64,000 nt of DNA from a virus, in IMG/VR virus record IMGVR_UViG_3300020215_000004. One strand, 5' to 3'. How positions within the stretch are numbered: the first letter of the stretch is position 1; every line of letters starts with the position of its first letter. Under the pieces are notes generated by a model. The model had not been told where the DNA came from, did not search any database, and worked only from the letters and a program-made list of their open reading frames with translations. The position numbers and the translations under genes were made by a program. Shown piece after piece: positions 1 to 64,000 of the stretch.

Positions 1-54
1 GGCGCCAGCGCTCCCGACACGGAAGGCGAGGGCGGCGAAGCCGAGCAGGGCTTC

Positions 55-2337
55 ATGCTGGAAGAACTATTGCAATGGGACGGCAATATCGCCGAACTCT
101 TCCAGGACAGCGAGGAAGGCAAGCGAAAGCTCAATGAGATCGGCGCGCTCGTCGTGCGCGAATACGAATTCGACAAGTCGTCGCGCAAGGACTGGGAAGC
201 GAGCGCCAGAACCGCGCTAGAGACGGCGGGCCAGAAGAAGGGCGAGAAGAAGACCTATCCCTTCGACGGCGCGGCCGATGTGCGCTTTCCGCTGCTGACG
301 ACGGCGTCCATTCAATTCGCAGCCCGAGCCTATCCGAACATCGTCCGCGGCGATGAAGTGGTGGCGGTCAAGATCGCGGGTGAAGACGCCGACAGCGCCA
401 AAGCGGAGCGCGCCGAACGCGTTGCGGCCTTCGCCAACGATCAGATTATCTATCAGTGCCCTGAGTGGGAGATTGGCACAGACCAGCTCCTGCATCAGCT
501 TCCCATTACTGGCGCGGGCTTTCGCAAGGTGTATTGGGACGAGAGCCTGAAGCGCCCGCGCTTTGACTATGCGCCAGCGCTGAAGGTCATCTTGCCGATC
601 GACGCGCCGTCCATCGAGATGAGCCCGCGTGTTTCGCACGAACTCGACGTGTACCCCTACGACTACGAGAAGAAGGTCGGGGCGGGGACTTGGCTCAAGT
701 GCGATTTGCGGCGCGACACCGCCGACAGCCAAAAGCAGGTGCTGTTCATCGAACAGTGCCGCTATCTCGACATGGACGAGGACGGGCTTTCCGAGCCGTA
801 CCTCGTCACAGTGCATAAGGACTCCGGCGCGGTCGTGCGCATCGATCCGGCGTTTGGTCTCGATGATGTGAAGCGCTATCCGCCATCGGACGACGGGACG
901 CCCGGCAAGATCTACTGCATCGAGCGCCTGCTGCCCTGGGTGGACTATTGCTTCCTGCCAGACCCTGAGGGCGGGGCCTATGGCATTGGCTTCGGGAAGC
1001 TCTTGGAGGCCATCTCCGACACGGTCAACACGTTGCTCAATCAGATGATTGACGCGGGTCACCTGGCCAACACCAATACCGGCTTCATCGGCGCCGGCTT
1101 TAAGACCCGCGGCGGCACGCTCACGCTCGAGCCCAACGCGTTCAAGATGCTGGAGGGCGTCGCCAATGTGCGCGAGGCCATTCACCGGCTGGAGTTTCCA
1201 GGGCCGAACGCGGTTGCGTTCAATCTGATCGATATGTTGCTTGGCGCCGCCAAGGACATCACCGCCATCAAGGACGTGCTCACGGGCGAGATGCCCGGCG
1301 GCCAGCACGTAGCCGAAGGCACGGTCATGGCCATGATCGAGCAGGGCCTTCAGGTCTTCACATCGATCTACAAGCGCATCTACCGCTCCATGCGGCGCGA
1401 GTTCGAGCTGCAGTGCCGGCTGAACGCGCGCTACCTCGATCCTGCCGACTATCAGAAGTTTTTGGATGCGCGGCCCAAGCCCGCTCCTCAGGCGCAGAAT
1501 GCGCCGCCCCTCGATCCGCGCTTGCAAATCGGCGCCAATGGCGGCCCGCCGCTTACGCCCCAGGACATGGGCGCGGGCATGCCTATGGATGGCGCAGGCT
1601 TGCTGCCCGATGCGATGGCCGCTCCTGGCATGCCAATGCCGCAGCAAGCCGCGCCGGCAATGGGCGCGCCTCCTATGGCGCAGGGCGGTGCGGTCGTGCC
1701 GTTTCCCGTGCAACAGCAGATGGCCCCGCCGCCAGACCCGCGCGTGGATTTCAACCCCGACGACCTCGACATTCGCCCCGTGGCCGATCCGACCGCCATC
1801 ACCGACATGCAGCGCATGGCCAAGGCGCAGTTCAAGTTGCAGTTCCTGAACGATCCAGCCGTCAACCGCGTGAAGGTGCTACAGAGCGTGTGGAAGGACG
1901 CGCGCATCGCCAACGTCGAAGAATACATCGTCGAACGCAATCCTGCTCTGGAACAACAAGCCCAGATCGACACGGCGCAGAAGATGGCGACGGTCAAACA
2001 AACTGAGGCCGACGCGAATCTCAAAGTCGCGCAAGCGGAAAAGCTGCGCGGCGAGATCGCCAACGCGCCGGAAGACCGTATGCTGCGCCAGCGTGAGCTG
2101 GATCAGCGCGACCGCGAAATGAACCAAAGGGACATCGAGCTTTCCCAGAAGCGCGACCAGGCCGCCGTCGATCAGTTCAAAGCGGATATGGACGACGCCG
2201 ACCGCGAAGTGCGCTTCATCATGGAAGCCAGCCACAGGGACCGCGAACTCTCCATCGAGGACAGGAAGGTGGACGTGATGCGCGCGGCGCGCACGCAGCC
2301 ACGTGACGGCGATGGCGACGGGGAGCGGGTGGAATGA
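55..2337 (+). CDS. portal protein (putative); frame stays open to nt 1 so the true start may lie upstream of the window
   Basis: 760-aa ORF heading the morphogenesis block, where a portal is expected after terminase (terS fragment sits at the other window edge). Met/Pro/Gln-rich low-complexity insert, then charged coiled-coil tail. Call rests on size and position. Confidence 0.6.
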   Translation: MLEELLQWDGNIAELFQDSEEGKRKLNEIGALVVREYEFDKSSRKDWEASARTALETAGQKKGEKKTYPFDGAADVRFPLLTTASIQFAARAYPNIVRGDEVVAVKIAGEDADSAKAERAERVAAFANDQIIYQCPEWEIGTDQLLHQLPITGAGFRKVYWDESLKRPRFDYAPALKVILPIDAPSIEMSPRVSHELDVYPYDYEKKVGAGTWLKCDLRRDTADSQKQVLFIEQCRYLDMDEDGLSEPYLVTVHKDSGAVVRIDPAFGLDDVKRYPPSDDGTPGKIYCIERLLPWVDYCFLPDPEGGAYGIGFGKLLEAISDTVNTLLNQMIDAGHLANTNTGFIGAGFKTRGGTLTLEPNAFKMLEGVANVREAIHRLEFPGPNAVAFNLIDMLLGAAKDITAIKDVLTGEMPGGQHVAEGTVMAMIEQGLQVFTSIYKRIYRSMRREFELQCRLNARYLDPADYQKFLDARPKPAPQAQNAPPLDPRLQIGANGGPPLTPQDMGAGMPMDGAGLLPDAMAAPGMPMPQQAAPAMGAPPMAQGGAVVPFPVQQQMAPPPDPRVDFNPDDLDIRPVADPTAITDMQRMAKAQFKLQFLNDPAVNRVKVLQSVWKDARIANVEEYIVERNPALEQQAQIDTAQKMATVKQTEADANLKVAQAEKLRGEIANAPEDRMLRQRELDQRDREMNQRDIELSQKRDQAAVDQFKADMDDADREVRFIMEASHRDRELSIEDRKVDVMRAARTQPRDGDGDGERVE

Positions 2338-2825
2338 ACGCTCCACTACGCCAAGCGCTCCGCGTTATGCTGGAGGAAGCGGCGGAACGCCCGGTGATCC
2401 GCGGCTGGTCCCCCGAGCTGGCGCGTCACGTTCCGGCTGGCGAACGGTTCGTGCGCTATCTCTCCGAACGCAACAATGGCCCGATGGCGATGGGCATGGC
2501 CGGCCTCGATCCCCGCGCCGGCATGACGCTGCCGTTCGATATGGGGCTTGCTGCGCTTGGAGGAGGGGCGGGGATACTCGCGCTCAATAAGCTGGCGCTG
2601 GAGGATCGTGCGCCGCAAGGCCAGCGCGCGCAGGCGCGTGCGTTGCGCCAGCGCTTAGCCGAACTCCGCCGTCTTGAACGCGATCAAGACGCACGCGAGT
2701 GGGGCTGGATGACGGGCCTCGAGATGGCGAACGAGGACCTCTCGCGCGACGTTTCGCAGATGTATCAAGCGCCATATCAGGATGAGGCCGCGCTGACGGC
2801 ATATCGGCCAGGTGCAGCGCGTTAA
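2334..2825 (+). CDS. hypothetical virion-module protein with N-terminal LRQAL motif; C-terminus probably continues in the -1 frame to 2863
   Basis: ATGA overlap with the portal stop. N-terminus MNAPLRQALRVML. Out-of-frame LTLREALAQRMSA-stop at 2822-2863. Confidence 0.5.
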   Translation: MNAPLRQALRVMLEEAAERPVIRGWSPELARHVPAGERFVRYLSERNNGPMAMGMAGLDPRAGMTLPFDMGLAALGGGAGILALNKLALEDRAPQGQRAQARALRQRLAELRRLERDQDAREWGWMTGLEMANEDLSRDVSQMYQAPYQDEAALTAYRPGAAR

Positions 2826-2867
2826 CGCTTCGCGAAGCCTTGGCGCAAAGAATGAGCGCTTGACCTT

Positions 2868-3338
2868 GTGGATTGTGCAGAGCGCGGCGTGAGTCGGGCG
2901 CGCAAATCAGGTAGAATCAGACGCGTGACAGACCTAACCGAATCCAACCCAGACGACCGCTCCGATATCATTGCGTACGAGAAGCATGTTCGACGCCAAA
3001 TCAAATGGCTCATAAGCCAGCGCACGCCTGAGAGTTTGGCCGAAGCGCTAGTCATGGCGAGCATGCGCGCAAAAGACGAACGCGGACTGTTGATGGGGTT
3101 CTGGATGACCCCAGAGGTAGCCTCGCAAATAGCCGCCACACTGGATTATGGCGGGATCAACAGCATTGATTTTACGCCGCTGGTTAGGTCTCATCGGCGC
3201 GCTAAATCCCTGGGAGTGCCGCAGGAAGAGATTGAGCGCGCTCTTGATACGCTTCTCGCCGATATACGGCGCGGTGTGCTTGCCGAAGACGAGCACGTTT
3301 CGTGGGCCGTCGTGACAGCGGCAGACGCTCCACAATGA
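2868..3338 (+). CDS. hypothetical protein
   Basis: 156-aa ORF (GTG start) with protein-like composition, coupled by ATGA to the next ORF. Start uncertain. Confidence 0.4.
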   Translation: MDCAERGVSRARKSGRIRRVTDLTESNPDDRSDIIAYEKHVRRQIKWLISQRTPESLAEALVMASMRAKDERGLLMGFWMTPEVASQIAATLDYGGINSIDFTPLVRSHRRAKSLGVPQEEIERALDTLLADIRRGVLAEDEHVSWAVVTAADAPQ

Positions 3339-3574
3339 AACTCGATCCCGAAGAATACGAGCAATGGGCCGAAGGCCCAGTCTCCAAGTGGTTCTTCGCG
3401 GCCATGCGCGCATACGCTGAAGACTGCAAAAACGAAGCGGTCGCACAGTTTTGGGATCGGGGAACGTTAAACGCGGAGGAGCTAGCCAAGCTGAGGGGGC
3501 AAGCCTTCAGCGCGCTCTATTTCGCAGGGGCTAAGTTCGAGGAAGTCGAGAAGTATCACGAGGAACGGAAATGA
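3335..3574 (+). CDS. hypothetical protein
   Basis: ATG at 3335 overlaps the upstream stop (ATGA). 79 aa, acidic/aromatic, non-repetitive. Confidence 0.45.
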   Translation: MKLDPEEYEQWAEGPVSKWFFAAMRAYAEDCKNEAVAQFWDRGTLNAEELAKLRGQAFSALYFAGAKFEEVEKYHEERK

Positions 3575-3678
3575 CGACACTGCAACTCCTTGTCGTCGGT
3601 CTTCGCGAAGCGTCGCGCCAATGGTGGCGCATCTACCATCGACCGATGCTCACTGATTTTGGAGTGCTTAGACGATGA
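3571..3678 (+). CDS. small hypothetical protein (35 aa)
   Basis: Below the ORF-track cutoff. ATGA overlaps at both ends link 3335-3574 to 3675-4073. Confidence 0.25.
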   Translation: MTTLQLLVVGLREASRQWWRIYHRPMLTDFGVLRR

Positions 3679-4073
3679 CGACGCTGCGACGCTACAAGCC
3701 ATTTCCGAATGTCGAGGACTTGGATCCTGGCATTGAGCCCGGCTGGGATTTCGACGTGCTTTGTTTGCCGGCCGAACCAGAAGACCGCGTCGGCAACATC
3801 TTCCTCGCAGACGAAACCAAGGACGATGAGCGCGCGGCCGTGACGGAGTGGATGATCGTCGGCATCTCGCCAACAGCTTTCACATCGCAAGAATGGGCGG
3901 CGACGGATTTGCCGTGCCCGTTCAAGCCTGGCGATGTGGTCATCACCAAACGGTATCCTCCGGGGACGGAAGTCACTGGCCACGATGGGCGGACCTATCG
4001 ACTCCTGAAGGACAAGGAAATTCTAGCCAAGCGCATTCCGGGCAAGAGCGCGAGCGTGAAGGTGGCGGCGTGA
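3675..4073 (+). CDS. GroES/Cpn10-like small beta-barrel protein (putative)
   Basis: Pattern GNIFLADE..(loop)..WMIVGISP...KPGDVVITKRYPPGTEV..DGRTYRLLKDKEILAKR resembles the co-chaperonin signature (IxLPD ... VGxG ... VKxGDxVxF.KY.GTE ... Y.ll...DILA). Confidence 0.4.
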   Translation: MTTLRRYKPFPNVEDLDPGIEPGWDFDVLCLPAEPEDRVGNIFLADETKDDERAAVTEWMIVGISPTAFTSQEWAATDLPCPFKPGDVVITKRYPPGTEVTGHDGRTYRLLKDKEILAKRIPGKSASVKVAA

Positions 4074-4444
4074 ATGACCTGCCAATCGAAACTGAAATGG
4101 CGGGTTGGCGACGCCATGGCGCTGCGTGGTGGGCAAGCGGCGCGCGCGCTAAGCATATCATGGTGGTCAACATGACGGATGACTTTTCCAACGCGCCAGA
4201 ATCCATCGCGGAGATACGCGCCGACCGCGCCGTCAACGGCGCGCTTTGGACGCCGCGCGATGCGCTCATCTCTCTACTTCGCGATATCGACCGCGGAGAA
4301 ATCAAACCCGACGCACTTGTCATCTGCATTCGGGAGCAGGGGAGCGAGCCGGGCAAGGTGAGCACGTATTTTCGCGCCGCGTGCCCAGACCCGCATGTGG
4401 CCTATGGCCTGCTGCTGAGCGCGGCGTTCAAGATCAACGAATGA
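4070..4444 (+). CDS. hypothetical protein
   Basis: GTG at 4070 overlaps the upstream stop (alternative ATG at 4097). No motif recognised. Confidence 0.45.
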   Translation: MNDLPIETEMAGWRRHGAAWWASGARAKHIMVVNMTDDFSNAPESIAEIRADRAVNGALWTPRDALISLLRDIDRGEIKPDALVICIREQGSEPGKVSTYFRAACPDPHVAYGLLLSAAFKINE

Positions 4445-4644
4445 CCATCCGCACTCTCGCCTCCGCAGCCAAGGACGTGCGCGCTCTCAATGGGCGCGTG
4501 ACGTATCTGCAGAGCGAGTTGAACGCAGCACGCGCTACGGTTACGACGCTGGAAGGCGAACTGCTTCGTGCGGAAGAGGCGCTCGATCTCGCGCAAGCGA
4601 CGCTGAACAGGATAGCGGCGCACGGGGAGGAAAGTGCGGCGTGA
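4441..4644 (+). CDS. small coiled-coil protein
   Basis: ATGA overlap at 4441. Heptad-like sequence LQSELNAARATVTTLEGELLRAEEALDLAQATL. Confidence 0.4.
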   Translation: MTIRTLASAAKDVRALNGRVTYLQSELNAARATVTTLEGELLRAEEALDLAQATLNRIAAHGEESAA

Positions 4645-4844
4645 TGGACGCGATCCCGCTTTGCAAGGAGCACATCCCGCACGCGCACGAAGTCGGCGGC
4701 GAAGTCTATGTCTCGTGCTGCATAATGCGGGCTGGCGCTGGACGGCAAGACGATGCCCGCGCGGTTTCACGGCAAGAGCGTGGCGGCCCTGATCGAAGAG
4801 CAGAAGCGGCGCTCCAACCCCGCCGAGTAGGCCTGTTCCCGTAA
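4641..4844 (+). CDS. small Cys/His-rich protein; C-terminal half looks frameshifted
   Basis: GTGATG overlap with the upstream stop. After about nt 4726 the annotated frame becomes Arg-rich, while the +1 frame reads LDGKTMPARFHGKSVAALIEEQKRRSNPAE-stop (ends 4830). Confidence 0.25.
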   Translation: MMDAIPLCKEHIPHAHEVGGEVYVSCCIMRAGAGRQDDARAVSRQERGGPDRRAEAALQPRRVGLFP

Positions 4845-4854
4845 CATTCCGGCC

Positions 4855-5850
4855 ATGGCAGGTCTGCGGCAAGCCCTGAGAATCCTCATAGAAGCGTCGG
4901 GTCCGCAGGCGGGCGAACTCCACGCGCTTCGCATGTTTGCAGGGCCGATGGCGAAGACCGCCGATCACGCCGCGCTGTCTCGCGCACAACAGATGGCGAG
5001 TACAGGCGCCTCTCGTGGCGACATCTGGCGCGACACGGGCTGGTTCCAAGGAGTCGATGGCAAATGGCGCTTTGAGATCGATGATAGCGGGGCGCGGCTC
5101 ACTGGCGAGCGCTACGGCAGCTTCAATGATGTGTTGGATCATCCCGAGTTGTTTGAGGCCTACCCGGCGTTGCGTGACGTAGCAGCGGCCAACGAGGGAG
5201 CCTTTCGCTCGAGCGGTTCGTTTCAAGCCGAGCACCAGAGGCCGACGGGTTGGGGCGGTGTCGGCGGAATGCGCACAGAGCGCGCACACATTGACATTCT
5301 TGGCCCAAACGAGGGGAGTCGTCGCAGTACTGCTCTACATGAGGGGCAACATGGCCTTCAGCGTACAGAAGGCTTTGCCTTAGGCGGGATGCCGCGCATG
5401 TCTGACGCGTCGCCTGATTTGCTGGCGCGTATAGCGGAACTAGAAACCACTCTACGGCAGTTGAATGAAGTGCATTGGGCATTGCGGGACCCCAATCGCA
5501 TCCGCGAGGTGTCAAAGGAATTGCGGGCACTGCAACGTTCTGCGCGGGCAGAAGGGCACGCGGTGTACGAGAAGCTTGCGGGCGAAGTTGAGGCGCGGAA
5601 CGTTCAGTCGCGTCGCAACTTCACTCCAACGCAGCGCAGACGCAGGCCTCCATGGACCACTCAAGACACTCCAGACGAGCAGCAGATCGTCCGCTTTGAC
5701 GGGGATCGCGCTGCACTGCGCGAAGCCTTGGCCAACACGCTGCGCGCGACCGCAGGATTAGGTGGGCTTGCGCTGGCCGGCGACATCACTTTGCGCGAGG
5801 CGGTGCGCCAGCGCGCGCGTCAACCCCGCGCACATAGCCTGACCGCTTAG
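4855..5850 (+). CDS. HExxH zincin-like protein carrying the LRxAL terminal motifs
   Basis: ALHEGQHGLQRTEGF contains HExxH. N-terminus MAGLRQALRILIEA. C-terminal AALREALANTLRA and ITLREAVRQRAR. Sits between portal and scaffold-like genes. Confidence 0.5.
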   Translation: MAGLRQALRILIEASGPQAGELHALRMFAGPMAKTADHAALSRAQQMASTGASRGDIWRDTGWFQGVDGKWRFEIDDSGARLTGERYGSFNDVLDHPELFEAYPALRDVAAANEGAFRSSGSFQAEHQRPTGWGGVGGMRTERAHIDILGPNEGSRRSTALHEGQHGLQRTEGFALGGMPRMSDASPDLLARIAELETTLRQLNEVHWALRDPNRIREVSKELRALQRSARAEGHAVYEKLAGEVEARNVQSRRNFTPTQRRRRPPWTTQDTPDEQQIVRFDGDRAALREALANTLRATAGLGGLALAGDITLREAVRQRARQPRAHSLTA

Positions 5851-5901
5851 TATTGCTCTTCGGCGCCACGGACGCTGGCGTTTTTGGAGAAGAGCAATCG
5901 C

Positions 5902-6939
5902 ATGACGTTGCAAGACGCAGCGGCTCAAACACCGGCGGAAGCAGGTGATGACTGGGTGTTGGCAAACGATCCCAACGCCGTCCCGCAAGACGACCCGAAC
6001 GCAGACGCGCTCGATCCCAACCTAGAACCACCCCAGCCGCAAACACCGCCTGAGCCTAGCGAAGTCGAGCGCATCGCGATCGAACTAGGCTGGACGCCTC
6101 AGGACAAGTGGCGCGGCGATCCCTCGAAATGGACGCCCGCGGCGGACTTTCTCCGCGGCACCAAAACCGTGCTGGAACGCACGAAACACGAAGCCAAGCG
6201 CTATCGGAGCGAGTTTCAAACGCTGGCTCAGCGCATGGCCCAGCTCGAGAAAGGTCAGACCTCCATCCAGCAGATGCGGGCCGAGGAGCTGAACGAGCAG
6301 TACGAGCAGGCCAAGTTCAACGCGGCCAAGGAAGGCAATCAGGAACTCTACGCCAAGCTCGTGAAAGAGCAGGCCGAGACCCTTGCCAAGGTGCGGCCGG
6401 CGCCGCAACAGCAGCAGACGCCGCAAGAGGTTGACGTGTACGCTGAAGCAGAGGCGATGCTTCAGGACCCGGCGGTCGTTCGGCTTATCAATGAAAACCC
6501 GATCATCCTGGAAAGTGATGATGCGTGGAATTACGCACAAACGGTTGCGAAAGAGGCGCGTGATCGCGGCGCGACGCACGTTCAGGCGCTTAAAGCCGTG
6601 AGTGACGCGCTCCAATGGGCGTTTCCGCAAGCGTACGCCTCTCCTCAGACCCCGCAAAACGGCAATGGAGCGGGCCAGCACCACGCGCAAAACCAGCGGC
6701 GCGCGCAGAACGGACAATTCGTTCCGCAGAACCAGCAGCCGCAGCGCCGTCCGGCGCCGCCGATCGCCGGCGCGCAACGCACATCGGCCAATGGCGCGCC
6801 AGCGACGGCGGTCGATCGCCTGCCAGCCGACGCCAAGGCGTTTCTCGACGCCAAGATGAAGAGCGGCGAAGTCAAGGACGGCGATCGCTGGGCGCGCGTC
6901 TATCTCGGTGAAAAAGTACCAGTCGTAGGAGCGGCTTAA
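5902..6939 (+). CDS. scaffolding-like protein (putative)
   Basis: GGAG upstream of ATG 5902. Gln/Ala/Glu/Pro-rich, predicted coiled coil, located between portal and capsid genes. Confidence 0.45.
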   Translation: MTLQDAAAQTPAEAGDDWVLANDPNAVPQDDPNADALDPNLEPPQPQTPPEPSEVERIAIELGWTPQDKWRGDPSKWTPAADFLRGTKTVLERTKHEAKRYRSEFQTLAQRMAQLEKGQTSIQQMRAEELNEQYEQAKFNAAKEGNQELYAKLVKEQAETLAKVRPAPQQQQTPQEVDVYAEAEAMLQDPAVVRLINENPIILESDDAWNYAQTVAKEARDRGATHVQALKAVSDALQWAFPQAYASPQTPQNGNGAGQHHAQNQRRAQNGQFVPQNQQPQRRPAPPIAGAQRTSANGAPATAVDRLPADAKAFLDAKMKSGEVKDGDRWARVYLGEKVPVVGAA

Positions 6940-7472
6940 TGTCGGACACAGCAGAACCGCGCGCCCCGAGCCGGTCGCGTCCCTCGCGCGCGCAAGTCGA
7001 TGCGCAGGCGCGTCAGCGCCGCCGTCGCTTCGGCGAGAACGATGAAGGCGTCGATTACAATCTCTGGGTCGATGAAGCCCGACTCGACCGCGAGAACTTC
7101 GCCTATCGCTGGGTGAACGATGCACGCGGCCGGATTAAGAAGCTGGAGGCCCAGGACTGGGACCCGGTTTCGGAAGAAGAAGCGGGCTGCCCGACCGACC
7201 GGCACGGGGACATTGCTCCTGGCAAGGGCGAGGATTTGCGCGTGCGCCTCATGCGCAAGCCGCTCGACTGGTTTCATGAAGATCACGCGCGCAAGCAAAA
7301 GCGCATCGACAACATGATGACGGCCGCCGCCAACGGCACGCCGCTTCAAGCCCATGGCGCTCCGATGACGGACAACCATGGCAACGTGACCCCCGGCGAA
7401 GACGGAGCAGGGGGCCTTGATCCCCGCTACGCCTACAAGCCGAAGGCCGCGAACGAAGGCTTGTCCCGGTAA
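6939..7472 (+). CDS. hypothetical head-module protein
   Basis: TAATG overlap with the scaffold-like ORF. Arg-rich N-terminus, then a globular-looking region (YRWVNDARGRIKKLEAQDWDPV). Confidence 0.45.
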   Translation: MSDTAEPRAPSRSRPSRAQVDAQARQRRRRFGENDEGVDYNLWVDEARLDRENFAYRWVNDARGRIKKLEAQDWDPVSEEEAGCPTDRHGDIAPGKGEDLRVRLMRKPLDWFHEDHARKQKRIDNMMTAAANGTPLQAHGAPMTDNHGNVTPGEDGAGGLDPRYAYKPKAANEGLSR

Positions 7473-7601
7473 CGGAAGTTTAACCGGACGGGTTAATACG
7501 ATGGGCGAGCATCGCAAGATGTAGCCCTTACGTCGGCGGAAGACGACGAAGCTAAACGGAGAGGCGGACAGCCGCTCCGTCAGGGTCAGAGAGAGCAGGC
7601 C

Positions 7602-7674
7602 GCGCGCTTTGCGCGCAACACCGCCGCTCACAGCCCTCCCAATCGAAACCAACGGGAGCGCGCATTGGCGCGCT
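7602..7674 (+). promoter_or_regulatory. two perfect GC hairpins in the untranslated leader of the capsid gene block
   Basis: GCGCGC-TTT-GCGCGC (7602-7616) and AGCGCGC-ATTG-GCGCGCT (7657-7674), inside the 220-nt non-coding gap 7473-7693. Confidence 0.3.
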
Positions 7675-7693
7675 GAGCTTCGGAGTTTTCACC

Positions 7694-8284
7694 ATGGCTA
7701 ATCCCACCACGGGGTTTGGCTTCGTTCCGGTGGACAATCTCGGCGCAGGCGGTGCGTTCACTGGCCGCGTGCGCGAGTATTATGTCGGCACCGGCGACAG
7801 CACGGCCCTTTTCGTCGGCGATCCTGTCATCATCGCCGGCGACTTCCACACTGACGGAACGCCCATCGTCACCCGCGCCACGGTCGGCACGGGCGTCACG
7901 ACCGATTATATCACGGGCGCGGTCGTCGGCTTCCGCTTCATCAACGAAGCGATGCCGGCCAACAAGCACCGCGCGGCATCAACCGCCGCCTACGTGCTTG
8001 TCGCCGACGATCCCAACACGCTGTTCAAGGTGCGCGGCGACGGCGCCTACGCCACGACCGATCACGGCTCCACCTGCCAGATCGTGTCCGGCACGGGCAG
8101 CACGTACACGGGCGAGTCCGGCTTCATGCTCGACTCTTCCGAGATCGCGCAGACGGCTACGGACCAGCTCATCATCGAGGACGTGTACCGCGCGCCCGAC
8201 AACGAACTGTCGGGCTCCAACGTCATCTACCTCGTTCGCTTCAACATGCACACCGGGCGCCTTGGCTCGGCTGGCGTCGATTAA
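7694..8284 (+). CDS. capsid accessory (cement/decoration-like) protein, putative
   Basis: GGAG 9 nt upstream. 196 aa, Gly/Thr/Val-rich beta-type composition, immediately upstream of the major capsid gene. Confidence 0.45.
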   Translation: MANPTTGFGFVPVDNLGAGGAFTGRVREYYVGTGDSTALFVGDPVIIAGDFHTDGTPIVTRATVGTGVTTDYITGAVVGFRFINEAMPANKHRAASTAAYVLVADDPNTLFKVRGDGAYATTDHGSTCQIVSGTGSTYTGESGFMLDSSEIAQTATDQLIIEDVYRAPDNELSGSNVIYLVRFNMHTGRLGSAGVD

Positions 8285-8296
8285 GGGGGCTCGGCA

Positions 8297-9208
8297 ATGG
8301 CTGTCGAAACTCGCAGCTCACACCCGAGCCTTCTGTGGCCCGGCGTTTATGACACTTTCGGTGAAGCCTACAAGGACAAGCCGGAATATTTCCGCCAGAT
8401 CTTCTCGGATCACAAGTCCGACAAGCATCTCGAGATCACGACCGAACACAGCTTCTATGGCCTCGCGCCGGAGAAGTCGGAAGGCTCGTCGATCCAGTAC
8501 GATGAAAGCCGCGAAGGCTTCAAATCGACGTTCCAGCACGTCACCTACGGGCTTGGCTACATCGTCACGCGCGAGGAACTGGAAGACAATCTCTATGAGA
8601 AAGTCTCCAGCGCCCGCGCTTCGGAACTCGCCCGCTCCATGCGCGCGACCAAGGAGACGGTGCACGCGAACATCCTCAACCGCGCCTTCAACTCGTCCTA
8701 TCTGGGCGGTGACGGCGTGGTGATGTGCTCGACCGCGCACCCGACCCGTTCGGGCAACCAGTCGAACCGCCTCGCGACCGACGCCGACCTCTCGGAAGCG
8801 TCGATCGAAGACGCGGTGAAGATTGCCGTCAACATGAAGAACAACCGCGGTATCCGCATTCAAGTGATGCCGCGCAAGCTGGTTGTTCCGGTAAACGAGA
8901 TGTTCAACGCCGCGCGCTACGTGAACTCCACGCTGCGCTCCGGCACTGGCAACAACGACATCAACGCCATCAACTCGCTCGATGTCCTGCCCGAAGGCAT
9001 CATGGTCTATCCGTACCTCACGGACGACGACGCCTGGTTCATCCTCACCGACCTGAAGAACGGCCTGAAGAGCTTCGACCGCCGACCGGTCGATTTCGAC
9101 AAGGACGAAGATTTCGGCACCGAGAACGCGCGCGCGAAGTCCACTATGCGCTTCAAGCCTGGCTGGGACGACTTCCGTTGCATCATCGGCACGCAGGGTG
9201 CCGGGTAA
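8297..9208 (+). CDS. major capsid protein
   Basis: 303 aa with strong SD. Position and sequence character are typical of HK97-fold coat proteins (e.g. GLGYIVTREELEDNLY, DADLSEASIEDAV, FDKDEDFGTENARAKSTMRF). Confidence 0.7.
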   Translation: MAVETRSSHPSLLWPGVYDTFGEAYKDKPEYFRQIFSDHKSDKHLEITTEHSFYGLAPEKSEGSSIQYDESREGFKSTFQHVTYGLGYIVTREELEDNLYEKVSSARASELARSMRATKETVHANILNRAFNSSYLGGDGVVMCSTAHPTRSGNQSNRLATDADLSEASIEDAVKIAVNMKNNRGIRIQVMPRKLVVPVNEMFNAARYVNSTLRSGTGNNDINAINSLDVLPEGIMVYPYLTDDDAWFILTDLKNGLKSFDRRPVDFDKDEDFGTENARAKSTMRFKPGWDDFRCIIGTQGAG

Positions 9209-9269
9209 GCAAAGCGGGTGAGCGGGGAGGGCGCAGGTCTTCCCCGCAAGCCTCTTGGAGACAAGAGCA

Positions 9270-9962
9270 ATGGCAGAGATCACTCGCTTTCCCGGCGGTG
9301 TCGTCGATCAAGAAGCGGCGACATTCGGCGCGGTTTATCCGCAGCTCGATCCGGCGAAGTATGTTCGCTACTTCAATGACTTTCATGTCTACACGGCAGG
9401 GGACTGGACCGTCACCGAGACGCAAGGCGGCGCCACCCAGGCGATCGTCGCCGGCCATGGCGGCATCCTGAAGCTTGGCAACAGTGCCGCCGACAACGAT
9501 CTGAACGCGCTCCAACTCACGCAGGAGACGTTCAAGTTTGCATCTGGCCGCAAGGCCTGGATGCGCGCACGCTTCAAGGTGAGCGATGCGACGCAGTCTG
9601 ACCTGATGATCGGGCTTGCGATCACCGATACGTCGCCTCTGGAAAGCCTCGTCTCCGATGGCGTCTACTTCTACAAGGCGGACGGCGCCGCCACGCTGTC
9701 GCTTGAAGTACGCAAGGATACGGCGGCTTCCTCGGCCAACATCGCTACGATGGTCGATGACACCTACCTGAAAGCCGAAATGTACTATGACGGTGCAAGC
9801 ACATGGCGCGTCTGGCTGAATGGCGCTGAGGTATCGTCCGTCACGTCAGCAACCAATATGCCTGACGACGAGGAATTAGCCGTGACCATCGCCGTGCAGA
9901 ACGGCGCCGGCGCGGCCAAAGATCTTCACGTCGATTTCGTCGAAATTCTTATGGAACGCTAA
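9270..9962 (+). CDS. virion structural protein, jelly-roll/lectin-like (putative)
   Basis: GGAGA 8 nt upstream of ATG 9270. Pattern YFNDFHVYTAGDWTVTETQGG...GGILKLGNSAADND resembles ConA-like capsid or fibre proteins. Confidence 0.45.
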   Translation: MAEITRFPGGVVDQEAATFGAVYPQLDPAKYVRYFNDFHVYTAGDWTVTETQGGATQAIVAGHGGILKLGNSAADNDLNALQLTQETFKFASGRKAWMRARFKVSDATQSDLMIGLAITDTSPLESLVSDGVYFYKADGAATLSLEVRKDTAASSANIATMVDDTYLKAEMYYDGASTWRVWLNGAEVSSVTSATNMPDDEELAVTIAVQNGAGAAKDLHVDFVEILMER

Positions 9963-9973
9963 GGGGGCAGACC

Positions 9974-10207
9974 ATGGCGGGCGCCTGGGCCGCGTGCGAT
10001 CGCTGCGACTTCCGCGTCCGCCATGCAGAGTGCAGAACGGAATGGAGCGGCGCGTTCGTGTGCCCCAAGTGCTACGATCCGCGACCAGCTTGGCTCGACC
10101 CGCCCGTCATTGATCCGCTTGAGGGCGCGCCGCTGCCGAACGCGCGGCTGCAGAGAACGCCGATCTATCTCGACGACGACAACCCCGTAACGGCTGACGA
10201 TCTCTGA
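9974..10207 (+). CDS. small zinc-ribbon protein
   Basis: CDRCDF...CPKC four-Cys arrangement. SD present. Coupled to the adaptor gene. Confidence 0.5.
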   Translation: MAGAWAACDRCDFRVRHAECRTEWSGAFVCPKCYDPRPAWLDPPVIDPLEGAPLPNARLQRTPIYLDDDNPVTADDL

Positions 10208-11349
10208 TGGCTCTTTCGGGCACGATCACCTTTGCCAGAACGGCGCAGCAAATCTGCGACGCTGCGCTGCGCAAGATCGGCGTGCTTGGAGAAGGGGAGA
10301 CTTCCTCCGGCAATCAGTACACCGATGCCGAAGAAGCCCTGAACCTCATGCTCCGCACCTGGAGCATGGAAGGGCCGAACCTTTGGACCGACGCGGAGCA
10401 GACCGTGCCGCTGGTGTCAGGGCTTGCCACCTACACGCTCAGCCCCAGACCGCGGCAAGTCTACACCGTGCGCTGGTGCAACGCCGTAGTGACGAACCGT
10501 GCGCTCTATGCGCGCGACTGGACGCAGAGCGCGTGGACAAAGTCCAATATGACGACGGCGCTTAGTCAAACCGGGGTCGATAACGTCGCATCAAGCGCTA
10601 CGCTACTGACGGCTTCGGCCGGAAACGCAACCGCACTGCAAAGCGTGACGCGGGCCGAAGCGGACTGGGACTTCGGCGTCTATATGAAACGCGTCACCGG
10701 CACGGGCGCGATCTCTGTTACGCTGAACGGCGGCACGGCCTGGACGGCGGTCACGGACGACATCAATTCCGACACTTGGACGCAAGTCGGCCTCTCTCTC
10801 GACGATGTGACCAACCCGCAGTTCGGCGTGCGCATTACCACGTCAGGCGATGCGGTGGCGGTCGATTATGCGCTGGCTTCGCTCGACGGCATTTCGCCCA
10901 CAGCGTTCGAGCCGATCCTCACCACAACCGCCAATGTGTCGCGCTACGATGAAGGCCGTCCACTCGGCGAGTGGGGCAGGCAGGACTACGAGAATGCGCC
11001 GATCAAGGACTCGACGGGCGATCCCACCATCTACGTGATCGATCGTCTGCGCTCGTCCACGACGATTACGCTCTGGCCCATCCCACAGTTTTCCTCCGGC
11101 GTGCAGGCGCTGCGCATCGGTTATGAGCGCGTTTGGGAAGATGTGACCGCGCCGGGGCAAGACATCGACGTGCCCCAGGAATGGTACGAGACGGTGATCT
11201 TCGGCTTGGCTGCCCGCTTAGCCGACGACTACCAGTTGAACGGGCCGCATGTTGAACGCGTCAGGCAGCGCGCGGTGCAGCTCTATCAGCTCGCGATGAC
11301 AAACGACCGGCGCGGCGACGTGCGCGTGCGCATCGGGCGGGCGCGGTGA
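10207..11349 (+). CDS. head-to-tail adaptor, P22 gp4-like N-terminal domain with an inserted domain
   Basis: N-terminus ICDAALRKIGVLGEGETSS..DAEEALNLMLRTWSMEG matches the gp4 tail-accessory-factor pattern (AALRKLGV...D..DDLEAMMAEW). Confidence 0.55.
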   Translation: MALSGTITFARTAQQICDAALRKIGVLGEGETSSGNQYTDAEEALNLMLRTWSMEGPNLWTDAEQTVPLVSGLATYTLSPRPRQVYTVRWCNAVVTNRALYARDWTQSAWTKSNMTTALSQTGVDNVASSATLLTASAGNATALQSVTRAEADWDFGVYMKRVTGTGAISVTLNGGTAWTAVTDDINSDTWTQVGLSLDDVTNPQFGVRITTSGDAVAVDYALASLDGISPTAFEPILTTTANVSRYDEGRPLGEWGRQDYENAPIKDSTGDPTIYVIDRLRSSTTITLWPIPQFSSGVQALRIGYERVWEDVTAPGQDIDVPQEWYETVIFGLAARLADDYQLNGPHVERVRQRAVQLYQLAMTNDRRGDVRVRIGRAR

Positions 11350-11404
11350 TGCCCGCATGGGCGCCGTTGCCCGCGATAATAGCGCGAAGATTTAAGGAGC
11401 TGGC

Positions 11405-12025
11405 ATGCCCGCAATTCCCATGAGCGCGCTGAGACGGGCGCTGGCGGAAATGGCCGCTGGCGCGGGGCGCGGCGTGAGTGACGCTTGGGGCGGCGGTCAC
11501 ATTGGCCGCGGCTATGCGGGTGGCACTTTGCTAGGCAGTGTTGGTGGTGGCGTCGCTGGCGGAGTAGCAGACGCTCCGGATGGGCAAACCTATGTCGGGC
11601 CTGGCGTGATCGGCGGCATGCTAGGAGGCATGGCGCTTGGCGCCGCTGGCGGCGGGGTGGTGAAGCTGGCGCGCATGGCCCAGCGCGGCGTAGGCGAGGG
11701 CGCGCACGGCTTCCGCTATGGGCTTCGTCAGGCGCTAGCCGAGCGCATGGCCTCGCGCGGCATCGGCCTGGCTGACGACGCAGCGCGCTTTGAGGAAGGC
11801 TTTGCTGGGCGTCGCGATGTGCCGTTGATTGAAGAGATGCGCGAAGCGGGCGCGCGGCCGTTCTCACGCGCGCCAAGCGCATACGATGAAATGGCCGAGC
11901 TCGCGGCTGCAAACAAAATCCTGCGCCGCTTGCAAAACGAGCGCCGTAACGCCACCGATCCTGAAGAGATTGCCGATCTCGACGAGCAGATCGCCGAACT
12001 CACGCGCTTGCTGGGGGGCCAATGA
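11405..12025 (+). CDS. Gly-rich virion protein carrying LRxAL motifs
   Basis: AAGGAG SD. SALRRALAEMAAG at the N-terminus, YGLRQALAERMAS internal, long Gly-rich segment, C-terminal coiled coil. Confidence 0.5.
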   Translation: MPAIPMSALRRALAEMAAGAGRGVSDAWGGGHIGRGYAGGTLLGSVGGGVAGGVADAPDGQTYVGPGVIGGMLGGMALGAAGGGVVKLARMAQRGVGEGAHGFRYGLRQALAERMASRGIGLADDAARFEEGFAGRRDVPLIEEMREAGARPFSRAPSAYDEMAELAAANKILRRLQNERRNATDPEEIADLDEQIAELTRLLGGQ

Positions 12026-12438
12026 CCGCCGCGCGCAAACTCGACACCGATCTCGCAGAACTGGGCCGCCGCTTTCACGCGATGAGCCCGTGGCGTCACA
12101 CGCCATACGACGCTGACGCTGTGTCGGCGTTTCTCGTGGAACTCGCTAACAATCCTGACGGCTATCTCGTCTGCACCGAGCACGGCTTGATCGGCGGCGT
12201 GCTTAGCCCGCTCTGGTTTGCTCCCTCCGTCACTGTCGCGGTCGAACTCTTCTGGTACTCCGAGAGCAAAGGCGAGGGGCAGAAGCTGCGCGATGGCTTC
12301 GAGGCGTGGGCCAAGGAGCGTGGCGCGGGCTACACGCAATTCTCCATTCTCTCCGACAAGCACGAAGAGGACATGCGTCGTGCGATGATGCGGCAGGGCT
12401 ACGATGCCATCGAAGTTGGCTTGAGGAAGGCGCTCTAA
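12022..12438 (+). CDS. GNAT-family acetyltransferase-like protein
   Basis: 138 aa with ATGA coupling. Beta-strand, then SKGEGQKLRDGFEAWAKERG helix, resembling GNAT motif A. Embedded among ejection-type genes. Confidence 0.45.
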   Translation: MTAARKLDTDLAELGRRFHAMSPWRHTPYDADAVSAFLVELANNPDGYLVCTEHGLIGGVLSPLWFAPSVTVAVELFWYSESKGEGQKLRDGFEAWAKERGAGYTQFSILSDKHEEDMRRAMMRQGYDAIEVGLRKAL

Positions 12439-13262
12439 TGGCGATCGGAACGGGGCTTGCCATTCTGGGGGCGGCTGGCATTGGCGCAGCGGCGTCCATG
12501 TCGGCGGCTAAGTCGCAATCGAAGGCCGCGCGCGAGGCGTCGGCTGCGGCGCGCGATGCGGCCAATCAGGAAATTCAGCTCCAGCGGGAAGCGCGCGACG
12601 AAGCGCGCAAGATTTTCACGCCATACAGCCAGGAAGGCTCGGCGGCGCGGCGCATGTACAATGCGGCTATGGGAATTGCGCCGGCGGCTGGCACGAGCGC
12701 GGGCGCTGGCGTCGCCGGCGCCGATACGCTGGGGGCTGCGCGCGCGGCATACGATGCAGGATTTGACGCTTCCCCATACTGGCGCGATGCCCAGTACGGG
12801 GCGGGCGAAGCCATGAACGCGCTCATGTCCACAAACGCTGCGCTGGGAAGGGGCGGCAGCGTCAATTCCGGCAAGGCGCTTCGGGCCACGCAAGACATTC
12901 AGACCGGCTATCGCGGCCAGGCCACGCAGAACTATCTGGCGTCGCTCGCTGGCATCTCGGACACGGGGCTGGTCGCGGATTCCGGCATCGCATCAGGCGG
13001 GCAGAACTACGCCAATATGAGCGGCAACGCGCTTCGCCAAGCGGCGGCCTTGCAGGGTCAGTATGGCCTCGCGGGCGCTGCGGCGATGGGCCAAGGCTAC
13101 GCCAACGCGGCGGGATTCTTGGGCTACGGGCTCGGCAATTATCGCCCTGGCGGCCAGAGCTATTTCTCCTACACGCCGCCGGCCCTAAGTCCGAACCTGC
13201 CTACAGGCGGCGCGCCGCTCTCGCCACTCGTCACCATTCCGCGCTTTACGCTGGGGGGCTGA
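12438..13262 (+). CDS. internal virion / ejection-type protein (putative)
   Basis: N-terminal TM-like segment (GLAILGAAGIGAAASM), then Ala/Gly/Gln-rich sequence. Coupled start. Confidence 0.45.
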   Translation: MAIGTGLAILGAAGIGAAASMSAAKSQSKAAREASAAARDAANQEIQLQREARDEARKIFTPYSQEGSAARRMYNAAMGIAPAAGTSAGAGVAGADTLGAARAAYDAGFDASPYWRDAQYGAGEAMNALMSTNAALGRGGSVNSGKALRATQDIQTGYRGQATQNYLASLAGISDTGLVADSGIASGGQNYANMSGNALRQAAALQGQYGLAGAAAMGQGYANAAGFLGYGLGNYRPGGQSYFSYTPPALSPNLPTGGAPLSPLVTIPRFTLGG

Positions 13263-14794
13263 TGGCGGAGATTTTTCGCTCCTTCGCGGAAGGGTTGTCT
13301 ACCGGCGCCGCTCAGCGCGATGATCGCGATCGCCGAAGCGCGCTCGATGAAGCGCGCCGCCTCTACGGCGCCGACAATTACGAGGGCGCCGAACAGGCGG
13401 CGCTTGCCTATAGCCCCGAACTTGCCGGCACGTTCAGCGCGCTGTCGGAGGCGCGCCGCAACCGCAACACGCGGGGCGCCGTCTCGGAGGCGATGCAGGG
13501 GCTTGATCCCAACGCCGCGCCGGACGCGCGTTTGCAAGCAGGCGCCACGGCAGCGCTTGAGGCGGGCGACACAGATCAATGGCTAGCGTTCCAGCAGGCG
13601 GCCACGCAGATGAGCGCCCAAGAGCGACAAGTCGCGGGAGAGCGCGCGCAGTTTATCGGCTCGGCTGCGGCCAGCCTGTTGAGCGTTCCCGTCGAGCAGC
13701 GCGCCGAGCAGGCTCGCGCGCTTCTGGCCGCTTCGCCTTATGCGAACGATGCGCAGATACTGCAAATGATCGACGACGCGCCTGAGCTCACCGACGAGGC
13801 GCTGAACGCGGCTGCGCGCAGCACTATGACCGCGGCGGAGATTTTGGGCTTCGATCGCCAGCAAGAGCAATTCGACCAACAGATTGCCCTTCAGCGCGCC
13901 AATGCCTTCGGTCCTCGCTTGAATGCGCCGCAAGTTCGCGCCTTCGGCAACGATTATGAGCGCGGCCTGCGACAAATCACCGACACGCTCGGCCCCCAAA
14001 TTATGAACGCCATGCCGTGGGCCACGCGCGTGGCGCAAGGCGGGCTCGTGCCTGAGGGCGTGTCGCGGGATTCTGCTCTCATCAACGACCAGGGCATGCT
14101 CCGCGCGGTGGCCCGCTTGCAAACCGGCGTCGGCGTGCTGACCGAAGGCGAAGTCCGCGACACGATCGGCAACGATGTCTTCAGCCAGATGCAGCGTCTG
14201 GGCGCCGACTTCCGGCTGACCACACCGCTCACGGAATCGAAGCGACAGGCGTTGGCCGCGCTCGTACAAACGGGCGTGACGAGGGCGTCAAATCAGGCCT
14301 GGAATTATCGCCAGAGTGCGCTTGATGAGTACCGCTCGCTCAGCGGCGGCCAAGACCCTGTCGGCTGGCAATTGCCGTCCATCGCGCATCCGGAGGACTT
14401 CGCCGCGCTCAACGCCGCAGAAGGCATGGCAGGCACGAATGGCGCGCCGGCTCTGACGCCGAACGCTATCCGCATTGCACCATCCGGCCGGCGCTATCAG
14501 TACATGGGGCCAGGCAACTGGTTGCCTGTCGCAGAGGGTGATGTGGAAGGCTATCAGGCTGGGCGTGAACAGCGCATTGCGCGCGGCGGATCGCCCACCG
14601 CGCCGAGCGCCTCGCAATCTGGCGGCTGGCGTCCTGGCCAGCCTGTGCCGCAAGCGGCGATCGAACGCGTGCGCTCCAATCCGGCGCTGCTGAATGAGTT
14701 CAAGCGCACGTTCAATCTATCTGATGAAGAGGCACGCCGTCTCACGGGCTTGGGTCAGAACGCGCGGCCGGATGGCCCGATGAGAAGGGGCTGA
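13262..14794 (+). CDS. internal virion / ejection-type protein (putative)
   Basis: 510 aa with ATGA coupling. Ala/Gln/Arg-rich helical composition. Lies downstream of the adaptor. Confidence 0.45.
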   Translation: MAEIFRSFAEGLSTGAAQRDDRDRRSALDEARRLYGADNYEGAEQAALAYSPELAGTFSALSEARRNRNTRGAVSEAMQGLDPNAAPDARLQAGATAALEAGDTDQWLAFQQAATQMSAQERQVAGERAQFIGSAAASLLSVPVEQRAEQARALLAASPYANDAQILQMIDDAPELTDEALNAAARSTMTAAEILGFDRQQEQFDQQIALQRANAFGPRLNAPQVRAFGNDYERGLRQITDTLGPQIMNAMPWATRVAQGGLVPEGVSRDSALINDQGMLRAVARLQTGVGVLTEGEVRDTIGNDVFSQMQRLGADFRLTTPLTESKRQALAALVQTGVTRASNQAWNYRQSALDEYRSLSGGQDPVGWQLPSIAHPEDFAALNAAEGMAGTNGAPALTPNAIRIAPSGRRYQYMGPGNWLPVAEGDVEGYQAGREQRIARGGSPTAPSASQSGGWRPGQPVPQAAIERVRSNPALLNEFKRTFNLSDEEARRLTGLGQNARPDGPMRRG

Positions 14795-14795
14795 T

Positions 14796-17099
14796 GTGGG
14801 CGCGTTCGACGACCTCATTGCCCCGGCGCCCCAGCGCGGCGGAGCGTTTGACGACCTGATTGCAGGCGGGACGCCGCAGTCGTTCAGCTCAAGCGAACCA
14901 TCGCGCTTGCAAGCCTTCGGCTATAGCGCTGCGGATGCCGCAAGTCTCGGTTTCGGCGATGAAGGCGCTGGCGTACTCGCTGGCGTGGGCGCCGTGCTCG
15001 GCGGGCGCGATTTTGCGTTGGCGTACCGCACAAGAGTCGATGCGGCGCGCCAGCGGCTCGAGGAGGCGCGTGCGCGGCATCCGATTAGTTCGGCTGCGGG
15101 AGCGCTCACGGGGGCAGGCGCAACCTTCCTGGTGCCTGGCGGGGCGGCGGCAACTGGCGCACGGCTTGGCCTCGGCGGCGTGGCCGCTGCGGGGCGCGCA
15201 GCGCAAGGCTTGGTGACAGGCGAGCGTCTACTGCCATATGGAAGCGCGCTCTTACGAGAGGCGGCGGGCCGAGGCGGGCGCGCGCTAGGTGCGCAGTCGC
15301 TGCTTGGCGCGGGTACTGGCGCAGCTTTCGGCGCTGCTTACGGCGCTGGTTCGGCGAATGAGAATGACAGGCTCCAGGGCGCCCTCTCTGGCGGTGCGTA
15401 CGGCGCTGCGCTTGGCGCGGTGGGGCCAGCCGCGTTCCAATTACTTGGAAACGCGGGTCGTATCGCGTATCAAAATCCTGTGCTGCGCACAGCCACAGGT
15501 GCGGCGGCGGGCGGCGGCGTTGGTTATTTCACTGGAGAGCCAGGAGATCGCGAACAGAACGCGCTCCGTGGCGCAGCATTTGGCGCAGGCGTGGGCGCGT
15601 TTTCCCGTCCGGCGCTCACCGCCGCGCGTCAAGCCTTCGCCAATCCGCTCGGCTACGCCAACCAAACCAGCATGGCGGGCGTCGTGCCACCCCCCCTTGG
15701 CGGCAGCGGCGGATCTGCTAAGCCCAATGTGCCGAAAGGCGTCGTGAGCGCGGTGGACCGCTTGCTTGGGCGTCAGCGCTCCGATGTTGAAAGCCTCGCA
15801 AGAAGCATTGAGACAGCGCGCGCCGAGCCGATGGGGCGCACGCTTGCCGACCTCGGCGGCGAACAATTCCTGAGCAAGGTTGACGCGCTCGCGCAACTGC
15901 CGGGACAAACCGGTCCGCGCGCCGCCGCGCTTGCTGAAGCACGCGTGCGCGACCTGCCTGGCCAGATTACCGGCGAACTGCAGTCCAGGCTTGGCGTCAG
16001 CCAGTCTCCGACACAAGCGCTCAACTCCTTGGCGGACGAGTATCGCCTCGTCTCGCGCGAACTCTATGAGCCGCTTCTACGCCAACCTGTGGCGCCACAA
16101 GCATTGGCGCGCGTTGAACCGATCCTCCAACGCTTGCCGGAAAGCGTTTTGAACCGCGCCAACCGCGTCATGGACGATCTTGCCCGCATCGATGGGATCG
16201 AGGTATCCGCCATGAGCGGCGCGCAACGTCTGCACTATCTCAAGATGGCGCTCGACGATGCGATCCAGGGCATGGAGCGCGTCGAGGGCCTTGGCGCGGC
16301 TCAGCGCGCAGGTTTGCGCCGTCTTAAGGGCGAGTTCCTGGAAGCCGTCGAGGGCGATCCGGCGCGCGGCATAGAGCCGATCATTCCCGGCTATCGCGAA
16401 GCACGCATGCGCTGGGGCGGCTTGAAGGACGCCGAGGAAGCGATCGATCTGGGCCGCAAGGCGCTGAGCCAGCGCCCGGAAGAAGTGCGCGAGATCATGG
16501 CGCGCATGACGCCATTTGAGCGCCAGCATTTCCAGATCGCCGCGGCCGACGAAATGATCCGCAAGGTGATGCGTGCTTCAGGCGAGGTGGGCCATCGTAA
16601 TGCCGCCAACCCGCTCAACAGCACCGAACTACAGAACGTCGTGCGCGAAATCTTCGATGATGCCGGCGAGGCGGAAGCCTTCCTGCGTATGCTAAACGAG
16701 CGCAACCAGCTCGCCCGCAACGCTACGTCCTGGATCGGCAACTCCGCCACAGCGCGCCGCGCAGCGCAGGCGGGCGATCAATTTCTAGCTGCGATGGCTG
16801 ATGCAGGCTTGACGGGAGCGTCGGGCAACCCTGGGGCGGCCGTAAGTCAAGCTGGCCGCAGCGCGCTCAACGCTCTCCGGGGCCGCTTCTTCGAGCAACA
16901 GAACGACGAACTAGGCAACGCACTGTTGCGCGTCGTGGACGAGGGCACCACGGAAGACCGCGCGTTTATTCGCGAACTCATGCGCGAGCTGCGCAAACGC
17001 GAGCGGGCGCGGGCGTCACGTGCGGAATCTGCGGGGCGTGATGCAGCTCTGAATGTCGTCGGCGTCGATACTGCGCGGGACGCCTATCAGCCATATTAG
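14796..17099 (+). CDS. large internal virion / ejection-type protein (putative)
   Basis: 767 aa. Tandem GAFDDLIA peptide at the N-terminus, long Gly/Ala-rich TM-like stretches, then a helical C-terminal half. Confidence 0.45.
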   Translation: MGAFDDLIAPAPQRGGAFDDLIAGGTPQSFSSSEPSRLQAFGYSAADAASLGFGDEGAGVLAGVGAVLGGRDFALAYRTRVDAARQRLEEARARHPISSAAGALTGAGATFLVPGGAAATGARLGLGGVAAAGRAAQGLVTGERLLPYGSALLREAAGRGGRALGAQSLLGAGTGAAFGAAYGAGSANENDRLQGALSGGAYGAALGAVGPAAFQLLGNAGRIAYQNPVLRTATGAAAGGGVGYFTGEPGDREQNALRGAAFGAGVGAFSRPALTAARQAFANPLGYANQTSMAGVVPPPLGGSGGSAKPNVPKGVVSAVDRLLGRQRSDVESLARSIETARAEPMGRTLADLGGEQFLSKVDALAQLPGQTGPRAAALAEARVRDLPGQITGELQSRLGVSQSPTQALNSLADEYRLVSRELYEPLLRQPVAPQALARVEPILQRLPESVLNRANRVMDDLARIDGIEVSAMSGAQRLHYLKMALDDAIQGMERVEGLGAAQRAGLRRLKGEFLEAVEGDPARGIEPIIPGYREARMRWGGLKDAEEAIDLGRKALSQRPEEVREIMARMTPFERQHFQIAAADEMIRKVMRASGEVGHRNAANPLNSTELQNVVREIFDDAGEAEAFLRMLNERNQLARNATSWIGNSATARRAAQAGDQFLAAMADAGLTGASGNPGAAVSQAGRSALNALRGRFFEQQNDELGNALLRVVDEGTTEDRAFIRELMRELRKRERARASRAESAGRDAALNVVGVDTARDAYQPY

Positions 17100-17182
17100 G
17101 CCAAGTGCCTTCCTTTGAGCCGCTTGTCTTAAAACGCCTCACGGACTATTCAGAAAGCACGGCTTCCTAAAGGAGCGGTGAC

Positions 17183-17671
17183 ATGCTTAGGCGCGGCCCC
17201 CTGTCTATCATCGCAGCATCGCTGATTTGCATCGCGAGTTTGATGCTGTTCGCCGTTAGTGTGTTCGCTCAGACTCCTGAGGACCATTGGCGCGTCGGAG
17301 AAGCGGATAGGTATGTCTCTTATATCGACACGCAAAGGATCGAGACATCTGGTTTGCATAGACGCGCCTGGCTCTGGATCTTCAATGCGCCTTCGCCTCA
17401 ATCTCCGCACATCTACATGAATTCCAGGGTGCTCGTCGAGTTTGATTGTCCTGATCGCCGTCGACGATTCCTCCAGGGAACGCGGTATTCAGGCACAGAT
17501 GTAGTCGATGAGATTTGGCGCGCCAGCGAATGGCAATACGCTGTGCCAGACAGTGTTGGCGAGCGGGAGATGCGCTTTGTTTGCTCAAATGCAGCGGAAC
17601 GTGGCGGTCTGGGGGCAAGAGTCTTTAGCCCGCTATCGGATGCCATGCTGATCTTCTCGTCTAGCCCTTAA
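17183..17671 (+). CDS. secreted protein, surface-adhesin protein E-like (moron)
   Basis: Own SD (AAAGGAG). Signal peptide ending VFAQ. Pattern YVSYIDTQRI...RRAWLWIF...VEFDCPDRRRR...W..VPDS...FVC. Visibly more AT-rich than its flanks. Confidence 0.5.
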   Translation: MLRRGPLSIIAASLICIASLMLFAVSVFAQTPEDHWRVGEADRYVSYIDTQRIETSGLHRRAWLWIFNAPSPQSPHIYMNSRVLVEFDCPDRRRRFLQGTRYSGTDVVDEIWRASEWQYAVPDSVGEREMRFVCSNAAERGGLGARVFSPLSDAMLIFSSSP

Positions 17672-17691
17672 GGCTTGATCGCAAATCCCAG

Positions 17692-17717
17692 CCTCGCCCG
17701 GTATGTGCCGGCCGAGG
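17692..17717. terminator. hairpin between convergent genes (possible bidirectional terminator)
   Basis: CCTCGCCCGG-TATGTG-CCGGCCGAGG, a 10-bp stem with one mismatch. No clear U-tract. Confidence 0.3.
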
Positions 17718-17745
17718 CGCGTAGTCTTGGCGCTCTCGAAAGCCA

Positions 17746-18117
17746 TCACGGCGGCGTGCCATGCGTAACGTCAATCTGAAAGCCAGTAACCTCAACAGAT
17801 TTTGTTGCTGCGTCAGTGATCGTGCACTTGAACGTTGCTTGGCGAACAACGTCAGTGCCATCGGACTGCCAGCCTGTCGTCTGGCTCGTGTTGTTGAGCG
17901 CCGTAATCTGAGTGGCGCCGGCTGTGCGCGCCCACGCGTAAGTGTAGGGCGCCACGCCGCCAAGCACTGTCACACTGCTTGTGCCTGATAGCGTCTGCGT
18001 GCCGTTGGCGACGCTCTCCCCAACAGCGCCGCCGCTTCCGACAGAAGCAGTTAGTGGTCGTCTCAATGCCGCCGCCGCTCCGGCCGCGCTCACGTGTATA
18101 CCCCCGAAATCCCCCAT
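17746..18117 (-). CDS. Ig-like/SprB-repeat-like domain protein, possibly the -1 frame extension of the tail fibre
   Basis: GGVAPYTYAW motif. ATG 18117 has no SD and overlaps the fibre ORF end by 28 nt, across two G5 runs. Confidence 0.4.
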   Translation of the reverse strand: MGDFGGIHVSAAGAAAALRRPLTASVGSGGAVGESVANGTQTLSGTSSVTVLGGVAPYTYAWARTAGATQITALNNTSQTTGWQSDGTDVVRQATFKCTITDAATKSVEVTGFQIDVTHGTPP

Positions 18118-19082
18118 GTCGTGCTGGCGACTTTTTCGACCAAGACCGAGGACGACGCGCCCACTGTACGGGATCCGGTGCCAGCCGTGCCATCAAGTCG
18201 TTGCAGCGTGTCGGTCGTTATGGCGACTGTGACGTTAGCAGCGCCCGCGCCATTGATGATCCGGAACCAAAAACCCACCGGCAGAGCGAGGTTTGCGTTG
18301 GAATTGATCGTCAGCGTGCGTGCGTTGGCGTCTGTGTGATAGAACGTCTTGCCCCAATCCGCTTGCACGATGGTGTGGTTGCCGCTGTCGAGTTCGGTCT
18401 TCTGGGGAAAGCCGCGGAAGCCAAACGCGCGGGCGTTAGCCGGCGTTGTCACATCGGCGCCCACGACGCCGCCAGCTCCTGTGGCCTCCGCAACAGCGGT
18501 CGAGTTCGCATAGAGCGTCGGAGTGTTGGCGGATGGCAGCCGCCAGCCGTTGGTGACGGCAATGTCGAAGAGCTGTGCCAGCGTCTGGCGTTTCCAGCGC
18601 TTGCTGTCGGCCGACAGAATGATCGTCGTGCCGTTGTCCGCCGAAGAGGTGTCCGTGGAATCGTAGCGGAACAAACCCCCGCCATCGCCGGCGCTAGTGT
18701 TGGAGATGACGGCTATAAGGGCTGGCGGCGTGGCGCCGAACGTTGTCGCTTGGAGCGTCGCGATCGAAGTCACGATGCCGACCGTATCGGAGGCCACGGA
18801 CGCGGTTTGCACTGGATTGTCGGTGCGCCAGGTCGATCCGTCCGAAAGTTTGATGATCCGTTTGTAGGAGAGCGATGGATCCAGGAAGTGCTTGGGAAAG
18901 ATACCCTTGGCGTCGGTGGCGTTCCCGCCGTTGAGCACCGCCCCTAGCGACGTTGTGAGGGCAGCGTCCGAATAGACGTTCTGCGCCACATCGGAGAGGT
19001 TGTAGTACTCGCATGTGGCGCCCACGCGGACGCCGGACGAGTCGATGACCTGGAGAAACTGTGGGCCGGCCGGTGTCGCCAT
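18090..19082 (-). CDS. tail fibre protein
   Basis: 330 aa. SAGDGGGLFRYDSTDTSSADNGT motif, as in the N-terminal regions of phage tailspikes and fibres. Thr/Ser/Ala/Gly-rich. Confidence 0.55.
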   Translation of the reverse strand: MATPAGPQFLQVIDSSGVRVGATCEYYNLSDVAQNVYSDAALTTSLGAVLNGGNATDAKGIFPKHFLDPSLSYKRIIKLSDGSTWRTDNPVQTASVASDTVGIVTSIATLQATTFGATPPALIAVISNTSAGDGGGLFRYDSTDTSSADNGTTIILSADSKRWKRQTLAQLFDIAVTNGWRLPSANTPTLYANSTAVAEATGAGGVVGADVTTPANARAFGFRGFPQKTELDSGNHTIVQADWGKTFYHTDANARTLTINSNANLALPVGFWFRIINGAGAANVTVAITTDTLQRLDGTAGTGSRTVGASSSVLVEKVASTTWGISGVYT

Positions 19083-19117
19083 GCCCGGATTTTAGGCGAG
19101 CGGGCCCGTTGGCGGGG

Positions 19118-19417
19118 TTAGGAGATGATGACCCGATCCTGAACGCGCCGCCAGTTTGCCGACCCATCCCAGAAAACCAACGTCGCTCCTCCGGTCTCGT
19201 TCGAGCAGAGCGCGATGGCTGGGCCGTCCGGGGTGATGGCGTTGAGTTCGGCAACGGTCTTGGACTTGATCGGCAGGTAATCGGCCGTCTCGCCGCCGGT
19301 ACGATCGATCAAGTCGTTGAGCCGCTCGAGCGCGTCGCGCGCCAAACTCAGCAACCTGCTGACGAATGGCTTTGACGGATCGAAATAAACAACCGCGCGC
19401 GTGGTGATGATGCTCAT
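19118..19417 (-). CDS. small tail-associated protein
   Basis: 99 aa, ATGA-coupled to the ParB-GNAT ORF, directly upstream of the fibre. N-terminus MSIITTR resembles the tailspike N-terminus MSIITRR. Confidence 0.45.
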   Translation of the reverse strand: MSIITTRAVVYFDPSKPFVSRLLSLARDALERLNDLIDRTGGETADYLPIKSKTVAELNAITPDGPAIALCSNETGGATLVFWDGSANWRRVQDRVIIS

Positions 19418-20751
19418 GCGGACATGCGCTGCGCGAGCGCCTCCCTCAGCGAGAGGGCGCCGGCAGGGAGCCCTATTGCGAGCGCCGCAAGGCCACCGCT
19501 GCCGTTAAGACCGTTGGGAGCGGGCGGATTTTTGTCGAAGTAAAGCGATGCGTCGTAGGCGTCGATGCTCTCGGCGCCGCGCGCTTGGGCGGCGGCGAGC
19601 CGGTGATGCCCATCAATGATGTCATAGCCGCCGCGCTTGTTCCGGCGCACGATGATCGGGTCGTGATCTGGGTTCGCGACATACTCGTCCACCCAGAGCT
19701 GTTCGGGCGCCGTGTGATCCGTTCGCCGGATTTGGCCGAGCGGGACTGAACGCCTCGGCATCGGTTGCGTCGCAAGGCCAGTTTCGTCGAGGCGGCTGAG
19801 ATTGACTCGCGCCCGGCGCAGGGCGCCGATGACAAGACTGGCCGGCCCGCCGCCCGGCCCAAACCCGCCCTCATCCGCCAAGTCTTGCAGGCTCGGTCCG
19901 AACTGTCCCCCGCCTCCCGCTCCTCCGTCAGGCAATGCGGGAGGGCGTGGTTCAGTGGCGACGCGGAAGCGTCCAAACGGCAACGGCTCGACAGTGTAGC
20001 CGCGCCGCTCCAGGGCCGCGTAAATGTTGCGCGCGTCCCCTGAGAGTCCCGTTCCGCTTTCCACCCAGGGCACGCCGTTCGCACGAGCGTCGGCAAGCAT
20101 TTGCTCGTAAGCGCGGATGCCCAAGCCCTTACCACGCATCTCCTCTGGCAAGTATGATCCCATGACGTGCCAGCTATTCGGGTCCACCGGCTCCGGCCCA
20201 GGCCGTCTCTGGTAAGAAAGCGGCGCTACGCCATCCACACGCGAATGAACGGTATCGCCGCGCTCGAAAAGCCCGGTCCCGAACTGTCCCCCGCCCGCAT
20301 CTCCCGCGTCGAGCCGTTCTGGACGCCCTGTGAACTGATCCAGGTCCACCGTTTCTATGTCGCGTTGTCCGCGAAGGCGCGCAGCTTCCACACGATGGCG
20401 TCCGTCCACGAGCGCGCCGGCGCGCGTAAGAACGGGCGGGATCGGCGTCTCCCGCGCGGCGAACTCAGCGGCCAGTTCAGGCTGCTCCAAAAACTGCGGA
20501 TTGCGTGAGAGGATGTCGTCGATGGCTTGGCGGCCGACTTGCACGGGGCCGTCTTCGTAACCGCGCGGACCCCAGCGGCTGAGGTCGATGCGAACAGGCT
20601 CCGGCAGTTCGTCGAACGAAACGGAGCGCGGGCCAAAATCCGGAAACTCCCCGCTGACGCGCTCCGCAAGCGCCTGGCGCAATGACGGCGCGCGCTCGGG
20701 GCCGCGCGTAGCCCCGCCCATCAGCGCTAGGAGAGCGCGCCTGAGGCTCAT
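19414..20751 (-). CDS. ParB/Srx-like - GNAT - ParB/Srx-like three-domain protein with LRxAL termini
   Basis: ALVDGRHRVEAARLRG and YDIIDGHHRLAAAQARG (ParB-type DGxHR). Central MRGKGLGIRAYEQML (GNAT motif A). Termini MSLRRALLAL / SLRQALAERV and LSLREALAQRMSA. Confidence 0.6.
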   Translation of the reverse strand: MSLRRALLALMGGATRGPERAPSLRQALAERVSGEFPDFGPRSVSFDELPEPVRIDLSRWGPRGYEDGPVQVGRQAIDDILSRNPQFLEQPELAAEFAARETPIPPVLTRAGALVDGRHRVEAARLRGQRDIETVDLDQFTGRPERLDAGDAGGGQFGTGLFERGDTVHSRVDGVAPLSYQRRPGPEPVDPNSWHVMGSYLPEEMRGKGLGIRAYEQMLADARANGVPWVESGTGLSGDARNIYAALERRGYTVEPLPFGRFRVATEPRPPALPDGGAGGGGQFGPSLQDLADEGGFGPGGGPASLVIGALRRARVNLSRLDETGLATQPMPRRSVPLGQIRRTDHTAPEQLWVDEYVANPDHDPIIVRRNKRGGYDIIDGHHRLAAAQARGAESIDAYDASLYFDKNPPAPNGLNGSGGLAALAIGLPAGALSLREALAQRMSA

Positions 20752-22178
20752 TTCACAATCTCGTTCGCCCAGACGCCTGAGAAGGCAAAGCCAACCGGAT
20801 CTGGGATGCGGATTTTCACCAGCAAACCGTCAGCGGCGTTGGCGAGGCCAAGCCGATGCACCGTTGGGCGTACATTGTAGTGGCCCGCCGCGCCCAAGCT
20901 CACTTGCCGCTCGACACCAAGCTGCACGAGACTGTCTATGGTCCCGCCATCACGGTAGAAGGTGATGTAGGCTTTCGGAGCCGATCCCGTTCCAGAGAGC
21001 GGTTGGCCGAATGTTTTGATATCCAGCGTAATGCTCGAGATGGGCATGGGCTCGGAAACGGCGATGTGCGCCATGATGATGCGCTCGATCGGCGAGCCGT
21101 CATCGGTGTATTTGTCGTTGTCCCAAGTGTAGATCGTGTCGTCGTCGCTCGCGGCAACGACGTGCCGGCCGAAGAAGCGAGCGTAGTGTGCGATGTCGAA
21201 ACGTTCTTCGCCCATGGCCGTGCGCCGATGCCAGCGGCGCGTGAGAGCGTCGAACACATAGGCTTGGCCGTCCGGCAGCCGGCACACGAAATACTGATGG
21301 CTGCCGTCTCCATAAGCGAAGCACTGCACAGCCGAACTCTCCGGCTCGCCGAACTCCTGCAACGCAGCTTCCAGGTCGCGGTTAACGACGCGCTGAGGCA
21401 CATAGCCGTTGAGTTCGTAAACCGCGCGATCATCGCCGACGAACATGGCGTAGCTGTCGAGCTTGGCCCAGGCGTCGCGGCCGACAATGCCGCGGTTGAT
21501 GATGATCGATGGCAGCGTGTCGAAAGCATCGGCGTCCGATCCGCCCACGGCGCGCCATGGCTGTGTTGAGTCCGCGCCGAAGTGAAAGATGTCGCCGCCG
21601 ATCTCGGCTTGCGCGCGAATCTCGTCCGGATAGCGGGCCGAGGCGGCAAAGCCGGTCGCCGGCCAGTTCGTTGCATCTCCCACTGCGCTCCAGTCGAACG
21701 TGTCCGATCCCTGTTCGCTGGTCAGGATGCGGTCGGCGAGCGAGGCCAGCGTGTAGGCGTCCGAAGGAAAGTCCGCATCGACGTTAGTCGTGAGCGAAGA
21801 GCCGTCCCAAACGTAAAGCGTGCCCGATGAGAGGATGACGAGATTGGCGCCCAGCCGGTCCATAAGCACGCGGCCGGTGCCGGCGATCGTCCCGCGCGAT
21901 GTTGCGGTCCAGGTTTCATTGATGGAATAGAGCGTGTTGCCGGCGACGACGAACAGAAGGCCGCTTTGCACGCCGGGACGTGAGAACACGCCTCGTATGA
22001 GGCTGCCCGCGGCCGGCGTGACGCGCGCCGTCATGCCTTGCGTCGGCACGATCACGAATGGGCTTTGCTTGCCAGCGCCTTCGGCTTGTGGCTCGAGCGT
22101 GACGTTCTTCAGCACCATGGGCACAAGGCCCTTGGCGGAGCGGTCGTCCGAGGTCATGGCCAGTGGGAAGTAGGTCAT
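20748..22178 (-). CDS. tail hub protein, P22 gp10-like (tail accessory factor)
   Basis: 476 aa, the same size class as gp10. Repeated beta-propeller-like blades. Partner of the gp4-like adaptor. Translationally coupled on both sides. Confidence 0.5.
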   Translation of the reverse strand: MTYFPLAMTSDDRSAKGLVPMVLKNVTLEPQAEGAGKQSPFVIVPTQGMTARVTPAAGSLIRGVFSRPGVQSGLLFVVAGNTLYSINETWTATSRGTIAGTGRVLMDRLGANLVILSSGTLYVWDGSSLTTNVDADFPSDAYTLASLADRILTSEQGSDTFDWSAVGDATNWPATGFAASARYPDEIRAQAEIGGDIFHFGADSTQPWRAVGGSDADAFDTLPSIIINRGIVGRDAWAKLDSYAMFVGDDRAVYELNGYVPQRVVNRDLEAALQEFGEPESSAVQCFAYGDGSHQYFVCRLPDGQAYVFDALTRRWHRRTAMGEERFDIAHYARFFGRHVVAASDDDTIYTWDNDKYTDDGSPIERIIMAHIAVSEPMPISSITLDIKTFGQPLSGTGSAPKAYITFYRDGGTIDSLVQLGVERQVSLGAAGHYNVRPTVHRLGLANAADGLLVKIRIPDPVGFAFSGVWANEIVK

Positions 22179-22747
22179 CAGGCCGCCCTCGCTCGATTTG
22201 CAAGAGCCTCGCGAAGCGTCATGCCAGCCGCGCCGCCGCCTCCAAGCATTAGAAGCAACTGCCTGATCTCGACTGGGTCGTTGATTACAAACGTGCCGTC
22301 CTTGCGCCGCATGAAGTTCTGCGGCCCCATGTCATAGAAGTAATTAGGCGAACCTGGCGGCAGAGTTTCCTTAAGGTGCTCGTCGAGACTGCGCATAGTC
22401 TCCAGCAACGGCGCGCGTTGTGGATCATCGTCAGCGAGCCCCGTTAGGAAGAACTCTCCATTTTCCCGCCCTATCCGTGCGCGTGTATCGTTCGGCTCTA
22501 ATTTGTCCGCGCTAAACCGAAGGAGCGCGCCGGCGCGCTCCATCTCGCTCGGATTTGGCAAGTGACGCGCAGCAGGCAAACCTTGCGCATGCTGCGTGCG
22601 AGCCCAGCGCAAAAATGCTTCCGTAACCGGGTTAGGCGCCATCTCCACAACCACGCGTTCGGGGTCGATGGCGTCTGCAAACACCGTCTTGGAGCGCCCG
22701 CGCCCTATCTCAATGAGCGCGCGACGAAGGGCGGCGGACGCGCTCAT
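22178..22747 (-). CDS. minimal protein-kinase-like fold protein with LRxAL termini
   Basis: IGRGRSKTVF (Gly-loop-like). YDMGPQN-x12-ND reproduces the D-x4-N-x12-D catalytic/Mg-binding spacing of kinases. Termini AALRRALIEIG and MTLREALANRARAA. Confidence 0.4.
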   Translation of the reverse strand: MSASAALRRALIEIGRGRSKTVFADAIDPERVVVEMAPNPVTEAFLRWARTQHAQGLPAARHLPNPSEMERAGALLRFSADKLEPNDTRARIGRENGEFFLTGLADDDPQRAPLLETMRSLDEHLKETLPPGSPNYFYDMGPQNFMRRKDGTFVINDPVEIRQLLLMLGGGGAAGMTLREALANRARAA

Positions 22748-23253
22748 GCGCCCATCCGTTCAGCAAGGATTTCCCTGAGCGTGATCGCGCCAACGGGCGC
22801 GGCCACACCAAGGCCAGCCAACAGATCGGCGCTCTCTAGCCGCGCCGGATCGAACGCTGCGAAGATTGAACGGATGTCGGCGGGATTTTCCACCCGCACG
22901 TCGCTGTCGCGAAAGCCTGTAGGAATGGCTTTGTCGCGCCGCACGAACACCGGAATGACGTTCGCGCCCTCAGCGCCGCGGACACCGTTCTCCATTTCGG
23001 CAATATCCGACGCCCTTCTGGCGTCCCGCGTGAGATAGACGCCTGGCCCCCAGCCGGCGTGACGCGCAGGCTCGAACGCGTCGAACTCGCTCCTTGTGCC
23101 ATGGTAGAAAACGTCGTCGGTGTCGAAACCTTGCTCGCGAGCACGGGAGAGCCGTGCGCCGTTTTCATCCAGAGCGCCAAAGAGCGAACGCGGCCAGCGG
23201 CCCGCCGTGGCCATCAGCCTTTCAGCCAAAGCTCTACGCAGGGCCGCACTCAT
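22744..23253 (-). CDS. H-Y-E type ADP-ribosyltransferase-like protein with LRxAL termini
   Basis: FYHGT ... GVYLTRD ... VRVENP fits the H / Y / E triad context of PARP and polyvalent-protein ARTs. Termini AALRRALAERLMA and ITLREILAERMGA. Confidence 0.4.
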   Translation of the reverse strand: MSAALRRALAERLMATAGRWPRSLFGALDENGARLSRAREQGFDTDDVFYHGTRSEFDAFEPARHAGWGPGVYLTRDARRASDIAEMENGVRGAEGANVIPVFVRRDKAIPTGFRDSDVRVENPADIRSIFAAFDPARLESADLLAGLGVAAPVGAITLREILAERMGA

Positions 23254-23453
23254 GCCATCTGCTCAGCGAGCGGAGGCTTGCCGGCTCGCAGCAAACCGCC
23301 CGACGCCGGCGCCGCACGGCCCAGCATCCGCGCCAATGCTTCGATCACGGCCGCTCGCGACATGCAGAAAAGTATAAGCGTCAGTGACTTGCTGGCGGGC
23401 TTGCGCTGCCGCCCAACCCCGCCGCTCGCTCCGGATCGCGATAATCGCGGACC

Positions 23454-26015
23454 ATGAGCATCATCACTCGCCGCGGCATCTTGCAGGACGGCATCGGCAG
23501 AGAGTACGTCCGCTCCAGCTACGGCGGTCGGCGCAAAATTCTCTCGGACTGGATTGGCGATCTCGCCGACAGCACGACGCAGACCGTCGCCACCAAGGCG
23601 GCGCTCAAAGCGCTCGACACGAGCCTTGGCTATGCTTCCGTATTTGTTCAGGGCCGCACGTCAGCCGGTGACGGCGGCGGCGGTCTCTTCCGCTGGTCTT
23701 CCTCAAACAACAGCGCCAATGTAACGGCCGACACGCTCGAAGGCATCTACATTGCCCCAGATAGCGACACGGATGGGTCATCCGGCGCGTGGGTTCGCGC
23801 GGATGTGAACTTCATCCTGCCAGAATGGTTCGGCGGAAAGGCCGATAACTCGACTGACAACGCGACGGTCTTCACAGCGACCGAGACGATGGCGGATCGG
23901 CTGGACAAACGGCTTGTCTGGTGGCTGGGCGAGAACTATCGCTTCAACTCAACAGTCACAGCCACGAAAGACAGTATTCATCACGAGGGCGCTGGCGCGC
24001 GCCAGACCGCTTGGACGTTCAACCATACGAACGACGGGGTGCAGATCGGAACCAGCGCGCTTCACGTGCGCGACAATCGCTTTGACGGCATCCGCTATCT
24101 GCAAGCTAGCGGCTCCGGCTATGCGTTCAACTACTACAATGGCCGCAATCTTCAGATCATCGATGCGGCGGGCTCCTCCGTTCGCAACTGGATGAAGGTC
24201 GGTAGTCAGTTTATCGCAGTTTCTGGGGCGGTGAACAATGGCTCAGGGCTCATCCGCCTCACGCTTGCAAGCGATGCATTTGCCACGGGTGACATCGTTT
24301 ATGTGAACGCGGTTGGTGGCGTTAGCGCGGCTACTGGACAATGGACGCTGACCCGCATCTCTTCTGGTGTTTACGATCTACAGGGCTCGACCTTTGCTGG
24401 TGCATATACTTCAGGCGGGCGCGTCGCGCCACACGTGACGCAGCTCACGCATGAATGGGATGGCAATAGCATCACGACGAACGCCACCTATGCGTTTGAC
24501 ATCTACAGCATCAGCGGCACGGTGCGCTTTGGGGGTAAGCCTCTCTGGGAAAACGGCAACACATCGAGCGCCATCCCAGTTGACGGCACCATCTGGATGA
24601 ACATTCGCCGCGCCACGACCGTCTATGATCGGCTAGACTGGATCGAGGGCGCGACTGGAGGCCGACTTTACGACATATCTATCAAGATTGACAACACGCG
24701 AGTCGTTGCGATCGAAATCACGCGCGGTCATTTTGATGGACCGAAGACAGCTTTTCTGCACGTTGATCTTTCGAACGCGGATGCCACGGGCGGCGGCTTT
24801 GGCGATTGGCGCTTCCCTGGATATACACGTGTTGGTGCGGATGGCACGCACTGCAAGCAACTTGTGAAAATAACAATGGGCGCCGGAACAGGCGATCTCC
24901 TGTTCTTTGATAGATTGAACGCCAGCGGCGTTTTCCCATCTGATGCTGGGTCGAACACTCCTGCGATCGACATTGATGGCGGCTCCGGCGGCATTAAGCG
25001 CGTGAGCTTTCATGGCCTTTGCTGCAATTTGCGGCCATCTGCCGGCACGCACGATATTGGACGCATCAAGGGCAAGGTAAACATCATCGTCGATGATACG
25101 CAGGCGCTGAAGCAGGATGGTGCTGGCGCGGCGCGTGACGTTTGGCGGCTGGACAGCGATTATGTCGGGTCAGCCGTTATTAATTCAGTGCAATCGGACG
25201 GTCTCTCGGGTCACTGCCTCACTGCCGTAACTGGCATCACTGCGTCGACCGCAAGGATCATCGGCCGTGACCTGCAAAATCTCACGACCGAAGCAAACCG
25301 GGTCAGCGACGCCGATGGAATTGTTCTGGTTGACGTGGCGCCATCGCTTGGCGGCGTGAAAGCTGCAGACCTTGCATCAGTGGCGGGCACGACAGATCTT
25401 TCGGCCGTGCGCGGGGATTTTGTCGATATCACCGGCACGAATGGGATTACGGGGCTTGGCACAGAACGCAAAGGCCGCCGCGTCTGCTGCCGGTTCACCG
25501 GCGCTCTCACAATGACACACAACGCCACGTCGCTCATTCTGCCGGGCGGTGTAAATCGCACGACTACAGCAGGCACGATTGCCGAGTTTTTGTCGCTCGG
25601 TTCTGGGAACTGGGTCTGCACCTCGTGGATGAACGGTGATGATGCGCTTCTAGCGGGTGGCGAAGGCGCATCGGGTCATCGGGCGGCGCTCATTCGCGGC
25701 ATCCGACCTGTCTTGTCGATGACGGACGACAGCGCCATTTCGAGCGACGCTATTGCGTCGGGCACGTCGGGCCTGCTGATCCTAACATTGACGAGTGGCG
25801 AATATCTGCTTGCGCAGTTCGAAACGTCCGGCACCGCAACGCTGACATCGATCTCCGCTCACGCCAATATCAACGTCACGACGGGCGCGCTTACGGGTAC
25901 GACAGGCACTGACGCCAAGTTCAATGTGGCTATCCACACTGATCGCAAGATATATTTCGAAAACCGGCTTGGCGCCACCACGGTGCTGACAGCGTTTCTC
26001 ATGTCATCTCTCTAA
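23454..26015 (+). CDS. tailspike / depolymerase with right-handed beta-helix
   Basis: 853 aa. TSAGDGGGGLFRWSSSN ... PEWFGGKADNSTDN (pectate-lyase-3-type N-terminal signature). Long repetitive beta-rich body. Confidence 0.65.
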   Translation: MSIITRRGILQDGIGREYVRSSYGGRRKILSDWIGDLADSTTQTVATKAALKALDTSLGYASVFVQGRTSAGDGGGGLFRWSSSNNSANVTADTLEGIYIAPDSDTDGSSGAWVRADVNFILPEWFGGKADNSTDNATVFTATETMADRLDKRLVWWLGENYRFNSTVTATKDSIHHEGAGARQTAWTFNHTNDGVQIGTSALHVRDNRFDGIRYLQASGSGYAFNYYNGRNLQIIDAAGSSVRNWMKVGSQFIAVSGAVNNGSGLIRLTLASDAFATGDIVYVNAVGGVSAATGQWTLTRISSGVYDLQGSTFAGAYTSGGRVAPHVTQLTHEWDGNSITTNATYAFDIYSISGTVRFGGKPLWENGNTSSAIPVDGTIWMNIRRATTVYDRLDWIEGATGGRLYDISIKIDNTRVVAIEITRGHFDGPKTAFLHVDLSNADATGGGFGDWRFPGYTRVGADGTHCKQLVKITMGAGTGDLLFFDRLNASGVFPSDAGSNTPAIDIDGGSGGIKRVSFHGLCCNLRPSAGTHDIGRIKGKVNIIVDDTQALKQDGAGAARDVWRLDSDYVGSAVINSVQSDGLSGHCLTAVTGITASTARIIGRDLQNLTTEANRVSDADGIVLVDVAPSLGGVKAADLASVAGTTDLSAVRGDFVDITGTNGITGLGTERKGRRVCCRFTGALTMTHNATSLILPGGVNRTTTAGTIAEFLSLGSGNWVCTSWMNGDDALLAGGEGASGHRAALIRGIRPVLSMTDDSAISSDAIASGTSGLLILTLTSGEYLLAQFETSGTATLTSISAHANINVTTGALTGTTGTDAKFNVAIHTDRKIYFENRLGATTVLTAFLMSSL

Positions 26016-27958
26016 CGAGCAGCTGAGACCAAACGATCCGCTAAACCGAGATTGCCAGCGACAACTGCGGCGCCATCGTAGGAAAGATGGGCTGCATCCC
26101 GAAATAGCAGCGTATTGCCGCGTCTCGTGACGCATACGGCCTCAGCGCACATTGCCGTTGTCGGCCAAACTACTGGGATGGCCGCCTCTGCAGCAGCGCG
26201 ATCTAGGTATGCGAGCACGTGGCGCCGCCTGCGACGCCACTCGGTCTCTGGAAAGCGGCAATCGGCTTCCTCATCTGACACGAGGCCGCGAATGAGGCGC
26301 TCTTGGCACTGGGCGTAGTCGTCTCCAGTGAACGGAATAGGCCCCAGCATGACTACACGTTTGCCCGCCGCGCGAAGTTCTCGCGCTAAGACAACGTAAG
26401 ATGCTTGGAGCTGCGCAGGTTGCGCATAAGAAGAACTGAGCACCACTATCTCTATCGAGGGCGTGCGCTCAACGTACGCCAACACATCTGCATTGAATGC
26501 GCGGCACAATTCCAGAGATCGGGCGCGCGCCGCATCGGCGTGCGGATTGACAAACTCGCCGTACATCGGAGCACAACTTGGTCGCGTTGCCTGAAGCATT
26601 CCGCGCGGACCAAGCTGTCGCCCAAGCGCCTCGCCCCACATCATGGCGTTGGAGTCGCCCCAGAGGATTACGCGCGGTCGCGCAGTCGTTCGGCAAAGCT
26701 CTACAATGTCGGCGAACGTGACGGGGCCGTTGGCGCTGCACTGTTCGCCGAGTCCGTAATTCGGGCGGAAGATGTGCCGGAAATCAGCATCGGCGAGCGG
26801 ATCGCCAGTGGACGGCGTGAATGTCGAGGCGAAAGCGCTCAAGCCATTGCTTGGTGCGGTGACATAGAGGCTTCCTGCTACGAGCACGGCCGCCGCCGTG
26901 GCAAGGCCAGAGGTTAGACTTATGCGCGCTTTCGTGAAGCTGCGCCGGAACGGCTCTTCGATCCAGGTGTAGAGCGCAAGGCTTAAAGCAATAGACGCCG
27001 CAAGAGCCGCTAACGTCCCCCACTCCGGAAGATCTGGCCAGCGAGCTCGCATCAGCACGAGCACCGGCCAATGCACGAGGTAGAGAGAGTAGGAGAAATT
27101 TCCCACCCACGCGACGGCGCGGACGGGAGGGCTCCGTTCCGCTTCTCCGCCCGTTGCGCCGAGAATGAGGACCAGGGTTGCAAGGCATACAATCGCGGAG
27201 TCCACGCCGGGGTGCGGCCCTCCGATTGGAAACGCCGGGGTTGCCAGCAAGACGATCAGTGCGGGAACGCGGAGCCAGGAAAGCAAGGGCGCGCCCATGA
27301 ACCGCGAGGCGACAAGCGCGGCAAAAGACCCGAGCGCCAACTGCCAAGCACGCGATGGGAGAAGATAGAACGCCGCGGAAGGATCGATCGTCAACAGGTA
27401 GACAGTCAGCGCCGCGCTTCCTGCGAGGATCACAGCAATGATCGCCAGCCATGCTTTGCGCGGCGCGAACGCCAGCAGCGCGGGCATCACCAGATAATAC
27501 TGCTCCTCCAGCGAAAGCGACCAAAAATGTAGGAGCGGTTTCGTCGCGGCCTCGCTGTCGAAATATCCAGCCTGCTGCCAGAAAATGAAGTTGGATGAAA
27601 ACGTGATGGCGCCGATGGCTTGGCCCCTCAGCTCATCCAGCGCCGAGTCCGACACACAGAAAGGTGCCGCAATCAGCGTCAAGCCGAGAACAAGGAAAGC
27701 CGCCGGCAAGAGCCGTTTAGCGCGGCGATAGTAGAACGATGCGAATGAGAACGAGTGCGCGTCGATGCTCTTCGCGATTAGCCCCGTAATCAGAAAACCA
27801 GAGATGACAAAGAAAACATCGACGCCAAGATACCCAGCCGGAAGTGGCAGTCCTGCGTGATATAGCACGACTGCCAGCACGGCGAAGCCGCGTAACGCCT
27901 GAATGTCCGTCCGCAGCTCGTTCTTTGGCGCGCCAGCCGGAGCGACATATGGGGTCAT
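26012..27958 (-). CDS. acyltransferase family 3 (OafA/YrhL-like) with C-terminal SGNH domain; O-antigen modification moron
   Basis: ALRGFAVLAVVLYHAG...GVDVFFVISGFLIT, about 10 TM segments, C-terminal VILWGDSNAMMWGEAL (SGNH block I). Confidence 0.8.
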   Translation of the reverse strand: MTPYVAPAGAPKNELRTDIQALRGFAVLAVVLYHAGLPLPAGYLGVDVFFVISGFLITGLIAKSIDAHSFSFASFYYRRAKRLLPAAFLVLGLTLIAAPFCVSDSALDELRGQAIGAITFSSNFIFWQQAGYFDSEAATKPLLHFWSLSLEEQYYLVMPALLAFAPRKAWLAIIAVILAGSAALTVYLLTIDPSAAFYLLPSRAWQLALGSFAALVASRFMGAPLLSWLRVPALIVLLATPAFPIGGPHPGVDSAIVCLATLVLILGATGGEAERSPPVRAVAWVGNFSYSLYLVHWPVLVLMRARWPDLPEWGTLAALAASIALSLALYTWIEEPFRRSFTKARISLTSGLATAAAVLVAGSLYVTAPSNGLSAFASTFTPSTGDPLADADFRHIFRPNYGLGEQCSANGPVTFADIVELCRTTARPRVILWGDSNAMMWGEALGRQLGPRGMLQATRPSCAPMYGEFVNPHADAARARSLELCRAFNADVLAYVERTPSIEIVVLSSSYAQPAQLQASYVVLARELRAAGKRVVMLGPIPFTGDDYAQCQERLIRGLVSDEEADCRFPETEWRRRRRHVLAYLDRAAAEAAIPVVWPTTAMCAEAVCVTRRGNTLLFRDAAHLSYDGAAVVAGNLGLADRLVSAAR

Positions 27959-28026
27959 ATCGCCGCTAGCCTAGCCCTCCCTCATTTCCGCGCCAACCCC
28001 GCGCCCGAAGTCAGGGCCCCGATAAT

Positions 28027-28647
28027 TCAGCTCAATGGCACATCTGGATCATGCTTCCGCTTCTTCTTGGCTATACGAGTTTTGCCGCTATCTTTGGGCT
28101 GAGCGCCGGTTTCAGGTTGGGCTTGTGCTCGGCTTCCTCGGCGGCTGCTTGTGGGTGCTTTCTGCGGTTTACCTGACGCTTCAGGTTCTCGCGGCTTAGC
28201 GGTCGAGAGCGCCCCTTTTTCCTCCTGATCGCTCAGCATAATCACGACTGCTGCGACAGAGGCCAGGCTGCCAGCGGCGCCGATCGTCCGGCCTAGCCAT
28301 TCACCGGCAACCCTGAAAGCGTTTCGTGTTACTGGGTCTTTCTTCGTTTCGAGCTCTGCGCGATCTTCCTTGATTTGGCCGGCGACAATGCGACGCGCGA
28401 CATCCAGAACGTCGAGCTTTTGCTTTTTGCTCAGAACCGCCGGGAAGGCTTCGTGATAAGCGGCGAAGAATCCGCCGAAGTCGCCCGCCGCAACCAGCGC
28501 TTCCTTTCCGCACCGCGTGCAAAAAGCGGGCGCACTGTCGGCTAGTGACGGCGCGAATAATCCCATCGGCCGGAACGAGAAGGCAAAGTGGCAGCTCCGA
28601 CAGATCGCAAGTTTTTCCATGCCGCCATGATAGGACGCGCGAGCCAT
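28027..28647 (-). CDS. zinc-ribbon / single-TM protein, unknown function
   Basis: CRSCHF...CTRCGKE, TM segment GAAGSLASVAAVVIML, basic low-complexity tail. Start ambiguous (28683/28647/28620). Confidence 0.4.
   Translation of the reverse strand: MARASYHGGMEKLAICRSCHFAFSFRPMGLFAPSLADSAPAFCTRCGKEALVAAGDFGGFFAAYHEAFPAVLSKKQKLDVLDVARRIVAGQIKEDRAELETKKDPVTRNAFRVAGEWLGRTIGAAGSLASVAAVVIMLSDQEEKGALSTAKPREPEASGKPQKAPTSSRRGSRAQAQPETGAQPKDSGKTRIAKKKRKHDPDVPLS
28035..28199 (+). CDS. possible 54-aa TM protein antisense to the 3' end of 28027-28647
   Basis: ATG lies 8 nt after the third copy of the CAACCCC-N19/20-GATAAT element. Hydrophobic core VGLVLGFLGGCLWVLSAVYLTL. Below the ORF-track cutoff. Confidence 0.2.
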   Translation: MAHLDHASASSWLYEFCRYLWAERRFQVGLVLGFLGGCLWVLSAVYLTLQVLAA

Positions 28648-28691
28648 AAGCCAACCCCGCGTTTCCCGTGGAGCGGCGCACAATCTGAGGC

Positions 28692-29006
28692 ATGGATTTA
28701 CTGCAGATCACGGCCTATGTGCGCGGTCTTTTAGCGAAGCTTGCGCAGTCGGGCTGGCGTCCAATCTTCGGCTGGGGCGGCGGGCTCATGCTCTTGGGCG
28801 CGTTGAAGTTCGCGTACATGGACGCGCCGATGGCGGGCGTAGCGCTCTCTGACGGGTACTACACGGGGCTGAATACGGCTCTGGGCTTGTTCCTGGGCGC
28901 GTTCGTTGCCCGTGGCGTCGAGAAGCACATGCAGAACCGGTCCGAGGCCGCACCGTATGTCGCCCCAACTGGCGGCGCGGTGAACAACGCGGCGATCTCG
29001 GGATGA
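28692..29006 (+). CDS. holin (putative)
   Basis: 104 aa with 2-3 TM segments, first gene of a cassette followed by spanin-like genes. Confidence 0.45.
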   Translation: MDLLQITAYVRGLLAKLAQSGWRPIFGWGGGLMLLGALKFAYMDAPMAGVALSDGYYTGLNTALGLFLGAFVARGVEKHMQNRSEAAPYVAPTGGAVNNAAISG

Positions 29007-29095
29007 GGCGCTTCGGCGCAATCGTGGGCTTTGTTCTTGGCGCTTCCGTTACGTGGTTTGCGGCCATGGCTCTTTACACGATCGGGGTGCCGTGA
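29003..29095 (+). CDS. 30-aa single-TM protein (lysis cassette)
   Basis: ATGA overlap with the holin stop. Sequence MRRFGAIVGFVLGASVTWFAAMALYTIGVP. Below the ORF-track cutoff. Confidence 0.3.
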   Translation: MRRFGAIVGFVLGASVTWFAAMALYTIGVP

Positions 29096-29097
29096 AG

Positions 29098-29646
29098 ATG
29101 CCCTGGTGGATTTGGCCTCTCGTCGCTGTCTTTGTGCTCGTTCTGATCTTGAACGAGGTTCGCCAGCGCAGCCCTTGGTTTGCTGGAAAGCTCGGCTCGT
29201 TTCTCTCCCCTCTTGGGGCGCTGGTGAAGGGATGGCCGTGGACGAACATCATTCGTCTCGCGGCCATCCCGGTCATCATTGGCGCGGTTGTTCTCTACGC
29301 GGAGAACCACGGCGCCACGAATGAGCGTCTCGAGCAGGCTGAGGATACGCGCAAGGTCATCGAACACGAAACGGGCGTAGCGAACCAGGCCGTCGAACTG
29401 TCGGAACGCACGCACCACAACACCAACGCCGCGCGCGCCGCGGCAGAAGCAGGACAAGAGGATATCGCCAATGCCGTCGCTTCGCTTCCCCCGGTCGTTA
29501 CGGCTGAGCATTTTGCTGAGCTGGATCGGCGCTACCGCAGTTCTTACCAGCGGGTGCTTGGGCTCGATGCGGGAAGTACGGGTCAGCCAGATCCCGGTGC
29601 GGCCGGACTTGCGCCAGTGCGTCGCTCTCCAACCAACCCCGCCTGA
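29098..29646 (+). CDS. i-spanin (Rz-like), putative
   Basis: N-terminal TM (WWIWPLVAVFVLVLIL), second hydrophobic segment, helical periplasmic part. The o-spanin-like ORF starts inside it. Confidence 0.45.
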   Translation: MPWWIWPLVAVFVLVLILNEVRQRSPWFAGKLGSFLSPLGALVKGWPWTNIIRLAAIPVIIGAVVLYAENHGATNERLEQAEDTRKVIEHETGVANQAVELSERTHHNTNAARAAAEAGQEDIANAVASLPPVVTAEHFAELDRRYRSSYQRVLGLDAGSTGQPDPGAAGLAPVRRSPTNPA

Positions 29647-29893
29647 AGCGCGCCCGCCAATCGCGTCAGACCCGGATATGAGCGCGTTGTTTGAAGCGGC
29701 GGGCCTCACGCCCTCGCCAGCAACGCAAGCCATCCAGGAAGCCGCAGGAAACCACGCGCGGGCCGTCCAATTCGAGGAGCGCGCCGCCGGCGATAGCCGC
29801 GATCTCGCGCAAGCTTCCGTGCTACGGGAAATGTGCGAGAAGCTTGGCGAAGTCGTTTCACTTGTTGACGCCAATAACGCGGGGCCGGAATGA
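29471..29893 (+). CDS. o-spanin (Rz1-like) lipoprotein, putative
   Basis: Signal peptide with lipobox LTSGC, Pro-rich region after the Cys. Starts in the +1 frame within the i-spanin gene and extends beyond it. Confidence 0.5.
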   Translation: MPSLRFPRSLRLSILLSWIGATAVLTSGCLGSMREVRVSQIPVRPDLRQCVALQPTPPEARPPIASDPDMSALFEAAGLTPSPATQAIQEAAGNHARAVQFEERAAGDSRDLAQASVLREMCEKLGEVVSLVDANNAGPE

Positions 29894-29897
29894 GGGC

Positions 29898-30038
29898 CTA
29901 TTTCTTCTTCTTGGACGGGCGCTGCGTGAGTGCGGACGCCGCGGCCGACTTTTCCGCCTTCGAGGACGATGGATCGCGAAGCACCTTCGACGCAGCTTTC
30001 CCGGCCTTCGATCCCGTCACTTCGTTACGCTTTGCCAT
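29898..30038 (-). CDS. 46-aa basic Ser/Ala/Lys-rich protein
   Basis: MAKRNEVTGSKAGKAASKVLRDPSSSKAEKSAAASALTQRPSKKKK. Below the ORF-track cutoff. Far more protein-like than the overlapping + strand ORF 29890-30084. Confidence 0.4.
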   Translation of the reverse strand: MAKRNEVTGSKAGKAASKVLRDPSSSKAEKSAAASALTQRPSKKKK

Positions 30039-30088
30039 GAGCAATCTCCAATCGCCGCCACTCGGCGGCCGAGGCGGATACTAGCACG

Positions 30089-30412
30089 ATGTCCGAGAAA
30101 ATCATTCCTCTGCGTTCGTTGACTTCGTGGAAGGAAGCTGAAGGCGGCTTGGCCGAACGCCTCCGGATCGAGCTCGGCTCGCTCGCCAACGTCTACGCCA
30201 GCGATCTCGCCGGCTACGTGGTGGTTTGCGTGAATGGCCTCGGCGAATGGTCTCTGTCGTGGAAGGTGGACGAGGACTCTCCCATTGGCCGGACCATGCT
30301 GGCGGGCCTAGCTCTGGCAGCCGTGCAGCACGATATGATCGCGGACAGCGCGGCGATGGAAGCGATCGTCCGCAATGGGCTTCGGGAGCAACCACCGGAG
30401 TCGGAAAGCTGA
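30089..30412 (+). CDS. hypothetical protein
   Basis: 107-aa ORF with normal composition. No motif recognised. Confidence 0.4.
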   Translation: MSEKIIPLRSLTSWKEAEGGLAERLRIELGSLANVYASDLAGYVVVCVNGLGEWSLSWKVDEDSPIGRTMLAGLALAAVQHDMIADSAAMEAIVRNGLREQPPESES

Positions 30413-30436
30413 GGCCCGCGCGGTCACGCGTCGAAG

Positions 30437-30763
30437 CTAGGCGGCTGCGGAGGCGGCTTTCACCCACTTGGAGAGCGAGGACGCTGAAACGTTCATTTCG
30501 CGCGCGATCTCAGCGTAGCTTCGTTTTGGGTTTTCCAGCTTCATCTTGATCGCGTCGGACTTGCGCTGTTTGCGCGTCATGCGATCCTGGAAGCGCTGCG
30601 TCGCAGCGGCGTGCCGTGCGGCCTGTTCTGGCGTTGGCAGCGTCACGCGCGCTGTGCGCTCACTCAGGCGCACTTCTAGAACCGATCCATCGTCCAAGGT
30701 GGAGACGGTCACGCTTTCGGATCGTTGCGCAATCGGGACAGGCGGAATATCGGCGGGGCTCAT
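30437..30763 (-). CDS. small DNA-binding protein, C-terminal HTH
   Basis: ATGA coupling to the upstream gene. C-terminus RSYAEIAREMNVSASSLSKWVK is HTH-like. Confidence 0.5.
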   Translation of the reverse strand: MSPADIPPVPIAQRSESVTVSTLDDGSVLEVRLSERTARVTLPTPEQAARHAAATQRFQDRMTRKQRKSDAIKMKLENPKRSYAEIAREMNVSASSLSKWVKAASAAA

Positions 30764-31554
30764 GCAGCGTCGCGCGCCCAACGCTTCAACGTCGATAGCG
30801 GAACGCCCGTGAGCCGGTGGACTTGGGCCGGTCCTTGGCCCTGACGCAACATGAGCCGGGCCGTGGCCCGGTTCGGATCATCCAGATTGCGAACCTGAGC
30901 CCGGCTCATTTTCTGGCTCATGGGCTTTGGCTCACGGCTCGGCTCAGTCGGAAATGAGCCGGGCTCGTGAGCCTGTGAGCCTGGGGCCATCGCAAGGGCC
31001 ACTGAGCCAGCGAGCCCGCCGGAAATGGCCCGCAAGTGAGCCCGTGAGCCTTTCGGCTTGGGGGTGTGAGCCTCGTCCTGTGAGCCTTGGTCCGGCTGCT
31101 TTATTTCGGGTGCGAGTTCGGTTTCTTCGACAGCCCACATGAGCCAAGGATCGATCCACGCCGAGCCTAAGAAGAAGATCAGCAGGAAGGCAGACTGAGC
31201 CCACTCCACGCTTAGGACGGATTCGATCTGGACCGGCCCGCCTTGGGTCATCTCGAACGCGTGGTGAGCCGAGTAGCCCGACCATGAGCCGAATAGGCCA
31301 AGGGCCATGAGCCATACCAGTGTGGCCCTGTGAGCTTTCTTAGACCCGGCTCGGCGCATCTGGACCGATGCGTTCAAAAGCATGACGCAGGCGATGAGCG
31401 AAACAGCGGCCGAAATGAACCCTTCGCCGGTGTAGCCGTTCTGCGCAATCCAACCCCAAGCGCCGAACCCGCCCATAAACAAAGCCCAGCCGATCACGAC
31501 AGGGCGAACCCAATCGTTCGGCGGCGGCGGCTCGTAGGCTTCCACGGCGGACAT
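30760..31554 (-). CDS. membrane protein (4 TM) with C-terminal HTH; contains the TGAGCC array
   Basis: N-terminal TM segments, low-complexity linker, C-terminus QVHRLTGVPLSTLKRWARD (HTH-like). Confidence 0.5.
   Translation of the reverse strand: MSAVEAYEPPPPNDWVRPVVIGWALFMGGFGAWGWIAQNGYTGEGFISAAVSLIACVMLLNASVQMRRAGSKKAHRATLVWLMALGLFGSWSGYSAHHAFEMTQGGPVQIESVLSVEWAQSAFLLIFFLGSAWIDPWLMWAVEETELAPEIKQPDQGSQDEAHTPKPKGSRAHLRAISGGLAGSVALAMAPGSQAHEPGSFPTEPSREPKPMSQKMSRAQVRNLDDPNRATARLMLRQGQGPAQVHRLTGVPLSTLKRWARDAA
30810..31313 (+). repeat. array of 16 co-oriented TGAGCC hexamers plus 4 inverted copies (GGCTCA at 30903-30946)
   Basis: Direct copies start at 30810, 30852, 30896, 30955, 30968, 30976, 31003, 31037, 31045, 31067, 31081, 31140, 31196, 31265, 31285 and 31308. 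They occupy all three codon phases of the host ORF (6/4/6). Confidence 0.9.
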
Positions 31555-31580
31555 TCCGCCTCAGATTTGCGCGCCGCCTC

Positions 31581-31799
31581 TTAAGAGGTCCTTAAGCTTG
31601 ATCGCGCTTTCCTGAGTCTTCCCCCGTCGATCGACTGCGGGGAGCATGGGCGCTTAACGGCAGGCGGACGGTCTCGATAGGGGCCGTCCGTTCGCGCGAC
31701 CCGTGCGGCTGGCGCGTTCTCCCGCTTCTCCCTAGCGAACTTGTCGAACTCGTAAGCTACGATCTCAGGAGGCGTTTTGCCTTCCCACTCGGGTTTCAT
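31581..31799 (-). CDS. hypothetical protein (doubtful)
   Basis: First half is protein-like (MKPEWEGKTPPEIVAYEFDKFAREKRE). Second half is Arg/Pro-rich. Confidence 0.25.
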   Translation of the reverse strand: MKPEWEGKTPPEIVAYEFDKFAREKRENAPAARVARTDGPYRDRPPAVKRPCSPQSIDGGRLRKARSSLRTS

Positions 31800-31800
31800 T

Positions 31801-31844
31801 TCTAAGTCTCCAGTCTAGAGACCCCATGCGGGGAGGGATGTAGG
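31801..31844 (+). repeat. direct repeat copy A (44 bp) with internal stem-loop
   Basis: TCTAAGTCTCCAGTCTAGAGACCCCATGCGGGGAGGGATGTAGG. 42/44 identical to 32602-32645. ATCAAATCAG follows both copies. Confidence 0.9.
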
Positions 31845-31874
31845 CGCGCGAATCAAATCAGGGTAGGGTGCGGT

Positions 31875-32366
31875 ATGAGTGAGACTCTGCTCCACCGGAT
31901 AATTCGGATGAAAGAGGGCGACAAGATCGGCGATTACACGGTGATGCTGGTGGGGCGAGAGACCGTAAAGGGATTGTTCGGGAAGAAGCCATCGCAGGAG
32001 AGCCACGGCGTGCGTGAAGAAGACATCCCAGACGGCGCCGAGTTAGTCATTCAACCATGCGGCGTCGATATGAAGATCGGCGACGATCTTATTCCGGCGG
32101 GGCAGGGAGGCATCTGCGACCGCATCGGCGGGCGCTGGGTGCTCCGCAAGCCAGTAGTATCCGACGATGGCGAGCACAGTCTCCCTCGCATGCTCGCTAC
32201 CGCCTTCGTGGAGGCGCTGCGCAAGCAACCGGAGGAGCCATACCTCGACAAGCTCAACGACCTGAACTGCTTCGTGATCGATGGGAGATGCGATCTCATC
32301 CGCGCGTTCGAGGATGTCTTGGATGCAGCGGCCGATGCGGGCTATGTGCTCGTCCGCGACGAGTAG
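31875..32366 (+). CDS. hypothetical protein
   Basis: 163-aa ORF between the two direct repeats. Acidic, ordinary composition. Confidence 0.5.
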   Translation: MSETLLHRIIRMKEGDKIGDYTVMLVGRETVKGLFGKKPSQESHGVREEDIPDGAELVIQPCGVDMKIGDDLIPAGQGGICDRIGGRWVLRKPVVSDDGEHSLPRMLATAFVEALRKQPEEPYLDKLNDLNCFVIDGRCDLIRAFEDVLDAAADAGYVLVRDE

Positions 32367-32369
32367 AGG

Positions 32370-32408
32370 AATGGGCCAACAAAGGGCCAAAGGAGCCATC
32401 ATGAGCCG
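32370..32408. repeat. inverted repeat, left arm (39 bp)
   Basis: AATGGGCCAACAAAGGGCCAAAGGAGCCATCATGAGCCG. 37/39 complementary to 32562-32600. Confidence 0.9.
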
Positions 32409-32571
32409 CTGGAATCCGAAGCCGGAAGAATACAAACCAGCGCCGCCGCCTTGGTGCCAGTACTGTGGCGCTAAGTTTGCGCAAGGCGCCGCCGTCAAAT
32501 GGGTAGGCGGCTTTAGCTACCATCCAGACTGCGCCGACGAGGACCAGGAACGGCTCACCATCGGCTCATGA
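32401..32571 (+). CDS. 56-aa CxxC...HxxC zinc-binding-like protein
   Basis: Start and stop codons lie in the two arms of the 39-bp inverted repeat. Sequence MSRWNPKPEEYKPAPPPWCQYCGAKF...YHPDCADED. Confidence 0.4.
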   Translation: MSRWNPKPEEYKPAPPPWCQYCGAKFAQGAAVKWVGGFSYHPDCADEDQERLTIGS

Positions 32572-32600
32572 TGGCCCCTTTGGCGCTTTGTTGGCCCATT
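32562..32600. repeat. inverted repeat, right arm (39 bp)
   Basis: CGGCTCATGATGGCCCCTTTGGCGCTTTGTTGGCCCATT. Abuts direct repeat copy B. Confidence 0.9.
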
Positions 32601-32601
32601 T

Positions 32602-32645
32602 TCTAAGTCTCCATTCTGGAGACCCCATGCGGGGAGGGATGTAGG
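32602..32645 (+). repeat. direct repeat copy B (44 bp)
   Basis: TCTAAGTCTCCATTCTGGAGACCCCATGCGGGGAGGGATGTAGG. Its stem GTCTCCA/TGGAGAC is perfect. Confidence 0.9.
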
Positions 32646-32752
32646 GCGCTTCCCCGCGCACATCAAATCAGCTATATGCTCGCATCATGATTTGGCGACC
32701 GCACCCCCGACATTCGACACGAATGTGACGCGCTTCGATTGAGCGCGTCCAT

Positions 32753-32829
32753 TGGGGCGTAGCTCAATCTGGAAGAGCGACGGCTTTGGGTGCCGTTGGT
32801 TGCGAGTTCAAATCCCGCCGCCCCAACCA
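32753..32829 (+). tRNA. tRNA-Pro (anticodon TGG), CCA encoded
   Basis: Hand-folded cloverleaf. Acceptor TGGGGCG/CGCCCCA, D arm GCTC..GAGC, anticodon arm ACGGC-TTTGGGT-GCCGT, T arm GCGAG-TTCAAAT-CCCGC (one A.C mismatch). Confidence 0.75.
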
Positions 32830-32833
32830 CTTC

Positions 32834-32907
32834 TCCGGCTTAGCTCAATGGTAGAGCGGCGGGTTGTGTCCCCGAGGACGGCGGTTCGATTCCGCCAGCC
32901 GGTACCA
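32834..32907 (+). tRNA. tRNA-His-like (anticodon GTG), CCA encoded, atypical
   Basis: T arm GGCGG-TTCGATT-CCGCC is good. Anticodon loop TTGTGTC. Deviations are a U1.U72 mismatch, a G27.A43 mismatch and U37. Carries A73 and U72. Confidence 0.55.
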
Positions 32908-32928
32908 TTCCTTTTTGGTGCTGCGGTC

Positions 32929-33348
32929 ATGTCTAAACACAAACAGAGGCGCAGCCTTCGCAAGAAGGCCCGCTTGAAACGTGCGGCGGTCATCGCGCTC
33001 TACGGGCGCCGATGCTTCTATTGTTCGGTGGAATTGGTCGAAGGCGAGCCCAACGGTTCGCCTGTGCAGTTCACGCTCGATCACGTTCGCGCGCTCTCGC
33101 GTGGCGGCACGAATGACATTGAGAACCTGCGTCCCGCTTGTCCCGGCTGCAATCAGGCGCGCGGCAACGGCGATCCTTTGCCGGGTCCAGTGAAGATCAA
33201 AGCGCCAAATCCGCCGCGACCACCGAGCGCGTTTGATCTATCGTACGGATGCGAAGATGAGCAGGGCAGGCGAGAGCTTCGCCTTGCTCGCGCAGCGCGT
33301 CTTGGCGTGACGGATGCGCGCTTTTTGCCAAACAGCAAATCATGTTAG
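32929..33348 (+). CDS. HNH endonuclease
   Basis: CFYCSV...LDHVRALSRGGTNDIENLRPACPGCNQARG. True start is ATG 32929; the longer track ORF runs through the tRNAs. Confidence 0.75.
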   Translation: MSKHKQRRSLRKKARLKRAAVIALYGRRCFYCSVELVEGEPNGSPVQFTLDHVRALSRGGTNDIENLRPACPGCNQARGNGDPLPGPVKIKAPNPPRPPSAFDLSYGCEDEQGRRELRLARAARLGVTDARFLPNSKSC

Positions 33349-33384
33349 GATACGGCACGCTCGGTGCAATACGGGAGTAGTTAA

Positions 33385-33507
33385 GTGTCCGACATTTTGG
33401 AGCGGCTCACCGAACTGCCCGCGCGGACACGCGCGCTCATCAGCATTTTGGGCGCGGTCGTTTTGACCGTGCTCATTTTAGCGCTTTTCTCCGCCCTGAA
33501 TCTGTGA
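33385..33507 (+). CDS. possible 40-aa TM peptide
   Basis: GTG start. Sequence LISILGAVVLTVLILALFSALNL. Below the cutoff and weakly supported. Confidence 0.15.
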   Translation: MSDILERLTELPARTRALISILGAVVLTVLILALFSALNL

Positions 33508-33548
33508 GCCAGGGATTCCGCGCCGCCAAATCACCTTAGAATGATCGC

Positions 33549-33758
33549 ATGCCAAAGCCACGTATCCTGCTGCACTTCTCGCGCGAACACGGCTTCTCAT
33601 GGTGCGCGGAGGAGGGCGTCGAAGTCGTTTGCATCGACAGCAACGCTCGCGAAGATGACCGCATCTACGTCACGCAGGGAGAAGCCACGCCAGAGCAATT
33701 TGATGAAGGCGTGGACCGTGCAATCCGTAATGAACCACACGATTACAAGCTCTCGTAG
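33549..33758 (+). CDS. hypothetical protein
   Basis: 69-aa ORF in a more AT-rich stretch. No motif recognised. Confidence 0.35.
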   Translation: MPKPRILLHFSREHGFSWCAEEGVEVVCIDSNAREDDRIYVTQGEATPEQFDEGVDRAIRNEPHDYKLS

Positions 33759-33766
33759 AGGAGCCA

Positions 33767-34051
33767 ATGAAAACCTTTCCGCTCTTGGAAGCCGCCGCGG
33801 ACCTGCCTAGTGTTCGAAAGCTCGGTCGCGCGAAGGGCATAACGTCGATGGAGGCGGCCCGGCGCGTCTTTAAGCGTCTCGGATGGACAGCAAGGCACCG
33901 CGCCGCTGGCACGAAGCGGCTAACACATGATCGCGATGAGCAGCTTTCTCCGCGTGTCTGGTCGCTGATGAGCGAGATAACAATGGCGGCTGGCGCAATG
34001 CTCGATGCGTCTCAGTCCCCGAATGTAACTACCTATTCCCAACGGGACTAA
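33767..34051 (+). CDS. hypothetical protein
   Basis: 94-aa ORF, 8 nt after the previous one. Possible HTH (ITSMEAARRVFKRLGW). Confidence 0.35.
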   Translation: MKTFPLLEAAADLPSVRKLGRAKGITSMEAARRVFKRLGWTARHRAAGTKRLTHDRDEQLSPRVWSLMSEITMAAGAMLDASQSPNVTTYSQRD

Positions 34052-34077
34052 TGGCGCGCGCCGAGAGAATCGAACCG

Positions 34078-34803
34078 CTAGGCGCTCTCTGGCTCGCGTT
34101 TCCACGCCCATGAGCCCCAGCCGCCATAGCGCACGCGACTGTTCAGCACTGAGCCGACAAGCACGCCGACGCCTTCGGCAATTGAGCGGCACGGCCCCGT
34201 GGTGATGCCGTACGTGGCGTCATCTCCGCAATCCCATGAGTTTTCGCCTTTGCCGGGGAAGGGGATGCCCTTCTCGACGTTGATCTGAACGCGCTTGATC
34301 GTCTTGCGAAACCAGCGCGGCCGGCGCCACGTCCACTCTTGCAGTTCGGCCTTGGCTGGATACGCGCCCTCTGGCATCGGGATCATCACGTCGCGAGCCT
34401 CAAGCGTGCGATGATCGCACTTACTGCGCCCAAGCAGCAGATCAACAAAATTGATGTGGCCGTCTCGCCATTTTGGCGTCGTGCTCGACCACGACATGGG
34501 ATCGCACCAGAAACGCCAGCGAAGCGTCCCGTCGCTGAAGCTGATGTCTATTTCACGATCCTCGCCATAGTTGCGGTAGCGGCCTGGCACGGACACCCAG
34601 AGGCCGATAAGGCCGAGCCGCAGGCTAGTCTTCCATTTACCGTGACAGATGCCTGTGCCGACGCCAATCAAGCCATGTCGCCACGACAGTTCAATCGAAA
34701 GGAAGTCGCGACCGCGAATGTAGGACCACCAACGGAAGTTTCCACGCTCCACGCAATGATGTGTCCACCAAAGCCGCGCGCGCTCTGCTTCAACTCTGCT
34801 CAT
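34078..34803 (-). CDS. Trp-rich hypothetical protein
   Basis: AGGAG SD before ATG 34803. 241 aa with a conserved-looking GKGENSWDCGDDATYG. Last gene of a 3-gene minus-strand operon. Confidence 0.5.
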   Translation of the reverse strand: MSRVEAERARLWWTHHCVERGNFRWWSYIRGRDFLSIELSWRHGLIGVGTGICHGKWKTSLRLGLIGLWVSVPGRYRNYGEDREIDISFSDGTLRWRFWCDPMSWSSTTPKWRDGHINFVDLLLGRSKCDHRTLEARDVMIPMPEGAYPAKAELQEWTWRRPRWFRKTIKRVQINVEKGIPFPGKGENSWDCGDDATYGITTGPCRSIAEGVGVLVGSVLNSRVRYGGWGSWAWKREPESA

Positions 34804-34811
34804 GCTTGCTC

Positions 34812-35906
34812 CTAAAGGCGGTAGTGTTTGTCGATAAAGCCAAGATCGGGGTCGCCGCGCAGATGCCACTTGATCCAAGTCTTGTGCGTTTCGTAGTGGC
34901 GCCAGTGGCCGCGAACGAAGTGCAGGCGAGGGGATCGATGCTTGGTAGGTTCGTGCTCATCGGGCAGCGCCACAGCGCGCCCTCGGCGGTTCAAGCGAAC
35001 CACATGGTAGTCGGCTAACGGCGGCTTGCCCCGCTGTGCGCGCGCCTTGTTGAGCTTCTGCGGCGCTCGCACGGTCTCAGTCGTGATCACGTCCGCATCT
35101 AAAGCGATACACACCGCACGCACCTGACGGAGTAGAAGTTCAATCAGGTTTGTTGTCGGGATGTCCGCGCTGAAACCGGCTGTGGTTTGCGCGCTAATCT
35201 GCTCATTGCTTGCGGCGAGGATCAGCCAATTGAGCTTGGCCTCAAGCATGATCGCCGTGCCGGCGGCCCCGGCGTAAAGGGCGACGATGTGATTGTTGAT
35301 GCGAAACTCGAATAGAACCTCGTCGTAGGGGAGTGGGTATTCGCCCTCGCTCATCTCGATGGCATTAGCGAACGCCGCCGCCCAGTCGTGTTCGATGACA
35401 AACGGGATCGGTGCGATCTGGCCAATTTGCGCCAATACCTGCGATTGTTCAGCACTGAGGCAACGGACGCGGTTGGCGCGCCGCGCCTCCACAAAGCGAT
35501 GAGCCGCACTCCCGCCCGGCTTTTGAAGCCGAAACCCATCAGCCTTCCAGGCGCTGACCGCGGATCGAAACTCTGCCTTCGCCTCTTGCCAACTCTTCTT
35601 CTCGGCGGCGGCGCGATCCTCCTCTACCTCCTCCTTCAGGCGAGATAGGAAGAATTTGCGCGCGACACGCTTGAAGTCGGCGCCCGGCAAAATCGCATTG
35701 AGCTTATTGAGCAAATCGCCAGCCTGTTCCCGATCATGTTCGGTGATAGTGACGCCATCGCGATCAACGAACCGATGCGTCTCGCCCGTAATTTCCACAT
35801 CGACAATCTCAGCGACGCGCTGCGGGAGCACATGAAACTTCGGCTCGCCTTGTGTCAGGTCGATCACGTCGTCCATTTCAATCTTCTCGTACTTGACGCG
35901 GGTCAT
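34812..35906 (-). CDS. hypothetical protein (364 aa)
   Basis: Long ORF of normal composition. C-terminal basic motif LHFVRGHWRHYETHKTWIKWHLRGDPDLG. Overlaps the upstream gene by 4 nt. Confidence 0.55.
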   Translation of the reverse strand: MTRVKYEKIEMDDVIDLTQGEPKFHVLPQRVAEIVDVEITGETHRFVDRDGVTITEHDREQAGDLLNKLNAILPGADFKRVARKFFLSRLKEEVEEDRAAAEKKSWQEAKAEFRSAVSAWKADGFRLQKPGGSAAHRFVEARRANRVRCLSAEQSQVLAQIGQIAPIPFVIEHDWAAAFANAIEMSEGEYPLPYDEVLFEFRINNHIVALYAGAAGTAIMLEAKLNWLILAASNEQISAQTTAGFSADIPTTNLIELLLRQVRAVCIALDADVITTETVRAPQKLNKARAQRGKPPLADYHVVRLNRRGRAVALPDEHEPTKHRSPRLHFVRGHWRHYETHKTWIKWHLRGDPDLGFIDKHYRL

Positions 35907-36226
35907 GACTGCCCCGCGATCGGCTTGAGGTGTTTCACCGGCGCGCCAGGCGCTACATCCATCTTGGCTTCAAGGGTGTCGGCGCACTCACGCAGGGCAA
36001 CGATCATGTCGGCGCGCGCGGCGTTGGAGACGTAGCCGCTGTAGCCGTTACCTCCCGCCGTGAAGATGTGGAGCGCGAAACACATGCCGGGTGGCAGTGC
36101 GGCTTCGATGGTGTTGGCAAGGTCCTTGAGGCTAGCTTCGCCTTGGCGATACACGCCCTCCAGAGCGTCATCGGCTAGCGTCGATCTCTGAGCGCGCCCT
36201 ACGGGCAGTCCAGGTAATGTCGTCAC
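35903..36226 (-). CDS. hypothetical protein (107 aa)
   Basis: First gene of the operon next to attP. No motif recognised. Confidence 0.45.
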   Translation of the reverse strand: MTTLPGLPVGRAQRSTLADDALEGVYRQGEASLKDLANTIEAALPPGMCFALHIFTAGGNGYSGYVSNAARADMIVALRECADTLEAKMDVAPGAPVKHLKPIAGQS

Positions 36227-36314
36227 GCTCTCTCTCCATTCCGGTCATGAGTAGAAAAAGGGGGTGCGCCCCGGCTTGGAGCGCTCGTTACGCATCGCTC
36301 GCGCAACAATCGCG

Positions 36315-36335
36315 CCCGGCACAAAACCCGGCACA
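36315..36335 (+). repeat. two tandem arm-type repeats CCCGGCACA (P arm)
   Basis: Copies at 36315-36323 and 36327-36335. The extended match AAAACCCGGCACAG recurs at 36544-36557. Confidence 0.6.
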
Positions 36336-36397
36336 GGGGCAGAGGTTTAGCGGTGCAAGCGCTTTGATTTGACGCGCGAAAGTCGCTTACGCCATTG

Positions 36398-36459
36398 CGG
36401 TCTTGAAAACCGGCGTGGGTGCAAGCCCACCGTGGGTTCGAATCCCACTCCCTCCGCCA
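36398..36459 (+). other. attP core: 3' fragment of tRNA-Ser (TGA)
   Basis: Anticodon arm (loop CTTGAAA), long variable arm, T arm GTGGG-TTCGAAT-CCCAC, acceptor 3' strand TCCCTCC-G-CCA. No D arm or 5' acceptor upstream. Integrase adjacent. Confidence 0.7.
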
Positions 36460-36547
36460 GATCAACGGCTTAGCCGGATAGGCCTGGAACAAGACCGGAA
36501 CGGAAAACGCAGGTGGCGCACCGAACGCACGACGCACCGTCGCAAAA

Positions 36548-36556
36548 CCCGGCACA
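36548..36556 (+). repeat. third arm-type repeat CCCGGCACA (P' arm)
   Basis: Same 9-mer and orientation as 36315/36327, on the other side of the core, next to the int stop. Confidence 0.55.
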
Positions 36557-36574
36557 GCGATTTTGGATGACGTT

Positions 36575-37663
36575 CTAGCCATGTTCGCCCCTGATCGCCG
36601 CCACCTCGGCAGGGGAGGCGAGTTCTTTGGCAAGGGCCACTTCCTCGTCCGTCAGGAAGTCGAGGTAGCCTTCGGTGGTTTTCACCGACGTATGGCCGAG
36701 CAGGCTTTGCAGGCGATAGATCGAGCCGCCCGCCTTCAGGAAGCGGATCGCGTACTCATGGCGCAGATCGTGAAGGCGGAAGCTCTTGAACGTCCAGCCC
36801 TCGCGCTCGGCGCGGCGTAGCGCCTTGGCGCGCACATCCTCAAACGCGCGCGAGAGATTGGTGAGCTTGTCGCCGTTCGGCTTGGCGAACACGTAAGGGC
36901 TTCCCATGACGGCCGGCGCCGAGCGCAGATGGCGCATCGCTTCTTCCGTGAGCTGGCGCGTGCGGATGCGTCCGCCCTTCGTGCGGAACGTCACGATGCC
37001 CGTTGTCCAGTTGACTTGCGCGCGCTGAAGCGAGGCCGCGTCAACGTTCAAACGGAAGCCTGACGCCAACAGGAATTGCAGCAGCGCCGCCCACATCGGC
37101 GAGGCTTCCTTCACGCACGCATCAAAGCTCTTCATGCACGGCCGCTGAATGGGCTCGCGCGTGTCGCGGATAGTTGAGCGATCCCATTCTCGAGCTGGGT
37201 TGTCGTCTCGATAACCATGCGCGACGCAATGCGAGAGGAGGCGTGAGAGCGCGGTGATGTCGCGCTTGATCGTGGCGTTGGACACCTTGTCTTCGGTGCG
37301 CCGCTTCAACACGTACTCGCCGATCTTGCGGCGCGTGATCTCGTGCTGCTTGAGCGAGCCGAAGGTGTCCTTAAGCTTAAGGATGGAAACGCCGTACCGA
37401 TCGCGCGTCGATTGGCTGCGCACGCCCATTCCCGCTTCGGTCCATTCCAGCGCCGCGCGGTTGAACGTAACGTCGGACACATCGCCCGCTCGCTCTTTCT
37501 CAGCGAGCGCCTGCATCTCCTTTACCTTGCGACGCGCCTCGACCGGATCGCTTGTATTAAGGCTTCTTCTTCGGTCTTCGCCGTTGACTTGAATGCGGAC
37601 ATAGGCGCGGCCGTTGCGCCAGAGGATGTTCTTGTCCGGCGAGGAGCGGGCTCTTTTCGACAT
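36575..37663 (-). CDS. int: tyrosine integrase
   Basis: C-terminal HDLRHEYAIRFL ... LLGHTSVKTTEGYLDF (R..HxxR..Y catalytic signature). N-terminal arm-binding-like WRNGRAYVRIQVNG. Confidence 0.85.
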   Translation of the reverse strand: MSKRARSSPDKNILWRNGRAYVRIQVNGEDRRRSLNTSDPVEARRKVKEMQALAEKERAGDVSDVTFNRAALEWTEAGMGVRSQSTRDRYGVSILKLKDTFGSLKQHEITRRKIGEYVLKRRTEDKVSNATIKRDITALSRLLSHCVAHGYRDDNPAREWDRSTIRDTREPIQRPCMKSFDACVKEASPMWAALLQFLLASGFRLNVDAASLQRAQVNWTTGIVTFRTKGGRIRTRQLTEEAMRHLRSAPAVMGSPYVFAKPNGDKLTNLSRAFEDVRAKALRRAEREGWTFKSFRLHDLRHEYAIRFLKAGGSIYRLQSLLGHTSVKTTEGYLDFLTDEEVALAKELASPAEVAAIRGEHG

Positions 37664-37851
37664 GCCTTCTCGTAGCGTTGTCGTTTCCATTTCGCCAAGC
37701 CCTCCAAGTCGAAAGTCCAGATCCGGCCCACCTGGTCTGCGTAAGGGTGAAGATCGCCGCGCTTTGCCATCGCCTGCACCTCGCGCACCGACACGCCCAG
37801 GATCGCGGCTGCGTCCTTGGCTCTGCCTGGAGGGGAGGGGTGCGCGGACAT
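37522..37851 (-). CDS. xis: excisionase-type HTH protein
   Basis: AAILGVSVREVQAMAKRGDL...WTFDLEGLAKW (HTH_17/MerR-like excisionase pattern). 3' part overlaps the int start in another frame. Confidence 0.5.
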   Translation of the reverse strand: MSAHPSPPGRAKDAAAILGVSVREVQAMAKRGDLHPYADQVGRIWTFDLEGLAKWKRQRYEKACRKEPAPRRTRTSSGATAAPMSAFKSTAKTEEEALIQAIRSRRVAR

Positions 37852-37854
37852 TGC

Positions 37855-38070
37855 CTAACTGATGCTTTGTCCGCGCGTCATCGCACGATCAACGACGCGG
37901 AAAGCGCGCGGCACGGCAAACCAGAAAACACTCACGACGCCCATGCCTACCCATACGCCTTGGTTGTACGGCCCTGCGGACGCAGTGAGCGAATGCAACG
38001 CAGCCGCGACGGCTAATGCCGCCACGACAATACCAGCGAAGCTGCCCAGGTAGAAAAGCGCGCGCTTCAT
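37855..38070 (-). CDS. small 2-TM membrane protein
   Basis: MKRALFYLGSFAGIVVAALAVAAAL...GVWVGMGVVSVFWFAV. ATGA coupling upstream. Confidence 0.4.
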   Translation of the reverse strand: MKRALFYLGSFAGIVVAALAVAAALHSLTASAGPYNQGVWVGMGVVSVFWFAVPRAFRVVDRAMTRGQSIS

Positions 38071-38261
38071 TTTGCCCTCGCGTAGTAGGAACCAGTGCCG
38101 AACTTTTCGAGCGAGCGGCGCAGCAGTTGAAGAAAGCCGCCCGCGAAGTACGCCGCACGCTGGCAGGAATGGCAGAGCGCAATGCCCGGCCAATCCGCGC
38201 CAGCGATGCGAGGCACTATCGGGTCAGTCAGCATGGCCCGCGTAGTTTGCCGGCAACGCAT
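38067..38261 (-). CDS. hypothetical protein (64 aa)
   Basis: Start and stop overlap the neighbouring ORFs in the coupled early-left chain. Confidence 0.3.
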   Translation of the reverse strand: MRCRQTTRAMLTDPIVPRIAGADWPGIALCHSCQRAAYFAGGFLQLLRRSLEKFGTGSYYARAK

Positions 38262-38533
38262 TAGGCTGCCGTCGCATTCCCGTTTGCAGAGACAGCAATC
38301 CCCAAGGGCATGTCCCCAAGGGCCAACGCGCGCCCTTTCTCGGCGTAGCGAAGGACCGACTCTTGGAAGTCCACTTCTAGGCGTGTCATCGCAATGATCT
38401 GCGCCGCAAGCTTCGCCACTGCTTGCGCCTTCTGAGGGTTTCCTTCGCCGGAGCGCAACTCCTCAATTTCTGCGAACAGGGCGTCACGCAGACCTTGCGC
38501 GCTGCGCGTCACGTTGCTCTTTGCCTTTGCCAT
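38261..38533 (-). CDS. hypothetical early protein
   Basis: 90 aa, helical, part of the minus-strand early chain. Confidence 0.45.
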   Translation of the reverse strand: MAKAKSNVTRSAQGLRDALFAEIEELRSGEGNPQKAQAVAKLAAQIIAMTRLEVDFQESVLRYAEKGRALALGDMPLGIAVSANGNATAA

Positions 38534-38545
38534 TTCTCTTCCTCC

Positions 38546-38755
38546 TCAAAACAACATGCCAACCGCGAGGCCCGAGTCGAAATCATCACGTCGCTGAAGG
38601 ACGTACCCCGCCGCGTTCAGCGCCGCATGCAGCGACTCCGCTTCGCGCTCCCAGCGAGCCACGAAAACACCGGGCGCCTTTTCCCAACCATCATCGGGAT
38701 TCAGACCAAGATCGGCGCAAAGTGCGCGGGCTACAGCTTCGATTGGGTCGCTCAC
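38546..38755 (-). CDS. hypothetical early protein
   Basis: 69 aa, acidic, part of the early chain. Confidence 0.4.
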   Translation of the reverse strand: MSDPIEAVARALCADLGLNPDDGWEKAPGVFVARWEREAESLHAALNAAGYVLQRRDDFDSGLAVGMLF

Positions 38756-38780
38756 TTTACTTACTCCTAAATCGCCTCAC

Positions 38781-39077
38781 TCAAGCCATGCGACTAAGCG
38801 CATCGAACTCTGCCTGCGTCTTCACGATGGCGTCAGCATCGGCGGCTGAGTGGCCAAACATGCGCGCACGCATCAACGCCTCGGGCTTGTCAGTCTCGGT
38901 CGGAACGACGATGAAGCACGCCGGCTTCAACGCGCACCGCTTAGCTTCATGGTAAGCGCGCTCCGTCCTGCCGTAGGCCACCTCCATGCACCGCCCACAG
39001 CGCGCGCCAAGCCGCATGCACAGCGAGCCGTCCGAATAGCGAAGCTCGCGAACCCCTTTGTCTTCCAGGTCCAACAT
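38781..39077 (-). CDS. hypothetical early protein, Cys-rich
   Basis: Internal ATG 39077 follows the upstream stop. CMRLGARCGRCMEV...C..KPAC suggests metal binding. Confidence 0.4.
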   Translation of the reverse strand: MLDLEDKGVRELRYSDGSLCMRLGARCGRCMEVAYGRTERAYHEAKRCALKPACFIVVPTETDKPEALMRARMFGHSAADADAIVKTQAEFDALSRMA

Positions 39078-39079
39078 GC

Positions 39080-39328
39080 TCACGGCGCATCCTCCTTGCT
39101 CGGGCGCGTGCCTTGCGGGTAGGCGCCGACATATTCCAGCACGCCAGGAAAAGTCAGCCGCGCGAGCTGCGCGCGATCGAGGCCATAGGTCTCTGCCGTT
39201 TCCTTGGAGGGCCACTCGCGCGGGTCATCAAAAACGATGCCGTCCTCGAGACTGCGAAACCAGTTGATCCACACGCGCGCCAAGCCGTGCAGCATCATCT
39301 CGCGAGTTTGCAGATCGGCGTCCATCAT
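39080..39328 (-). CDS. hypothetical early protein
   Basis: 82 aa, ATGA-coupled. Confidence 0.4.
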   Translation of the reverse strand: MMDADLQTREMMLHGLARVWINWFRSLEDGIVFDDPREWPSKETAETYGLDRAQLARLTFPGVLEYVGAYPQGTRPSKEDAP

Positions 39329-39624
39329 TTGTCCTCTTCGGCTAAGGCCGTGCTTGAGACATTCAACACACGATGCGCCTCGTTGAACTCGTCGTAGAGG
39401 AGGGGACGCAGATCGGCTTGCCGCGCTATGAAGCGCTCCAGCGCGCCGCGCAGATCGCGGACGTGCGCCAGCAGTGAGGGCGCCGCATCAGCCATCGCGC
39501 GTCGCGCATCTTGCCACTTACCACGCGCTACCGCGCCGACAGGGAAGTCGTTGTCCAGATCGGCGCGCGCCTCCACAGCTAGCGCGCACATCGCTTCCAA
39601 AGCTGCGAGTTCTGCCTCGGTCAT
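39325..39624 (-). CDS. hypothetical early protein, paralogue of 48884-49222 (N-terminal domain)
   Basis: Shares ARADLDNDFPVGAVARGKWQDARRAMADAAP with the other ORF. Confidence 0.5.
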   Translation of the reverse strand: MTEAELAALEAMCALAVEARADLDNDFPVGAVARGKWQDARRAMADAAPSLLAHVRDLRGALERFIARQADLRPLLYDEFNEAHRVLNVSSTALAEEDK

Positions 39625-39977
39625 TGGTCATGCCCCGGGCCGTCATCGCCGAGCGACGCTATCTTCGTGTTGATCGCACTTTCACAGCCTTCGCATGCGA
39701 TGTGGAAACCCTTGGCGTATTCGCTTGCCTCCTCCCACGAGAACGTGTTGTCGAGCCGATCCTCGTTGTGCTTGAGGTAATAGCGGCAGGCCTGCGCGCC
39801 ATCCTCCAAGCCATCTCGGTAGGCATTGATGGCTGCGTTTGCGAGTTCCGCCATTAGCTTGCTGAAGTCGTCGTCGAAGTCGTCGGGCTCCATGCCCTCA
39901 TCGAGGTTCAGCCCCAATAGCTTCTGCGCGCGCCTGTAGAGGCGGAAGAGGGCTTCGTGTGTGTCTTTGCGATCCAT
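39621..39977 (-). CDS. hypothetical early protein
   Basis: 118 aa, acidic, ATGA-coupled. Confidence 0.45.
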   Translation of the reverse strand: MDRKDTHEALFRLYRRAQKLLGLNLDEGMEPDDFDDDFSKLMAELANAAINAYRDGLEDGAQACRYYLKHNEDRLDNTFSWEEASEYAKGFHIACEGCESAINTKIASLGDDGPGHDQ

Positions 39978-40001
39978 AATTCCTCCGGGGAATATCCCGA
40001 A

Positions 40002-40376
40002 TTATTCCTGTTCGGACTGCGCACTCGATATTCCCGACGACCTCAGGGCAATTGCGCACCCCAGCACCTTGTGAGCCACCGTGGAGCGCTGCTCGCGCTC
40101 TTCCGGCGTCATCGAGCGCCCAGTGGTTTTGTGAACCGGATCGTACTCGCCAATCCAAAACGACGTGTCGCCGTCTGAGCGGTAGTTGTCCGGGATCAGC
40201 GCAAACATCGCCCTGAATCCCTCCATCTCCTTTGTGAGGGAGGCGAGGGCGTCGGCGGCTTCCTGACAGAGCAGGTAGGCAGAGTACGGCTCTAAGCTGC
40301 AATGCTCCTCGTCGGTGTCGCGAAGCCGCGCAATGAGCGTGTCGCGCAAGTGCTGGCACATCTCGTCGTGGTTCAT
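40002..40376 (-). CDS. hypothetical early protein
   Basis: 124 aa of normal composition. Confidence 0.45.
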   Translation of the reverse strand: MNHDEMCQHLRDTLIARLRDTDEEHCSLEPYSAYLLCQEAADALASLTKEMEGFRAMFALIPDNYRSDGDTSFWIGEYDPVHKTTGRSMTPEEREQRSTVAHKVLGCAIALRSSGISSAQSEQE

Positions 40377-40621
40377 GGACGTGTCTCTCCCTGGGCCATT
40401 GCTTTGAGTTCGACCAAAGCGGCATAGGCCATGGCGCGGCAGGCGCTCGGATCAACGCGGTAGAAGTCCTCGTCATTCATGCGGCGCGCTAATTCTTCCA
40501 CCAGCGCCTCATCCTCGGGATCGAGCGCGGCGAGGAGGGCGTGTCTGGCGCTCGCCTCCCACGTTGCGGCGATACCGAGATTGCGGAGCGCGTCGCTGGC
40601 GCGCGCGAGCATGTCGCTCAT
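40373..40621 (-). CDS. hypothetical early protein
   Basis: 82 aa, ATGA-coupled. Confidence 0.45.
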   Translation of the reverse strand: MSDMLARASDALRNLGIAATWEASARHALLAALDPEDEALVEELARRMNDEDFYRVDPSACRAMAYAALVELKAMAQGETRP

Positions 40622-40893
40622 TGGTCATTGTCTCCAGGTTCAACTGACTTGAGAGGGCCATCTTTGATTACGCGCTCGATGGCGTCTCGCACGCGCTTCG
40701 GCTTCAGCATGTTCATGCGCCGCGCGTGATCCTCCAGAATGGACGCAGCGAACAGGCGGCACGCCCGCACTGCGTCCTCTGTCCAGCCGCCCGGATTGCG
40801 CAGCACATGGATGACGGTGAGATTGTCGAGCTGATGCCAGCTTCCGTCGTTGTGCTGGATTTGCTCGACATAGACCTTCGGCGCTTCAGCCAT
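40618..40893 (-). CDS. hypothetical early protein
   Basis: Start moved to ATG 40893 (MAEAPKVYVEQ), which overlaps the upstream stop by 8 nt. Confidence 0.45.
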   Translation of the reverse strand: MAEAPKVYVEQIQHNDGSWHQLDNLTVIHVLRNPGGWTEDAVRACRLFAASILEDHARRMNMLKPKRVRDAIERVIKDGPLKSVEPGDNDQ

Positions 40894-41041
40894 CACTGTC
40901 TCCCTTAGACGTTGGATCGATAGAGCGATTGCGCACCCCGCAAGCGAAGTCATCAAGCCTGTCTGAGACCGCCTTCAGCGCAAGGACGAAGGCAATCGCC
41001 CCCACGCAGAAGAGCAGGGTGTAGGTTTCCGGCTCAGTCAT
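40886..41041 (-). CDS. 51-aa single-TM protein
   Basis: MTEPETYTLLFCVGAIAFVLALKAV. Only the 3' third of the 127-aa track ORF looks coding. Confidence 0.3.
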   Translation of the reverse strand: MTEPETYTLLFCVGAIAFVLALKAVSDRLDDFACGVRNRSIDPTSKGDSDG

Positions 41042-41276
41042 CGGACGGGGCCTCTGGAGTGCGCAACGCCACAGCGGCAGCAATGGCACGCGACAATGCG
41101 CTTGCTGGCGACGGGCCAAAGCCTTTTGCATCCGCGCCGCTCCATCCCGAAGAGAAGGGACTGTGGACCGACGCGAAGAAATCCTCGTCGCTCTCCGAGC
41201 CGAGGCGCGTTCCCGCCACCCACCAGTAGTCCGGCAGTAGCCGATCCAGGTCTGCAAGCACTTCATCAAACGTCAT
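41034..41276 (-). CDS. hypothetical early protein
   Basis: Internal ATG 41276 (MTFDEVLADLDRLLPDYWW). The upstream part of the track ORF is Arg-rich. Confidence 0.4.
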   Translation of the reverse strand: MTFDEVLADLDRLLPDYWWVAGTRLGSESDEDFFASVHSPFSSGWSGADAKGFGPSPASALSRAIAAAVALRTPEAPSDD

Positions 41277-41496
41277 TGTCACGCTCCCGTTGGGAATTAT
41301 CCGAGACACACGGTTCAAAGCGAACCGCTGCAATGTTGGCGAACCGAAGGAAGGTGCGGTTCCCGTCGCCGGATGTCGATAGCCACATATCTTCGCCCTC
41401 GCGAAGCTTCGCCTCAATCAGAGCAACAGCCTCGTCCTCGAATACCGAGCTGATTTGCGTGTTGCCGCCGCAGTAGAAGCTGACGCGCGCGCTCAC
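41266..41496 (-). CDS. hypothetical early protein
   Basis: 76 aa, ATGA-coupled. Confidence 0.4.
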   Translation of the reverse strand: MSARVSFYCGGNTQISSVFEDEAVALIEAKLREGEDMWLSTSGDGNRTFLRFANIAAVRFEPCVSDNSQRERDNDV

Positions 41497-41744
41497 TCTG
41501 TTCGCTCCTGAATGTCTGCCTTGAAGCCATTCAACTGCTTGCCCATGAGCGCGCGGACCTCATTCCCTAGCGGCGTGCGCCGCACTGTAACGCGATCATC
41601 CCAATCGCTGCGCTCATCATAGATCAGGTCGTAGTAGCGAAGCAGGGTGTCCGTGCGCGGCGTCCACGACGAGTATTCACAGCTCGCCAAACGGCTGCGC
41701 TCGCGCTCATTGAGCTTGTCCAGAATGGCTTGCGGCTTGCTCAT
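41493..41744 (-). CDS. hypothetical early protein
   Basis: 83 aa, ATGA-coupled. Confidence 0.45.
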   Translation of the reverse strand: MSKPQAILDKLNERERSRLASCEYSSWTPRTDTLLRYYDLIYDERSDWDDRVTVRRTPLGNEVRALMGKQLNGFKADIQERTE

Positions 41745-41995
41745 CCCGCATCTACCTCGTCGGACGTTGCAGGCGTGGTGACCGACGACTGCTCGCGGAA
41801 CATCTCGCGCGCTAGCCGTTCGCCTTCCTCAGTGAACGCCCAATCATCATAGGGGGCCGGGATATAGGCCAGCTCCGCTTCAAACAGCGTGGCGACCTCC
41901 TCATCAGTGAGGCGCACGCGGCTGATGTGCAGGTGATAACGCCACGCATGCATGAGCGCGTTGCGCTCGTCGCGATCCAGATCGGCAAGCTCCAT
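41741..41995 (-). CDS. hypothetical early protein
   Basis: Start placed at ATG 41995 (MELADLDRDERNALMHAW), overlapping the methylase stop by 1 nt. Confidence 0.4.
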   Translation of the reverse strand: MELADLDRDERNALMHAWRYHLHISRVRLTDEEVATLFEAELAYIPAPYDDWAFTEEGERLAREMFREQSSVTTPATSDEVDAG

Positions 41996-42576
41996 CACTT
42001 CACTCCATCGGATGGGACGGCGTGACCGCGCCACACGACAACCACGCTCGAGAAGAAGCCCGACGCGCGGTAGGGTCCGCCAGTCAGGAAGCGCACGCGC
42101 CCGCGTATCCAGCGCAAATCCTCGGCGTGGCCGACAACGTCGTCATGCCACCACGCGAGGTCAGTAGACGCGGGCAGGAGCCCCACGACAACGAGGGCGC
42201 CGCTGGCCGCCTCTAAGCGGGCCTTGCGCGTCCAGGCGTAAACCTCGCGTCCATAAGGCGGGTTCATAAACACACGCTCGCCCGCCCAGCTTCGCTCGAG
42301 CCCGTTGTCAGCTTCGGTGTAGAACTTTCGGCACTTTGTCGTTTCGGGCGTCGCGCACGGATCCAGCGTGAACCGAAACTCAAGGTCCAACGGGTCAAAC
42401 ACTTCCGGCGGCGTAGCCCAATGACGCCCGTTGCCGTTGTAGCGTCCGTTGTTCTTCGCCTTCGTGCCTTTCAGCACGGCGACGTTGTCGGACGCGGCGA
42501 TAGTGCGGCGGTCGCTCAAGTCGGATCTACCCGTGCGGACGTGTCTGATGCGGTGACCGACGACTTCGGCAGGCAT
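41995..42576 (-). CDS. DNA N6-adenine methyltransferase (phage Dam type)
   Basis: HWATPPEVFDPL...FTLDPCA...ERVFMNPPYGREV (NPPY catalytic motif). Start uncertain. Confidence 0.75.
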   Translation of the reverse strand: MPAEVVGHRIRHVRTGRSDLSDRRTIAASDNVAVLKGTKAKNNGRYNGNGRHWATPPEVFDPLDLEFRFTLDPCATPETTKCRKFYTEADNGLERSWAGERVFMNPPYGREVYAWTRKARLEAASGALVVVGLLPASTDLAWWHDDVVGHAEDLRWIRGRVRFLTGGPYRASGFFSSVVVVWRGHAVPSDGVK

Positions 42577-42788
42577 CGGCGCGGAATGGCGCGCGCATGC
42601 GCAATGATCATCAAGCAGTGCGGGCAGTCGATTCTGCCGCGCGCCGAGACCATCGGCTCGCAACTACCTTCCTCTTGAAGCAACGAGTCGCCACACAGCG
42701 TACGGTCGTCGCCACCGTAGCCGTCAGCGTGGATGCGATCCTCGTCATCCTTCCAGAGCTGGTGCGGATCAGTCGGCCGCCACATCAC
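42516..42788 (-). CDS. hypothetical early protein, CxxC-containing
   Basis: 90 aa containing RIDCPHC. Its 3' end overlaps the methylase start region. Confidence 0.35.
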   Translation of the reverse strand: MMWRPTDPHQLWKDDEDRIHADGYGGDDRTLCGDSLLQEEGSCEPMVSARGRIDCPHCLMIIAHARAIPRRCLPKSSVTASDTSARVDPT

Positions 42789-43033
42789 TTACCTCCAGTC
42801 GTATCTGCGCGTTCGGATGCGGCAGTCGCAGAGCGTTGTCCGCGCGCGACAATGCTCATATTGCGGCGTGTGTTGGCGATCATCCTGCGGCAAACCGCGC
42901 TCAGTGGGCCGCGCCACCAGCGATGATTGCACATGACTTCCTCCAGCACGCGCAACTGTAGTTCCACAGCGGCTGCGTAGGCTTTGCGCTCAGGGTCGCC
43001 CTGCAACGCTTCGGCGATTTCAGCGTCCGTCAC
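42785..43033 (-). CDS. hypothetical early protein
   Basis: GTG 43033 overlaps the upstream stop (GTGA). Confidence 0.4.
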   Translation of the reverse strand: MTDAEIAEALQGDPERKAYAAAVELQLRVLEEVMCNHRWWRGPLSAVCRRMIANTRRNMSIVARGQRSATAASERADTTGGK

Positions 43034-43254
43034 GGCTTCTCCTGAATGGCTTGTGACGAGCAATTCAACCGGCCCAACCGGCGCTTGGCTTCTACCTGCA
43101 TCGCGTGCAGCTTCCGCCCATCGGCGCTATACCTTCCGGCTCCTGTCACATTGACTTGAAGCAGGAGAGCGCGCGCTTGATCCGCCAGTTCGGCATCGGA
43201 CAACTTCTCTAGCTGCTCTTGCAACCGTATCGCCTCGTATTGTGCCGCTCGCAT
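43030..43254 (-). CDS. hypothetical early protein, coiled coil
   Basis: ATG 43254 (MRAAQYEAIRLQEQLEKL) lies just after the upstream stop. Confidence 0.4.
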   Translation of the reverse strand: MRAAQYEAIRLQEQLEKLSDAELADQARALLLQVNVTGAGRYSADGRKLHAMQVEAKRRLGRLNCSSQAIQEKP

Positions 43255-43264
43255 TTGCGTGACC

Positions 43265-43540
43265 TCAAACTGACTTCTGGAGGAGATTATGGACCGCATT
43301 ACCTAGCGGGGTGAGGGCGATGAATGTTCCGATTTCTCTTGAGTGTTCGTAGCACTCGAACAAAGGATCATCCGCGATGCGAAGGCGTCCTTTGATTTTC
43401 TCGGCGCTCGCCCGCGTCCGCATCGCGGACTCGAAGTCGTAAAAATCCATACCCCGATTTTGGAGGTAGTGCGGCTGAAGCACCTGGACGGCCAGTCGCC
43501 GCAAGGGGCTTAGGTCGGCGGCGATTTGCTCAGCGGTCAC
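43265..43540 (-). CDS. hypothetical early protein
   Basis: GTG 43540. Only the C-terminal 91 codons of the 176-aa track ORF look coding. Confidence 0.35.
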   Translation of the reverse strand: MTAEQIAADLSPLRRLAVQVLQPHYLQNRGMDFYDFESAMRTRASAEKIKGRLRIADDPLFECYEHSREIGTFIALTPLGNAVHNLLQKSV

Positions 43541-43568
43541 TTGTTCGTTCCTGAATTGGATTTGCAAG

Positions 43569-43820
43569 TCAGTTCGACATCTCGGCGCGAATGCGCTGAG
43601 CGATAGAGTTACGTGTGGCCCGCACCACTGCGCCGACCGCATCCTTGAGCGGCAGCAGACGCAAGGGAGAGGGCGGCTCGCCTTCAGGCTCCGGCTCGCT
43701 CTCCGCGATACGCGCCGCTTGTGTGAGTGCTTCCGCACGGCCGGCGTTGTAGGCATCTTCCTGACTGGCAAACATGTTTCCGGACATCTGTTCACTCCTC
43801 AATGTGTTGTGCTGAGACAC
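43569..43820 (-). CDS. hypothetical early protein
   Basis: 83 aa. Overlaps the upstream ORF end. Confidence 0.4.
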   Translation of the reverse strand: MSQHNTLRSEQMSGNMFASQEDAYNAGRAEALTQAARIAESEPEPEGEPPSPLRLLPLKDAVGAVVRATRNSIAQRIRAEMSN

Positions 43821-44169
43821 GTCCGACGCCCGGCGTCGGGTGCCATGTCCCGTTGATTTGGTGAATTAGGTCGGCGTGCTTGAGCCGATGGAGCGCTGTC
43901 CTTACGGTTCGTTCCTTCAGGTGAGTGCGCGCGACGATCTCATTCCCGCGCAAGCCGTGCTCGCGCGAGATAAGCGCGAGCACCACTTCCTTCGCGCCCA
44001 CTGTTTCAGTGGCGGCACCGCTCAAGCGAAGGGCGAGGTACTTCATCACGCGGTCTTGTACGTCGCGGTCAAGCGGCTCTAGCGCGTTGAAGCACGTCTC
44101 CATCGCCTCAAGCTCTGGATCGCGATCTGAGACCGCGAGAAGTAAGTCCATGGCATGGCCGTCCATCAT
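43792..44169 (-). CDS. winged-helix DNA-binding protein (putative)
   Basis: ATGA-coupled start 44169. LRGNEIVARTHLKERTVRTALHRLKHADLI is wHTH-like. Confidence 0.45.
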   Translation of the reverse strand: MMDGHAMDLLLAVSDRDPELEAMETCFNALEPLDRDVQDRVMKYLALRLSGAATETVGAKEVVLALISREHGLRGNEIVARTHLKERTVRTALHRLKHADLIHQINGTWHPTPGVGRVSAQHIEE

Positions 44170-44468
44170 CGCATCACCCTGTATTCCCGCCATGGATTGA
44201 TCGGCGCCCAGCCCTTGCTGACGGCTGGCCGCGCCTTTGTCTTGACCTTGCGGCGTGGCGATCTTGCCTTTGCAATCAAGCTCTGATTGCGGGATTTGTG
44301 CTCGTGCTCGAACCAACCCTTTGTCTCGCCGCGCCGCTGCATCAGCATCAAGCGCTCGTAAACCGAGCCGGGGTTGGCACCGACTTCTTCGGCGGCCCAG
44401 CGCGGCATCCACCCCTGACGAACGAGGGCGATAGCCGCGTCAACTTTGGCGCAGCGGCGCTTAGCCAT
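44166..44468 (-). CDS. HTH protein (putative)
   Basis: Start ATG 44468. AIALVRQGWMPRWAAEEVGANPGSVYERL is HTH-like. Basic tail. Confidence 0.4.
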   Translation of the reverse strand: MAKRRCAKVDAAIALVRQGWMPRWAAEEVGANPGSVYERLMLMQRRGETKGWFEHEHKSRNQSLIAKARSPRRKVKTKARPAVSKGWAPINPWREYRVMR

Positions 44469-44838
44469 TCGTATTGTCTCCAGCGGACGTGGCTTGCGGC
44501 GAGCCGTTCGCCACCTTGGCGAGAGCGGCGCGGGCGAACTCCAGACGCGCCTTAAGCTCATCGCCAACGGCGTTGTTCGGAATGTAAAAGGAGGTCGTGA
44601 ACGCCTCGCTTGAAGCGAGTCTAGACAGCGCTTCGTACAGATCGGGCGCGGCTGCGATCAGCTCCATGTTAGCGCGCACAATCGCGTGGTGCTTCGCGCT
44701 TTTTTCGCGCTCATGCTCCTTGTGCGCGATGAGGCGCCCAATCCCGTCGCAAACGCCCAAGCCTTCGCTTGCCGGGTCGAAGCCGTCGCCGAGCACTTCA
44801 ACGCGCCACGGTCCCGGAGTAAATCTCGCCTCTCTCAT
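44461..44838 (-). CDS. hypothetical early protein
   Basis: 125 aa. N-terminal FTPGPWRVE motif, common in small phage proteins. Confidence 0.45.
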   Translation of the reverse strand: MREARFTPGPWRVEVLGDGFDPASEGLGVCDGIGRLIAHKEHEREKSAKHHAIVRANMELIAAAPDLYEALSRLASSEAFTTSFYIPNNAVGDELKARLEFARAALAKVANGSPQATSAGDNTNG

Positions 44839-44864
44839 TCTCTTCTCTCAGGGTTGGGGGAGGG

Positions 44865-44978
44865 CTATTTGAACAACTTCGAGCCGAGCCAGATGCCGAG
44901 CGCGATAGCGAGTGCTCCAGCCACAAAGCCAACGAGCATTCCGCCGAGCATTGGATTGAGAGCCGCTTCGGGCATCAT
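44865..44978 (-). CDS. 37-aa TM peptide
   Basis: MMPEAALNPMLGGMLVGFVAGALAIALGIWLGSKLFK. ATGA-coupled. Below the cutoff. Confidence 0.3.
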   Translation of the reverse strand: MMPEAALNPMLGGMLVGFVAGALAIALGIWLGSKLFK

Positions 44979-45166
44979 TCCGCATCCTTCAAAGCAGGGA
45001 GAGAAAGCGCATCCAGCGCGGCAGCGTCAGAACATGCACCGCAGTAGTTGGAGACGTTCGCCACCAAATGGCGACCCACGGTTTCGGCGATACGGTGATC
45101 AGTCTCAAATCGTCCTCCAAAGGCGGGTAACCGTGCGGACATCGCCTGGATCAAGAGCGACGACAT
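44975..45166 (-). CDS. hypothetical early protein
   Basis: 63 aa, coupled at both ends. Confidence 0.35.
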   Translation of the reverse strand: MSSLLIQAMSARLPAFGGRFETDHRIAETVGRHLVANVSNYCGACSDAAALDALSLPALKDAE

Positions 45167-45411
45167 CAGCCCGCACCGATGTAATCGACGACCTCTTCAG
45201 GAAGATCGTTGGCGATGGCGTCGAGGCCGCAAGCGACGTAACGCTCCTTGGTTGTCGTGAGCACGCCGGCGCGGTGACACGTTCCAGCGAACTTCTCCCA
45301 CGCGGCAACCAGGTCAGCGTGATCGCGCAGAATATCCCCGCCGTATTGGTTGAACGTCGCGGCCCACTGAGCGCGCGTTGCTTCGGCGAACTTGCAAGGC
45401 ATCGACATCAT
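45166..45411 (-). CDS. hypothetical early protein
   Basis: Start ATG 45411 (MMSMPCKFAE), ATGA-coupled. Confidence 0.4.
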   Translation of the reverse strand: MMSMPCKFAEATRAQWAATFNQYGGDILRDHADLVAAWEKFAGTCHRAGVLTTTKERYVACGLDAIANDLPEEVVDYIGAG

Positions 45412-45662
45412 GCTTCCTCCGGACGAGCGGGGAGGCGCTTGCGCGGAAGCCCGTTCACGAGGCTGGACTTCACGCCATAGCCGCACTCGCGCAGCGCCTT
45501 GTGATAGGGGAGGAGCACGGGGTAGGCGCCGGCCACGTAGCCGCGCTCTTCCCAATACTCGTTGATCTTATCCGCGAGCTTCTGCGCGCCGTCCCGCGAC
45601 GATCCGTCGTTATCGGGAATGCCAAACAGGTCTTCGGAGAATGGTTCTTCAGCGAGAGCCAC
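45408..45662 (-). CDS. hypothetical early protein
   Basis: 84 aa of normal composition. Confidence 0.4.
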   Translation of the reverse strand: MALAEEPFSEDLFGIPDNDGSSRDGAQKLADKINEYWEERGYVAGAYPVLLPYHKALRECGYGVKSSLVNGLPRKRLPARPEEA

Positions 45663-46044
45663 GGGCGCCTCCCGCTTTGCGCTTGGGCTGACGGATGCGC
45701 TTTAGCGCGTCGGCGAGCGTCTTCTCTACGCCGGCTTCGCCGCTTTCAAAGCGCTTCACCAATTCGCCGGCGAGCGTCTCGCTCGTGGCCTCGGGCACTG
45801 TGCATCGGGACATGCTGCGCATCTCCAGGTTTTCGCGGTAGGCGGGCGCTAGCCCGTTCAGGTTCTTGATGGCCGACTGGAAAAGCTCCCAGTCTTCGTC
45901 GCGCCAGCACTCCGCCGCGAGCTTCATCTGCGCGTCGATCTGCTCGCGCTGCTTGGCGATCGTCTCGCCCAGTATGTCACGCTCCTTCTTGTGCGAAACG
46001 TGAAGCGCCTGGCGTGTCGTCATCGGTGCGCCTGAAAGGCTCAT
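45649..46044 (-). CDS. hypothetical early protein
   Basis: 131 aa, helical. Confidence 0.4.
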   Translation of the reverse strand: MSLSGAPMTTRQALHVSHKKERDILGETIAKQREQIDAQMKLAAECWRDEDWELFQSAIKNLNGLAPAYRENLEMRSMSRCTVPEATSETLAGELVKRFESGEAGVEKTLADALKRIRQPKRKAGGARGSR

Positions 46045-46517
46045 GTCCGCTCCGTAGAATTACCGCGCGCAGCGGAGGCCCCGTTAGCCCCCGACGACTC
46101 CGCTGCGCGCTCCCCTCCCGGCGAGGAGGAGTCTATTGGTTGGTCTGTGAAGGTGACGCCGTTCTGGACGCCCCATGTCTCGATGAGCTGGAGAAGGTCG
46201 CCCATTTCCTCTGGCGACATCTCAGATGTGCGCGCGCCGAACGCGACGAAGCCTGTGCCGTCTAGGTTCGGCGTAATTTCTTGGCCGCGCAGCGAGGCGG
46301 TAAAGAGCGCCTTCCAATCTTCGCTGGAGCGCTTCTTGCCGTGCCATTCCTTCTGCTCGGCGATGTCATCAAGGAACGCCCACATGCGCGCGTTCTGAGG
46401 ATTGGAACGGGTAGGGGGCTTGAACAGCAGCGTGTAGCCGAGCGGGCACTTGTCGAGCCACTTGGCCGCTTGCGCTCTGTCGCGCCCGCTGTGGAGGGTG
46501 ATCTTCGCGGGCTTCAC
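46041..46517 (-). CDS. ninB: NinB/Orf-family recombination mediator
   Basis: PTRSNPQNARMWAFLDDIAEQKEWHGKK...WKALF matches the lambda Orf/NinB signature. Adjacent to the annealing protein. Confidence 0.65.
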   Translation of the reverse strand: MKPAKITLHSGRDRAQAAKWLDKCPLGYTLLFKPPTRSNPQNARMWAFLDDIAEQKEWHGKKRSSEDWKALFTASLRGQEITPNLDGTGFVAFGARTSEMSPEEMGDLLQLIETWGVQNGVTFTDQPIDSSSPGGERAAESSGANGASAARGNSTERT

Positions 46518-47611
46518 GACGCGCGCCGCTCCGCTGCAAGCTGTTCGGCCACGGCGTCAGCGAAACGCTCCTGGGCGGCTTCGTAGAGTGATTGCGCCTC
46601 GGTTTGCTGCGCTTCGCTCAGTTTGCCCCAGCGCGCCTCCGTGTGCGCGTCGGCGCGCCATGCTTCCAGCGCGTTCAAGTCGGTGGCGGCCTCGATGCCT
46701 GCCTTAATCTTCCCCAGGGCCGCGTCGCCATCTTCCAACCGGAGCTTGGCGCGCTCGTACAATTCCTCGATGCCGTCATGGCTGTTCTGCGAAATGCAGC
46801 GCCGCTTACCGACCCAGTACTTGCGTTCGAAAGACTTCCAAAGCTGCTCCAGCTTGTCGGCGTCCGCGCAGTTGTCGAAGTTCGCTGTATAGTGCGCGAG
46901 CACTAAGCCCCACGCCTCACCATGAATAAAATTGTTGCTTTCTTCGATCTCATCTTGCGGGCGCTGATCGATGTCGTCCAGCGTCTCCGAACCCGTGACG
47001 GTCGCGCGCTCGACGCCTTCCATCTCATCGACGGTGTAAACGCCCATGATGATTTCGGGGCAGTACTTCCGCGCCCAAGCGCGGATCGAATAGTAGCCTA
47101 GTTGCTGGTCCTCATCCGTTTTCCAGAGAGGGGAGTTCTTCGTGGTGATCTTCTTGACTTCTGGCGAGACATAGACGCTGGGCTTGCTGTCGCCTTTAAG
47201 CGTCGCGCTGATGATGCACTGACGCGTTGTGCCGGGCTCGCCGCGGTATTCGTACTGCGGGCGCTCCTGAACTGGCGCGTGCGCGTTGATGACGGCCGTA
47301 ACAAGCTGCGCCTCGTAGGCGATGCTGTCATTGGTGACGTAAGCCTTCTGGCTCACCGCGAACGGGGACATGCCCCACTGCATCGCCTGCATGGTGATAG
47401 CGACGCACGCGCCGGGGTTCTGACGGAACGCCTTGCCGACCATCGGCCCAGCCTTCGCCATGAGCTGGCCGAACTCCATCACCTCGGCCAAGTTCTTCGG
47501 GACCATCGCGCCGCCATGGATTTGCACGGCGCCGGCGCGCGCGCGCAGCTCGGCGTTATCGACAGGGGCCGGGAGATGTGCGTCGTCAGCCACGGATTTT
47601 GACCTCACCAT
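46514..47611 (-). CDS. single-strand annealing protein (RecT/Red-beta-like)
   Basis: PGACVAITMQAMQWGMSPFAVSQKAYVTNDSIAYEAQL resembles the RecT-family core. Lies next to ninB in the early-left operon. Confidence 0.55.
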   Translation of the reverse strand: MVRSKSVADDAHLPAPVDNAELRARAGAVQIHGGAMVPKNLAEVMEFGQLMAKAGPMVGKAFRQNPGACVAITMQAMQWGMSPFAVSQKAYVTNDSIAYEAQLVTAVINAHAPVQERPQYEYRGEPGTTRQCIISATLKGDSKPSVYVSPEVKKITTKNSPLWKTDEDQQLGYYSIRAWARKYCPEIIMGVYTVDEMEGVERATVTGSETLDDIDQRPQDEIEESNNFIHGEAWGLVLAHYTANFDNCADADKLEQLWKSFERKYWVGKRRCISQNSHDGIEELYERAKLRLEDGDAALGKIKAGIEAATDLNALEAWRADAHTEARWGKLSEAQQTEAQSLYEAAQERFADAVAEQLAAERRAS

Positions 47612-48029
47612 TCATCTTGCGCGAGCGCGTCTTGTCGAAGCCACGGCTCTCGATCTTGGTTTTCCCTTGGAGGAGGGGCGGCTTGCCTTCAGCTTTGCGC
47701 TTTGCGCGGCGCGCTTGCTGGCCCGTCTTGAGCTGCCTGCGTTTCGTCTTCGCGGCGACGGGCGTGTCCACTTCGTTGTTCTGCCGCGCGTTGCACTCCC
47801 AACGCTGCGTTTCGCAGTTCTCGCGCGTGTGATCGCCGCCGCAGGAGAGCGCGATCTTGTGGCCGATGGTCGGCGCGCAAGGATGCGGCGCAACCTTCGT
47901 GCGATCGCACGGCTTTTCGCATCCGCACATGCATTGCCAGTCGTCTCGCTCGAAAATCTCGCGATCCGGGAAACGCTCGAAGGCGCGGCCATGGCGCTTG
48001 GCGCGAGCGATATGCGCGGCGCTGCTCAC
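47586..48029 (-). CDS. HNH endonuclease
   Basis: CMCGC...GHKIALSCGGDHTRENCETQRWECNARQNN. Confidence 0.65.
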   Translation of the reverse strand: MSSAAHIARAKRHGRAFERFPDREIFERDDWQCMCGCEKPCDRTKVAPHPCAPTIGHKIALSCGGDHTRENCETQRWECNARQNNEVDTPVAAKTKRRQLKTGQQARRAKRKAEGKPPLLQGKTKIESRGFDKTRSRKMNGEVKIRG

Positions 48030-48247
48030 GACGCCACTCCGAACGGCGGCTTTATCTTCAGCACCACAGCAGCGAACGCGTCTCCTGCTGGAATGAAAGG
48101 GGGCGCGGCGGCCGGAAGGGGAGGTTGATAAGCTTCCGATCCAGCCGCCGCGCTTTCGCGCGAGCCAAGGGGTTCGAGGCCTAGCTCTGCGCTAGCCGCT
48201 TGCGTTTTGGTGGGGAACACGCGCGCGGTGTTGGATTGGGCTTTCAT
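48026..48247 (-). CDS. hypothetical early protein
   Basis: ATG 48247 is ATGA-coupled. Pro/Ala-rich, weak. Confidence 0.3.
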   Translation of the reverse strand: MKAQSNTARVFPTKTQAASAELGLEPLGSRESAAAGSEAYQPPLPAAAPPFIPAGDAFAAVVLKIKPPFGVAS

Positions 48248-48468
48248 GCGGGCTCTCCCGTTTTGAGGGGAGGGCAGTCCCACGTTCCGCAGCGCCGACA
48301 AACGCGCGCGGGATCATTCGCCTTCGGTCCTGATCGGACCTCACGCGGCGGGTGACACTTAGGGATGCGCAAGATGATGTCGAAATAATCGCCTGCGCAC
48401 ATCTCTCGCGCGCTGAGCCAGTCATGGTCGCGCGCGAATACGCCGAGCAAAGGCTTGCACTCGCTCAT
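48244..48468 (-). CDS. hypothetical early protein, Cys-containing
   Basis: 74 aa, coupled. Confidence 0.4.
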   Translation of the reverse strand: MSECKPLLGVFARDHDWLSAREMCAGDYFDIILRIPKCHPPREVRSGPKANDPARVCRRCGTWDCPPLKTGEPA

Positions 48469-48887
48469 GCCGCGCCCTCCGGGCTCGCCTCGGCCGCCAG
48501 CGTTTCCAGAAGATGCTGATGCTCGCGCAGCGTGAGCGCGGTTTTCAGTTCACCGCAGAGCTTGGCTGTCTCAGCCGCCGTCGCGCACAGCTTGGCAATG
48601 ACATTGATCTCGGCTGCGAGGTCAGCGCGCAGGGTAGGGCAGACGTGCGAGCGTCCATCAGCCTTTGCCGCTTCGCGCGCGGCGCGACGAACGCGAGACT
48701 CCTCGCGATACTGAGCCTGCGAGAAGGCGTCTTCTTCCCGCGCAGCTTCCATTCCGGCCCGCACGTCAGGATCACGGAAGAAGTCATGGGGAGGGCGAAG
48801 CCCGAACTGACGGCGGGGGAGGGGCGCGCCTTCGATCACATGCGGTCGGAACGCGACCGGCAAAGGGATGACGTTGGTGTCGGTCAT
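48465..48887 (-). CDS. hypothetical early protein
   Basis: 140 aa, coupled. Confidence 0.45.
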   Translation of the reverse strand: MTDTNVIPLPVAFRPHVIEGAPLPRRQFGLRPPHDFFRDPDVRAGMEAAREEDAFSQAQYREESRVRRAAREAAKADGRSHVCPTLRADLAAEINVIAKLCATAAETAKLCGELKTALTLREHQHLLETLAAEASPEGAA

Positions 48888-49222
48888 GCCGACGCTCCGT
48901 CATCCTTGTTCGAGACGATGCCTAGTGCAGCACGCGCGTGCGTCAGCGCCTTCAGTCTGGCGTTCCAGTTCTTCTCCATCACGCTGACAAGGTTGTCGTT
49001 GACGGTTTCAAGCATGGTCACGCAAAGGCGGAGCGCATCATCGAGTTCTTCTACGCGGGCGATCAACGCAGGAGCCGCATCCGCCATTGCGCGCCGCGCG
49101 TCCTGCCACTTGCCGCGCGCAACTGCTCCGACAGGGAAGTCGTTATCAAGGTCCGCGCGCGCAGCTTCCGCATCTGCGTGCAGCGCCTTCAGCGCCTCAA
49201 GGTCCACGCTCACGGCGCTCAT
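48884..49222 (-). CDS. hypothetical early protein, paralogue of 39325-39624
   Basis: Shares the ARADLDNDFPVGAVARGKWQDARRAMADAAP block. Confidence 0.5.
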   Translation of the reverse strand: MSAVSVDLEALKALHADAEAARADLDNDFPVGAVARGKWQDARRAMADAAPALIARVEELDDALRLCVTMLETVNDNLVSVMEKNWNARLKALTHARAALGIVSNKDDGASA

Positions 49223-49638
49223 TGGGCGGCCTCCGGGTTGAGGGCGAGGCGCGCGAGCGCGCCCATTCTTCCGCTATGCGCCTGCCAAAACGCTGCGTAG
49301 GCCTGCCACGAGTGCGCTCCAGGATCGGGCGCAGGCGTCACGGGGCCGCGCGCGACGTTCGCTAGCGTTGTCCGCAGGGTGTCGCGCTCCGAGGTGATTG
49401 CATCCCCGATGGCCTCAGCGCTGGCGTCCGCATCAACCACGCCGACGATACGGCCAAGCGCGCGAAGCTCATCCTCCCACGATGGACCAGACGTATCCGT
49501 CGCTATGGCGAAGAGTGAGGTCGCCCCCTCGCGGCGCAGTTCGTCCGCGAGCGCTTCGTTCGCGGCTTCAAGGGTGGCGTGATAGCGCCCGACAAACACA
49601 AGGTCGCCGCGCGTGTAGACGTTGCGAAAGCCGCTCAT
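49219..49638 (-). CDS. hypothetical early protein
   Basis: 139 aa, coupled. Confidence 0.45.
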   Translation of the reverse strand: MSGFRNVYTRGDLVFVGRYHATLEAANEALADELRREGATSLFAIATDTSGPSWEDELRALGRIVGVVDADASAEAIGDAITSERDTLRTTLANVARGPVTPAPDPGAHSWQAYAAFWQAHSGRMGALARLALNPEAAQ

Positions 49639-49808
49639 CGCGCGACCTCCACCACGTCTACAAAGGCACCCTTTGAGCGGACGGCCTGTTGAAGACGGCC
49701 CGCGATCTCTGCCGCTTCGTATTTATCAGGGGTGCGCGCGAAAACGGCCCAGCCGCCGTCCTTCATGCTGCGCCGCACCTCATAAGTTTTCGCCTCGCCT
49801 TCCGGCAT
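49635..49808 (-). CDS. 57-aa first gene of the early-left operon
   Basis: GGAGGG SD. MPEGEAKTYEVRRSMKDGGWAVFARTPDKYEAAEIAGRL. ATGA-coupled downstream. Below the cutoff. Confidence 0.4.
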   Translation of the reverse strand: MPEGEAKTYEVRRSMKDGGWAVFARTPDKYEAAEIAGRLQQAVRSKGAFVDVVEVAR

Positions 49809-49869
49809 CGCTTTCCCTCCGAAGCAGTAGAGGGAGTGTGCAGTATGCCAACCTGTGCGTCAATGAAAA

Positions 49870-49888
49870 AGTGGGCACATTGCCCACT
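49870..49888. promoter_or_regulatory. operator O1 (left operator)
   Basis: Perfect inverted repeat AGTGGGCA-CAT-TGCCCACT between the repressor gene end and the first early-left gene. Confidence 0.6.
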
Positions 49889-49942
49889 GTAGCAAAAGCT
49901 TCGCTTTAACGGATTGTTAAGCGCTTGGTTTTTCGCCTAGCG

Positions 49943-50293
49943 CTACGTTTTGTCTGCGTCGTCGGCCGCCAACGTGCGCAGCAGCCGCAAGTCAATCGGG
50001 CGCCCGCGCTTTACGATCGCGCCGACAATCCGTTTAATTTCATCCGCTTCCTGGGGCGTGTACTGTACGATATCCCCAGGCTCTGCTTTCAACGCAATGG
50101 CAAAAGCCTCAAGTTGATCGCTGTTATACCGGCGAACGCCGCGTTCTAGTTTCGAAACATCCGACTTGCTGAGCTTCATAGCGCGATCCCCCCACGATTC
50201 GGTGATGTCGTTGACCGCGTGGGCGAGCTCTTCGAGCGTAAGCCCACGCGCTTCGCGCCACTGCTTGAGAAACCATAGGTTACGCTTGGCCAT
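49943..50293 (-). CDS. XRE-family HTH repressor (CI-like)
   Basis: LKQWREARGLTLEELAHAV...SKSDVSKLERG (HTH_3 pattern). Divergent from the cro-like gene. No S24 peptidase domain. Confidence 0.65.
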   Translation of the reverse strand: MAKRNLWFLKQWREARGLTLEELAHAVNDITESWGDRAMKLSKSDVSKLERGVRRYNSDQLEAFAIALKAEPGDIVQYTPQEADEIKRIVGAIVKRGRPIDLRLLRTLAADDADKT

Positions 50294-50325
50294 GGCCCAT
50301 CTACCCGCGCTTTAGATCGCATGTC

Positions 50326-50343
50326 GTGGGCGCTAGCGCCCAC
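50326..50343. promoter_or_regulatory. operator O2
   Basis: Perfect 18-bp palindrome GTGGGCGCTAGCGCCCAC in the divergent intergenic region. Confidence 0.6.
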
Positions 50344-50371
50344 TAAGCCGTAGAGGGGGTTGACCACATAG

Positions 50372-50388
50372 GTGGGCATAGTGCACAC
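50372..50388. promoter_or_regulatory. operator O3
   Basis: GTGGGCA-TAG-TGCACAC, same half-sites as O1 with one mismatch. TTGACC (50360-50365) just upstream. Confidence 0.5.
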
Positions 50389-50396
50389 TCCATAGC

Positions 50397-50663
50397 ATGA
50401 GTCTGTCCCTACTCAAGTATTGCGAAGTCGCAAAGGTCACTGTCGCCGATGTGGCGCGCGAGGCGGGCCTCAATGACAAGTGGCTTTATAAGGTCGCTAA
50501 AGGGGAGAGGGGGTTCTCTCCCGAGACCGCAGCGGCGGTTGAGCTAGCAACAGGCGGCGCCGTTACGCCGTCCGACCTCAACAAGGTCCGTATGGCTTGG
50601 CTCGCGACCAAAAAAGGCAAGTCTCAAAAAAAAAGCGCCGCCCTCGCTGAGGGGGTCGCTTAA
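50397..50663 (+). CDS. Cro/YdaS-like HTH regulator
   Basis: VADVAREAGLNDKWLYKVAKGERGFSPETAAAVELATGGAVTPSDL. First gene of the rightward operon. Confidence 0.6.
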   Translation: MSLSLLKYCEVAKVTVADVAREAGLNDKWLYKVAKGERGFSPETAAAVELATGGAVTPSDLNKVRMAWLATKKGKSQKKSAALAEGVA

Positions 50664-50826
50664 TGCGCTCTGGATTTGGTCATTCGCCGCCTCCCACTAT
50701 TCCACCCGAAGAAACGTTCGGCCGCTGTTCGTTCAACGTCAAGTTACGTTCCGACAGCGTTCCGACTTATCCCCACCAGGGTCGCAATAGCACAAACGTC
50801 CTAGCCGAACGGGCAGGGGGACGCGC

Positions 50827-51147
50827 ATGAGCGACCTCCTTACCCGAGACGAGCTTCTGGAAAAGAAAGCGACTGCTCCAGCAAAAGCTTGGCGCAACTG
50901 GTGGCGCGCTCACTACGGCGGGTTGAAAGTCATTCGCGTGGATGGCGCGGTCGTGCCTGACGGCGGCGAGTTCTGCGATCCGAACAGCTATCCGTCAAAG
51001 GAAGTGGCGGAGCAGTGCGCGCTAGATTGTCTCGCTGAGATCAAGCGCGAAATGTCGCGCTGGAGTTTCGTTGCGTGGCTCTTCTGGCGCCGCGCGAAAC
51101 CACATTTCACCTACATCGGCGCGCTTCCAGAAGGGGAGCGCCCATGA
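50827..51147 (+). CDS. hypothetical protein
   Basis: 106-aa ORF preceded by a possible coupled 55-aa ORF (50663-50830). Confidence 0.4.
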   Translation: MSDLLTRDELLEKKATAPAKAWRNWWRAHYGGLKVIRVDGAVVPDGGEFCDPNSYPSKEVAEQCALDCLAEIKREMSRWSFVAWLFWRRAKPHFTYIGALPEGERP

Positions 51148-51347
51148 CGCACACCCTCACGCCGGCCGCCGAGTTTCTCATCGCCTTCCTCTTCATTCTC
51201 GGAGGAGGGCTGCTCCTTCTCGACGTTCACTTGCATGACGCTCGCGAGAAGAGAGCGAAAGAAGATCGCGAAATCGAAGAAGCCGCGCACAGAGCGGCGA
51301 TGGAGCAACCTAACAGAGGACGGCTGCACGCCGATCTGCGCGTATGA
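51144..51347 (+). CDS. small TM protein
   Basis: ATGA-coupled. AAEFLIAFLFILGGGLLLLDV. Confidence 0.4.
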   Translation: MTHTLTPAAEFLIAFLFILGGGLLLLDVHLHDAREKRAKEDREIEEAAHRAAMEQPNRGRLHADLRV

Positions 51348-51718
51348 GCGGGGAGCGCAACCGCGCCATCGTGGCCGCCTACGAGGGTGGCAGAACGATG
51401 CAGCACATTGCTGACGAGCACGGCATCACCCGGGAACGCGTGCGCCAAATCCTGTTTCGTGCCCGCGTGAAAATCCGGCCGAGTTCGCCGGAGTTCTGGC
51501 CTGCGGAATCTCGCGAGCGGTGGCGCAAAAAACTACGTGAGAACGGCAAGAAGCGCGCTGGCAAGATTGGACCGCAACAAGCGCGCGCGGTGGAGATGGT
51601 GCGCCGAGGCTCGACTTTCAGCGAGGCCGCCAAGGCGTGCGGACTCACGCGAAATGCCGTGGCTGGCGCGTGTCATCGGCAGCGCGTGAAGGCGGGCGTC
51701 GAAACAAAATCTGCATGA
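51344..51718 (+). CDS. two-HTH regulator (sigma-70 region-4-like plus GcrA-N-like)
   Basis: MQHIADEHGITRERVRQILFRA, and FSEAAKACGLTRNAVAGACHRQRV (compare GcrA SRNAVIGKVSRLGL). Confidence 0.5.
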   Translation: MSGERNRAIVAAYEGGRTMQHIADEHGITRERVRQILFRARVKIRPSSPEFWPAESRERWRKKLRENGKKRAGKIGPQQARAVEMVRRGSTFSEAAKACGLTRNAVAGACHRQRVKAGVETKSA

Positions 51719-51773
51719 GGTGGCGGGCGCGCGCGGGAATGATGGGGCGGACTCCGCAAAGGAGCTGGGAGCT

Positions 51774-51965
51774 ATGAGTGCAACACTAGGCTACGTGCTG
51801 GCGGCGCTTGCCGCTGGCCTAGCGATCGGATTCTACCGCGAGTTCACGCAAGCGCGTGAGCAGGTGGCGTGGCTGCGCCGCCAACTTGCGCACGCGACGA
51901 ACTCTCCCGCTCCAGCCGAGCCGGCCACGAAGCCGCGCGCGCTGTTTCCAGCGGGGCAGTTCTGA
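51774..51965 (+). CDS. small TM protein
   Basis: GGAG SD. LGYVLAALAAGLAIGFY. Confidence 0.35.
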   Translation: MSATLGYVLAALAAGLAIGFYREFTQAREQVAWLRRQLAHATNSPAPAEPATKPRALFPAGQF

Positions 51966-52273
51966 TGGCGGACCTCCTGAACGTAGCGCTTCGCAGCATC
52001 ACTGCGCTGCCAGCCTATACGACAACACGCGGCCTGGCCTTGCTGTTGGTTCTGGAACGCAGCCAAGCGCCGATGCAAACCCGCGACCTCGCCAAAGCTC
52101 TAGGCGTATCCAAGCCCTGCATCACGCGCGCTACCAATTCGCTGAAGCGCGCAGGGCTCGTCATCAAGTGCCGCCGCGACAGTGATCTGCGCGATCACCT
52201 CGTCCTCCTCACTGAAAAGGGCAGGACCGCAATGCGCGCTGTTCTCGCGCCGGAACTGGCGGTGGCCGCATGA
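51965..52273 (+). CDS. MarR-like winged-helix regulator
   Basis: MQTRDLAKALGVSKPCITRATNSLKRAGLVIKCRRDSDLRDHLVLLTEKG. Confidence 0.5.
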   Translation: MADLLNVALRSITALPAYTTTRGLALLLVLERSQAPMQTRDLAKALGVSKPCITRATNSLKRAGLVIKCRRDSDLRDHLVLLTEKGRTAMRAVLAPELAVAA

Positions 52274-52596
52274 GCATCTTCGAACTCTTCAACGCTCCGA
52301 TCTTTGGAGAGCGAACGCAGGAAGCGCCTCCGGCGCCAGTGCGCGACGTTCGCCCAGCGGGCGAGCAGAGCCCTGTCGTGTACGCGCTCGAGGCTCAGCG
52401 TTCGCTTCTGCGCGCTGGCTTCACAGAGGGCCAAGCCTTCGCCGGCGCGCTTCAGGTGCTCGCTGACGAGCGACCGTTGATCCGAAACATCGGTGAAGAC
52501 GGAAAGCCAACGGGCAGGGCGCGCAAGCTCTCGCAGAAACGCTCGCGCTGCCTTCGCGCGCTCGCCGCTCAAATCGCCTTGGAGGACTACGCTTGA
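52270..52596 (+). CDS. hypothetical protein
   Basis: 108 aa, ATGA-coupled on both sides, directly upstream of the AAA+ gene. Confidence 0.4.
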   Translation: MSIFELFNAPIFGERTQEAPPAPVRDVRPAGEQSPVVYALEAQRSLLRAGFTEGQAFAGALQVLADERPLIRNIGEDGKPTGRARKLSQKRSRCLRALAAQIALEDYA

Positions 52597-53576
52597 TGTT
52601 TGGAGGGAGCAACAGCCTCGCGGAATGCGCGCCAGCGCCAACGCAAACAGAAGGTTCGGGCGGCGCTACATTCGTGCCAAAGCGCTACGCACACAGCGAT
52701 GGCGTCTATTGGGGTTCGCCTGAAACATGCGACGCGCTTGAGCCCGGATTCTATGAGCCCGGCGTGGTGCCCAATCTGGGTCCGTTTCTGCGCCGCCTCC
52801 AGATGAAGACCGACAACCTGCTGCGGTTGCCGGACCCCATCTGCGACATGCTGCTCAGCGAGTTCGTGCTGTTCTGGACGCGCGCGCCGGAGATGGCAAA
52901 GCGGGGCCTTAGCGTGAAGCGCGGCCTCATGCTCTACGGCCCGCCTGGCTCCGGCAAGACAAGCGCGGTTCAACTCATGTCGCACCACATGATCCGCGAG
53001 ATGCGTGGCGTCGTGGTGCTTGTGAACCATCCGCACTCAACGGCGGCGGCGCTTCAACTAGTGCGCCGACTTGAGCCGGATCGCCCGATCATCCTCCTCT
53101 ATGAAGACATCGACGCGATGGTGGACATGCACGGGGAGGCGGGCTTACTCGCGCTGCTCGACGGCGAACTGCAAGTAGGCAACGTCGTCAATGTCGCCAC
53201 CACGAATTACCCGGAGCGCCTTGATCCCCGCTTTACGGATCGGCCCGGACGCTTCGACCGCATCACGCTCGTTGGCATGCCGGAAGCGCCAGCCCGTGCA
53301 GCGTACTTTGCCGCCAAGGCGCCGGACGTTCCTGAGCCTCGTCGCGAGCGATGGGTGATTGCAAGCGATGGCTGGTCTATCGCGCACCTACGCGAACTGA
53401 TCGTCGCCCACCTCGTGCTGGGCGAAGAGGACGAGTCCGTCATTGAACGCCTCACGGGCATGCGCGAGCAGCTTCCCAAGAGCGCCGACGCAAACTCGGG
53501 CAGCTTCGGGTTTCACAATGAAGCGCGTCAGCTTCGCGCGGCGCGCGGCGTTTCCGCAGGACGTGGGAGGTACTGA
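52593..53576 (+). CDS. AAA+ ATPase (classic AAA clade)
   Basis: Walker A GPPGSGKT, Walker B IILLYEDID, second region of homology ATTNYPERLDPRFTDRPGRFDR. Confidence 0.8.
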   Translation: MMFGGSNSLAECAPAPTQTEGSGGATFVPKRYAHSDGVYWGSPETCDALEPGFYEPGVVPNLGPFLRRLQMKTDNLLRLPDPICDMLLSEFVLFWTRAPEMAKRGLSVKRGLMLYGPPGSGKTSAVQLMSHHMIREMRGVVVLVNHPHSTAAALQLVRRLEPDRPIILLYEDIDAMVDMHGEAGLLALLDGELQVGNVVNVATTNYPERLDPRFTDRPGRFDRITLVGMPEAPARAAYFAAKAPDVPEPRRERWVIASDGWSIAHLRELIVAHLVLGEEDESVIERLTGMREQLPKSADANSGSFGFHNEARQLRAARGVSAGRGRY

Positions 53577-53809
53577 TGACCGTTCTCGACCACTCGCTTG
53601 ACGACGACGCCAAGGCGATTTTGGCTCACCGCGAAACGGACGCGCACGTCAAGCGCCTGCGCATCACCAACGGTTGGACGCGCCAGCAGGTGTTTGAGCA
53701 CATGGCGTCCTACATGGAGAACGACGAGGAAGCGCCTCTAACGCCCGTCGCTCCCATCAAGTTCAAGAAACCACGCAAGCGCTCCCGCGCTCTGGAGGCT
53801 CATGCATGA
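53576..53809 (+). CDS. hypothetical protein
   Basis: 77 aa, coupled. Confidence 0.4.
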   Translation: MTVLDHSLDDDAKAILAHRETDAHVKRLRITNGWTRQQVFEHMASYMENDEEAPLTPVAPIKFKKPRKRSRALEAHA

Positions 53810-54186
53810 GCGATCCCGTCAATCACCCCGCGCATTACCAGCGGCCGGACGGCATGGAGTGCATCGAGCTCGCCGAACTCCTCCCGTTCTGCGAGGGCAA
53901 CGCCATAAAATATCTATGGAGGGCAGGGCAGAAGGGCTCGCTCCTCGAGGATCTGCAAAAGGCCCTCTGGTACGCCAAGCGCGCCTCCGATCGCGCTTGG
54001 TGGTGGCCGCGGCGCACAGGCCACGTCTACGTCGTCGAGCGCGCCTGCATGGGCTTTGACTCCCAGCTCGTCAGAGACGCTATCCGCGCGCTCGCCAACG
54101 GCAACGCTGAAGCCTCAATCGCTTCCATTCAAACGCTGATCGATGTCGCCGCGATGAAAGCGGCGAACAGGGAGGAAGCCGCATAG
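53806..54186 (+). CDS. DUF3310-like phage protein
   Basis: NHPAHYQ...MECIE...GNAIKYLWRAGQKG signature. Confidence 0.6.
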   Translation: MSDPVNHPAHYQRPDGMECIELAELLPFCEGNAIKYLWRAGQKGSLLEDLQKALWYAKRASDRAWWWPRRTGHVYVVERACMGFDSQLVRDAIRALANGNAEASIASIQTLIDVAAMKAANREEAA

Positions 54187-54286
54187 CCCGCAAAAGCAAG
54201 AGCGCGCCGGCTGTCCTGACCGGCGCGCTCGAACTGCTTCCGCAATCGAAAAGACGACCCCATGCCACTGAGGAAAGCCACTTCCG

Positions 54287-55297
54287 ATGAGCCCTTATAT
54301 AGCTGCTTCGCGCGACCTTGACAACAACGTATGGTGTACAGGGCAAGAACGCCCCGACGTTGCACATGAAACCGCGCTGAACACGCCGTTTTCTGAAGCC
54401 CGCACACACGAAAACGCGGGCGATGCTGAGGCAATGTCCTCACCAGAAAACGAGCCGCACGCCGCGTTCCAAACAAGCGCGGAGTGTGGGCGAATGCTCT
54501 GCATCCCTGTCCAGTATTGCCGTGGCAAGTCCGGCCTTTCGCGCGTCGAACTCGCGCTGCTCGCTTACATCATGGAGCACCCGGTAGAGCAGGCGCCGCG
54601 CTCCGTCATCGCTGATGAGTGCGGCTGCGCCGCGAACTCCATCCCGCGCGCCGCCAAGAAGCTCGAGGCTATCGGCCTTATCAAGCGCGCAAAGGGCGGC
54701 GGGACCCGTAACACGACCTACGAGTTGACCCGTAACCTGCATGTTGCGCGCAACATGGAAGTTACGACGGCCGACACCTCTACGTTACGGGCCGCCAATA
54801 GCGATGCGCAGACCGAAACGACCACAAGGGATATGGTCGTAACTCAGGTTACGGGGGGCCGTAACATCGCCCCCCCAGACCCCCCTATAAGAACTACCTC
54901 TACCTCAGAGACTCTTCCTGAAACAGAAGAGGATGTTTCTACAGGGGGTGTGGGGGAGTTCGCGCTTGAGTCGGACGAGCCGAAGCGCAAGCAGCGTCGC
55001 AAGGCAACCGAGCGGTCCATGCCGAAGAAGCCAACCCCGGCGATGCTTAAGCACGCCGCCGAAAAGGGGTTCGTCAACGGCACCGCCCAGCAAATGTTCG
55101 ATGAGTGGCGCGACTGGCACATCGCTAGGGCCACGGAGATCGCATGTCACGAAGCGAGCTGGCGCACTTGGGTTGGCAAGCGCGTGAAGTGGCGCGGCGA
55201 AGCAGCAGCGAAGAAGTCAGGCTACATCAAACGCACGCGGTCTGATGGCAGCGTCTACTACGACCGCGACCATCGCCAAAACCACTATCGGGCGTGA
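54287..55297 (+). CDS. replication initiator-like protein (wHTH N-domain; iterons in the linker)
   Basis: LSRVELALLAYIMEH...IPRAAKKLEAIGLIKR (wHTH). Contains the CCGTAAC iteron cluster and an AT-richer stretch. Precedes the primase-helicase. Start uncertain. Confidence 0.5.
   Translation: MSPYIAASRDLDNNVWCTGQERPDVAHETALNTPFSEARTHENAGDAEAMSSPENEPHAAFQTSAECGRMLCIPVQYCRGKSGLSRVELALLAYIMEHPVEQAPRSVIADECGCAANSIPRAAKKLEAIGLIKRAKGGGTRNTTYELTRNLHVARNMEVTTADTSTLRAANSDAQTETTTRDMVVTQVTGGRNIAPPDPPIRTTSTSETLPETEEDVSTGGVGEFALESDEPKRKQRRKATERSMPKKPTPAMLKHAAEKGFVNGTAQQMFDEWRDWHIARATEIACHEASWRTWVGKRVKWRGEAAAKKSGYIKRTRSDGSVYYDRDHRQNHYRA
54704..54865. repeat. putative origin iterons CCGTAAC / GTTACGG
   Basis: CCGTAAC at 54706, 54730 and 54859. 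GTTACGG at 54784 and 54848. Partial copies at 54761 and 54838. A visibly AT-richer segment follows at about 54880-54950. Confidence 0.55.
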
Positions 55298-55312
55298 GGG
55301 GAGACATGCGTC

Positions 55313-55654
55313 ATGCAAACCCTCTCGCAGGCTGGAATCCGCCTTCGCGGACACGGACAGTCGTGGAAGCAAACCTGTCCGCAGTGCAGCGCGAACCGCA
55401 AGAACAAGCGCGAGCCGTGCTTGAGTGTGACGGCTGGACCGAACACCACGTCGCGCGGACACATCCCGTACAACGTCGCAGTCTGGCATTGCCACAACTG
55501 CGGCTGGTCGGGGATCGCCGATGAGCGCTCTTCCGAAGAACAGCAACGCCAGCCTGTCGGCGAACGCTTGCGCTTTCCTCCAAGCGCGTGGGCTCGATCC
55601 GGAGCTGTGCGAAAGGCTCGGCCTCGCAAGCGGCCGGCGTCGCGATGGCAATGA
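55313..55654 (+). CDS. primase zinc-binding domain ORF (out of frame with the primase-helicase)
   Basis: CPQC-x31-CHNCGWSG zinc ribbon, good SD. The frame then decays to Arg-rich sequence while overlapping 55521-57134. Confidence 0.5.
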   Translation: MQTLSQAGIRLRGHGQSWKQTCPQCSANRKNKREPCLSVTAGPNTTSRGHIPYNVAVWHCHNCGWSGIADERSSEEQQRQPVGERLRFPPSAWARSGAVRKARPRKRPASRWQ

Positions 55655-57134
55655 GTGGCTGCTGATCCCGTATGAGCGGGACGGCGTTCACCTCGTGCAC
55701 AAACTGCGCCGCATCGACGAGAAGCGCTTCGACCAACATCCGAGCGGCGCCGAGCAAATCTTCTGGCGGCGCGATTGCATCGCCGACGCTGGCCTTGCCT
55801 CGCAGCCGCTCATCATCACCGAAGGCGAGTTCGATACGATCGCCGCTATCCAGGCTGGCTATTGGCGTTCAACCAGCGTGCCCGGAGGCGCCCCGCCAGC
55901 GGCGTCTGAGAACCCAGAGGACGCACGCAACAGTCCGCGCTTCTACTGCCTGCGCGAAGCGTGGCAGGCGCTTGAGTGTGTGCGTGAGATCGTCCTAGCG
56001 GTGGATGCCGACGCCAAGGGCATCGCGCTCCGCACTGACCTAACAGCGCTGCTTGGCCCGTCGCGCTGCAAGTTCGTCACGTACCCCGATGGCTGCAAGG
56101 ATCTGAACGATGTCCTACGCGAACACGGCGAGGACAAGGTTCGCGAGGTCATCGACGGCGCGCGCTGGGTGAATGTCGCCGGCGTCTACAACATCGATGA
56201 ACTGCCGCCCGTGCCAGCGCTGACGGTGTGGCGTCCGCAAATCTTTGAGCCGGTCGATCGGCTACTGGCGATCTGTCCCGGCCATGTAAGCGTTTGGACC
56301 GGCCTTGCCGGCGACGGCAAGTCAACGGCCGTGAACGCAGCCATGTGGACGCTTGCCGAGCGCTACAATCTGCGCATCTGCGCAGCGCCGTTCGAGTCCA
56401 CGCCGCAGCGGGAGTACATGGAAGACCTCGCGGCGTTTCAGCCCTGGGTGAAAGAGGGGAGACCGCGTAACCCGGTTACGTTCGAGGACATGACGCGGGC
56501 CACGCAATGGGCGCGCGACCATGTGACGTTCCTCTATGCTGATGGCTTTGCCGAACCCGGCAAGGGCGAACTGATCGACGCGACGGTGGATTGGTTCATT
56601 CAGGCGGCGCAGACCGCCATCGTGCGCTTCGGCTGCCGTCTGATCGTGCTCGACCCCTGGAGCCAGATCGACCACGACATGGACCGCAGCGAGCGTGAGG
56701 ATCAGTACGTTCGCCGCACGCTGAAGCGCTTCAAGATTCTCGCGCGCACCTTCGACGTGCATGTGGCGATCGTCGCGCACCCAGCCAAGCCAAAGCGCAA
56801 CAATGACGGCACGTATCCAATCCCCGAGGGCTACGACATCTCCGGCGCCTCGCACTGGAAGAACGCGCCTGACCTTGGCGTCACTGTCTATCGCGACCCG
56901 CCGCTCATCGAAGACCCCGAGAACGAGGGTGAGATGATCCCGGACCCCAACTCGCCGCGCGTCTTAGTGAAGGTCTGGAAGGTCAAGTTTCACCGCACCA
57001 TGAACCGCACCGGCGAAGCCTACGCGGCGCTCGATTTCCGCACCGGGCGCTACCACTCGCCCGAGCATTGGGAAGCGCGCACCCGCACACGCAAGGCGGC
57101 CGACCCGCAGCAAGGTCTCTACCATGACGACTGA
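55521..57134 (+). CDS. TOPRIM primase - DnaB/RecA-type helicase (T7 gp4-like)
   Basis: LIITEGEFDTIAA and LAVDADAKG (TOPRIM). GLAGDGKST (Walker A). LIVLDPWSQI (Walker B). Confidence 0.75.
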   Translation: MSALPKNSNASLSANACAFLQARGLDPELCERLGLASGRRRDGNEWLLIPYERDGVHLVHKLRRIDEKRFDQHPSGAEQIFWRRDCIADAGLASQPLIITEGEFDTIAAIQAGYWRSTSVPGGAPPAASENPEDARNSPRFYCLREAWQALECVREIVLAVDADAKGIALRTDLTALLGPSRCKFVTYPDGCKDLNDVLREHGEDKVREVIDGARWVNVAGVYNIDELPPVPALTVWRPQIFEPVDRLLAICPGHVSVWTGLAGDGKSTAVNAAMWTLAERYNLRICAAPFESTPQREYMEDLAAFQPWVKEGRPRNPVTFEDMTRATQWARDHVTFLYADGFAEPGKGELIDATVDWFIQAAQTAIVRFGCRLIVLDPWSQIDHDMDRSEREDQYVRRTLKRFKILARTFDVHVAIVAHPAKPKRNNDGTYPIPEGYDISGASHWKNAPDLGVTVYRDPPLIEDPENEGEMIPDPNSPRVLVKVWKVKFHRTMNRTGEAYAALDFRTGRYHSPEHWEARTRTRKAADPQQGLYHDD

Positions 57135-57672
57135 AGACTATCGTATCCGCGATATCCTGCGCCGCCAGACACGCGCGCACCTGGTGGAGATCGTGCGCCG
57201 GCGCGAGAGCGCCTATTATGAACTGGCGGAGAAGTGCGAGAGCCCGCAAGAACGGCTGCTGCTCGCGCCGCTTATGTTCATCCGCCCGCGCTGTCTGGCG
57301 CCCAGGTACGAAGGCCCCCTGGATTTGCCGCAAGAGGCGCGGCTCTACGTGCAGCATCCTATCGCCAAGTACCGCGCCGACTTCGCCTACATTTTCAAGC
57401 CGCACCGCCAGACGTTCCAGATCAAGCTGGCGATCGAAGTCGATGGCCACGAGTTTCATTCCTCCAAGGAAGACCGCGCCGATGATGCAGCGCGGGATCG
57501 CGAACTGGCAGGCGAGGGATTCCAGGTCATTCGCTTCACTGGCTCGCAAGTCCACCAGAACCCCGAGGGGTGCGCCGAGCAAGTGGAAGATACCGTTGAC
57601 CGCATGTTCCAGAAGCGCGTGTTCGACGCCGTTCACGCCAACCACAACAGCGACGATGAGGACGCAGCATGA
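57124..57672 (+). CDS. DUF559/Vsr-like endonuclease-fold protein
   Basis: YRADFAY...LAIEVDGHEFHSSKEDRADDAARDRELAGEGFQVIRFTGSQV. Confidence 0.6.
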   Translation: MTTEDYRIRDILRRQTRAHLVEIVRRRESAYYELAEKCESPQERLLLAPLMFIRPRCLAPRYEGPLDLPQEARLYVQHPIAKYRADFAYIFKPHRQTFQIKLAIEVDGHEFHSSKEDRADDAARDRELAGEGFQVIRFTGSQVHQNPEGCAEQVEDTVDRMFQKRVFDAVHANHNSDDEDAA

Positions 57673-58130
57673 GCGCACAGGACTGGACTGAGGAGCGCGT
57701 CAACCTGCTCAAGGTGCTTTGGGCGCAGGGCGTGAGTTGCTCGCACATTGCGAAGCGGATCGGCGCCGGCTTTAGCCGTAACGCCGTCATCGGCAAGGTG
57801 TCGCGCCTGGGTCTGACGCCGCGGGCGAAGTCCACGCGCGCCGTCCGCACCGGAAAGGCTCACGCTGTCTGGCTCGGCAAGAAATCCACCAAGCCCAAGC
57901 CCCGCCTTTCCTACGACGGAGCAAAGCCAAAGGGAGCTTTGCGCGGACCTCAGAACGTGAAGTTCATCGCGAGAGATTCAAACCAATGCCCCATGTTCTG
58001 TGAAGGGGAAGAGGGGCCGGATGGGTTGGTGTGCGGGCTGCCTGTCCAAGATGGAAACTGGTGCGAGTTTTGTTCGCGCATTGTCTACCAGCCTGCGGCG
58101 CAGCAGCTACGCGCGAGGAAGGCGGCGTGA
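57669..58130 (+). CDS. gcrA: GcrA-like cell-cycle regulator homologue
   Basis: WTEERVNLLKVLWAQGVSCSHIAKRIGAGFSRNAVIGKVSRLGL, and C-terminal Cys-rich CPMFCEG...CGLPV..GNWCEFCSRIVYQP. Confidence 0.7.
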   Translation: MSAQDWTEERVNLLKVLWAQGVSCSHIAKRIGAGFSRNAVIGKVSRLGLTPRAKSTRAVRTGKAHAVWLGKKSTKPKPRLSYDGAKPKGALRGPQNVKFIARDSNQCPMFCEGEEGPDGLVCGLPVQDGNWCEFCSRIVYQPAAQQLRARKAA

Positions 58131-58708
58131 GCGTAGCGCTGCCATCTGGACCGTTCGGCTGCATCCTTGCCGATCCGCCGTGGGCGTTCCGCACGTACAG
58201 CGGCAAGGACTCAACGCCACATCGCGGCGCGCACGACCACTACGTTACCACGAAAACCGAAGACCTCGCCACCATTCCTGTCGCGAGTGCTGCCGCCGAC
58301 GATGCGGCGCTGTTCATGTGGGTTGTCGACTCGCATCTTGAGGAAGCACTCGCGCTTGGCAAAGCGTGGGGCTTTGAGTTCAAGACATGCGCGTTCGTTT
58401 GGGTGAAGTCGAAGGCGGGCGGCTGGCCGCATGTCGGCATGGGCTACTGGACACGAAAGCAAACGGAACAGTGCTGGCTGTTCACCAGAGGCGCGCCCAA
58501 GCGCGTCAGCAAGGGCGTGGAGCAAATCATCCATTGCCCACGCGGCGCGCATAGCGCCAAGCCGGAGCAGCAATACGGGCTGATTGAGCGGCTAGTCGGC
58601 GGGCCATACCTTGAGATGTTTGCGCGCACCACCAAGCGCGGCTGGACGGCATGGGGCAATCAGGTTGGCGTGCGCGACGATTCCCTCTTTGCAGAGGACG
58701 CCGCCTAA
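58127..58708 (+). CDS. MT-A70 family DNA N6-adenine methyltransferase
   Basis: ILADPPWAF (DPPW motif). GTGA overlap with the gcrA-like stop. Confidence 0.75.
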   Translation: MSVALPSGPFGCILADPPWAFRTYSGKDSTPHRGAHDHYVTTKTEDLATIPVASAAADDAALFMWVVDSHLEEALALGKAWGFEFKTCAFVWVKSKAGGWPHVGMGYWTRKQTEQCWLFTRGAPKRVSKGVEQIIHCPRGAHSAKPEQQYGLIERLVGGPYLEMFARTTKRGWTAWGNQVGVRDDSLFAEDAA

Positions 58709-58959
58709 TGGGCGATCTCACCCACCTCAAGCTTCCTCCAGACGCAAAGCCGAGAGAGCACTTCGACGTGACGCTGGCGCAGTTGTCTGCATGGCTAGCT
58801 GAGGCAGAGACCATCGGAGGCTGGCGCGCGCTTCAGGCAATCGACGATAACGACCCGGCTTGCGTGAAGTATCTTTGCGACCGCGTTCTCGATCGGGACA
58901 CGCGAGCTCGCTATTGGGAAGCGCGCATTCGCGGCGAGCTTATGGAGCGCAAGGGATGA
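58708..58959 (+). CDS. hypothetical protein
   Basis: 83 aa, TAATG-coupled. Confidence 0.4.
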   Translation: MGDLTHLKLPPDAKPREHFDVTLAQLSAWLAEAETIGGWRALQAIDDNDPACVKYLCDRVLDRDTRARYWEARIRGELMERKG

Positions 58960-59222
58960 GCGAGATGACCTTCCGCGCTCCGGTTCATATTGGATGCCCA
59001 CGCGGACAGGAATGCTGGATAGAGCGACGGCGCAAGGTCATGCGGGAGATGGCGCTGAAGAACATCGCCAGCGGAGTTGCGCGCACCTACAGCACCACGG
59101 ACTCTGCGATGATGTGCCAGCGTGAAGAAGGCGGCTGCGGCGTCACCATGCGTTGGACGCGCGACGCTGACGGCAACGACTCCTCGCTCGAGCCGAACAC
59201 GCCACGAGATGCAGCAGCGTAA
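58956..59222 (+). CDS. hypothetical protein, Cys-containing
   Basis: 88 aa, ATGA-coupled. Confidence 0.4.
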   Translation: MSEMTFRAPVHIGCPRGQECWIERRRKVMREMALKNIASGVARTYSTTDSAMMCQREEGGCGVTMRWTRDADGNDSSLEPNTPRDAAA

Positions 59223-59257
59223 CTCCTGCTTAGTGATTTGAGCGCTTCCGTGATGTC

Positions 59258-60013
59258 GTGAGCGTACAACTTCAAGAAAACCCGCGCGCGGTCATTGGCG
59301 GAAACAATCCTCCAAGTGATGATCTCGACTTCATCGACTCGCGCATCGTTCTATGGGGCGCTGAGTTCCTGCAATTCTCGTTCGGCCGGCTTGATGACTT
59401 GTTCGTCTCGGGCAAGGCGCGCTCGGCCAAGCGCCGCATGTGGTTTCGCCGCGTGCTCTCCTACTGCCTCTCAGAACTGGTAGGGCAGGAGGCGCAAGCG
59501 AGGGTGATGGATCGCCACCGCGACACGATAGGAGATGACCAGGCCGCCGTGCGCGAGTGGTGCGAGAAGGACGATGACTTCGCCGATCGCGTCGAGCGGA
59601 TACGCCTTGGCGTCCACGCCTACGTCCACATCAAGACGGACCAGGAATGGTTCGAGGGAAGGCTAGCCCACTGGGGCAGCGCGCATCCCAGGCTTAAGCG
59701 CAAGGCCGAAGCGCGCGATCTCATCACCCTCGCGGCCAAGAAGCTCTCCCGCGAAGCCAGAGGCGTGCTGGGGCGCGTCATCGCAGCTGAGGCTACCAAG
59801 AAGCGCCTGCCGCAGTTCGCGTTCAGAGAGCTAGACCCCGGCCTTGCCGAGTGCTTCGCGCTCCAGCTCATCCAAGACGCAGAGCCGCACATGTCAAAGC
59901 GCGAGCCTCCCGAACGCCTCGTCGCTCCAACAAAAACCGGAACCCTTGTCTATGCGGAATCCATAGCGCTGGGATTGGTGCCGGCGGCGAAGCGAGGTAA
60001 GATAGGCGGATGA
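59258..60013 (+). CDS. hypothetical protein
   Basis: 251 aa, GTG start. N-terminal IGGNNPP motif. Confidence 0.45.
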   Translation: MSVQLQENPRAVIGGNNPPSDDLDFIDSRIVLWGAEFLQFSFGRLDDLFVSGKARSAKRRMWFRRVLSYCLSELVGQEAQARVMDRHRDTIGDDQAAVREWCEKDDDFADRVERIRLGVHAYVHIKTDQEWFEGRLAHWGSAHPRLKRKAEARDLITLAAKKLSREARGVLGRVIAAEATKKRLPQFAFRELDPGLAECFALQLIQDAEPHMSKREPPERLVAPTKTGTLVYAESIALGLVPAAKRGKIGG

Positions 60014-60486
60014 AACTAGACATCGATGCGCGAATTGAAGGGCGACGCGAGCGCTACTTCACCACGCAATATGAGTTGGACGGCGCGGAATACATCTCGG
60101 AAGTCCAAGCTTTCGACCGCAACGATGCGGAGCGCTTGGTCGAGATGCGCGGCATCGGCGAGCGCGTTTGGAATGAGGGCCGCGCGCCGGTTGAGGGCGT
60201 GTCAATCCGCGAGATTCTATCTCGCCCTGACCTGACCGTCTCTGATTACAACGCTGCACTTCATGCCGCGAGTTTCCTTGGCTGGCTGGCAATCAGTTCT
60301 CGCGCTGCGCGGCCATGCGACATCCTCGGCGACAAGGGCCTTGTGCATCAACTCGCGCACTTAGCTTGCGGCGATCCCGGTCTTATCGCTGGCGACGCGC
60401 ACGGCCCGCTGATCGAATACCTCATCACTCTTTCGGTTTCGATTGAGCGCCGCATACCTGGCTGGCCTAACCCCGCCCCCTTGTAA
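60010..60486 (+). CDS. hypothetical protein
   Basis: 158 aa, ATGA-coupled. Confidence 0.45.
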   Translation: MKLDIDARIEGRRERYFTTQYELDGAEYISEVQAFDRNDAERLVEMRGIGERVWNEGRAPVEGVSIREILSRPDLTVSDYNAALHAASFLGWLAISSRAARPCDILGDKGLVHQLAHLACGDPGLIAGDAHGPLIEYLITLSVSIERRIPGWPNPAPL

Positions 60487-60611
60487 TCTCAGGTACTATT
60501 TCTCCATCGGCAACGCGACGCCAGATCACAACGCGCTCGCACGCAAGTCTGAGGATGGAGCGAACCAGATGATCTCGCTAAGCGCGGCTGACCCTGGAAG
60601 GGGCCTGTGAG

Positions 60612-60959
60612 GTGGGCCTGGAAGAGATGCTCTCCAACCCGTTCGTGCTGTTGGCGATCGGGTTTTTCATCTCAGAATGGCGCAGCTCGCGCGGCGAGCA
60701 CACCAAGTCCGTCCAGGTAGACACAGACCTGAAGGCGCGCCTTGCGGCCGTAGAAGCCTGGCAGCGCGACCACAATAGCATTCACGGCTGCGTTCGCGAA
60801 CTCGCCGCGACCGTCAAAGCCATGGCGGAGAACATGAACCGTCTGACCTTCAGGCTCGATAGGTTCATGGCATACATGCCCCAGCCGCCGGGACGCTCGC
60901 GCTCCCCGTTTGAGTTTGCCGGCGCGCGCGACTTCCTCGATCCAGAGGCCGACGCATGA
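60612..60959 (+). CDS. single-TM protein
   Basis: GTG start. PFVLLAIGFFISEW, then coiled coil. Confidence 0.4.
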   Translation: MGLEEMLSNPFVLLAIGFFISEWRSSRGEHTKSVQVDTDLKARLAAVEAWQRDHNSIHGCVRELAATVKAMAENMNRLTFRLDRFMAYMPQPPGRSRSPFEFAGARDFLDPEADA

Positions 60960-61162
60960 GCCGCTATTACCCCAAGTTCCACAAGGGCGGATGCCCTGAC
61001 CTCTATGTCGTGGTGGACTCGCGCTTTGGAGAGATTGTCTCGGACGCGAAGGAATATCACTTGGCTAACGACGAGGCTGGCGCGCGCAACGCGGGCACGT
61101 TTGAGTCCCAAGCCTCCGAAGACATGGTCGTCGCGGCGCTGCTAGCGGGACCTTTCTGTTGA
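60956..61162 (+). CDS. hypothetical protein
   Basis: 68 aa, ATGA-coupled. Confidence 0.35.
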   Translation: MSRYYPKFHKGGCPDLYVVVDSRFGEIVSDAKEYHLANDEAGARNAGTFESQASEDMVVAALLAGPFC

Positions 61163-61295
61163 GGCTCTTCCGCTGGCTCCGCCTCGTATTTTCTCCCCGC
61201 GTTCACCCCATTGCCAGGCGCGCCAAGAGGCAGCTTGCGAGGATAGCGGCTAGGCAACCCCGCGCGTCTGTCCGGAACCCGATAATGCGCGGTGC

Positions 61296-61601
61296 ATGAC
61301 CGTAAGCATCGTCGAATTTGCGGATATTGAAGAGCGCAGCGGCGCGCCGCTGTTCCCTGAGCTGCATCGTCAGATGGGCAAGGGGCTCAGCCAATTCCAC
61401 CAGATCAGCGACAAGAACGCGCGGGTCTTCCGCGTTCACAACGACGACGGCACGACCGCCGTGCATGTGCGCGTCGTGCTGGACAATTCGGCAGGCAACG
61501 AGGCGGCGCAAACCGACATCCACATCGCCGCCAATTCCTACGAGACCTTCCACATTCACCGGGGCTCGCGCCCCTTCGTCTACGCTGTAGCAGACACCTA
61601 A
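61296..61601 (+). CDS. hypothetical protein
   Basis: 101 aa. ATG lies 9 nt after a CAACCCC-N19-GATAAT element, with no SD. Confidence 0.45.
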   Translation: MTVSIVEFADIEERSGAPLFPELHRQMGKGLSQFHQISDKNARVFRVHNDDGTTAVHVRVVLDNSAGNEAAQTDIHIAANSYETFHIHRGSRPFVYAVADT

Positions 61602-61618
61602 GAGGGGCCTGACGCCAC

Positions 61619-63031
61619 ATGACTGACTTGATGACCCGCTACGGCGATTTTGCCAATGGCGTAGCGCTCCGGGACATGGCCGTGCTCGCCACGCACTCGG
61701 GCAAGGTGTTCTGGGTAAGCTCTACGGCCGGCGGCGACGGCAACGAAGGCTCGTTCGACCGTCCGCTTGCAACCATCGACGCTGCCATCGGCAAATGCTC
61801 GGCCAGCCGCGGCGACATCATCATGGTCAAGGCGGGCCACGCTGAAACCCTGACGGCCGCTTCGGCCATCACCTGCGACATCGCCGGCGTTTCGATCATC
61901 GGCTGCGGCAACGGCGCCGATCGCCCTGAACTGACGTTCGGCACATCGACCGGCGCCAGCGTCGTCATCTCGGCGGCCAACGTCACCATCCAGAACATTA
62001 TCGGCGTGGCCGGCGTCAACGCGCTCACCAATCCCTTCCATGTGCAGGCGGCCGATTGCACGCTGGACATCGAATGGCGCGACGACGCCTCCAACGTGGA
62101 AGCCGCGCGCGTTGTGCTGACCACGGCTGCTGCCGACCGCTTCCGTTGCCGCCTGCGCTATTACGGGCAGACCGGCGGCTCGGCTTGCGTCAACGCCGTG
62201 CGTCTCGTCGGCTGCAACGAGGGCTGGCTCAATATTGATTTCTACGGCAAGGCCTCGACCGCTATCGTCGAGTTCCTGACCACGGCCTGCACTGGCATTC
62301 GCGTCGTCGGCAATTTCTACAATTCCGGCACTACTGACGGCTCCAAGAACGTCGTGGACACTGTCACAGGATCCACCTGGTGGGCCAACATCTTCGATGG
62401 CGCCGCCGGCGCGCCCTATACGGGCGGCTCGGGCTCTTCGCTGGCGCAGGACGATGTGTCGGCGATTTCGGCCGCGCTCTATGGTGCGGCGGGCATCGGC
62501 ACGTATCCAGCCGCTGCGGCGGCGGCCAACAGCGTCTCCATCGCCGAAGTGCTGCGCTACGTGCAGGACCGCGTCGCCGCCGCGATGCTGAACCGCAACT
62601 CGACGAACTATCTCGCAGTCACGGCGGACTTCACCAGCGCCACTTGGAATACTGCGGCGTCGCATGAAATCCTGACCGTGACTGGCGCCTGCCACATCAT
62701 CATCCTGCCGCAGGTGACGGGAACACCCACTTCGGCCGGCAGTGGCGCAACGCTCGTGCTTGGCGATGAAACGACATCCAACTCCATCATCGCCTCGACG
62801 GACGCTGAAAACCTCGCCACGGGCGAATGGTGGTTCGACGCCACAGACACCCGCACGCTGGCGGCGCGCTCGATCTTCGAGAAAACCGACATCGTGGTCG
62901 GGAACGGCAAGGACATCGGCTACACCATCGGCACCGAAGCGCTGACGGGAGGCTCGATTGTCTTCCACGTATGGTGGGAGCCGATTGACGCGACTGGCGC
63001 TGTGGTCGCCGGTGCTGGTGGCGCGCTCTAA
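61619..63031 (+). CDS. right-handed beta-helix (pectate-lyase-like) structural protein / second tailspike
   Basis: VFWVSSTAGGDGNEGSFDRPLATIDAAIGKCSASRGDIIMVKAGHAE, followed by repetitive V/I-x-I/N coils. Confidence 0.6.
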   Translation: MTDLMTRYGDFANGVALRDMAVLATHSGKVFWVSSTAGGDGNEGSFDRPLATIDAAIGKCSASRGDIIMVKAGHAETLTAASAITCDIAGVSIIGCGNGADRPELTFGTSTGASVVISAANVTIQNIIGVAGVNALTNPFHVQAADCTLDIEWRDDASNVEAARVVLTTAAADRFRCRLRYYGQTGGSACVNAVRLVGCNEGWLNIDFYGKASTAIVEFLTTACTGIRVVGNFYNSGTTDGSKNVVDTVTGSTWWANIFDGAAGAPYTGGSGSSLAQDDVSAISAALYGAAGIGTYPAAAAAANSVSIAEVLRYVQDRVAAAMLNRNSTNYLAVTADFTSATWNTAASHEILTVTGACHIIILPQVTGTPTSAGSGATLVLGDETTSNSIIASTDAENLATGEWWFDATDTRTLAARSIFEKTDIVVGNGKDIGYTIGTEALTGGSIVFHVWWEPIDATGAVVAGAGGAL

Positions 63032-63040
63032 TCCTCAACC

Positions 63041-63208
63041 ATGAGCGAAGAACCTACGCTCGACTTCCAGTTTGGACGCAAGCAAGAGAAGCCTGCGGAC
63101 TTCACCCCGGCGGATTGGACCGTCGTCAAGCGCGCGCGGGATATCGTGGCGGCGAGGCACACGTCAGGCGAAGTGCGCAAGATGCCTGCAAGCTGGTTGG
63201 AAGACTAA
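63041..63208 (+). CDS. possible 55-aa protein
   Basis: ATG 63041, 9 nt after the upstream stop. Below the cutoff. Confidence 0.25.
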   Translation: MSEEPTLDFQFGRKQEKPADFTPADWTVVKRARDIVAARHTSGEVRKMPASWLED

Positions 63209-63278
63209 CCCCGCGCACATCCGCGCCCCGCGCATACTAGCTCCCAACATCAACAGATCGCCGGAAGCGTGATCGACC

Positions 63279-63815
63279 ATGAGTGCAGTAGACCGCCTTT
63301 CCCATAAGGCCGAAGCAGAGCATCATTGCTCTATGGGTCACGCACTTAAACTGCACGGCAAGCATGCTCACGGGCGAGTGACGCTTGTGGATGAAGATGT
63401 CTGGCTGTGGGCGCAGCATCTGTATCTGTGCGTCAGCACGAACGGCTATGTGAGCACGCGCTCTGGCGCTCGAACAATCCTCCTGCACAGGATGATTATG
63501 AATCCGCCGGACGGGATGGATGTTGATCACATCAATCTGGACAAACTCGACAATCGCCGGGGATCGCTCCGGATTGTAACAAGAGGACAGAACGCCCAGA
63601 ACAGGCCGAAGCGCGAGGGCGCAACGTCAAGATTTATTGGTGTAGCGAAAAAGAAGACGCGCTGGACGGCGAAGATACGCATCAATTACGTGCAACACGA
63701 ACTAGGCAGCTTCGCAACCGAGGAAGCGGCAGCAGCGGCATATGATGCGCATGCGATCAAGTTCTTCGGGCCCGGCGCCAGACTAAATTTTCCGGGTGGA
63801 ACCCATGGCAGCTAA
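63279..63815 (+). CDS. HNH (HNH_3) - AP2 domain endonuclease
   Basis: LHRMIMNPPDGMDVDHINLDKLDNRRGSLRIVTRGQNAQN, plus SRFIGVAKKKTRWTAKIRINYVQHELGSFATEEAAAAAYDAHA (AP2). More AT-rich than its flanks. Confidence 0.7.
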   Translation: MSAVDRLSHKAEAEHHCSMGHALKLHGKHAHGRVTLVDEDVWLWAQHLYLCVSTNGYVSTRSGARTILLHRMIMNPPDGMDVDHINLDKLDNRRGSLRIVTRGQNAQNRPKREGATSRFIGVAKKKTRWTAKIRINYVQHELGSFATEEAAAAAYDAHAIKFFGPGARLNFPGGTHGS

Positions 63816-64000
63816 GCGGGCAAAGAAGAAACCGCCAGCCACCGCTACTCCTGAAAATACTGGGGAAAGCAGGCGAGCGGACGGCACATTCGCGGCTGGC
63901 GCATCTGGAAACCCCAAGGGTAAGCCAAAGGGGTCAAGAAACAAACTCGGCGAGGCGTTCATCACCGATCTCCAAGCGGATTGGGCGGTGCACGGAGCTA
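63805..64000 (+). CDS. terminase small subunit-like protein, 5' fragment (runs off the window)
   Basis: GTFAAGASGNPKGKPKGSRNK, the SGNPxGxPKG motif typical of DUF5681-type small terminases. Overlaps the HNH-AP2 end by 11 nt. Confidence 0.5.
   Translation, partial: MAAKRAKKKPPATATPENTGESRRADGTFAAGASGNPKGKPKGSRNKLGEAFITDLQADWAVHGA

Follow-up and report, generated by a model that had tools for sequence, protein, structure and literature searches.

Genes of the virion module

The window, i.e., the whole 64,000-nucleotide stretch of the IMG/VR virus record IMGVR_UViG_3300020215_000004, encodes a major capsid protein matching Phage_capsid_4 and Mu gpT and a P22-like tail machine with a gp4-like adaptor (phrog_637 and a weak, sub-threshold PF11650 match, E 0.0099), a gp10-like tail hub (phrog_578; PF11134 in relatives), and a gp7-like ejection protein (phrog_598). 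Six ORFs carrying a short peptide tag are located among these gp4-like, gp10-like, and ejection-protein genes. The tail hub gene (20748..22178, − strand), which was used as the anchor for finding relatives, is itself untagged and has carrier genes on both sides.

The start of the first carrier, 2334..2825 (+), overlaps the portal stop. The ORF encodes 163 aa with a domain of no recognised family, and its N tag, APLRQALRVMLEE, lies at 2340-2378; in P0136, an ortholog with 70% identity, the N tag is the variant MSTLRAALQAI. The end of this ORF overlaps a further C tag, LTLREALAQRMSA, which is perfect, lies out of frame (−1), and is terminated by a stop (2822..2863, +). The ortholog stops at the same codon; of the tag, just a decayed remnant is left in its −1 frame.

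The second carrier, 4855..5850 (+), combines LPD23 (PF18838; 89 bits against a Pfam gathering score of 27) with an HExxH peptidase-like core, and has an N tag at 4858-4896 and two C-end tags at 5710-5748 and 5785-5823. Its HExxH motif is HEGQH (5338-5352), with H162, E163, and H166 invariant in 66 homologs, as is typical of zincin-like proteins; in a Foldseek search of the PDB with the confident model, no match reached E < 0.2. The third carrier, 11405..12025 (+), consists of an N tag (11423-11461), a Gly-rich hydrophobic stretch, a second, internal tag (11717-11755), and a helical C domain. It adjoins the ejection-protein genes and is kept in those relatives with contigs that extend over its position. 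The ejection-protein-like genes at 12306..17099 (+) comprise the gp7-like ORF, a 510-aa ORF, and a 767-aa ORF (phrog_5880); none of them is tagged, and their products are candidate partners of the tags.

The remaining carriers are on the − strand. The multi-domain ORF 19414..20751 has two N tags (20713-20751 and 20650-20688) and a C tag (19417-19455). Its domain order was previously given as ParB-GNAT-ParB; the ParB-like calls are based on sub-threshold Pfam matches together with PHROG matches, and the middle domain is acetyltransferase-like by composition. Its inner domain junctions are GGGQFG (20278-20295 and 19897-19914), not the tag. ORF 22178..22747 encodes 189 aa with a domain of no recognised family at residues ~13-170, an N tag (22697-22735), and a C tag (22184-22222) preceded by a Gly-rich stretch; domain searches gave no support for its earlier designation as kinase-like. 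The last carrier, 22744..23253, is an ART-PolyVal protein (PF18760; 37.3 bits against a gathering score of 31.2) with an N tag at 23209-23247 and a C end formed by DLLAG, a Gly/Ala-rich stretch, and the C tag (22747-22785). The preliminary description had every enzyme-like ORF of the region tagged, which is refuted by the untagged acetyltransferase-like ORF 12022-12438 (phrog_1249) and the Cpn10-like ORF 3675-4073.

Occurrence and placement of the tag

The tag is ~13 residues long and predicted to be helical, with the consensus [S/T/A]-L-R-x-A-L-x-x-R-[M/L], nearly identical for N and C tags; the tag coordinates given here are 13-residue windows. Every copy listed in the preliminary description was found in its place, although what had been counted as thirteen copies in seven ORFs is better described as 13 in-frame copies of LR[RQE][AI][LV] spread over six virion-module ORFs, with one further copy out of frame (2822-2860, +), 14 in all. 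Within the 98-ORF gene set, the non-virion ORFs (10,503 aa) contained no copy. Residue-shuffled proteomes contained a mean of 0.66 copies and a maximum of 5 (2000 shuffles) against the 13 observed, and the six-frame translation contained LR[RQE]AL 17 times versus 2.9 ± 1.6, with a maximum of 9, in 200 dinucleotide-preserving shuffles. The motif thus exceeds both backgrounds, non-virion ORFs and shuffled translations, against which its frequency had been proposed to be measured. Furthermore, 11 of the 13 copies are no more than 30 aa away from a chain end (0.23 expected), and the seven N-end copies, in six ORFs, are each at most 24 residues from the start. The tag is real, and chance falls far short of explaining it.

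A profile made from the copies scored all 13 at 10.3-18 bits, while the next best match in the proteome reached 2.5 bits. In this profile scan the motif was absent from the capsid, scaffold-like, and portal proteins as well as from the ejection-protein homologs. The identical LREALAQRMSA at 2828-2860 and 19417-19449 was confirmed to differ in 9 of 11 codons, and the tag is under selection at the peptide level.

The AlphaFold2 model of the LPD23 protein has a core (residues 27-283) at pLDDT > 90, while the tags form helices at residues 2-15, 285-299, and 313-322 with pLDDT of 60-73, flanked by segments below pLDDT 50. The model of the ART protein shows the same pattern of tag helices and low-confidence segments. 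The tags are thus predicted to lie outside the folded cores.

Conservation in relatives

Homologous phages keep the motif at chain ends. The tag was found at the same chain-end positions in the relatives L001-L005, L008, L011, L012, L014, L015, L018, and L025, and in the proteins P0002-P0018, P0122-P0126, and P0139. Relatives with ~70% identity in the gp10-like tail hub have end tags on homologous as well as non-homologous cargo ORFs, and the cargo sets differ between genomes while the tags persist. The residue after LRExL is Ala in five of the six window copies and in none of the 15 copies of the relatives (Fisher p = 3e-4). Within one genome the tags are alike across non-orthologous cargo, and this likeness suggests a shared partner.

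Standalone and fused forms of the cargo domains

The domain of 22178-22747 was found elsewhere at 47-72% identity in two contexts, standalone and fused. The standalone protein P0137 has another tag, MGLLARAAQL, and P0142 has a MGLLSR… N end and a C end of …GGGGALGNGLLSRTRQRAGA. In the fused proteins P0139, P0138, P0140, and P0143-P0145 the domain is internal and without an LRxAL tag; P0139, which belongs to the same lineage, has LRxAL-type tags just at the two ends of the whole chain. The domain junctions of the fused proteins of this lineage have the motif R-T-x-P-D/N-A/G-G…Q-A/G-G, not LRxAL. Tags are likewise swapped between lineages in the ART and LPD23 families, and in the SU10-like contig L010 five virion-module ORFs begin with [M/V]GLL. 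Because the 22178-22747 domain carries other tags when standalone and none when internal, the tag is a property of the chain end and of the phage lineage, not of the cargo domain.

Judged by their domains (LPD23 with HExxH, ART-PolyVal, ParB-like, and others), the carriers are split equivalents of phage polyvalent-protein domains. Polyvalent proteins hold two to fifteen disparate domains per polypeptide, while just one domain is recognisable in each of five carriers; the sixth, 19414-20751, has several, and fused homologs exist elsewhere. That such domains are fused in other phages could mean that the tags are relic linkers from the fission of one giant protein and have no present function, as had been suggested. 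This reading is contradicted by the evidence, and we regard it as scarcely credible. The search for fused relatives with the motif as an inter-domain linker did yield fused forms, but these use another motif at their junctions and LRxAL at chain ends only, and no tag copy occurs in H66 gp60 or AF gp16, giant polyvalent proteins from cultured phages. Moreover, standalone domain copies gain tags that internal copies do not have, and the peptide is conserved while its codons diverge.

Possible role of the tag

Taking the sequence evidence together, a temperate P22-like podovirus lineage, to which the phage of the window and its uncultured relatives belong, tags the N and C ends of each separately translated, probably injected cargo enzyme. 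The best explanation, to which we would give about an even chance, is that the lineage-specific tag is an address label for virion loading and co-ejection of this cargo. It would act as a docking peptide that recruits unrelated cargo to one common partner during virion assembly, possibly the ejection-protein, portal-barrel, or scaffold complex, or a tag-bearing protein such as 11405-12025. The recruited cargo could then be packaged and ejected with the DNA. By context, the address label is supported by the GenBank note of H66 gp60, a protein that contains LPD23, according to which it is a virion protein by mass spectrometry. Precedents for such a label are the leaders of the T4 internal proteins and of P22 gp7, described below. 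On the other hand, the ejection-protein homologs, presumably packaged, are untagged, and the tags are just moderately amphipathic (mean hydrophobic moment 0.39 vs a background of 0.29). In addition, the targeting systems known to us need one tag, not one per end, which counts against the address label.

Both ends are tagged in nearly all carriers, as a chain or network would require but simple targeting would not. It is therefore conceivable, though unlikely, that N and C tags bind or bundle, possibly around the two-tag protein 11405-12025, so that the separate cargo would form a head-to-tail string or network that replaces a covalent polyvalent protein and is packaged and ejected as a unit. 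The near-identity of the N and C tags, the fused equivalents in other phages, and the conservation of a protein with two tags around a Gly-rich stretch all fit such chaining. However, a 13-residue helix alone has weak affinity, and the complementarity of basic N-terminal and acidic C-terminal helices that was originally proposed fails in the relatives, whose N tags have R, Q, D, or E at the variable position.

No protease family match, and no prohead protease of any kind, was found in any head-module ORF, and protease-annotated PHROG matches align solely to the capsid part of capsid-protease fusion profiles. If cleavage takes place, either the HExxH carrier or, as happens to P22 gp7, a peptidase of the host would have to do it, and an address label may be trimmed later in this way. 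The 20-residue N-terminal leader of P22 gp7 (MLYAFTLGRKLRGEEPSYPE) is removed before assembly (bioRxiv 10.64898/2026.09.03.749273) by the host zinc peptidase OpdA, and its TLGRKLRG loosely resembles TLREALRG of the tags, a weak resemblance; gp7 is, however, a single protein, and the gp7-like protein of the window lacks the tag. Alternatively, the tags might be propeptides or recognition sites, cut by 4855-5850 or a host peptidase to activate or release the cargo. Zincin-like peptidases have been predicted to process polyvalent proteins (Iyer et al. 2017, PMC5512222), the protein with the invariant HExxH bears three tags, and the C tags contain L-R-E. We nevertheless consider pure processing quite unlikely. 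The capsid, scaffold-like, and portal proteins lack the motif, trimming ~13 residues off both ends would have little apparent purpose unless the tag acts first, and the fused proteins, in which cleavage would count most, have another motif at their junctions. The peptidase fold of 4855-5850 is also putative.

Of the 22 C-tagged proteins, 16 end in Ala, compared with 21 of the 94 other ORFs, a pattern reminiscent of C-terminal Ala degrons, a known type of degradation signal. A host protease or chaperone could thus recognise the tags, e.g., as degrons that clear unpackaged toxic enzymes from the producing cell. Since differently tagged lineages probably differ in host too, the kind of tag could depend on the host and not on the virion. 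There is, however, no match to a defined degron and no clear need for both ends, and tags that are uniform across the cargo of one genome and differ between close relatives fit a phage partner better. A host-factor signal appears to us very unlikely.

The Gly/Ala-rich stretches that precede the C-end tags resemble the C end of P22 gp7 (…AIGGGIGLLGSLF), a Gly/Ala-rich segment folded into a V-shaped hairpin within the outer-membrane pore. Stretch and tag could form a similar hairpin that is inserted into or docked on the ejection channel or, after ejection, the membrane. This is very improbable indeed, as the tags are highly charged, the hydrophobic stretches have just ~10-12 residues, and the N tags are without a hydrophobic partner.

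Comparison with known systems

In encapsulins, unrelated cargo is loaded into an HK97-fold shell by a short, conserved terminal peptide that follows a flexible Gly/Ala/Pro-rich linker. The predicted arrangement is similar here, with a terminal tag next to segments below pLDDT 50, Gly/Ala-rich stretches before the C tags, and a major capsid protein whose matches, Phage_capsid_4 and Mu gpT, agree with an HK97-fold shell. However, the encapsulin peptides (PMC8346489) are GSL-type and normally one per cargo, while the tags are LRxAL and their shell binding is hypothetical.

In T4, the internal proteins IpI-III and Alt are unrelated injected proteins that share just a short terminal head-directing peptide (PMC12373910). 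The likeness to this capsid targeting sequence lies in a short N-terminal peptide common to unrelated cargo, whose packaging is putative here. In T4 the signal is confined to the N terminus and the prohead protease gp21 cleaves it at L/I-x-E, whereas the tags of this P22-like podovirus are at both ends and no prohead protease was found. Thus, of the T4-like reading in the preliminary description, the targeting half is supported, as unrelated cargo share the tag alone, the tag follows the lineage, and its predicted helix is apart from the core; the analogy with T4 cleavage is unsupported, given the lack of a protease and of the motif in the capsid, scaffold-like, and portal proteins.

For the P22 scaffolding protein, a short C-terminal coat-binding helix-turn-helix suffices for procapsid entry. 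In contrast to that element (PMC9962691), the tags show no sequence similarity to it, and the scaffold-like protein 5884-6939 has no LRxAL motif. The carriers share LPD23 with a zincin-like HExxH, ART-PolyVal, ParB, and the virion-gene context with the polyvalent proteins of phages and conjugative elements (PMC5512222), but differ in that the domains are mostly separate polypeptides, each end-tagged. Neither a linker nor a terminal motif is described in that paper, in which the word "linker" occurs 0 times, and a full-text literature search gave no description of such tags either.

Wider meaning

Phage-injected proteins include many counter-defence and host-takeover enzymes, and a sequence rule by which to recognise them exists only for T4-like and a few other phages. 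A lineage-coded end tag would let the injected proteins of uncultured podoviruses be listed from sequence, would explain how split and fused polyvalent-protein forms interconvert, and would offer an easy means of loading P22-like particles with foreign proteins. A bolder and rather doubtful extension is that chain-end "zip codes" are a general rule for the injected cargo of short-tailed phages, with one code per lineage, and with both ends needed because the cargo would form a non-covalent string that is loaded and then threaded out as if it were a single giant polyvalent protein. LRxAL would be the code of the present lineage, and SU10-like and other P22-like lineages would use GLL-type codes. 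Should the rule hold, sequence alone would be enough to predict the injected proteome, and a pair of short tags would be enough to have a foreign protein delivered.

Genome context and carriers

The window covers the greater part of a P22-like podovirus with a G+C content of about 62%. Two genes, one for an integrase (36575-37690) and one for an O-antigen acetylase (26012-27958), mark the phage as temperate. Its head and tail genes comprise those for the portal (55-2337), a scaffold-like protein (5884-6939; assigned by position and composition only, with no family match), the major capsid protein (8297-9208), a gp4-like adaptor (10207-11349), a gp7-like ejection protein (within 12306-13262), a gp10-like tail hub (20748-22178, minus strand) and tail fibre/spike proteins. 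Two large ORFs, 13262-14794 and 14796-17099 (plus strand), follow the gp7-like gene. The latter, the largest ejection-protein-like ORF, has a very Gly/Ala-rich N-terminal half with weak, sub-threshold glycine-zipper-like matches (NF053611), and in the window and its relatives the largest proteins of this type end in Tyr. A Cpn10/GroES-like gene is kept in the portal/scaffold-like interval of the head module, at 3675-4073 (plus strand) in the window, 6931-7338 in relative L001 and 1750-2148 in relative L019. Exact window proteins are also present on a metagenomic contig of 67,260 bases. Megablast of positions 1-24000 against cultured phages gave zero matches, the nearest gp10-like relative among cultured phages shares just 27% identity, and no prophage relatives or copies were found in the GTDB genomes scanned.

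Among the carriers of the LRxAL-type tag, 4855-5850 encodes an LPD23 domain with an HExxH core, 22744-23253 an ART-PolyVal domain, and 19414-20751 a protein with ParB-like ends; the others are without annotation, and the label "kinase-like" given to 22178-22747 in the preliminary description found no support. The carrier domains belong to the repertoire of phage polyvalent proteins (PMC5512222). Giant proteins of cultured phages contain the LPD23-HExxH unit; examples are H66 gp60 (3787 aa), a virion protein by mass spectrometry according to its GenBank note, and AF gp16 (2213 aa). The motif profile matched neither of these two, which means that the tag does not serve as a linker in all polyvalent proteins. 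In standalone ART-PolyVal proteins of many lineages (the C end of 22744-23253 and P0122-P0134), the sequence FDP-x-K/R-x-x-S-x-D-L-L-A-G precedes a Gly/Ala-rich stretch, and the lineages differ only downstream of that stretch.

Tags cluster at the ends of virion-module proteins

Every copy of the motif listed in the preliminary description is present. Across the six frames, LR[RQE]AL is found 17 times, whereas shuffles that preserve dinucleotides give 2.9 ± 1.6. With the pattern relaxed to LR[RQE][AI][LV], the 98-ORF set has 13 in-frame copies, all within six virion-module ORFs, with none in the 10,503 aa of the non-virion ORFs and 0.66 in shuffled proteomes. Eleven of the 13 copies lie at most 30 residues from a chain end (0.23 expected), and a profile built from them scores the copies at 10.3 bits or more and everything else at 2.5 bits or less. 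The two identical LREALAQRMSA copies indeed differ at 9 of 11 codons. The number of carriers needs correction from seven to six plus one out-of-frame copy, and not every enzyme-like ORF is tagged, as the acetyltransferase-like ORF 12022-12438 and the Cpn10-like ORF lack the tag. A Tat signal was rejected, with RR present in only some N tags and the residues after it charged.

Not even weak copies were detected by the profile in the portal, scaffold-like, capsid, gp4-like, gp10-like and ejection proteins of the window. The lack of the motif in the first three of these, together with the absence of a prohead protease, speaks against processing of the tags, but they may be trimmed by the tag-bearing HExxH protein or a host peptidase. 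In P22, the host peptidase OpdA removes 20 residues from the N end of gp7. The removed leader of gp7, MLYAFTLGRKLRGEEPSYPE (gene 7, 9369-10058 of L020, phage P22), loosely resembles the C tag TLREALRGR. The gp7 protein has a Gly-rich C end, ...AIGGGIGLLGSLF, in which GLL occurs, as it does in the GLL-type C tags of other lineages; this C-end region forms an outer-membrane hairpin (2026 preprint, bioRxiv 10.64898/2026.09.03.749273). The likeness may be coincidental.

Conservation in relatives

Relatives were fetched from IMG/VR and metagenomes using the gp10-like gene as an anchor. Tag positions are conserved: at about 70% gp10-like identity, tags are kept at the ORF ends of both homologous and non-homologous cargo. 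The clearest case is contig L012, in which three tandem cargo ORFs are each tagged at the N end (LIEALAARLG, LLREALAARLA, VEHLLAERLA) and the C end (LLREVLRDRE, TLREVLRDQY, TLRQALRDRS). Both tags are also retained in proteins closely homologous to the LPD23 and ART carriers. The set of cargo varies between genomes. Within one genome the tags are alike across non-orthologous cargo: Ala follows LRExL in five of six window copies compared with 0/15 copies in relatives. A DNA pattern scan of IMG/VR with one C-tag variant returned four contigs, three of them true relatives; the fourth, L024, was rejected as a chance match.

The tag marks the chain end

The deciding evidence came from a full HMMER search with 22178-22747, which recovered the core of this protein (residues ~13-170) in two further contexts, with identities of 47-72%. 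The first is a standalone protein with different tags: P0137 starts MGLLARAAQLGRGRSKTV..., and P0142 starts MGLLSR... and ends ...VINDPVAAIALMGGGGALGNGLLSRTRQRAGA, matching position by position the ...VINDPVEIRQLLLMLGGGGAAGMTLREALANRARAA of the window. In the second, it is an internal domain of the fused proteins P0138, P0139, P0140 and P0143-P0145, without an LRxAL tag on the domain. P0139, from the same lineage as the window, starts with the tags MSGAGLIEMLAARLGG...APALREVLASAM, continues with an ART-like domain and the 22178-22747 domain, and ends ...NALQRALRERMERE; its domain joints read RTGPDAG... and RTAPDGGPVQAG.... Since tags sit on standalone proteins and chain ends and another motif at the inner joints, the tag is, judged from these comparisons of sequence, a mark of the chain end that varies with phage lineage, and not of a domain edge. 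The idea that the tags are leftover linkers from the fission of a giant protein is thereby contradicted.

The junction motif of P0139 recurs in multi-domain cargo of the relatives L003 (7548-9362), L004 (2099-3922), L005 (8866-10059), L011 (8076-9128) and L014 (1316-2668) and in P0138, with the consensus R-T-x-P-D/N-A/G-G...Q-A/G-G. In the window it occurs as GGGQFG at 20278-20295 and 19897-19914 (minus strand) inside 19414-20751. Domains bounded by it are shuffled between genomes, and the motif could represent either a joint for recombination or a site of cleavage. In P0140 (3300 aa), QDELFAGPER flanks the homologous domain on both sides (residues ~2066-2080 and ~2225-2240), as though insertion of the domain into a linker had duplicated that linker.

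Tag swapping between lineages is also seen in the ART and LPD23 families, and end tags of the GLL type are, by sequence, used by other phage lineages. Five virion-module ORFs of the SU10-like contig L010 (starts at 9866, 10483, 12454, 14772 and 15488) begin with [M/V]GLL, and in L021, another P22-like contig, GLL stands at the start of two ORFs (10001 and 13711), one for the LPD23 protein and one of 632 aa without known function. Three of the L010 ORFs end G-A-Y-G-V/M. Among 102 LPD23 homologs (P0019-P0120), GLL lies within the first 12 residues in 10 and within the last 14 in 10; about 0.5 is expected by composition in the N-terminal window, with roughly the same expectation at the C terminus. 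In P0040, which fuses LPD23 and ART, GLL occurs close to the start, between the domains and at the end.

Predicted structure

In the AlphaFold2 model of 4855-5850, pLDDT exceeds 90 over the LPD23-HExxH core (residues 27-283). Residues 2-15, with the N tag, form a predicted helix (pLDDT 73), after which comes a segment below 50; the two C tags are also predicted helices (285-299 and 313-322, pLDDT ~60), with segments below 50 separating them. The ART carrier gave the same pattern. The hydrophobic moment of the tags exceeds background only to a moderate degree, and we therefore avoid describing them as strongly amphipathic. When the LPD23-HExxH model was compared with the PDB by Foldseek, there was no significant match, so this widespread virion-protein domain appears, from the model, to have no solved relative.

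Possible role of the tags

The best-supported reading is that the tag would serve as an address label for virion cargo. It is favored because unrelated cargo have only the tag in common, tags of one genome are alike across non-orthologous cargo, the tag type is lineage-specific, tags are placed outside the folded cores and the carriers lie in a virion-gene context. The tag could be a short docking helix that brings unrelated cargo to a shared partner in the assembling virion, and cargo so recruited would be packaged and then co-ejected. For a targeting signal, a tag on each end of the chain would be unusual, so non-covalent chaining of separate cargo proteins stays the main rival. The tag may also be a signal for a host factor, as lineages with different tags probably differ in host too and Ala is the C-terminal residue in 16 of 22 C-tagged proteins (19414, 22178, 22744 and 5850 of the window plus relatives) compared with 21 of 94 other window ORFs (Fisher p = 1.4e-5, with orthologs not mutually independent).

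As an address label, the tag would be of the same kind as the terminal peptides of T4 internal proteins and encapsulins, which direct cargo into the capsid. It would be a new variant of these, differing in its occurrence in P22-like podoviruses, on split polyvalent-protein domains and at both chain ends, and in its lineage-specific codes. The polyvalent-protein paper (PMC5512222) mentions no linkers or terminal motifs, and full-text literature searches yielded no description of such tags.

An out-of-frame C tag

ORF 2334-2825 has only an N tag in frame. At its end, a perfect C tag with stop, ALTLREALAQRMSA, lies at 2822-2863 (plus strand) in the -1 frame. Neither a slippery site (X XXY YYZ) nor a start codon in the frame of the tag was seen at this ORF. 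The tag could be the relic of an in-frame tag or reflect a programmed -1 shift; a one-off sequencing error is unlikely because three sources (JGI, Logan and ENA) have the same protein on record. Fusion of adjacent carriers by frameshifting is unlikely because a stop lies, in the frame concerned, five codons upstream of the start of the second gene. The sole ortholog found for 2334-2825, P0136 of contig L019, ends at the identical stop codon, and of the tag its -1 frame retains no more than the initial ~12 nt (9/12 identical).

Follow-up and report, generated by a model that had tools for sequence, protein, structure and literature searches.

We found that a temperate P22-like podophage carries its hub-and-fibre module at positions 23253-17746 of the window (the whole 64,000-nucleotide stretch of viral DNA analysed here), with the entire module turned around compared with related phages. 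Interleaved with the structural genes are three enzyme-like genes whose products, judged from their sequences, are solo or short forms of polyvalent-protein domains: a shortened ART-PolyVal, a C-lobe-less kinase, and a ParB/Srx-GNAT-ParB/Srx protein. On balance, we favor the reading that they are split polyvalent-type enzymes bearing terminal tags, which the phage packages and ejects as cargo.

Layout of the Inverted Block

The block consists of seven minus-strand ORFs, with coordinates checked, between plus-strand structural genes (table 1). The strand switch, overlaps, and gene order described in the initial annotation were confirmed, and all of the motifs quoted there were present (FYHGT, GVYLT, VENP, IGRGRSKTVF, D139-x4-N144-x12-D157, two DGxHR, and RGKGLG). 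The junction sequences contained 4-nt ATGA overlaps at 22747/22744, 20751/20748, and 19417/19414 and a 1-nt overlap (TGATG) at 22178, giving sizes of 4, 1, 4, and 4 nt along the block; the 99-aa gene and the fibre gene are separated by a 35-nt gap. A fifth overlap exists if the Ig-like ORF starts at the GTG at 18093, which overlaps the fibre stop as GTGA. The counterparts in relatives start with GTG, and this start is likely to be used rather than the listed ATG at 18117. Start/stop overlaps were also found elsewhere in the genome (e.g., 2334/2337, 6939, and 13262) and in the relatives, and are thus a general style of these genomes, not special to the inverted block. The coupling of enzyme genes to the hub gene had been taken as an argument for stoichiometric incorporation into the virion; because overlaps occur genome-wide, this coupling does not show that the enzymes are virion components.

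The divergent region at the right border presumably contains the promoter of the block; a search found no sigma-70 consensus, so the promoter is only inferred to lie there. The hairpin at the left border may act as a bidirectional terminator.

Table 1. Features of the inverted block and of tagged ORFs elsewhere in the window.
Feature	Position	Strand	Remarks
163-aa ORF with N-tag	2334..2863 including C-tag; ORF 2334-2825	+	directly after portal gene
331-aa LPD23 and HEGQH zincin-like ORF	4855..5850	+	Pfam LPD23 1.7e-25; outside block
206-aa protein (p206)	11405..12025	+	tag, glycine zipper, second tag
Flanking genes	14796-17099, 17183-17671, 23454-26015	+	both sides of block
Left border, convergent intergenic region	17672..17745		GC-rich hairpin; RNA fold -35 kcal/mol, z = -2.05
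Ig/PKD-like small ORF, 123 aa as listed	17746..18117	-	phrog_2973
330-aa tail fibre	18090..19082	-	N-terminal anchor (residues 1-94) conserved, distal part variable
99-aa structural-module protein	19118..19417	-	conserved position in relatives
445-aa three-module protein	19414..20751	-	ParB/Srx, GNAT-like, ParB/Srx
two N-tags	residues 1-32	-
ParB/Srx-1	residues 47-140 (20332-20613)	-	DGRHR 116-120
first linker			DAGGGQFG
GNAT-like module (probable)	residues ~160-268 (19948-20274)	-	R206-x-x-G-x-G211 (RGKGLG 206-211)
second linker			PDGGAGGGGQFG
ParB/Srx-2	residues ~300-405 (19537-19854)	-	DGHHR 380-384
C-tag			Gly/Ala stretch and SLREALAQRMSA
476-aa tail hub	20748..22178	-	P22 gp10/"head closure Hc3"/Phage_stabilise family; phrog_578
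189-aa minimal protein kinase (predicted)	22178..22747	-	AF2 model, Foldseek, conserved columns
kinase core	residues 12-162 (22262-22714)	-	G-loop G15, G17, K20; catalytic loop D139-x4-N144; metal-binding D157
kinase tags			N-tag MSASAALRRAL; C-tag GGGGAAGMTLREALANRARAA
169-aa ART-PolyVal-like protein	22744..23253	-	Pfam PF18760 match
N-tag	residues 1-14 (23212-23253)	-
ART core	residues 48-135 (22849-23112)	-	H51, Y73
C-terminal Gly/Ala stretch and TLREILAERMGA	residues 143-169 (22747-22827)	-
Right border, divergent intergenic region	23254..23453		200 nt, between ART gene and plus-strand 853-aa tailspike-like gene

In the relatives, the same genes all lie on one strand; therefore, the block is a lineage-specific inversion. 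The hub matched its PHROG family over its full length (5.6e-61), in agreement with the P22 gp10-like identity proposed earlier; its counterparts with PF11134 are 70% identical, and annotated gp10-like "stabilization" proteins are ~26% identical. The 99-aa protein matched no family in Pfam and PHROG profile searches. It is 38-55% identical to ORFs of 95-100 aa that in all relatives lie upstream of the fibre gene and downstream of the hub gene, either directly or past one or two enzyme ORFs. The N-terminal 94 residues of the fibre are 69-74% identical in relatives while the remainder is divergent, and residues 88-169 gave weak PHROG tail fibre and depolymerase matches. The Ig-like ORF matched a Hoc-like family (phrog_2973, 3.1e-07), with weak SprB and PKD matches.

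Around these conserved hub, 99-aa, and fibre genes, the positions filled by enzyme ORFs vary. The relatives encode, in the ORF that overlaps the stop codon of the hub gene, a multidomain protein of 397-607 aa, in which ParB, ART, GNAT-like, or kinase modules are combined with RTGP[DN]AG linkers between them; in P0011, the kinase domain is fused into this ORF. In L012 and L013, two to three tandem tagged ORFs lie between a 767-aa-like gene and the hub gene, overlapping by 0-4 nt or directly abutting, and L007 shares with these two the conserved tandem arrangement of tagged solo ORFs. An unrelated phage has a ParB-like ORF and a kinase preceding its hub, and in more distant phages the ART adjoins zincin and portal genes, the MuF-type cargo position.

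Domains of the Enzyme-Like Proteins

The 189-aa protein had been called minimal kinase-like, and this call was supported. Its AF2 model (pLDDT 89.8) retrieved HopBF1 (2e-4), then OspG, and then kinases only from the PDB by Foldseek, and phage protein kinases from BFVD (3e-7); its profile matched the G-loop and catalytic loop of BMPR2 (3.4e-4). G15, G17, K20, D139, N144, and D157 are conserved across an alignment of 15 homologues. We are confident in assigning it as a minimal protein kinase without a C-lobe. It lacks the canonical beta-3 lysine, the column being E/D/Q/K/R/S, and the combination of a variable residue there with a conserved Lys in the G-loop (K20) may resemble the arrangement of WNK kinases. 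The same domain is embedded in proteins of 791-3934 aa, among them polyvalent proteins of 1164-3934 aa; two of the proteins have LPD22 and one has Zeta_toxin. Together with the window ORF combining LPD23 and HExxH, this bears out the link to polyvalent proteins drawn in the initial annotation.

The 169-aa protein matched ART-PolyVal above the Pfam cutoff (5.9e-09; 37.3 bits against 31.2), and its counterparts in relatives, encoded at the equivalent position ahead of the hub gene, share 42-54% identity with it. The ART call thus stood in part: of the 140 profile positions, the match takes in just 8-85 (the model's first 60%), and the H-Y-E triad originally read is at odds with the published H-Y-D triad of the family (PMC5512222). 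Where relatives have D at the acid column, this protein has N123, next to E122. Being shortened relative to the Pfam model and having Asn at the conserved acid column, this ART-like protein may be inactive.

As for the ParB-GNAT-ParB architecture proposed for the 445-aa protein, the second ParB/Srx module was identified directly, by PHROG ParB families (9.5e-09 and 1.1e-07), by profile comparison with the PDB (SbnI 9.8e-6; ParB 1e-3), and by Foldseek (Noc, Srx, and ParB at 3e-5). The first is assigned less directly, by profile-profile comparison with the family of the second (hhalign probability 96.2%, E 2.4e-9). Both match generic ParB_N, and no other ParB-type family was matched at E <= 0.1. 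The middle module is a probable GNAT: its scores were sub-threshold in Pfam (E 0.07) and the PDB (1y9k, E 0.34), phrog_37402 gave 4.9e-7, and Foldseek found GNATs at ~3e-3 on a stretch with pLDDT 50-68, in a poor model of the whole protein (pLDDT 50.6). The match of the GNAT region to a PHROG profile 2639 positions long is a further link to polyvalent proteins.

Terminal Tags and the Proposed Cargo Role

The LRxAL termini first noticed in the window are real and nonrandom. Seven window ORFs have LRxAL within their first 30 residues (shuffle mean 0.96), and three have it at both ends, as against none in 500 shuffles. Every enzyme polypeptide of the window and the relatives has both an N-terminal LRxAL-type amphipathic helix (LR[RQ]AL or LIEALAARLA) and a C-tag, in which a Gly/Ala-rich hydrophobic stretch is followed by [ST]LRE[AI]LxxR. 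The tags are conserved as peptide and not as DNA. In the fused relatives, LRxAL occurs mainly at polypeptide ends, with SLR[SN]AL just after the N-terminal ParB module as the exception. Many ART-containing proteins likewise end in a Gly/Ala-rich hydrophobic stretch with a charged tail.

Outside the block, the 331-aa LPD23-zincin ORF belongs to the same tagged set (N-tag MAGLRQAL; C-terminal region ALREALAN...GLALAGDITLREAV). In the 163-aa ORF, the C-tag, ALTLREALAQRMSA followed by a stop, lies in the -1 frame (2819-2863). All close relatives keep p206 between their adaptor and ejection-protein genes (counterparts in L005, L007, L012, and L013); it could serve the tags as partner or anchor. Every cargo ORF is tagged, and the tags may be a loading signal. 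The hub, the fibre, and the large ejection-protein genes are untagged. Because the recognised ejection-protein genes lack them, the tags cannot be a signal common to virion proteins, which counts against the cargo reading.

In the mechanism that we propose, the cargo genes would be expressed late, together with the structural genes, and the tags would dock the proteins into the procapsid or a pre-ejectosome, with the capsid interior, scaffold, portal, or p206 as possible partners. The cargo would leave with the DNA and at once modify host proteins or nucleic acid by ADP-ribosylation, phosphorylation, acetylation, and NTP-dependent ParB/Srx nicking or phosphotransfer, so that defence would be blunted or the host taken over.

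The enzymes could also be late accessory proteins acting inside the producing cell without packaging. Their task might be to alter virion proteins or phage DNA ahead of packaging, or to silence abortive-infection defences late in the infection. Their genes would then sit in a recombination-tolerant part of the tail module, and the tags would serve localization or complex formation, for example at the membrane or assembly site; the C-terminal hydrophobic stretch with its charged tail could indeed be a membrane-association element. Small enzyme ORFs near the hubs of distant phages without known packaging (e.g., the Pam1 acetyltransferase) and the T7 gp0.7-type early kinases among the structural neighbours also fit this explanation. 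However, the same domains reside in giant LPD-bearing polyvalent proteins, a class found in virions (PMC5512222), every relative has its enzyme ORFs interspersed among structural genes and overlapping them, and the ART of distant phages occupies the MuF-type cargo position. We therefore regard action in the producing cell as possible but rather unlikely.

That the tagged proteins decorate the tail externally, anchored by their tags at the hub or fibre base and acting on the cell surface in the manner of tail-associated depolymerases or lysins, seems improbable to us. The enzyme genes do flank the hub and fibre genes, and the conserved N-terminal anchor of the fibre means that modular attachment exists in this tail, but ART, Ser/Thr-type kinase, GNAT, and ParB/Srx activities need cytoplasmic NAD+, ATP, and acetyl-CoA and intracellular targets. 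Moreover, tagged ORFs also lie beside the portal gene and in the head and ejection modules, and Pfam and PHROG profiles detected no carbohydrate- or peptidoglycan-active domain in any of them. Very improbable is decay of one former polyvalent gene into three ORFs, with LRxAL as leftover, functionless inter-domain linkers. The fused versions in relatives, the shortened ART with its altered acid column, and the out-of-frame C-tag of the 163-aa ORF would suit such decay. Nevertheless, each enzyme ORF of the block begins and ends cleanly, is joined through ATGA or TGATG junctions, and is tagged at both termini; the kinase retains all conserved catalytic columns; the internal linkers of fused relatives are of the RTGP[DN]AG type, with LRxAL kept mainly to the ends; and the tandem solo ORFs are conserved in three relatives.

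Comparison with Known Systems

The best structural matches of the window kinase are HopBF1/OspG and small phage kinases of the Xylella phage Cota and T7 gp0.7 type. All are 170-200 aa long and miss most of the C-lobe, and HopBF1/OspG are delivered into the target cell as effectors. On the other hand, sequence identity is only 12-18%, the window kinase differs in its variable beta-3 lysine position and conserved K20, and it is located in a late tail module, whereas the others belong to T3SS loci or early genes. The structurally similar T7 gp0.7-type kinases are early and non-packaged, which counts against the packaged-cargo reading.

Cargo-loading peptides of encapsulins, in which a flexible Gly/Ala/Pro-rich linker and a short conserved terminal peptide route unrelated enzymes into an HK97-fold shell, resemble the tags by analogy only, without sequence relationship, and the window tags are at both termini. 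In T4, a short terminal capsid targeting sequence directs incorporation into the head. The T4 Alt enzyme belongs to the R-S-E clade and its targeting peptide is N-terminal, in contrast to tags at both ends here; the peptide is cleaved by the prohead protease, an enzyme not identified in this P22-like phage. T4 Alt (an ART) and P1 Dar/DdrB travel in the phage head and enter the host with the DNA, as proposed for the cargo here, and packaging or injection has been shown for P1 DdrB and T4 Alt (PMC5512222). Among short-tailed temperate phages, the 2811-aa polyvalent protein gp47 of phi24B was detected in podophage virions by proteomics and proposed to be encapsidated and ejected (bioRxiv 10.64898/2026.04.10.717836). 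It shares LPD and metallopeptidase content with the window, but is one polypeptide with other LPD domains, whereas the window has several small tagged ORFs.

The novelty first claimed for the block was overstated. C-lobe-less kinases, GNATs, ARTs, and ParB in phage polyvalent proteins, including solo versions beside late genes, were described in 2017 (Iyer, Burroughs, Anand, de Souza & Aravind; PMC5512222). These proteins were predicted to be packaged and delivered with the DNA, and cassette-like recombination was suggested for solo ORFs near the main locus (PMC5512222). The window shares with them the HYD2-clade ART, C-lobe-less kinase, GNAT, ParB/Srx, zincin MPTase, and LPD domains, and the late or structural gene context (PMC5512222). 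It differs in that most of the set is distributed over single-domain ORFs, which surround a P22 gp10-type hub rather than adjoin MuF/portal genes, and in its kinase family, which has no Pfam model and comes from a 63% G+C metagenome contig, the 2017 family being from Verrucomicrobia, Chlamydia, and Bacteroidetes. That paper makes no mention of conserved tags at the N- and C-termini (PMC5512222). The polyvalent effector concept was thus already known, and the new part is the terminal tags together with the cassette array.

Organization of the inverted gene block

In the window, seven ORFs encoding proteins of 169, 189, 476, 445, 99, 330, and 123 aa were found on the minus strand, in a part of the genome whose head, ejection, and tail genes otherwise run on the plus strand. 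The strand switch and start/stop overlaps described in the initial annotation were confirmed from the ORF listing and the junction sequences, with ATGA overlaps at 22747/22744, 20751/20748, and 19417/19414 and a TGATG at 22178. At the fibre/Ig-like junction the sequence is ACG TGA, which places a GTG in frame at 18093, and the counterparts in relatives likewise start with GTG; judging from this sequence context, the last gene of the block is therefore probably coupled too, with a length of 115 aa and not 123 aa. The coupling of the enzymes to the hub gene had also been taken as an argument for virion stoichiometry, which was overstated. Such overlaps were found all over the window genome and also in relatives, and are therefore uninformative on stoichiometry.

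Eight related viral contigs (L002-L007, L012, L013, L015, and L016) share one gene order on a single strand: adaptor, p206 (a tagged glycine-zipper protein), ejection-like genes, ART-type ORF(s), and hub, followed by variable ORF(s), a 97-aa gene, an optional insert, fibre, a small ORF, and tailspike. Because the relatives keep all these genes on one strand, the block in the window is, on comparison of gene order, an inversion of the segment bounded by the 767-aa and tailspike genes. A search for inverted repeats at the block's borders turned up short imperfect pairs only; a scan for sigma-70 promoters and terminators did no better than chance. A perfect 15-nt inverted repeat, CATGAGCATCATCAC, occurs at 19404-19418 and 23453-23467. 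One arm covers the start codon of the 99-aa gene and the other that of the 853-aa tailspike-like gene, both proteins beginning MSIIT, and one of the two is situated at the block's right border; the repeat could be left over from the inversion or reflect a common translation-start context. A perfect 16-nt GC palindrome, GAGCGCGCCGGCGCGC, is present twice, at 20410-20425 in the ParB-GNAT-ParB gene and at 22525-22540 in the kinase gene, the latter copy being also flagged as terminator-like. The 162-aa ORF at the left junction had no counterpart in the relatives and is therefore probably a moron.

The source is a metagenomic contig of 67 kb. Since an integrase, RecT, a primase/helicase, an O-antigen acetylase moron, and tRNAs are encoded, the element is a temperate phage and may be a serotype-converting one. 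Searched as DNA at near-identity against 50,697 phage records, the block gave no match and no close cultured relative, and single-sequence patterns found no hub relatives in GTDB genomes.

Coordinates of the features discussed in the text
Feature	Coordinates	Strand	Remarks
Portal	55-2337	+	
163-aa ORF after portal, N-tagged	2334-2863	+	Coordinates include the -1-frame C-tag; own stop TAA at 2823-2825
331-aa ORF, both tags	4855-5850	+	Pfam LPD23, 1.7e-25; HEGQH zincin-like motif
Putative scaffold	5884-6939		
Capsid-like	8297-9208	+	
Adaptor-like	10207-11349	+	
p206, 206 aa	11405-12025	+	N-terminal tag, long glycine-zipper region, second tag GLRQALAERMA
Ejection-protein-like	12306-17099	+	
162-aa ORF	17183-17671	+	Signal-peptide-like N-terminus MLRRGPLSIIAASLICIASLMLFAVSVFAQ; exactly at the left inversion junction
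Block of seven ORFs	23253-17746	-	
Tailspike-like, 853 aa	23454-26015	+	
O-antigen acetylase moron	26012-27958		Convergent with the tailspike gene
tRNA-Pro and tRNA-His	32753-32907		
Integrase	36575-37690		
RecT	46514-47611		
Primase/helicase	55521-57134		

Hub, enzymes, and variable slots

The call of the 476-aa protein as a P22 gp10-like tail hub held. It matched phrog_578 ("head closure Hc3") at 5.6e-61 over residues 4-472 of 476, and counterparts 70% identical to it carry PF11134 (Phage_stabilise); the window protein itself gave nothing against Pfam at E <= 0.1 and is about 26% identical to annotated gp10-like proteins. Both marks of a P22 gp10 hub, a full-length profile match and a position beside adaptor, needle, or fibre genes, were found. 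The 99-aa protein is kept in all relatives without a family match, the 330-aa protein resembles tail fibres in that its N-terminal 94 aa form a conserved anchor and its distal part varies, and the last ORF of the block has weak Ig/PKD/Hoc-like matches.

The enzymes next to the hub differ among the contigs compared. Upstream of it, L012 has two tagged ORFs and L013 three, with none downstream in either. In L002, L005, and L007, a multidomain protein of 397-607 aa overlaps the hub stop, and RTGP[DN]AG linkers join its modules (ParB, one or two ARTs, GNAT-like, and unknowns); in P0011, the kinase domain lies within that hub-downstream protein. In the unrelated contig L001, whose adaptor is of SU10 type, a ParB-like ORF, a 58-aa ORF, and the kinase precede the hub, and in phages further removed the same ART adjoins the LPD23-zincin and the portal. 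Both fusion and fission of effector domains are seen around the tail hub gene at this locus. A GIY-YIG/NUMOD3 homing-endonuclease gene was seen between the 97-aa and fibre genes of L005 (9649-10623) and L003 (4212-5183), and these insertions are a further sign of insertion-tolerant intergenic slots. In the structurally characterised cyanopodophage Pam1 of Pseudanabaena (L009), an annotated acetyltransferase lies between the hub ("needle head") and needle genes at 8454-8873.

The 169-aa ORF had been read as an H-Y-E ART. The ART part stood, with a match to Pfam ART-PolyVal PF18760 (Tox-ART-HYD2 clade) at 37.3 bits (gathering cutoff 31.2; E 5.9e-09), which spans profile positions 8-85 of 140 only and does not cover the full ART core. 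The ART of the relative L007 (224 aa) spans positions 8-132, and the alignment shows that the 169-aa protein and its hub-upstream counterparts are missing about 50 residues after beta-3 and before the last strand. The active site of the family is composed of H (strand 1), Y (strand 2), and D (strand 5) (Iyer et al. 2017, PMC5512222). H51 is present (some relatives have R at this position) and Y73 does not vary; the VENP glutamate, E122, may be the third residue, directly before N123, which occupies the column where three relatives have D. About 330 homologues of the ART were gathered. The ART profile had no match in the PDB, and single-sequence PDB searches with the ART, kinase, and 445-aa ORFs gave nothing informative.

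The kinase-like call for the 189-aa ORF was borne out by structure and by conservation. Its AF2 model was confident (pLDDT 89.8), and all top Foldseek matches in the PDB and BFVD were protein kinases, with modest TM-scores of 0.37-0.57; HopBF1 and OspG, both minimal effector kinases, led in the PDB, and phage protein kinases led in BFVD (3e-7). In an alignment of 15 sequences, H62, P64, D139, N144, D157, and P158 were invariant and G15, G17, and K20 nearly so, and the profile aligned with the G-loop GRGRYG and the HRDLNSRN...ISD region of BMPR2 (E 3.4e-4). The canonical beta-3 (VAIK) lysine is not kept, the column being E35 here and E/D/Q/K/R/S in homologues; the conserved lysine of the family is K20, in the G-loop, an arrangement that presumably recalls the WNK kinases. 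Three relatives were found by word-indexed search and 31 by exhaustive profile search, and among the latter the kinase domain is embedded in proteins of 791-3934 aa. The kinase-containing proteins P0012 and P0014 carry LPD22, and P0014 also Zeta_toxin. Matches of the profile to Protein A were rejected as compositional coincidence (HLPN..., DPSQSA repeats), all structural searches giving kinases. No Pfam family matched the 189-aa protein, and tblastn against the 50,697 phage records found nothing. The 2017 kinase family has as its signature a Glu before strand 2, a Gln in the last N-lobe strand, and an insert between the catalytic His and Asp (PMC5512222), and the 189-aa family may be distinct from that C-lobe-truncated family. 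The locus gives the polyvalent repertoire a further kinase family, of about 150 residues and with the catalytic residues kept.

The 445-aa protein, annotated as ParB-GNAT-ParB, consists of three modules set off by the linkers ...DAGGGQFG... and ...PDGGAGGGGQFG..., and its two outer assignments were upheld. The C-terminal ParB/Srx module matched PHROG ParB families (best 9.5e-09), its profile matched SbnI (9.8e-6) and ParB (1e-3) in the PDB, and Foldseek with this module (pLDDT 70-87) gave Noc, sulfiredoxin, ParB, KorB, and SbnI at 3e-5 to 1e-3; DGHHR, at 380-384, is the conserved DGxHR/GxxR nucleotide pocket motif. The N-terminal module aligned with this family by hhalign (probability 96.2%, E 2.4e-9), its DGRHR falling on DGHHR; its AF2 model (pLDDT <40) gave no support. 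The curated ParB cutoffs were missed (ParB_N, 18.9 vs 26.3 bits; TIGR00180, 21.4 vs 58.45), and no other ParB-type Pfam family matched the ORF at E <= 0.1. The middle module is a probable GNAT with sub-threshold scores: R206-G-K-G-L-G211 aligns with motif A (R/Q-x-x-G-x-G/A) of the GNAT 1y9k, the Acetyltransf_1 score was 13.8 bits, below the cutoff of 20.7, and a 2639-position PHROG profile matched at 4.9e-7. Foldseek GNAT matches were at 3-6e-3 on a region with pLDDT of only 50-68, and a homologue search with the GNAT region alone found nothing.

Terminal tags of the cargo polypeptides

We found that every cargo polypeptide begins with M-x(1-8)-LR[RQ]AL or the variant LIEALAARLA and ends with a Gly/Ala-rich hydrophobic stretch, [ST]LRE[AI]LxxR, and the stop. 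Three plus-strand ORFs of the window also carry tags, namely the 163-aa ORF, the LPD23/HEGQH zincin, and p206. N-terminal tag matches were found in 7 window ORFs against a shuffle mean of 0.96, and both ends were tagged in 3 ORFs against 0 in 500 shuffles, a strong enrichment. No tags were seen on the hub, the fibre, or the large ejection-like proteins. Both tags are helical in AF2 predictions. The codons vary among copies and the peptide alone is conserved, which argues for selection on the peptide; a DNA-level recombination site was rejected on the same codon usage. A Tat signal was likewise rejected for the N-terminal tag, many copies being LRQAL/LREAL without twin arginines and no hydrophobic h-region following. 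In the fused relatives, the tags are the ends of the polypeptide, with an SLR[SN]AL copy also after the N-terminal ParB, and the module junctions are RTGP[DN]AG.

For the 163-aa ORF, the matching C-terminal tag, ALTLREALAQRMSA and its stop, lies in the -1 frame at 2819-2863, which could stem from misassembly, from a frameshift mutation, or from programmed -1 slippage at GCAGCGCG. The 331-aa LPD23-zincin may act as the peptidase that processes the tagged proteins, and p206, whose gene is conserved throughout the close relatives between those for adaptor and ejection proteins, is a candidate for the protein to which the tags dock. Many distant ART-containing proteins (from contigs L012-L089; 160 to >1300 aa) end in [DN][IL]LAG, a Gly/Ala-rich hydrophobic stretch of 12-15 residues, and a charged tail, and a subgroup starts MAIGxRLRGILDEL. 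The C-terminal tag therefore resembles a lineage-specific form of a more general signature, and conserved terminal signatures may be widespread in this class of ART-containing proteins.

Proposed delivery and comparison with known systems

The best-supported reading is that the set represents split polyvalent proteins that are packaged and injected. It draws on the domain repertoire and the residence of these domains in polyvalent proteins, on the conserved interleaving with structural genes, and on precedents: T4 Alt and P1 DdrB are known to be packaged or injected (PMC5512222), and phi24B gp47 was found in virions (bioRxiv 10.64898/2026.04.10.717836). The enzymes would be expressed together with the structural genes, the terminal tags would load them into the procapsid or pre-ejectosome, and they would leave with the DNA and then modify host targets; packaging, timing, activity, and targets of the cargo proteins are what we infer here. 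By definition, a polyvalent protein has 2-15 effector domains in one polypeptide encoded by a phage or conjugative element, and the 445-aa ORF with its three modules is one; the 169-aa and 189-aa ORFs are solo versions, individually outside the 2017 definition because they are single-domain.

Other explanations were weighed beside packaging and injection. The enzymes could be late accessory proteins that are not packaged, the tagged proteins could be external tail decorations, or the ORFs could be decaying fragments of one former gene. Packaged and injected split polyvalent proteins remain the reading that we prefer. It is conceivable, if on balance doubtful, that the two tags form a portable two-ended loading or ejection signal, so that any cassette enzyme placed between them, beside the hub, would be loaded and injected; the clade's split polyvalent system would then have plug-and-play slots, with p206 as a dedicated tagged adaptor.

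The fold calls of the initial annotation were largely right, and part of its novelty was overstated, the general phenomenon being already in the 2017 paper, which has C-lobe-less kinases, GNAT beside ART, ParB domains, solo ORFs close to late genes, and a suggestion of cassette recombination, and does not mention terminal signals (PMC5512222). We did not find described an arrangement of cassettes about a P22-type hub in which fusion and fission are rapid, the two-ended tag on every cargo polypeptide together with a conserved tagged glycine-zipper protein, or the 189-aa kinase family, which lacks a Pfam model and a match in the phage records. The relatives keep the same tag while the enzyme between the tags varies, and the tag could serve for delivery of designed proteins alongside phage DNA. 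To our knowledge, the selection of proteins for capsid loading and injection is understood in few systems only, among them the T4 CTS and the P1 Dar hierarchy; here, a short sequence-defined tag common to at least six unrelated proteins of one phage would make cargo selection directly testable.
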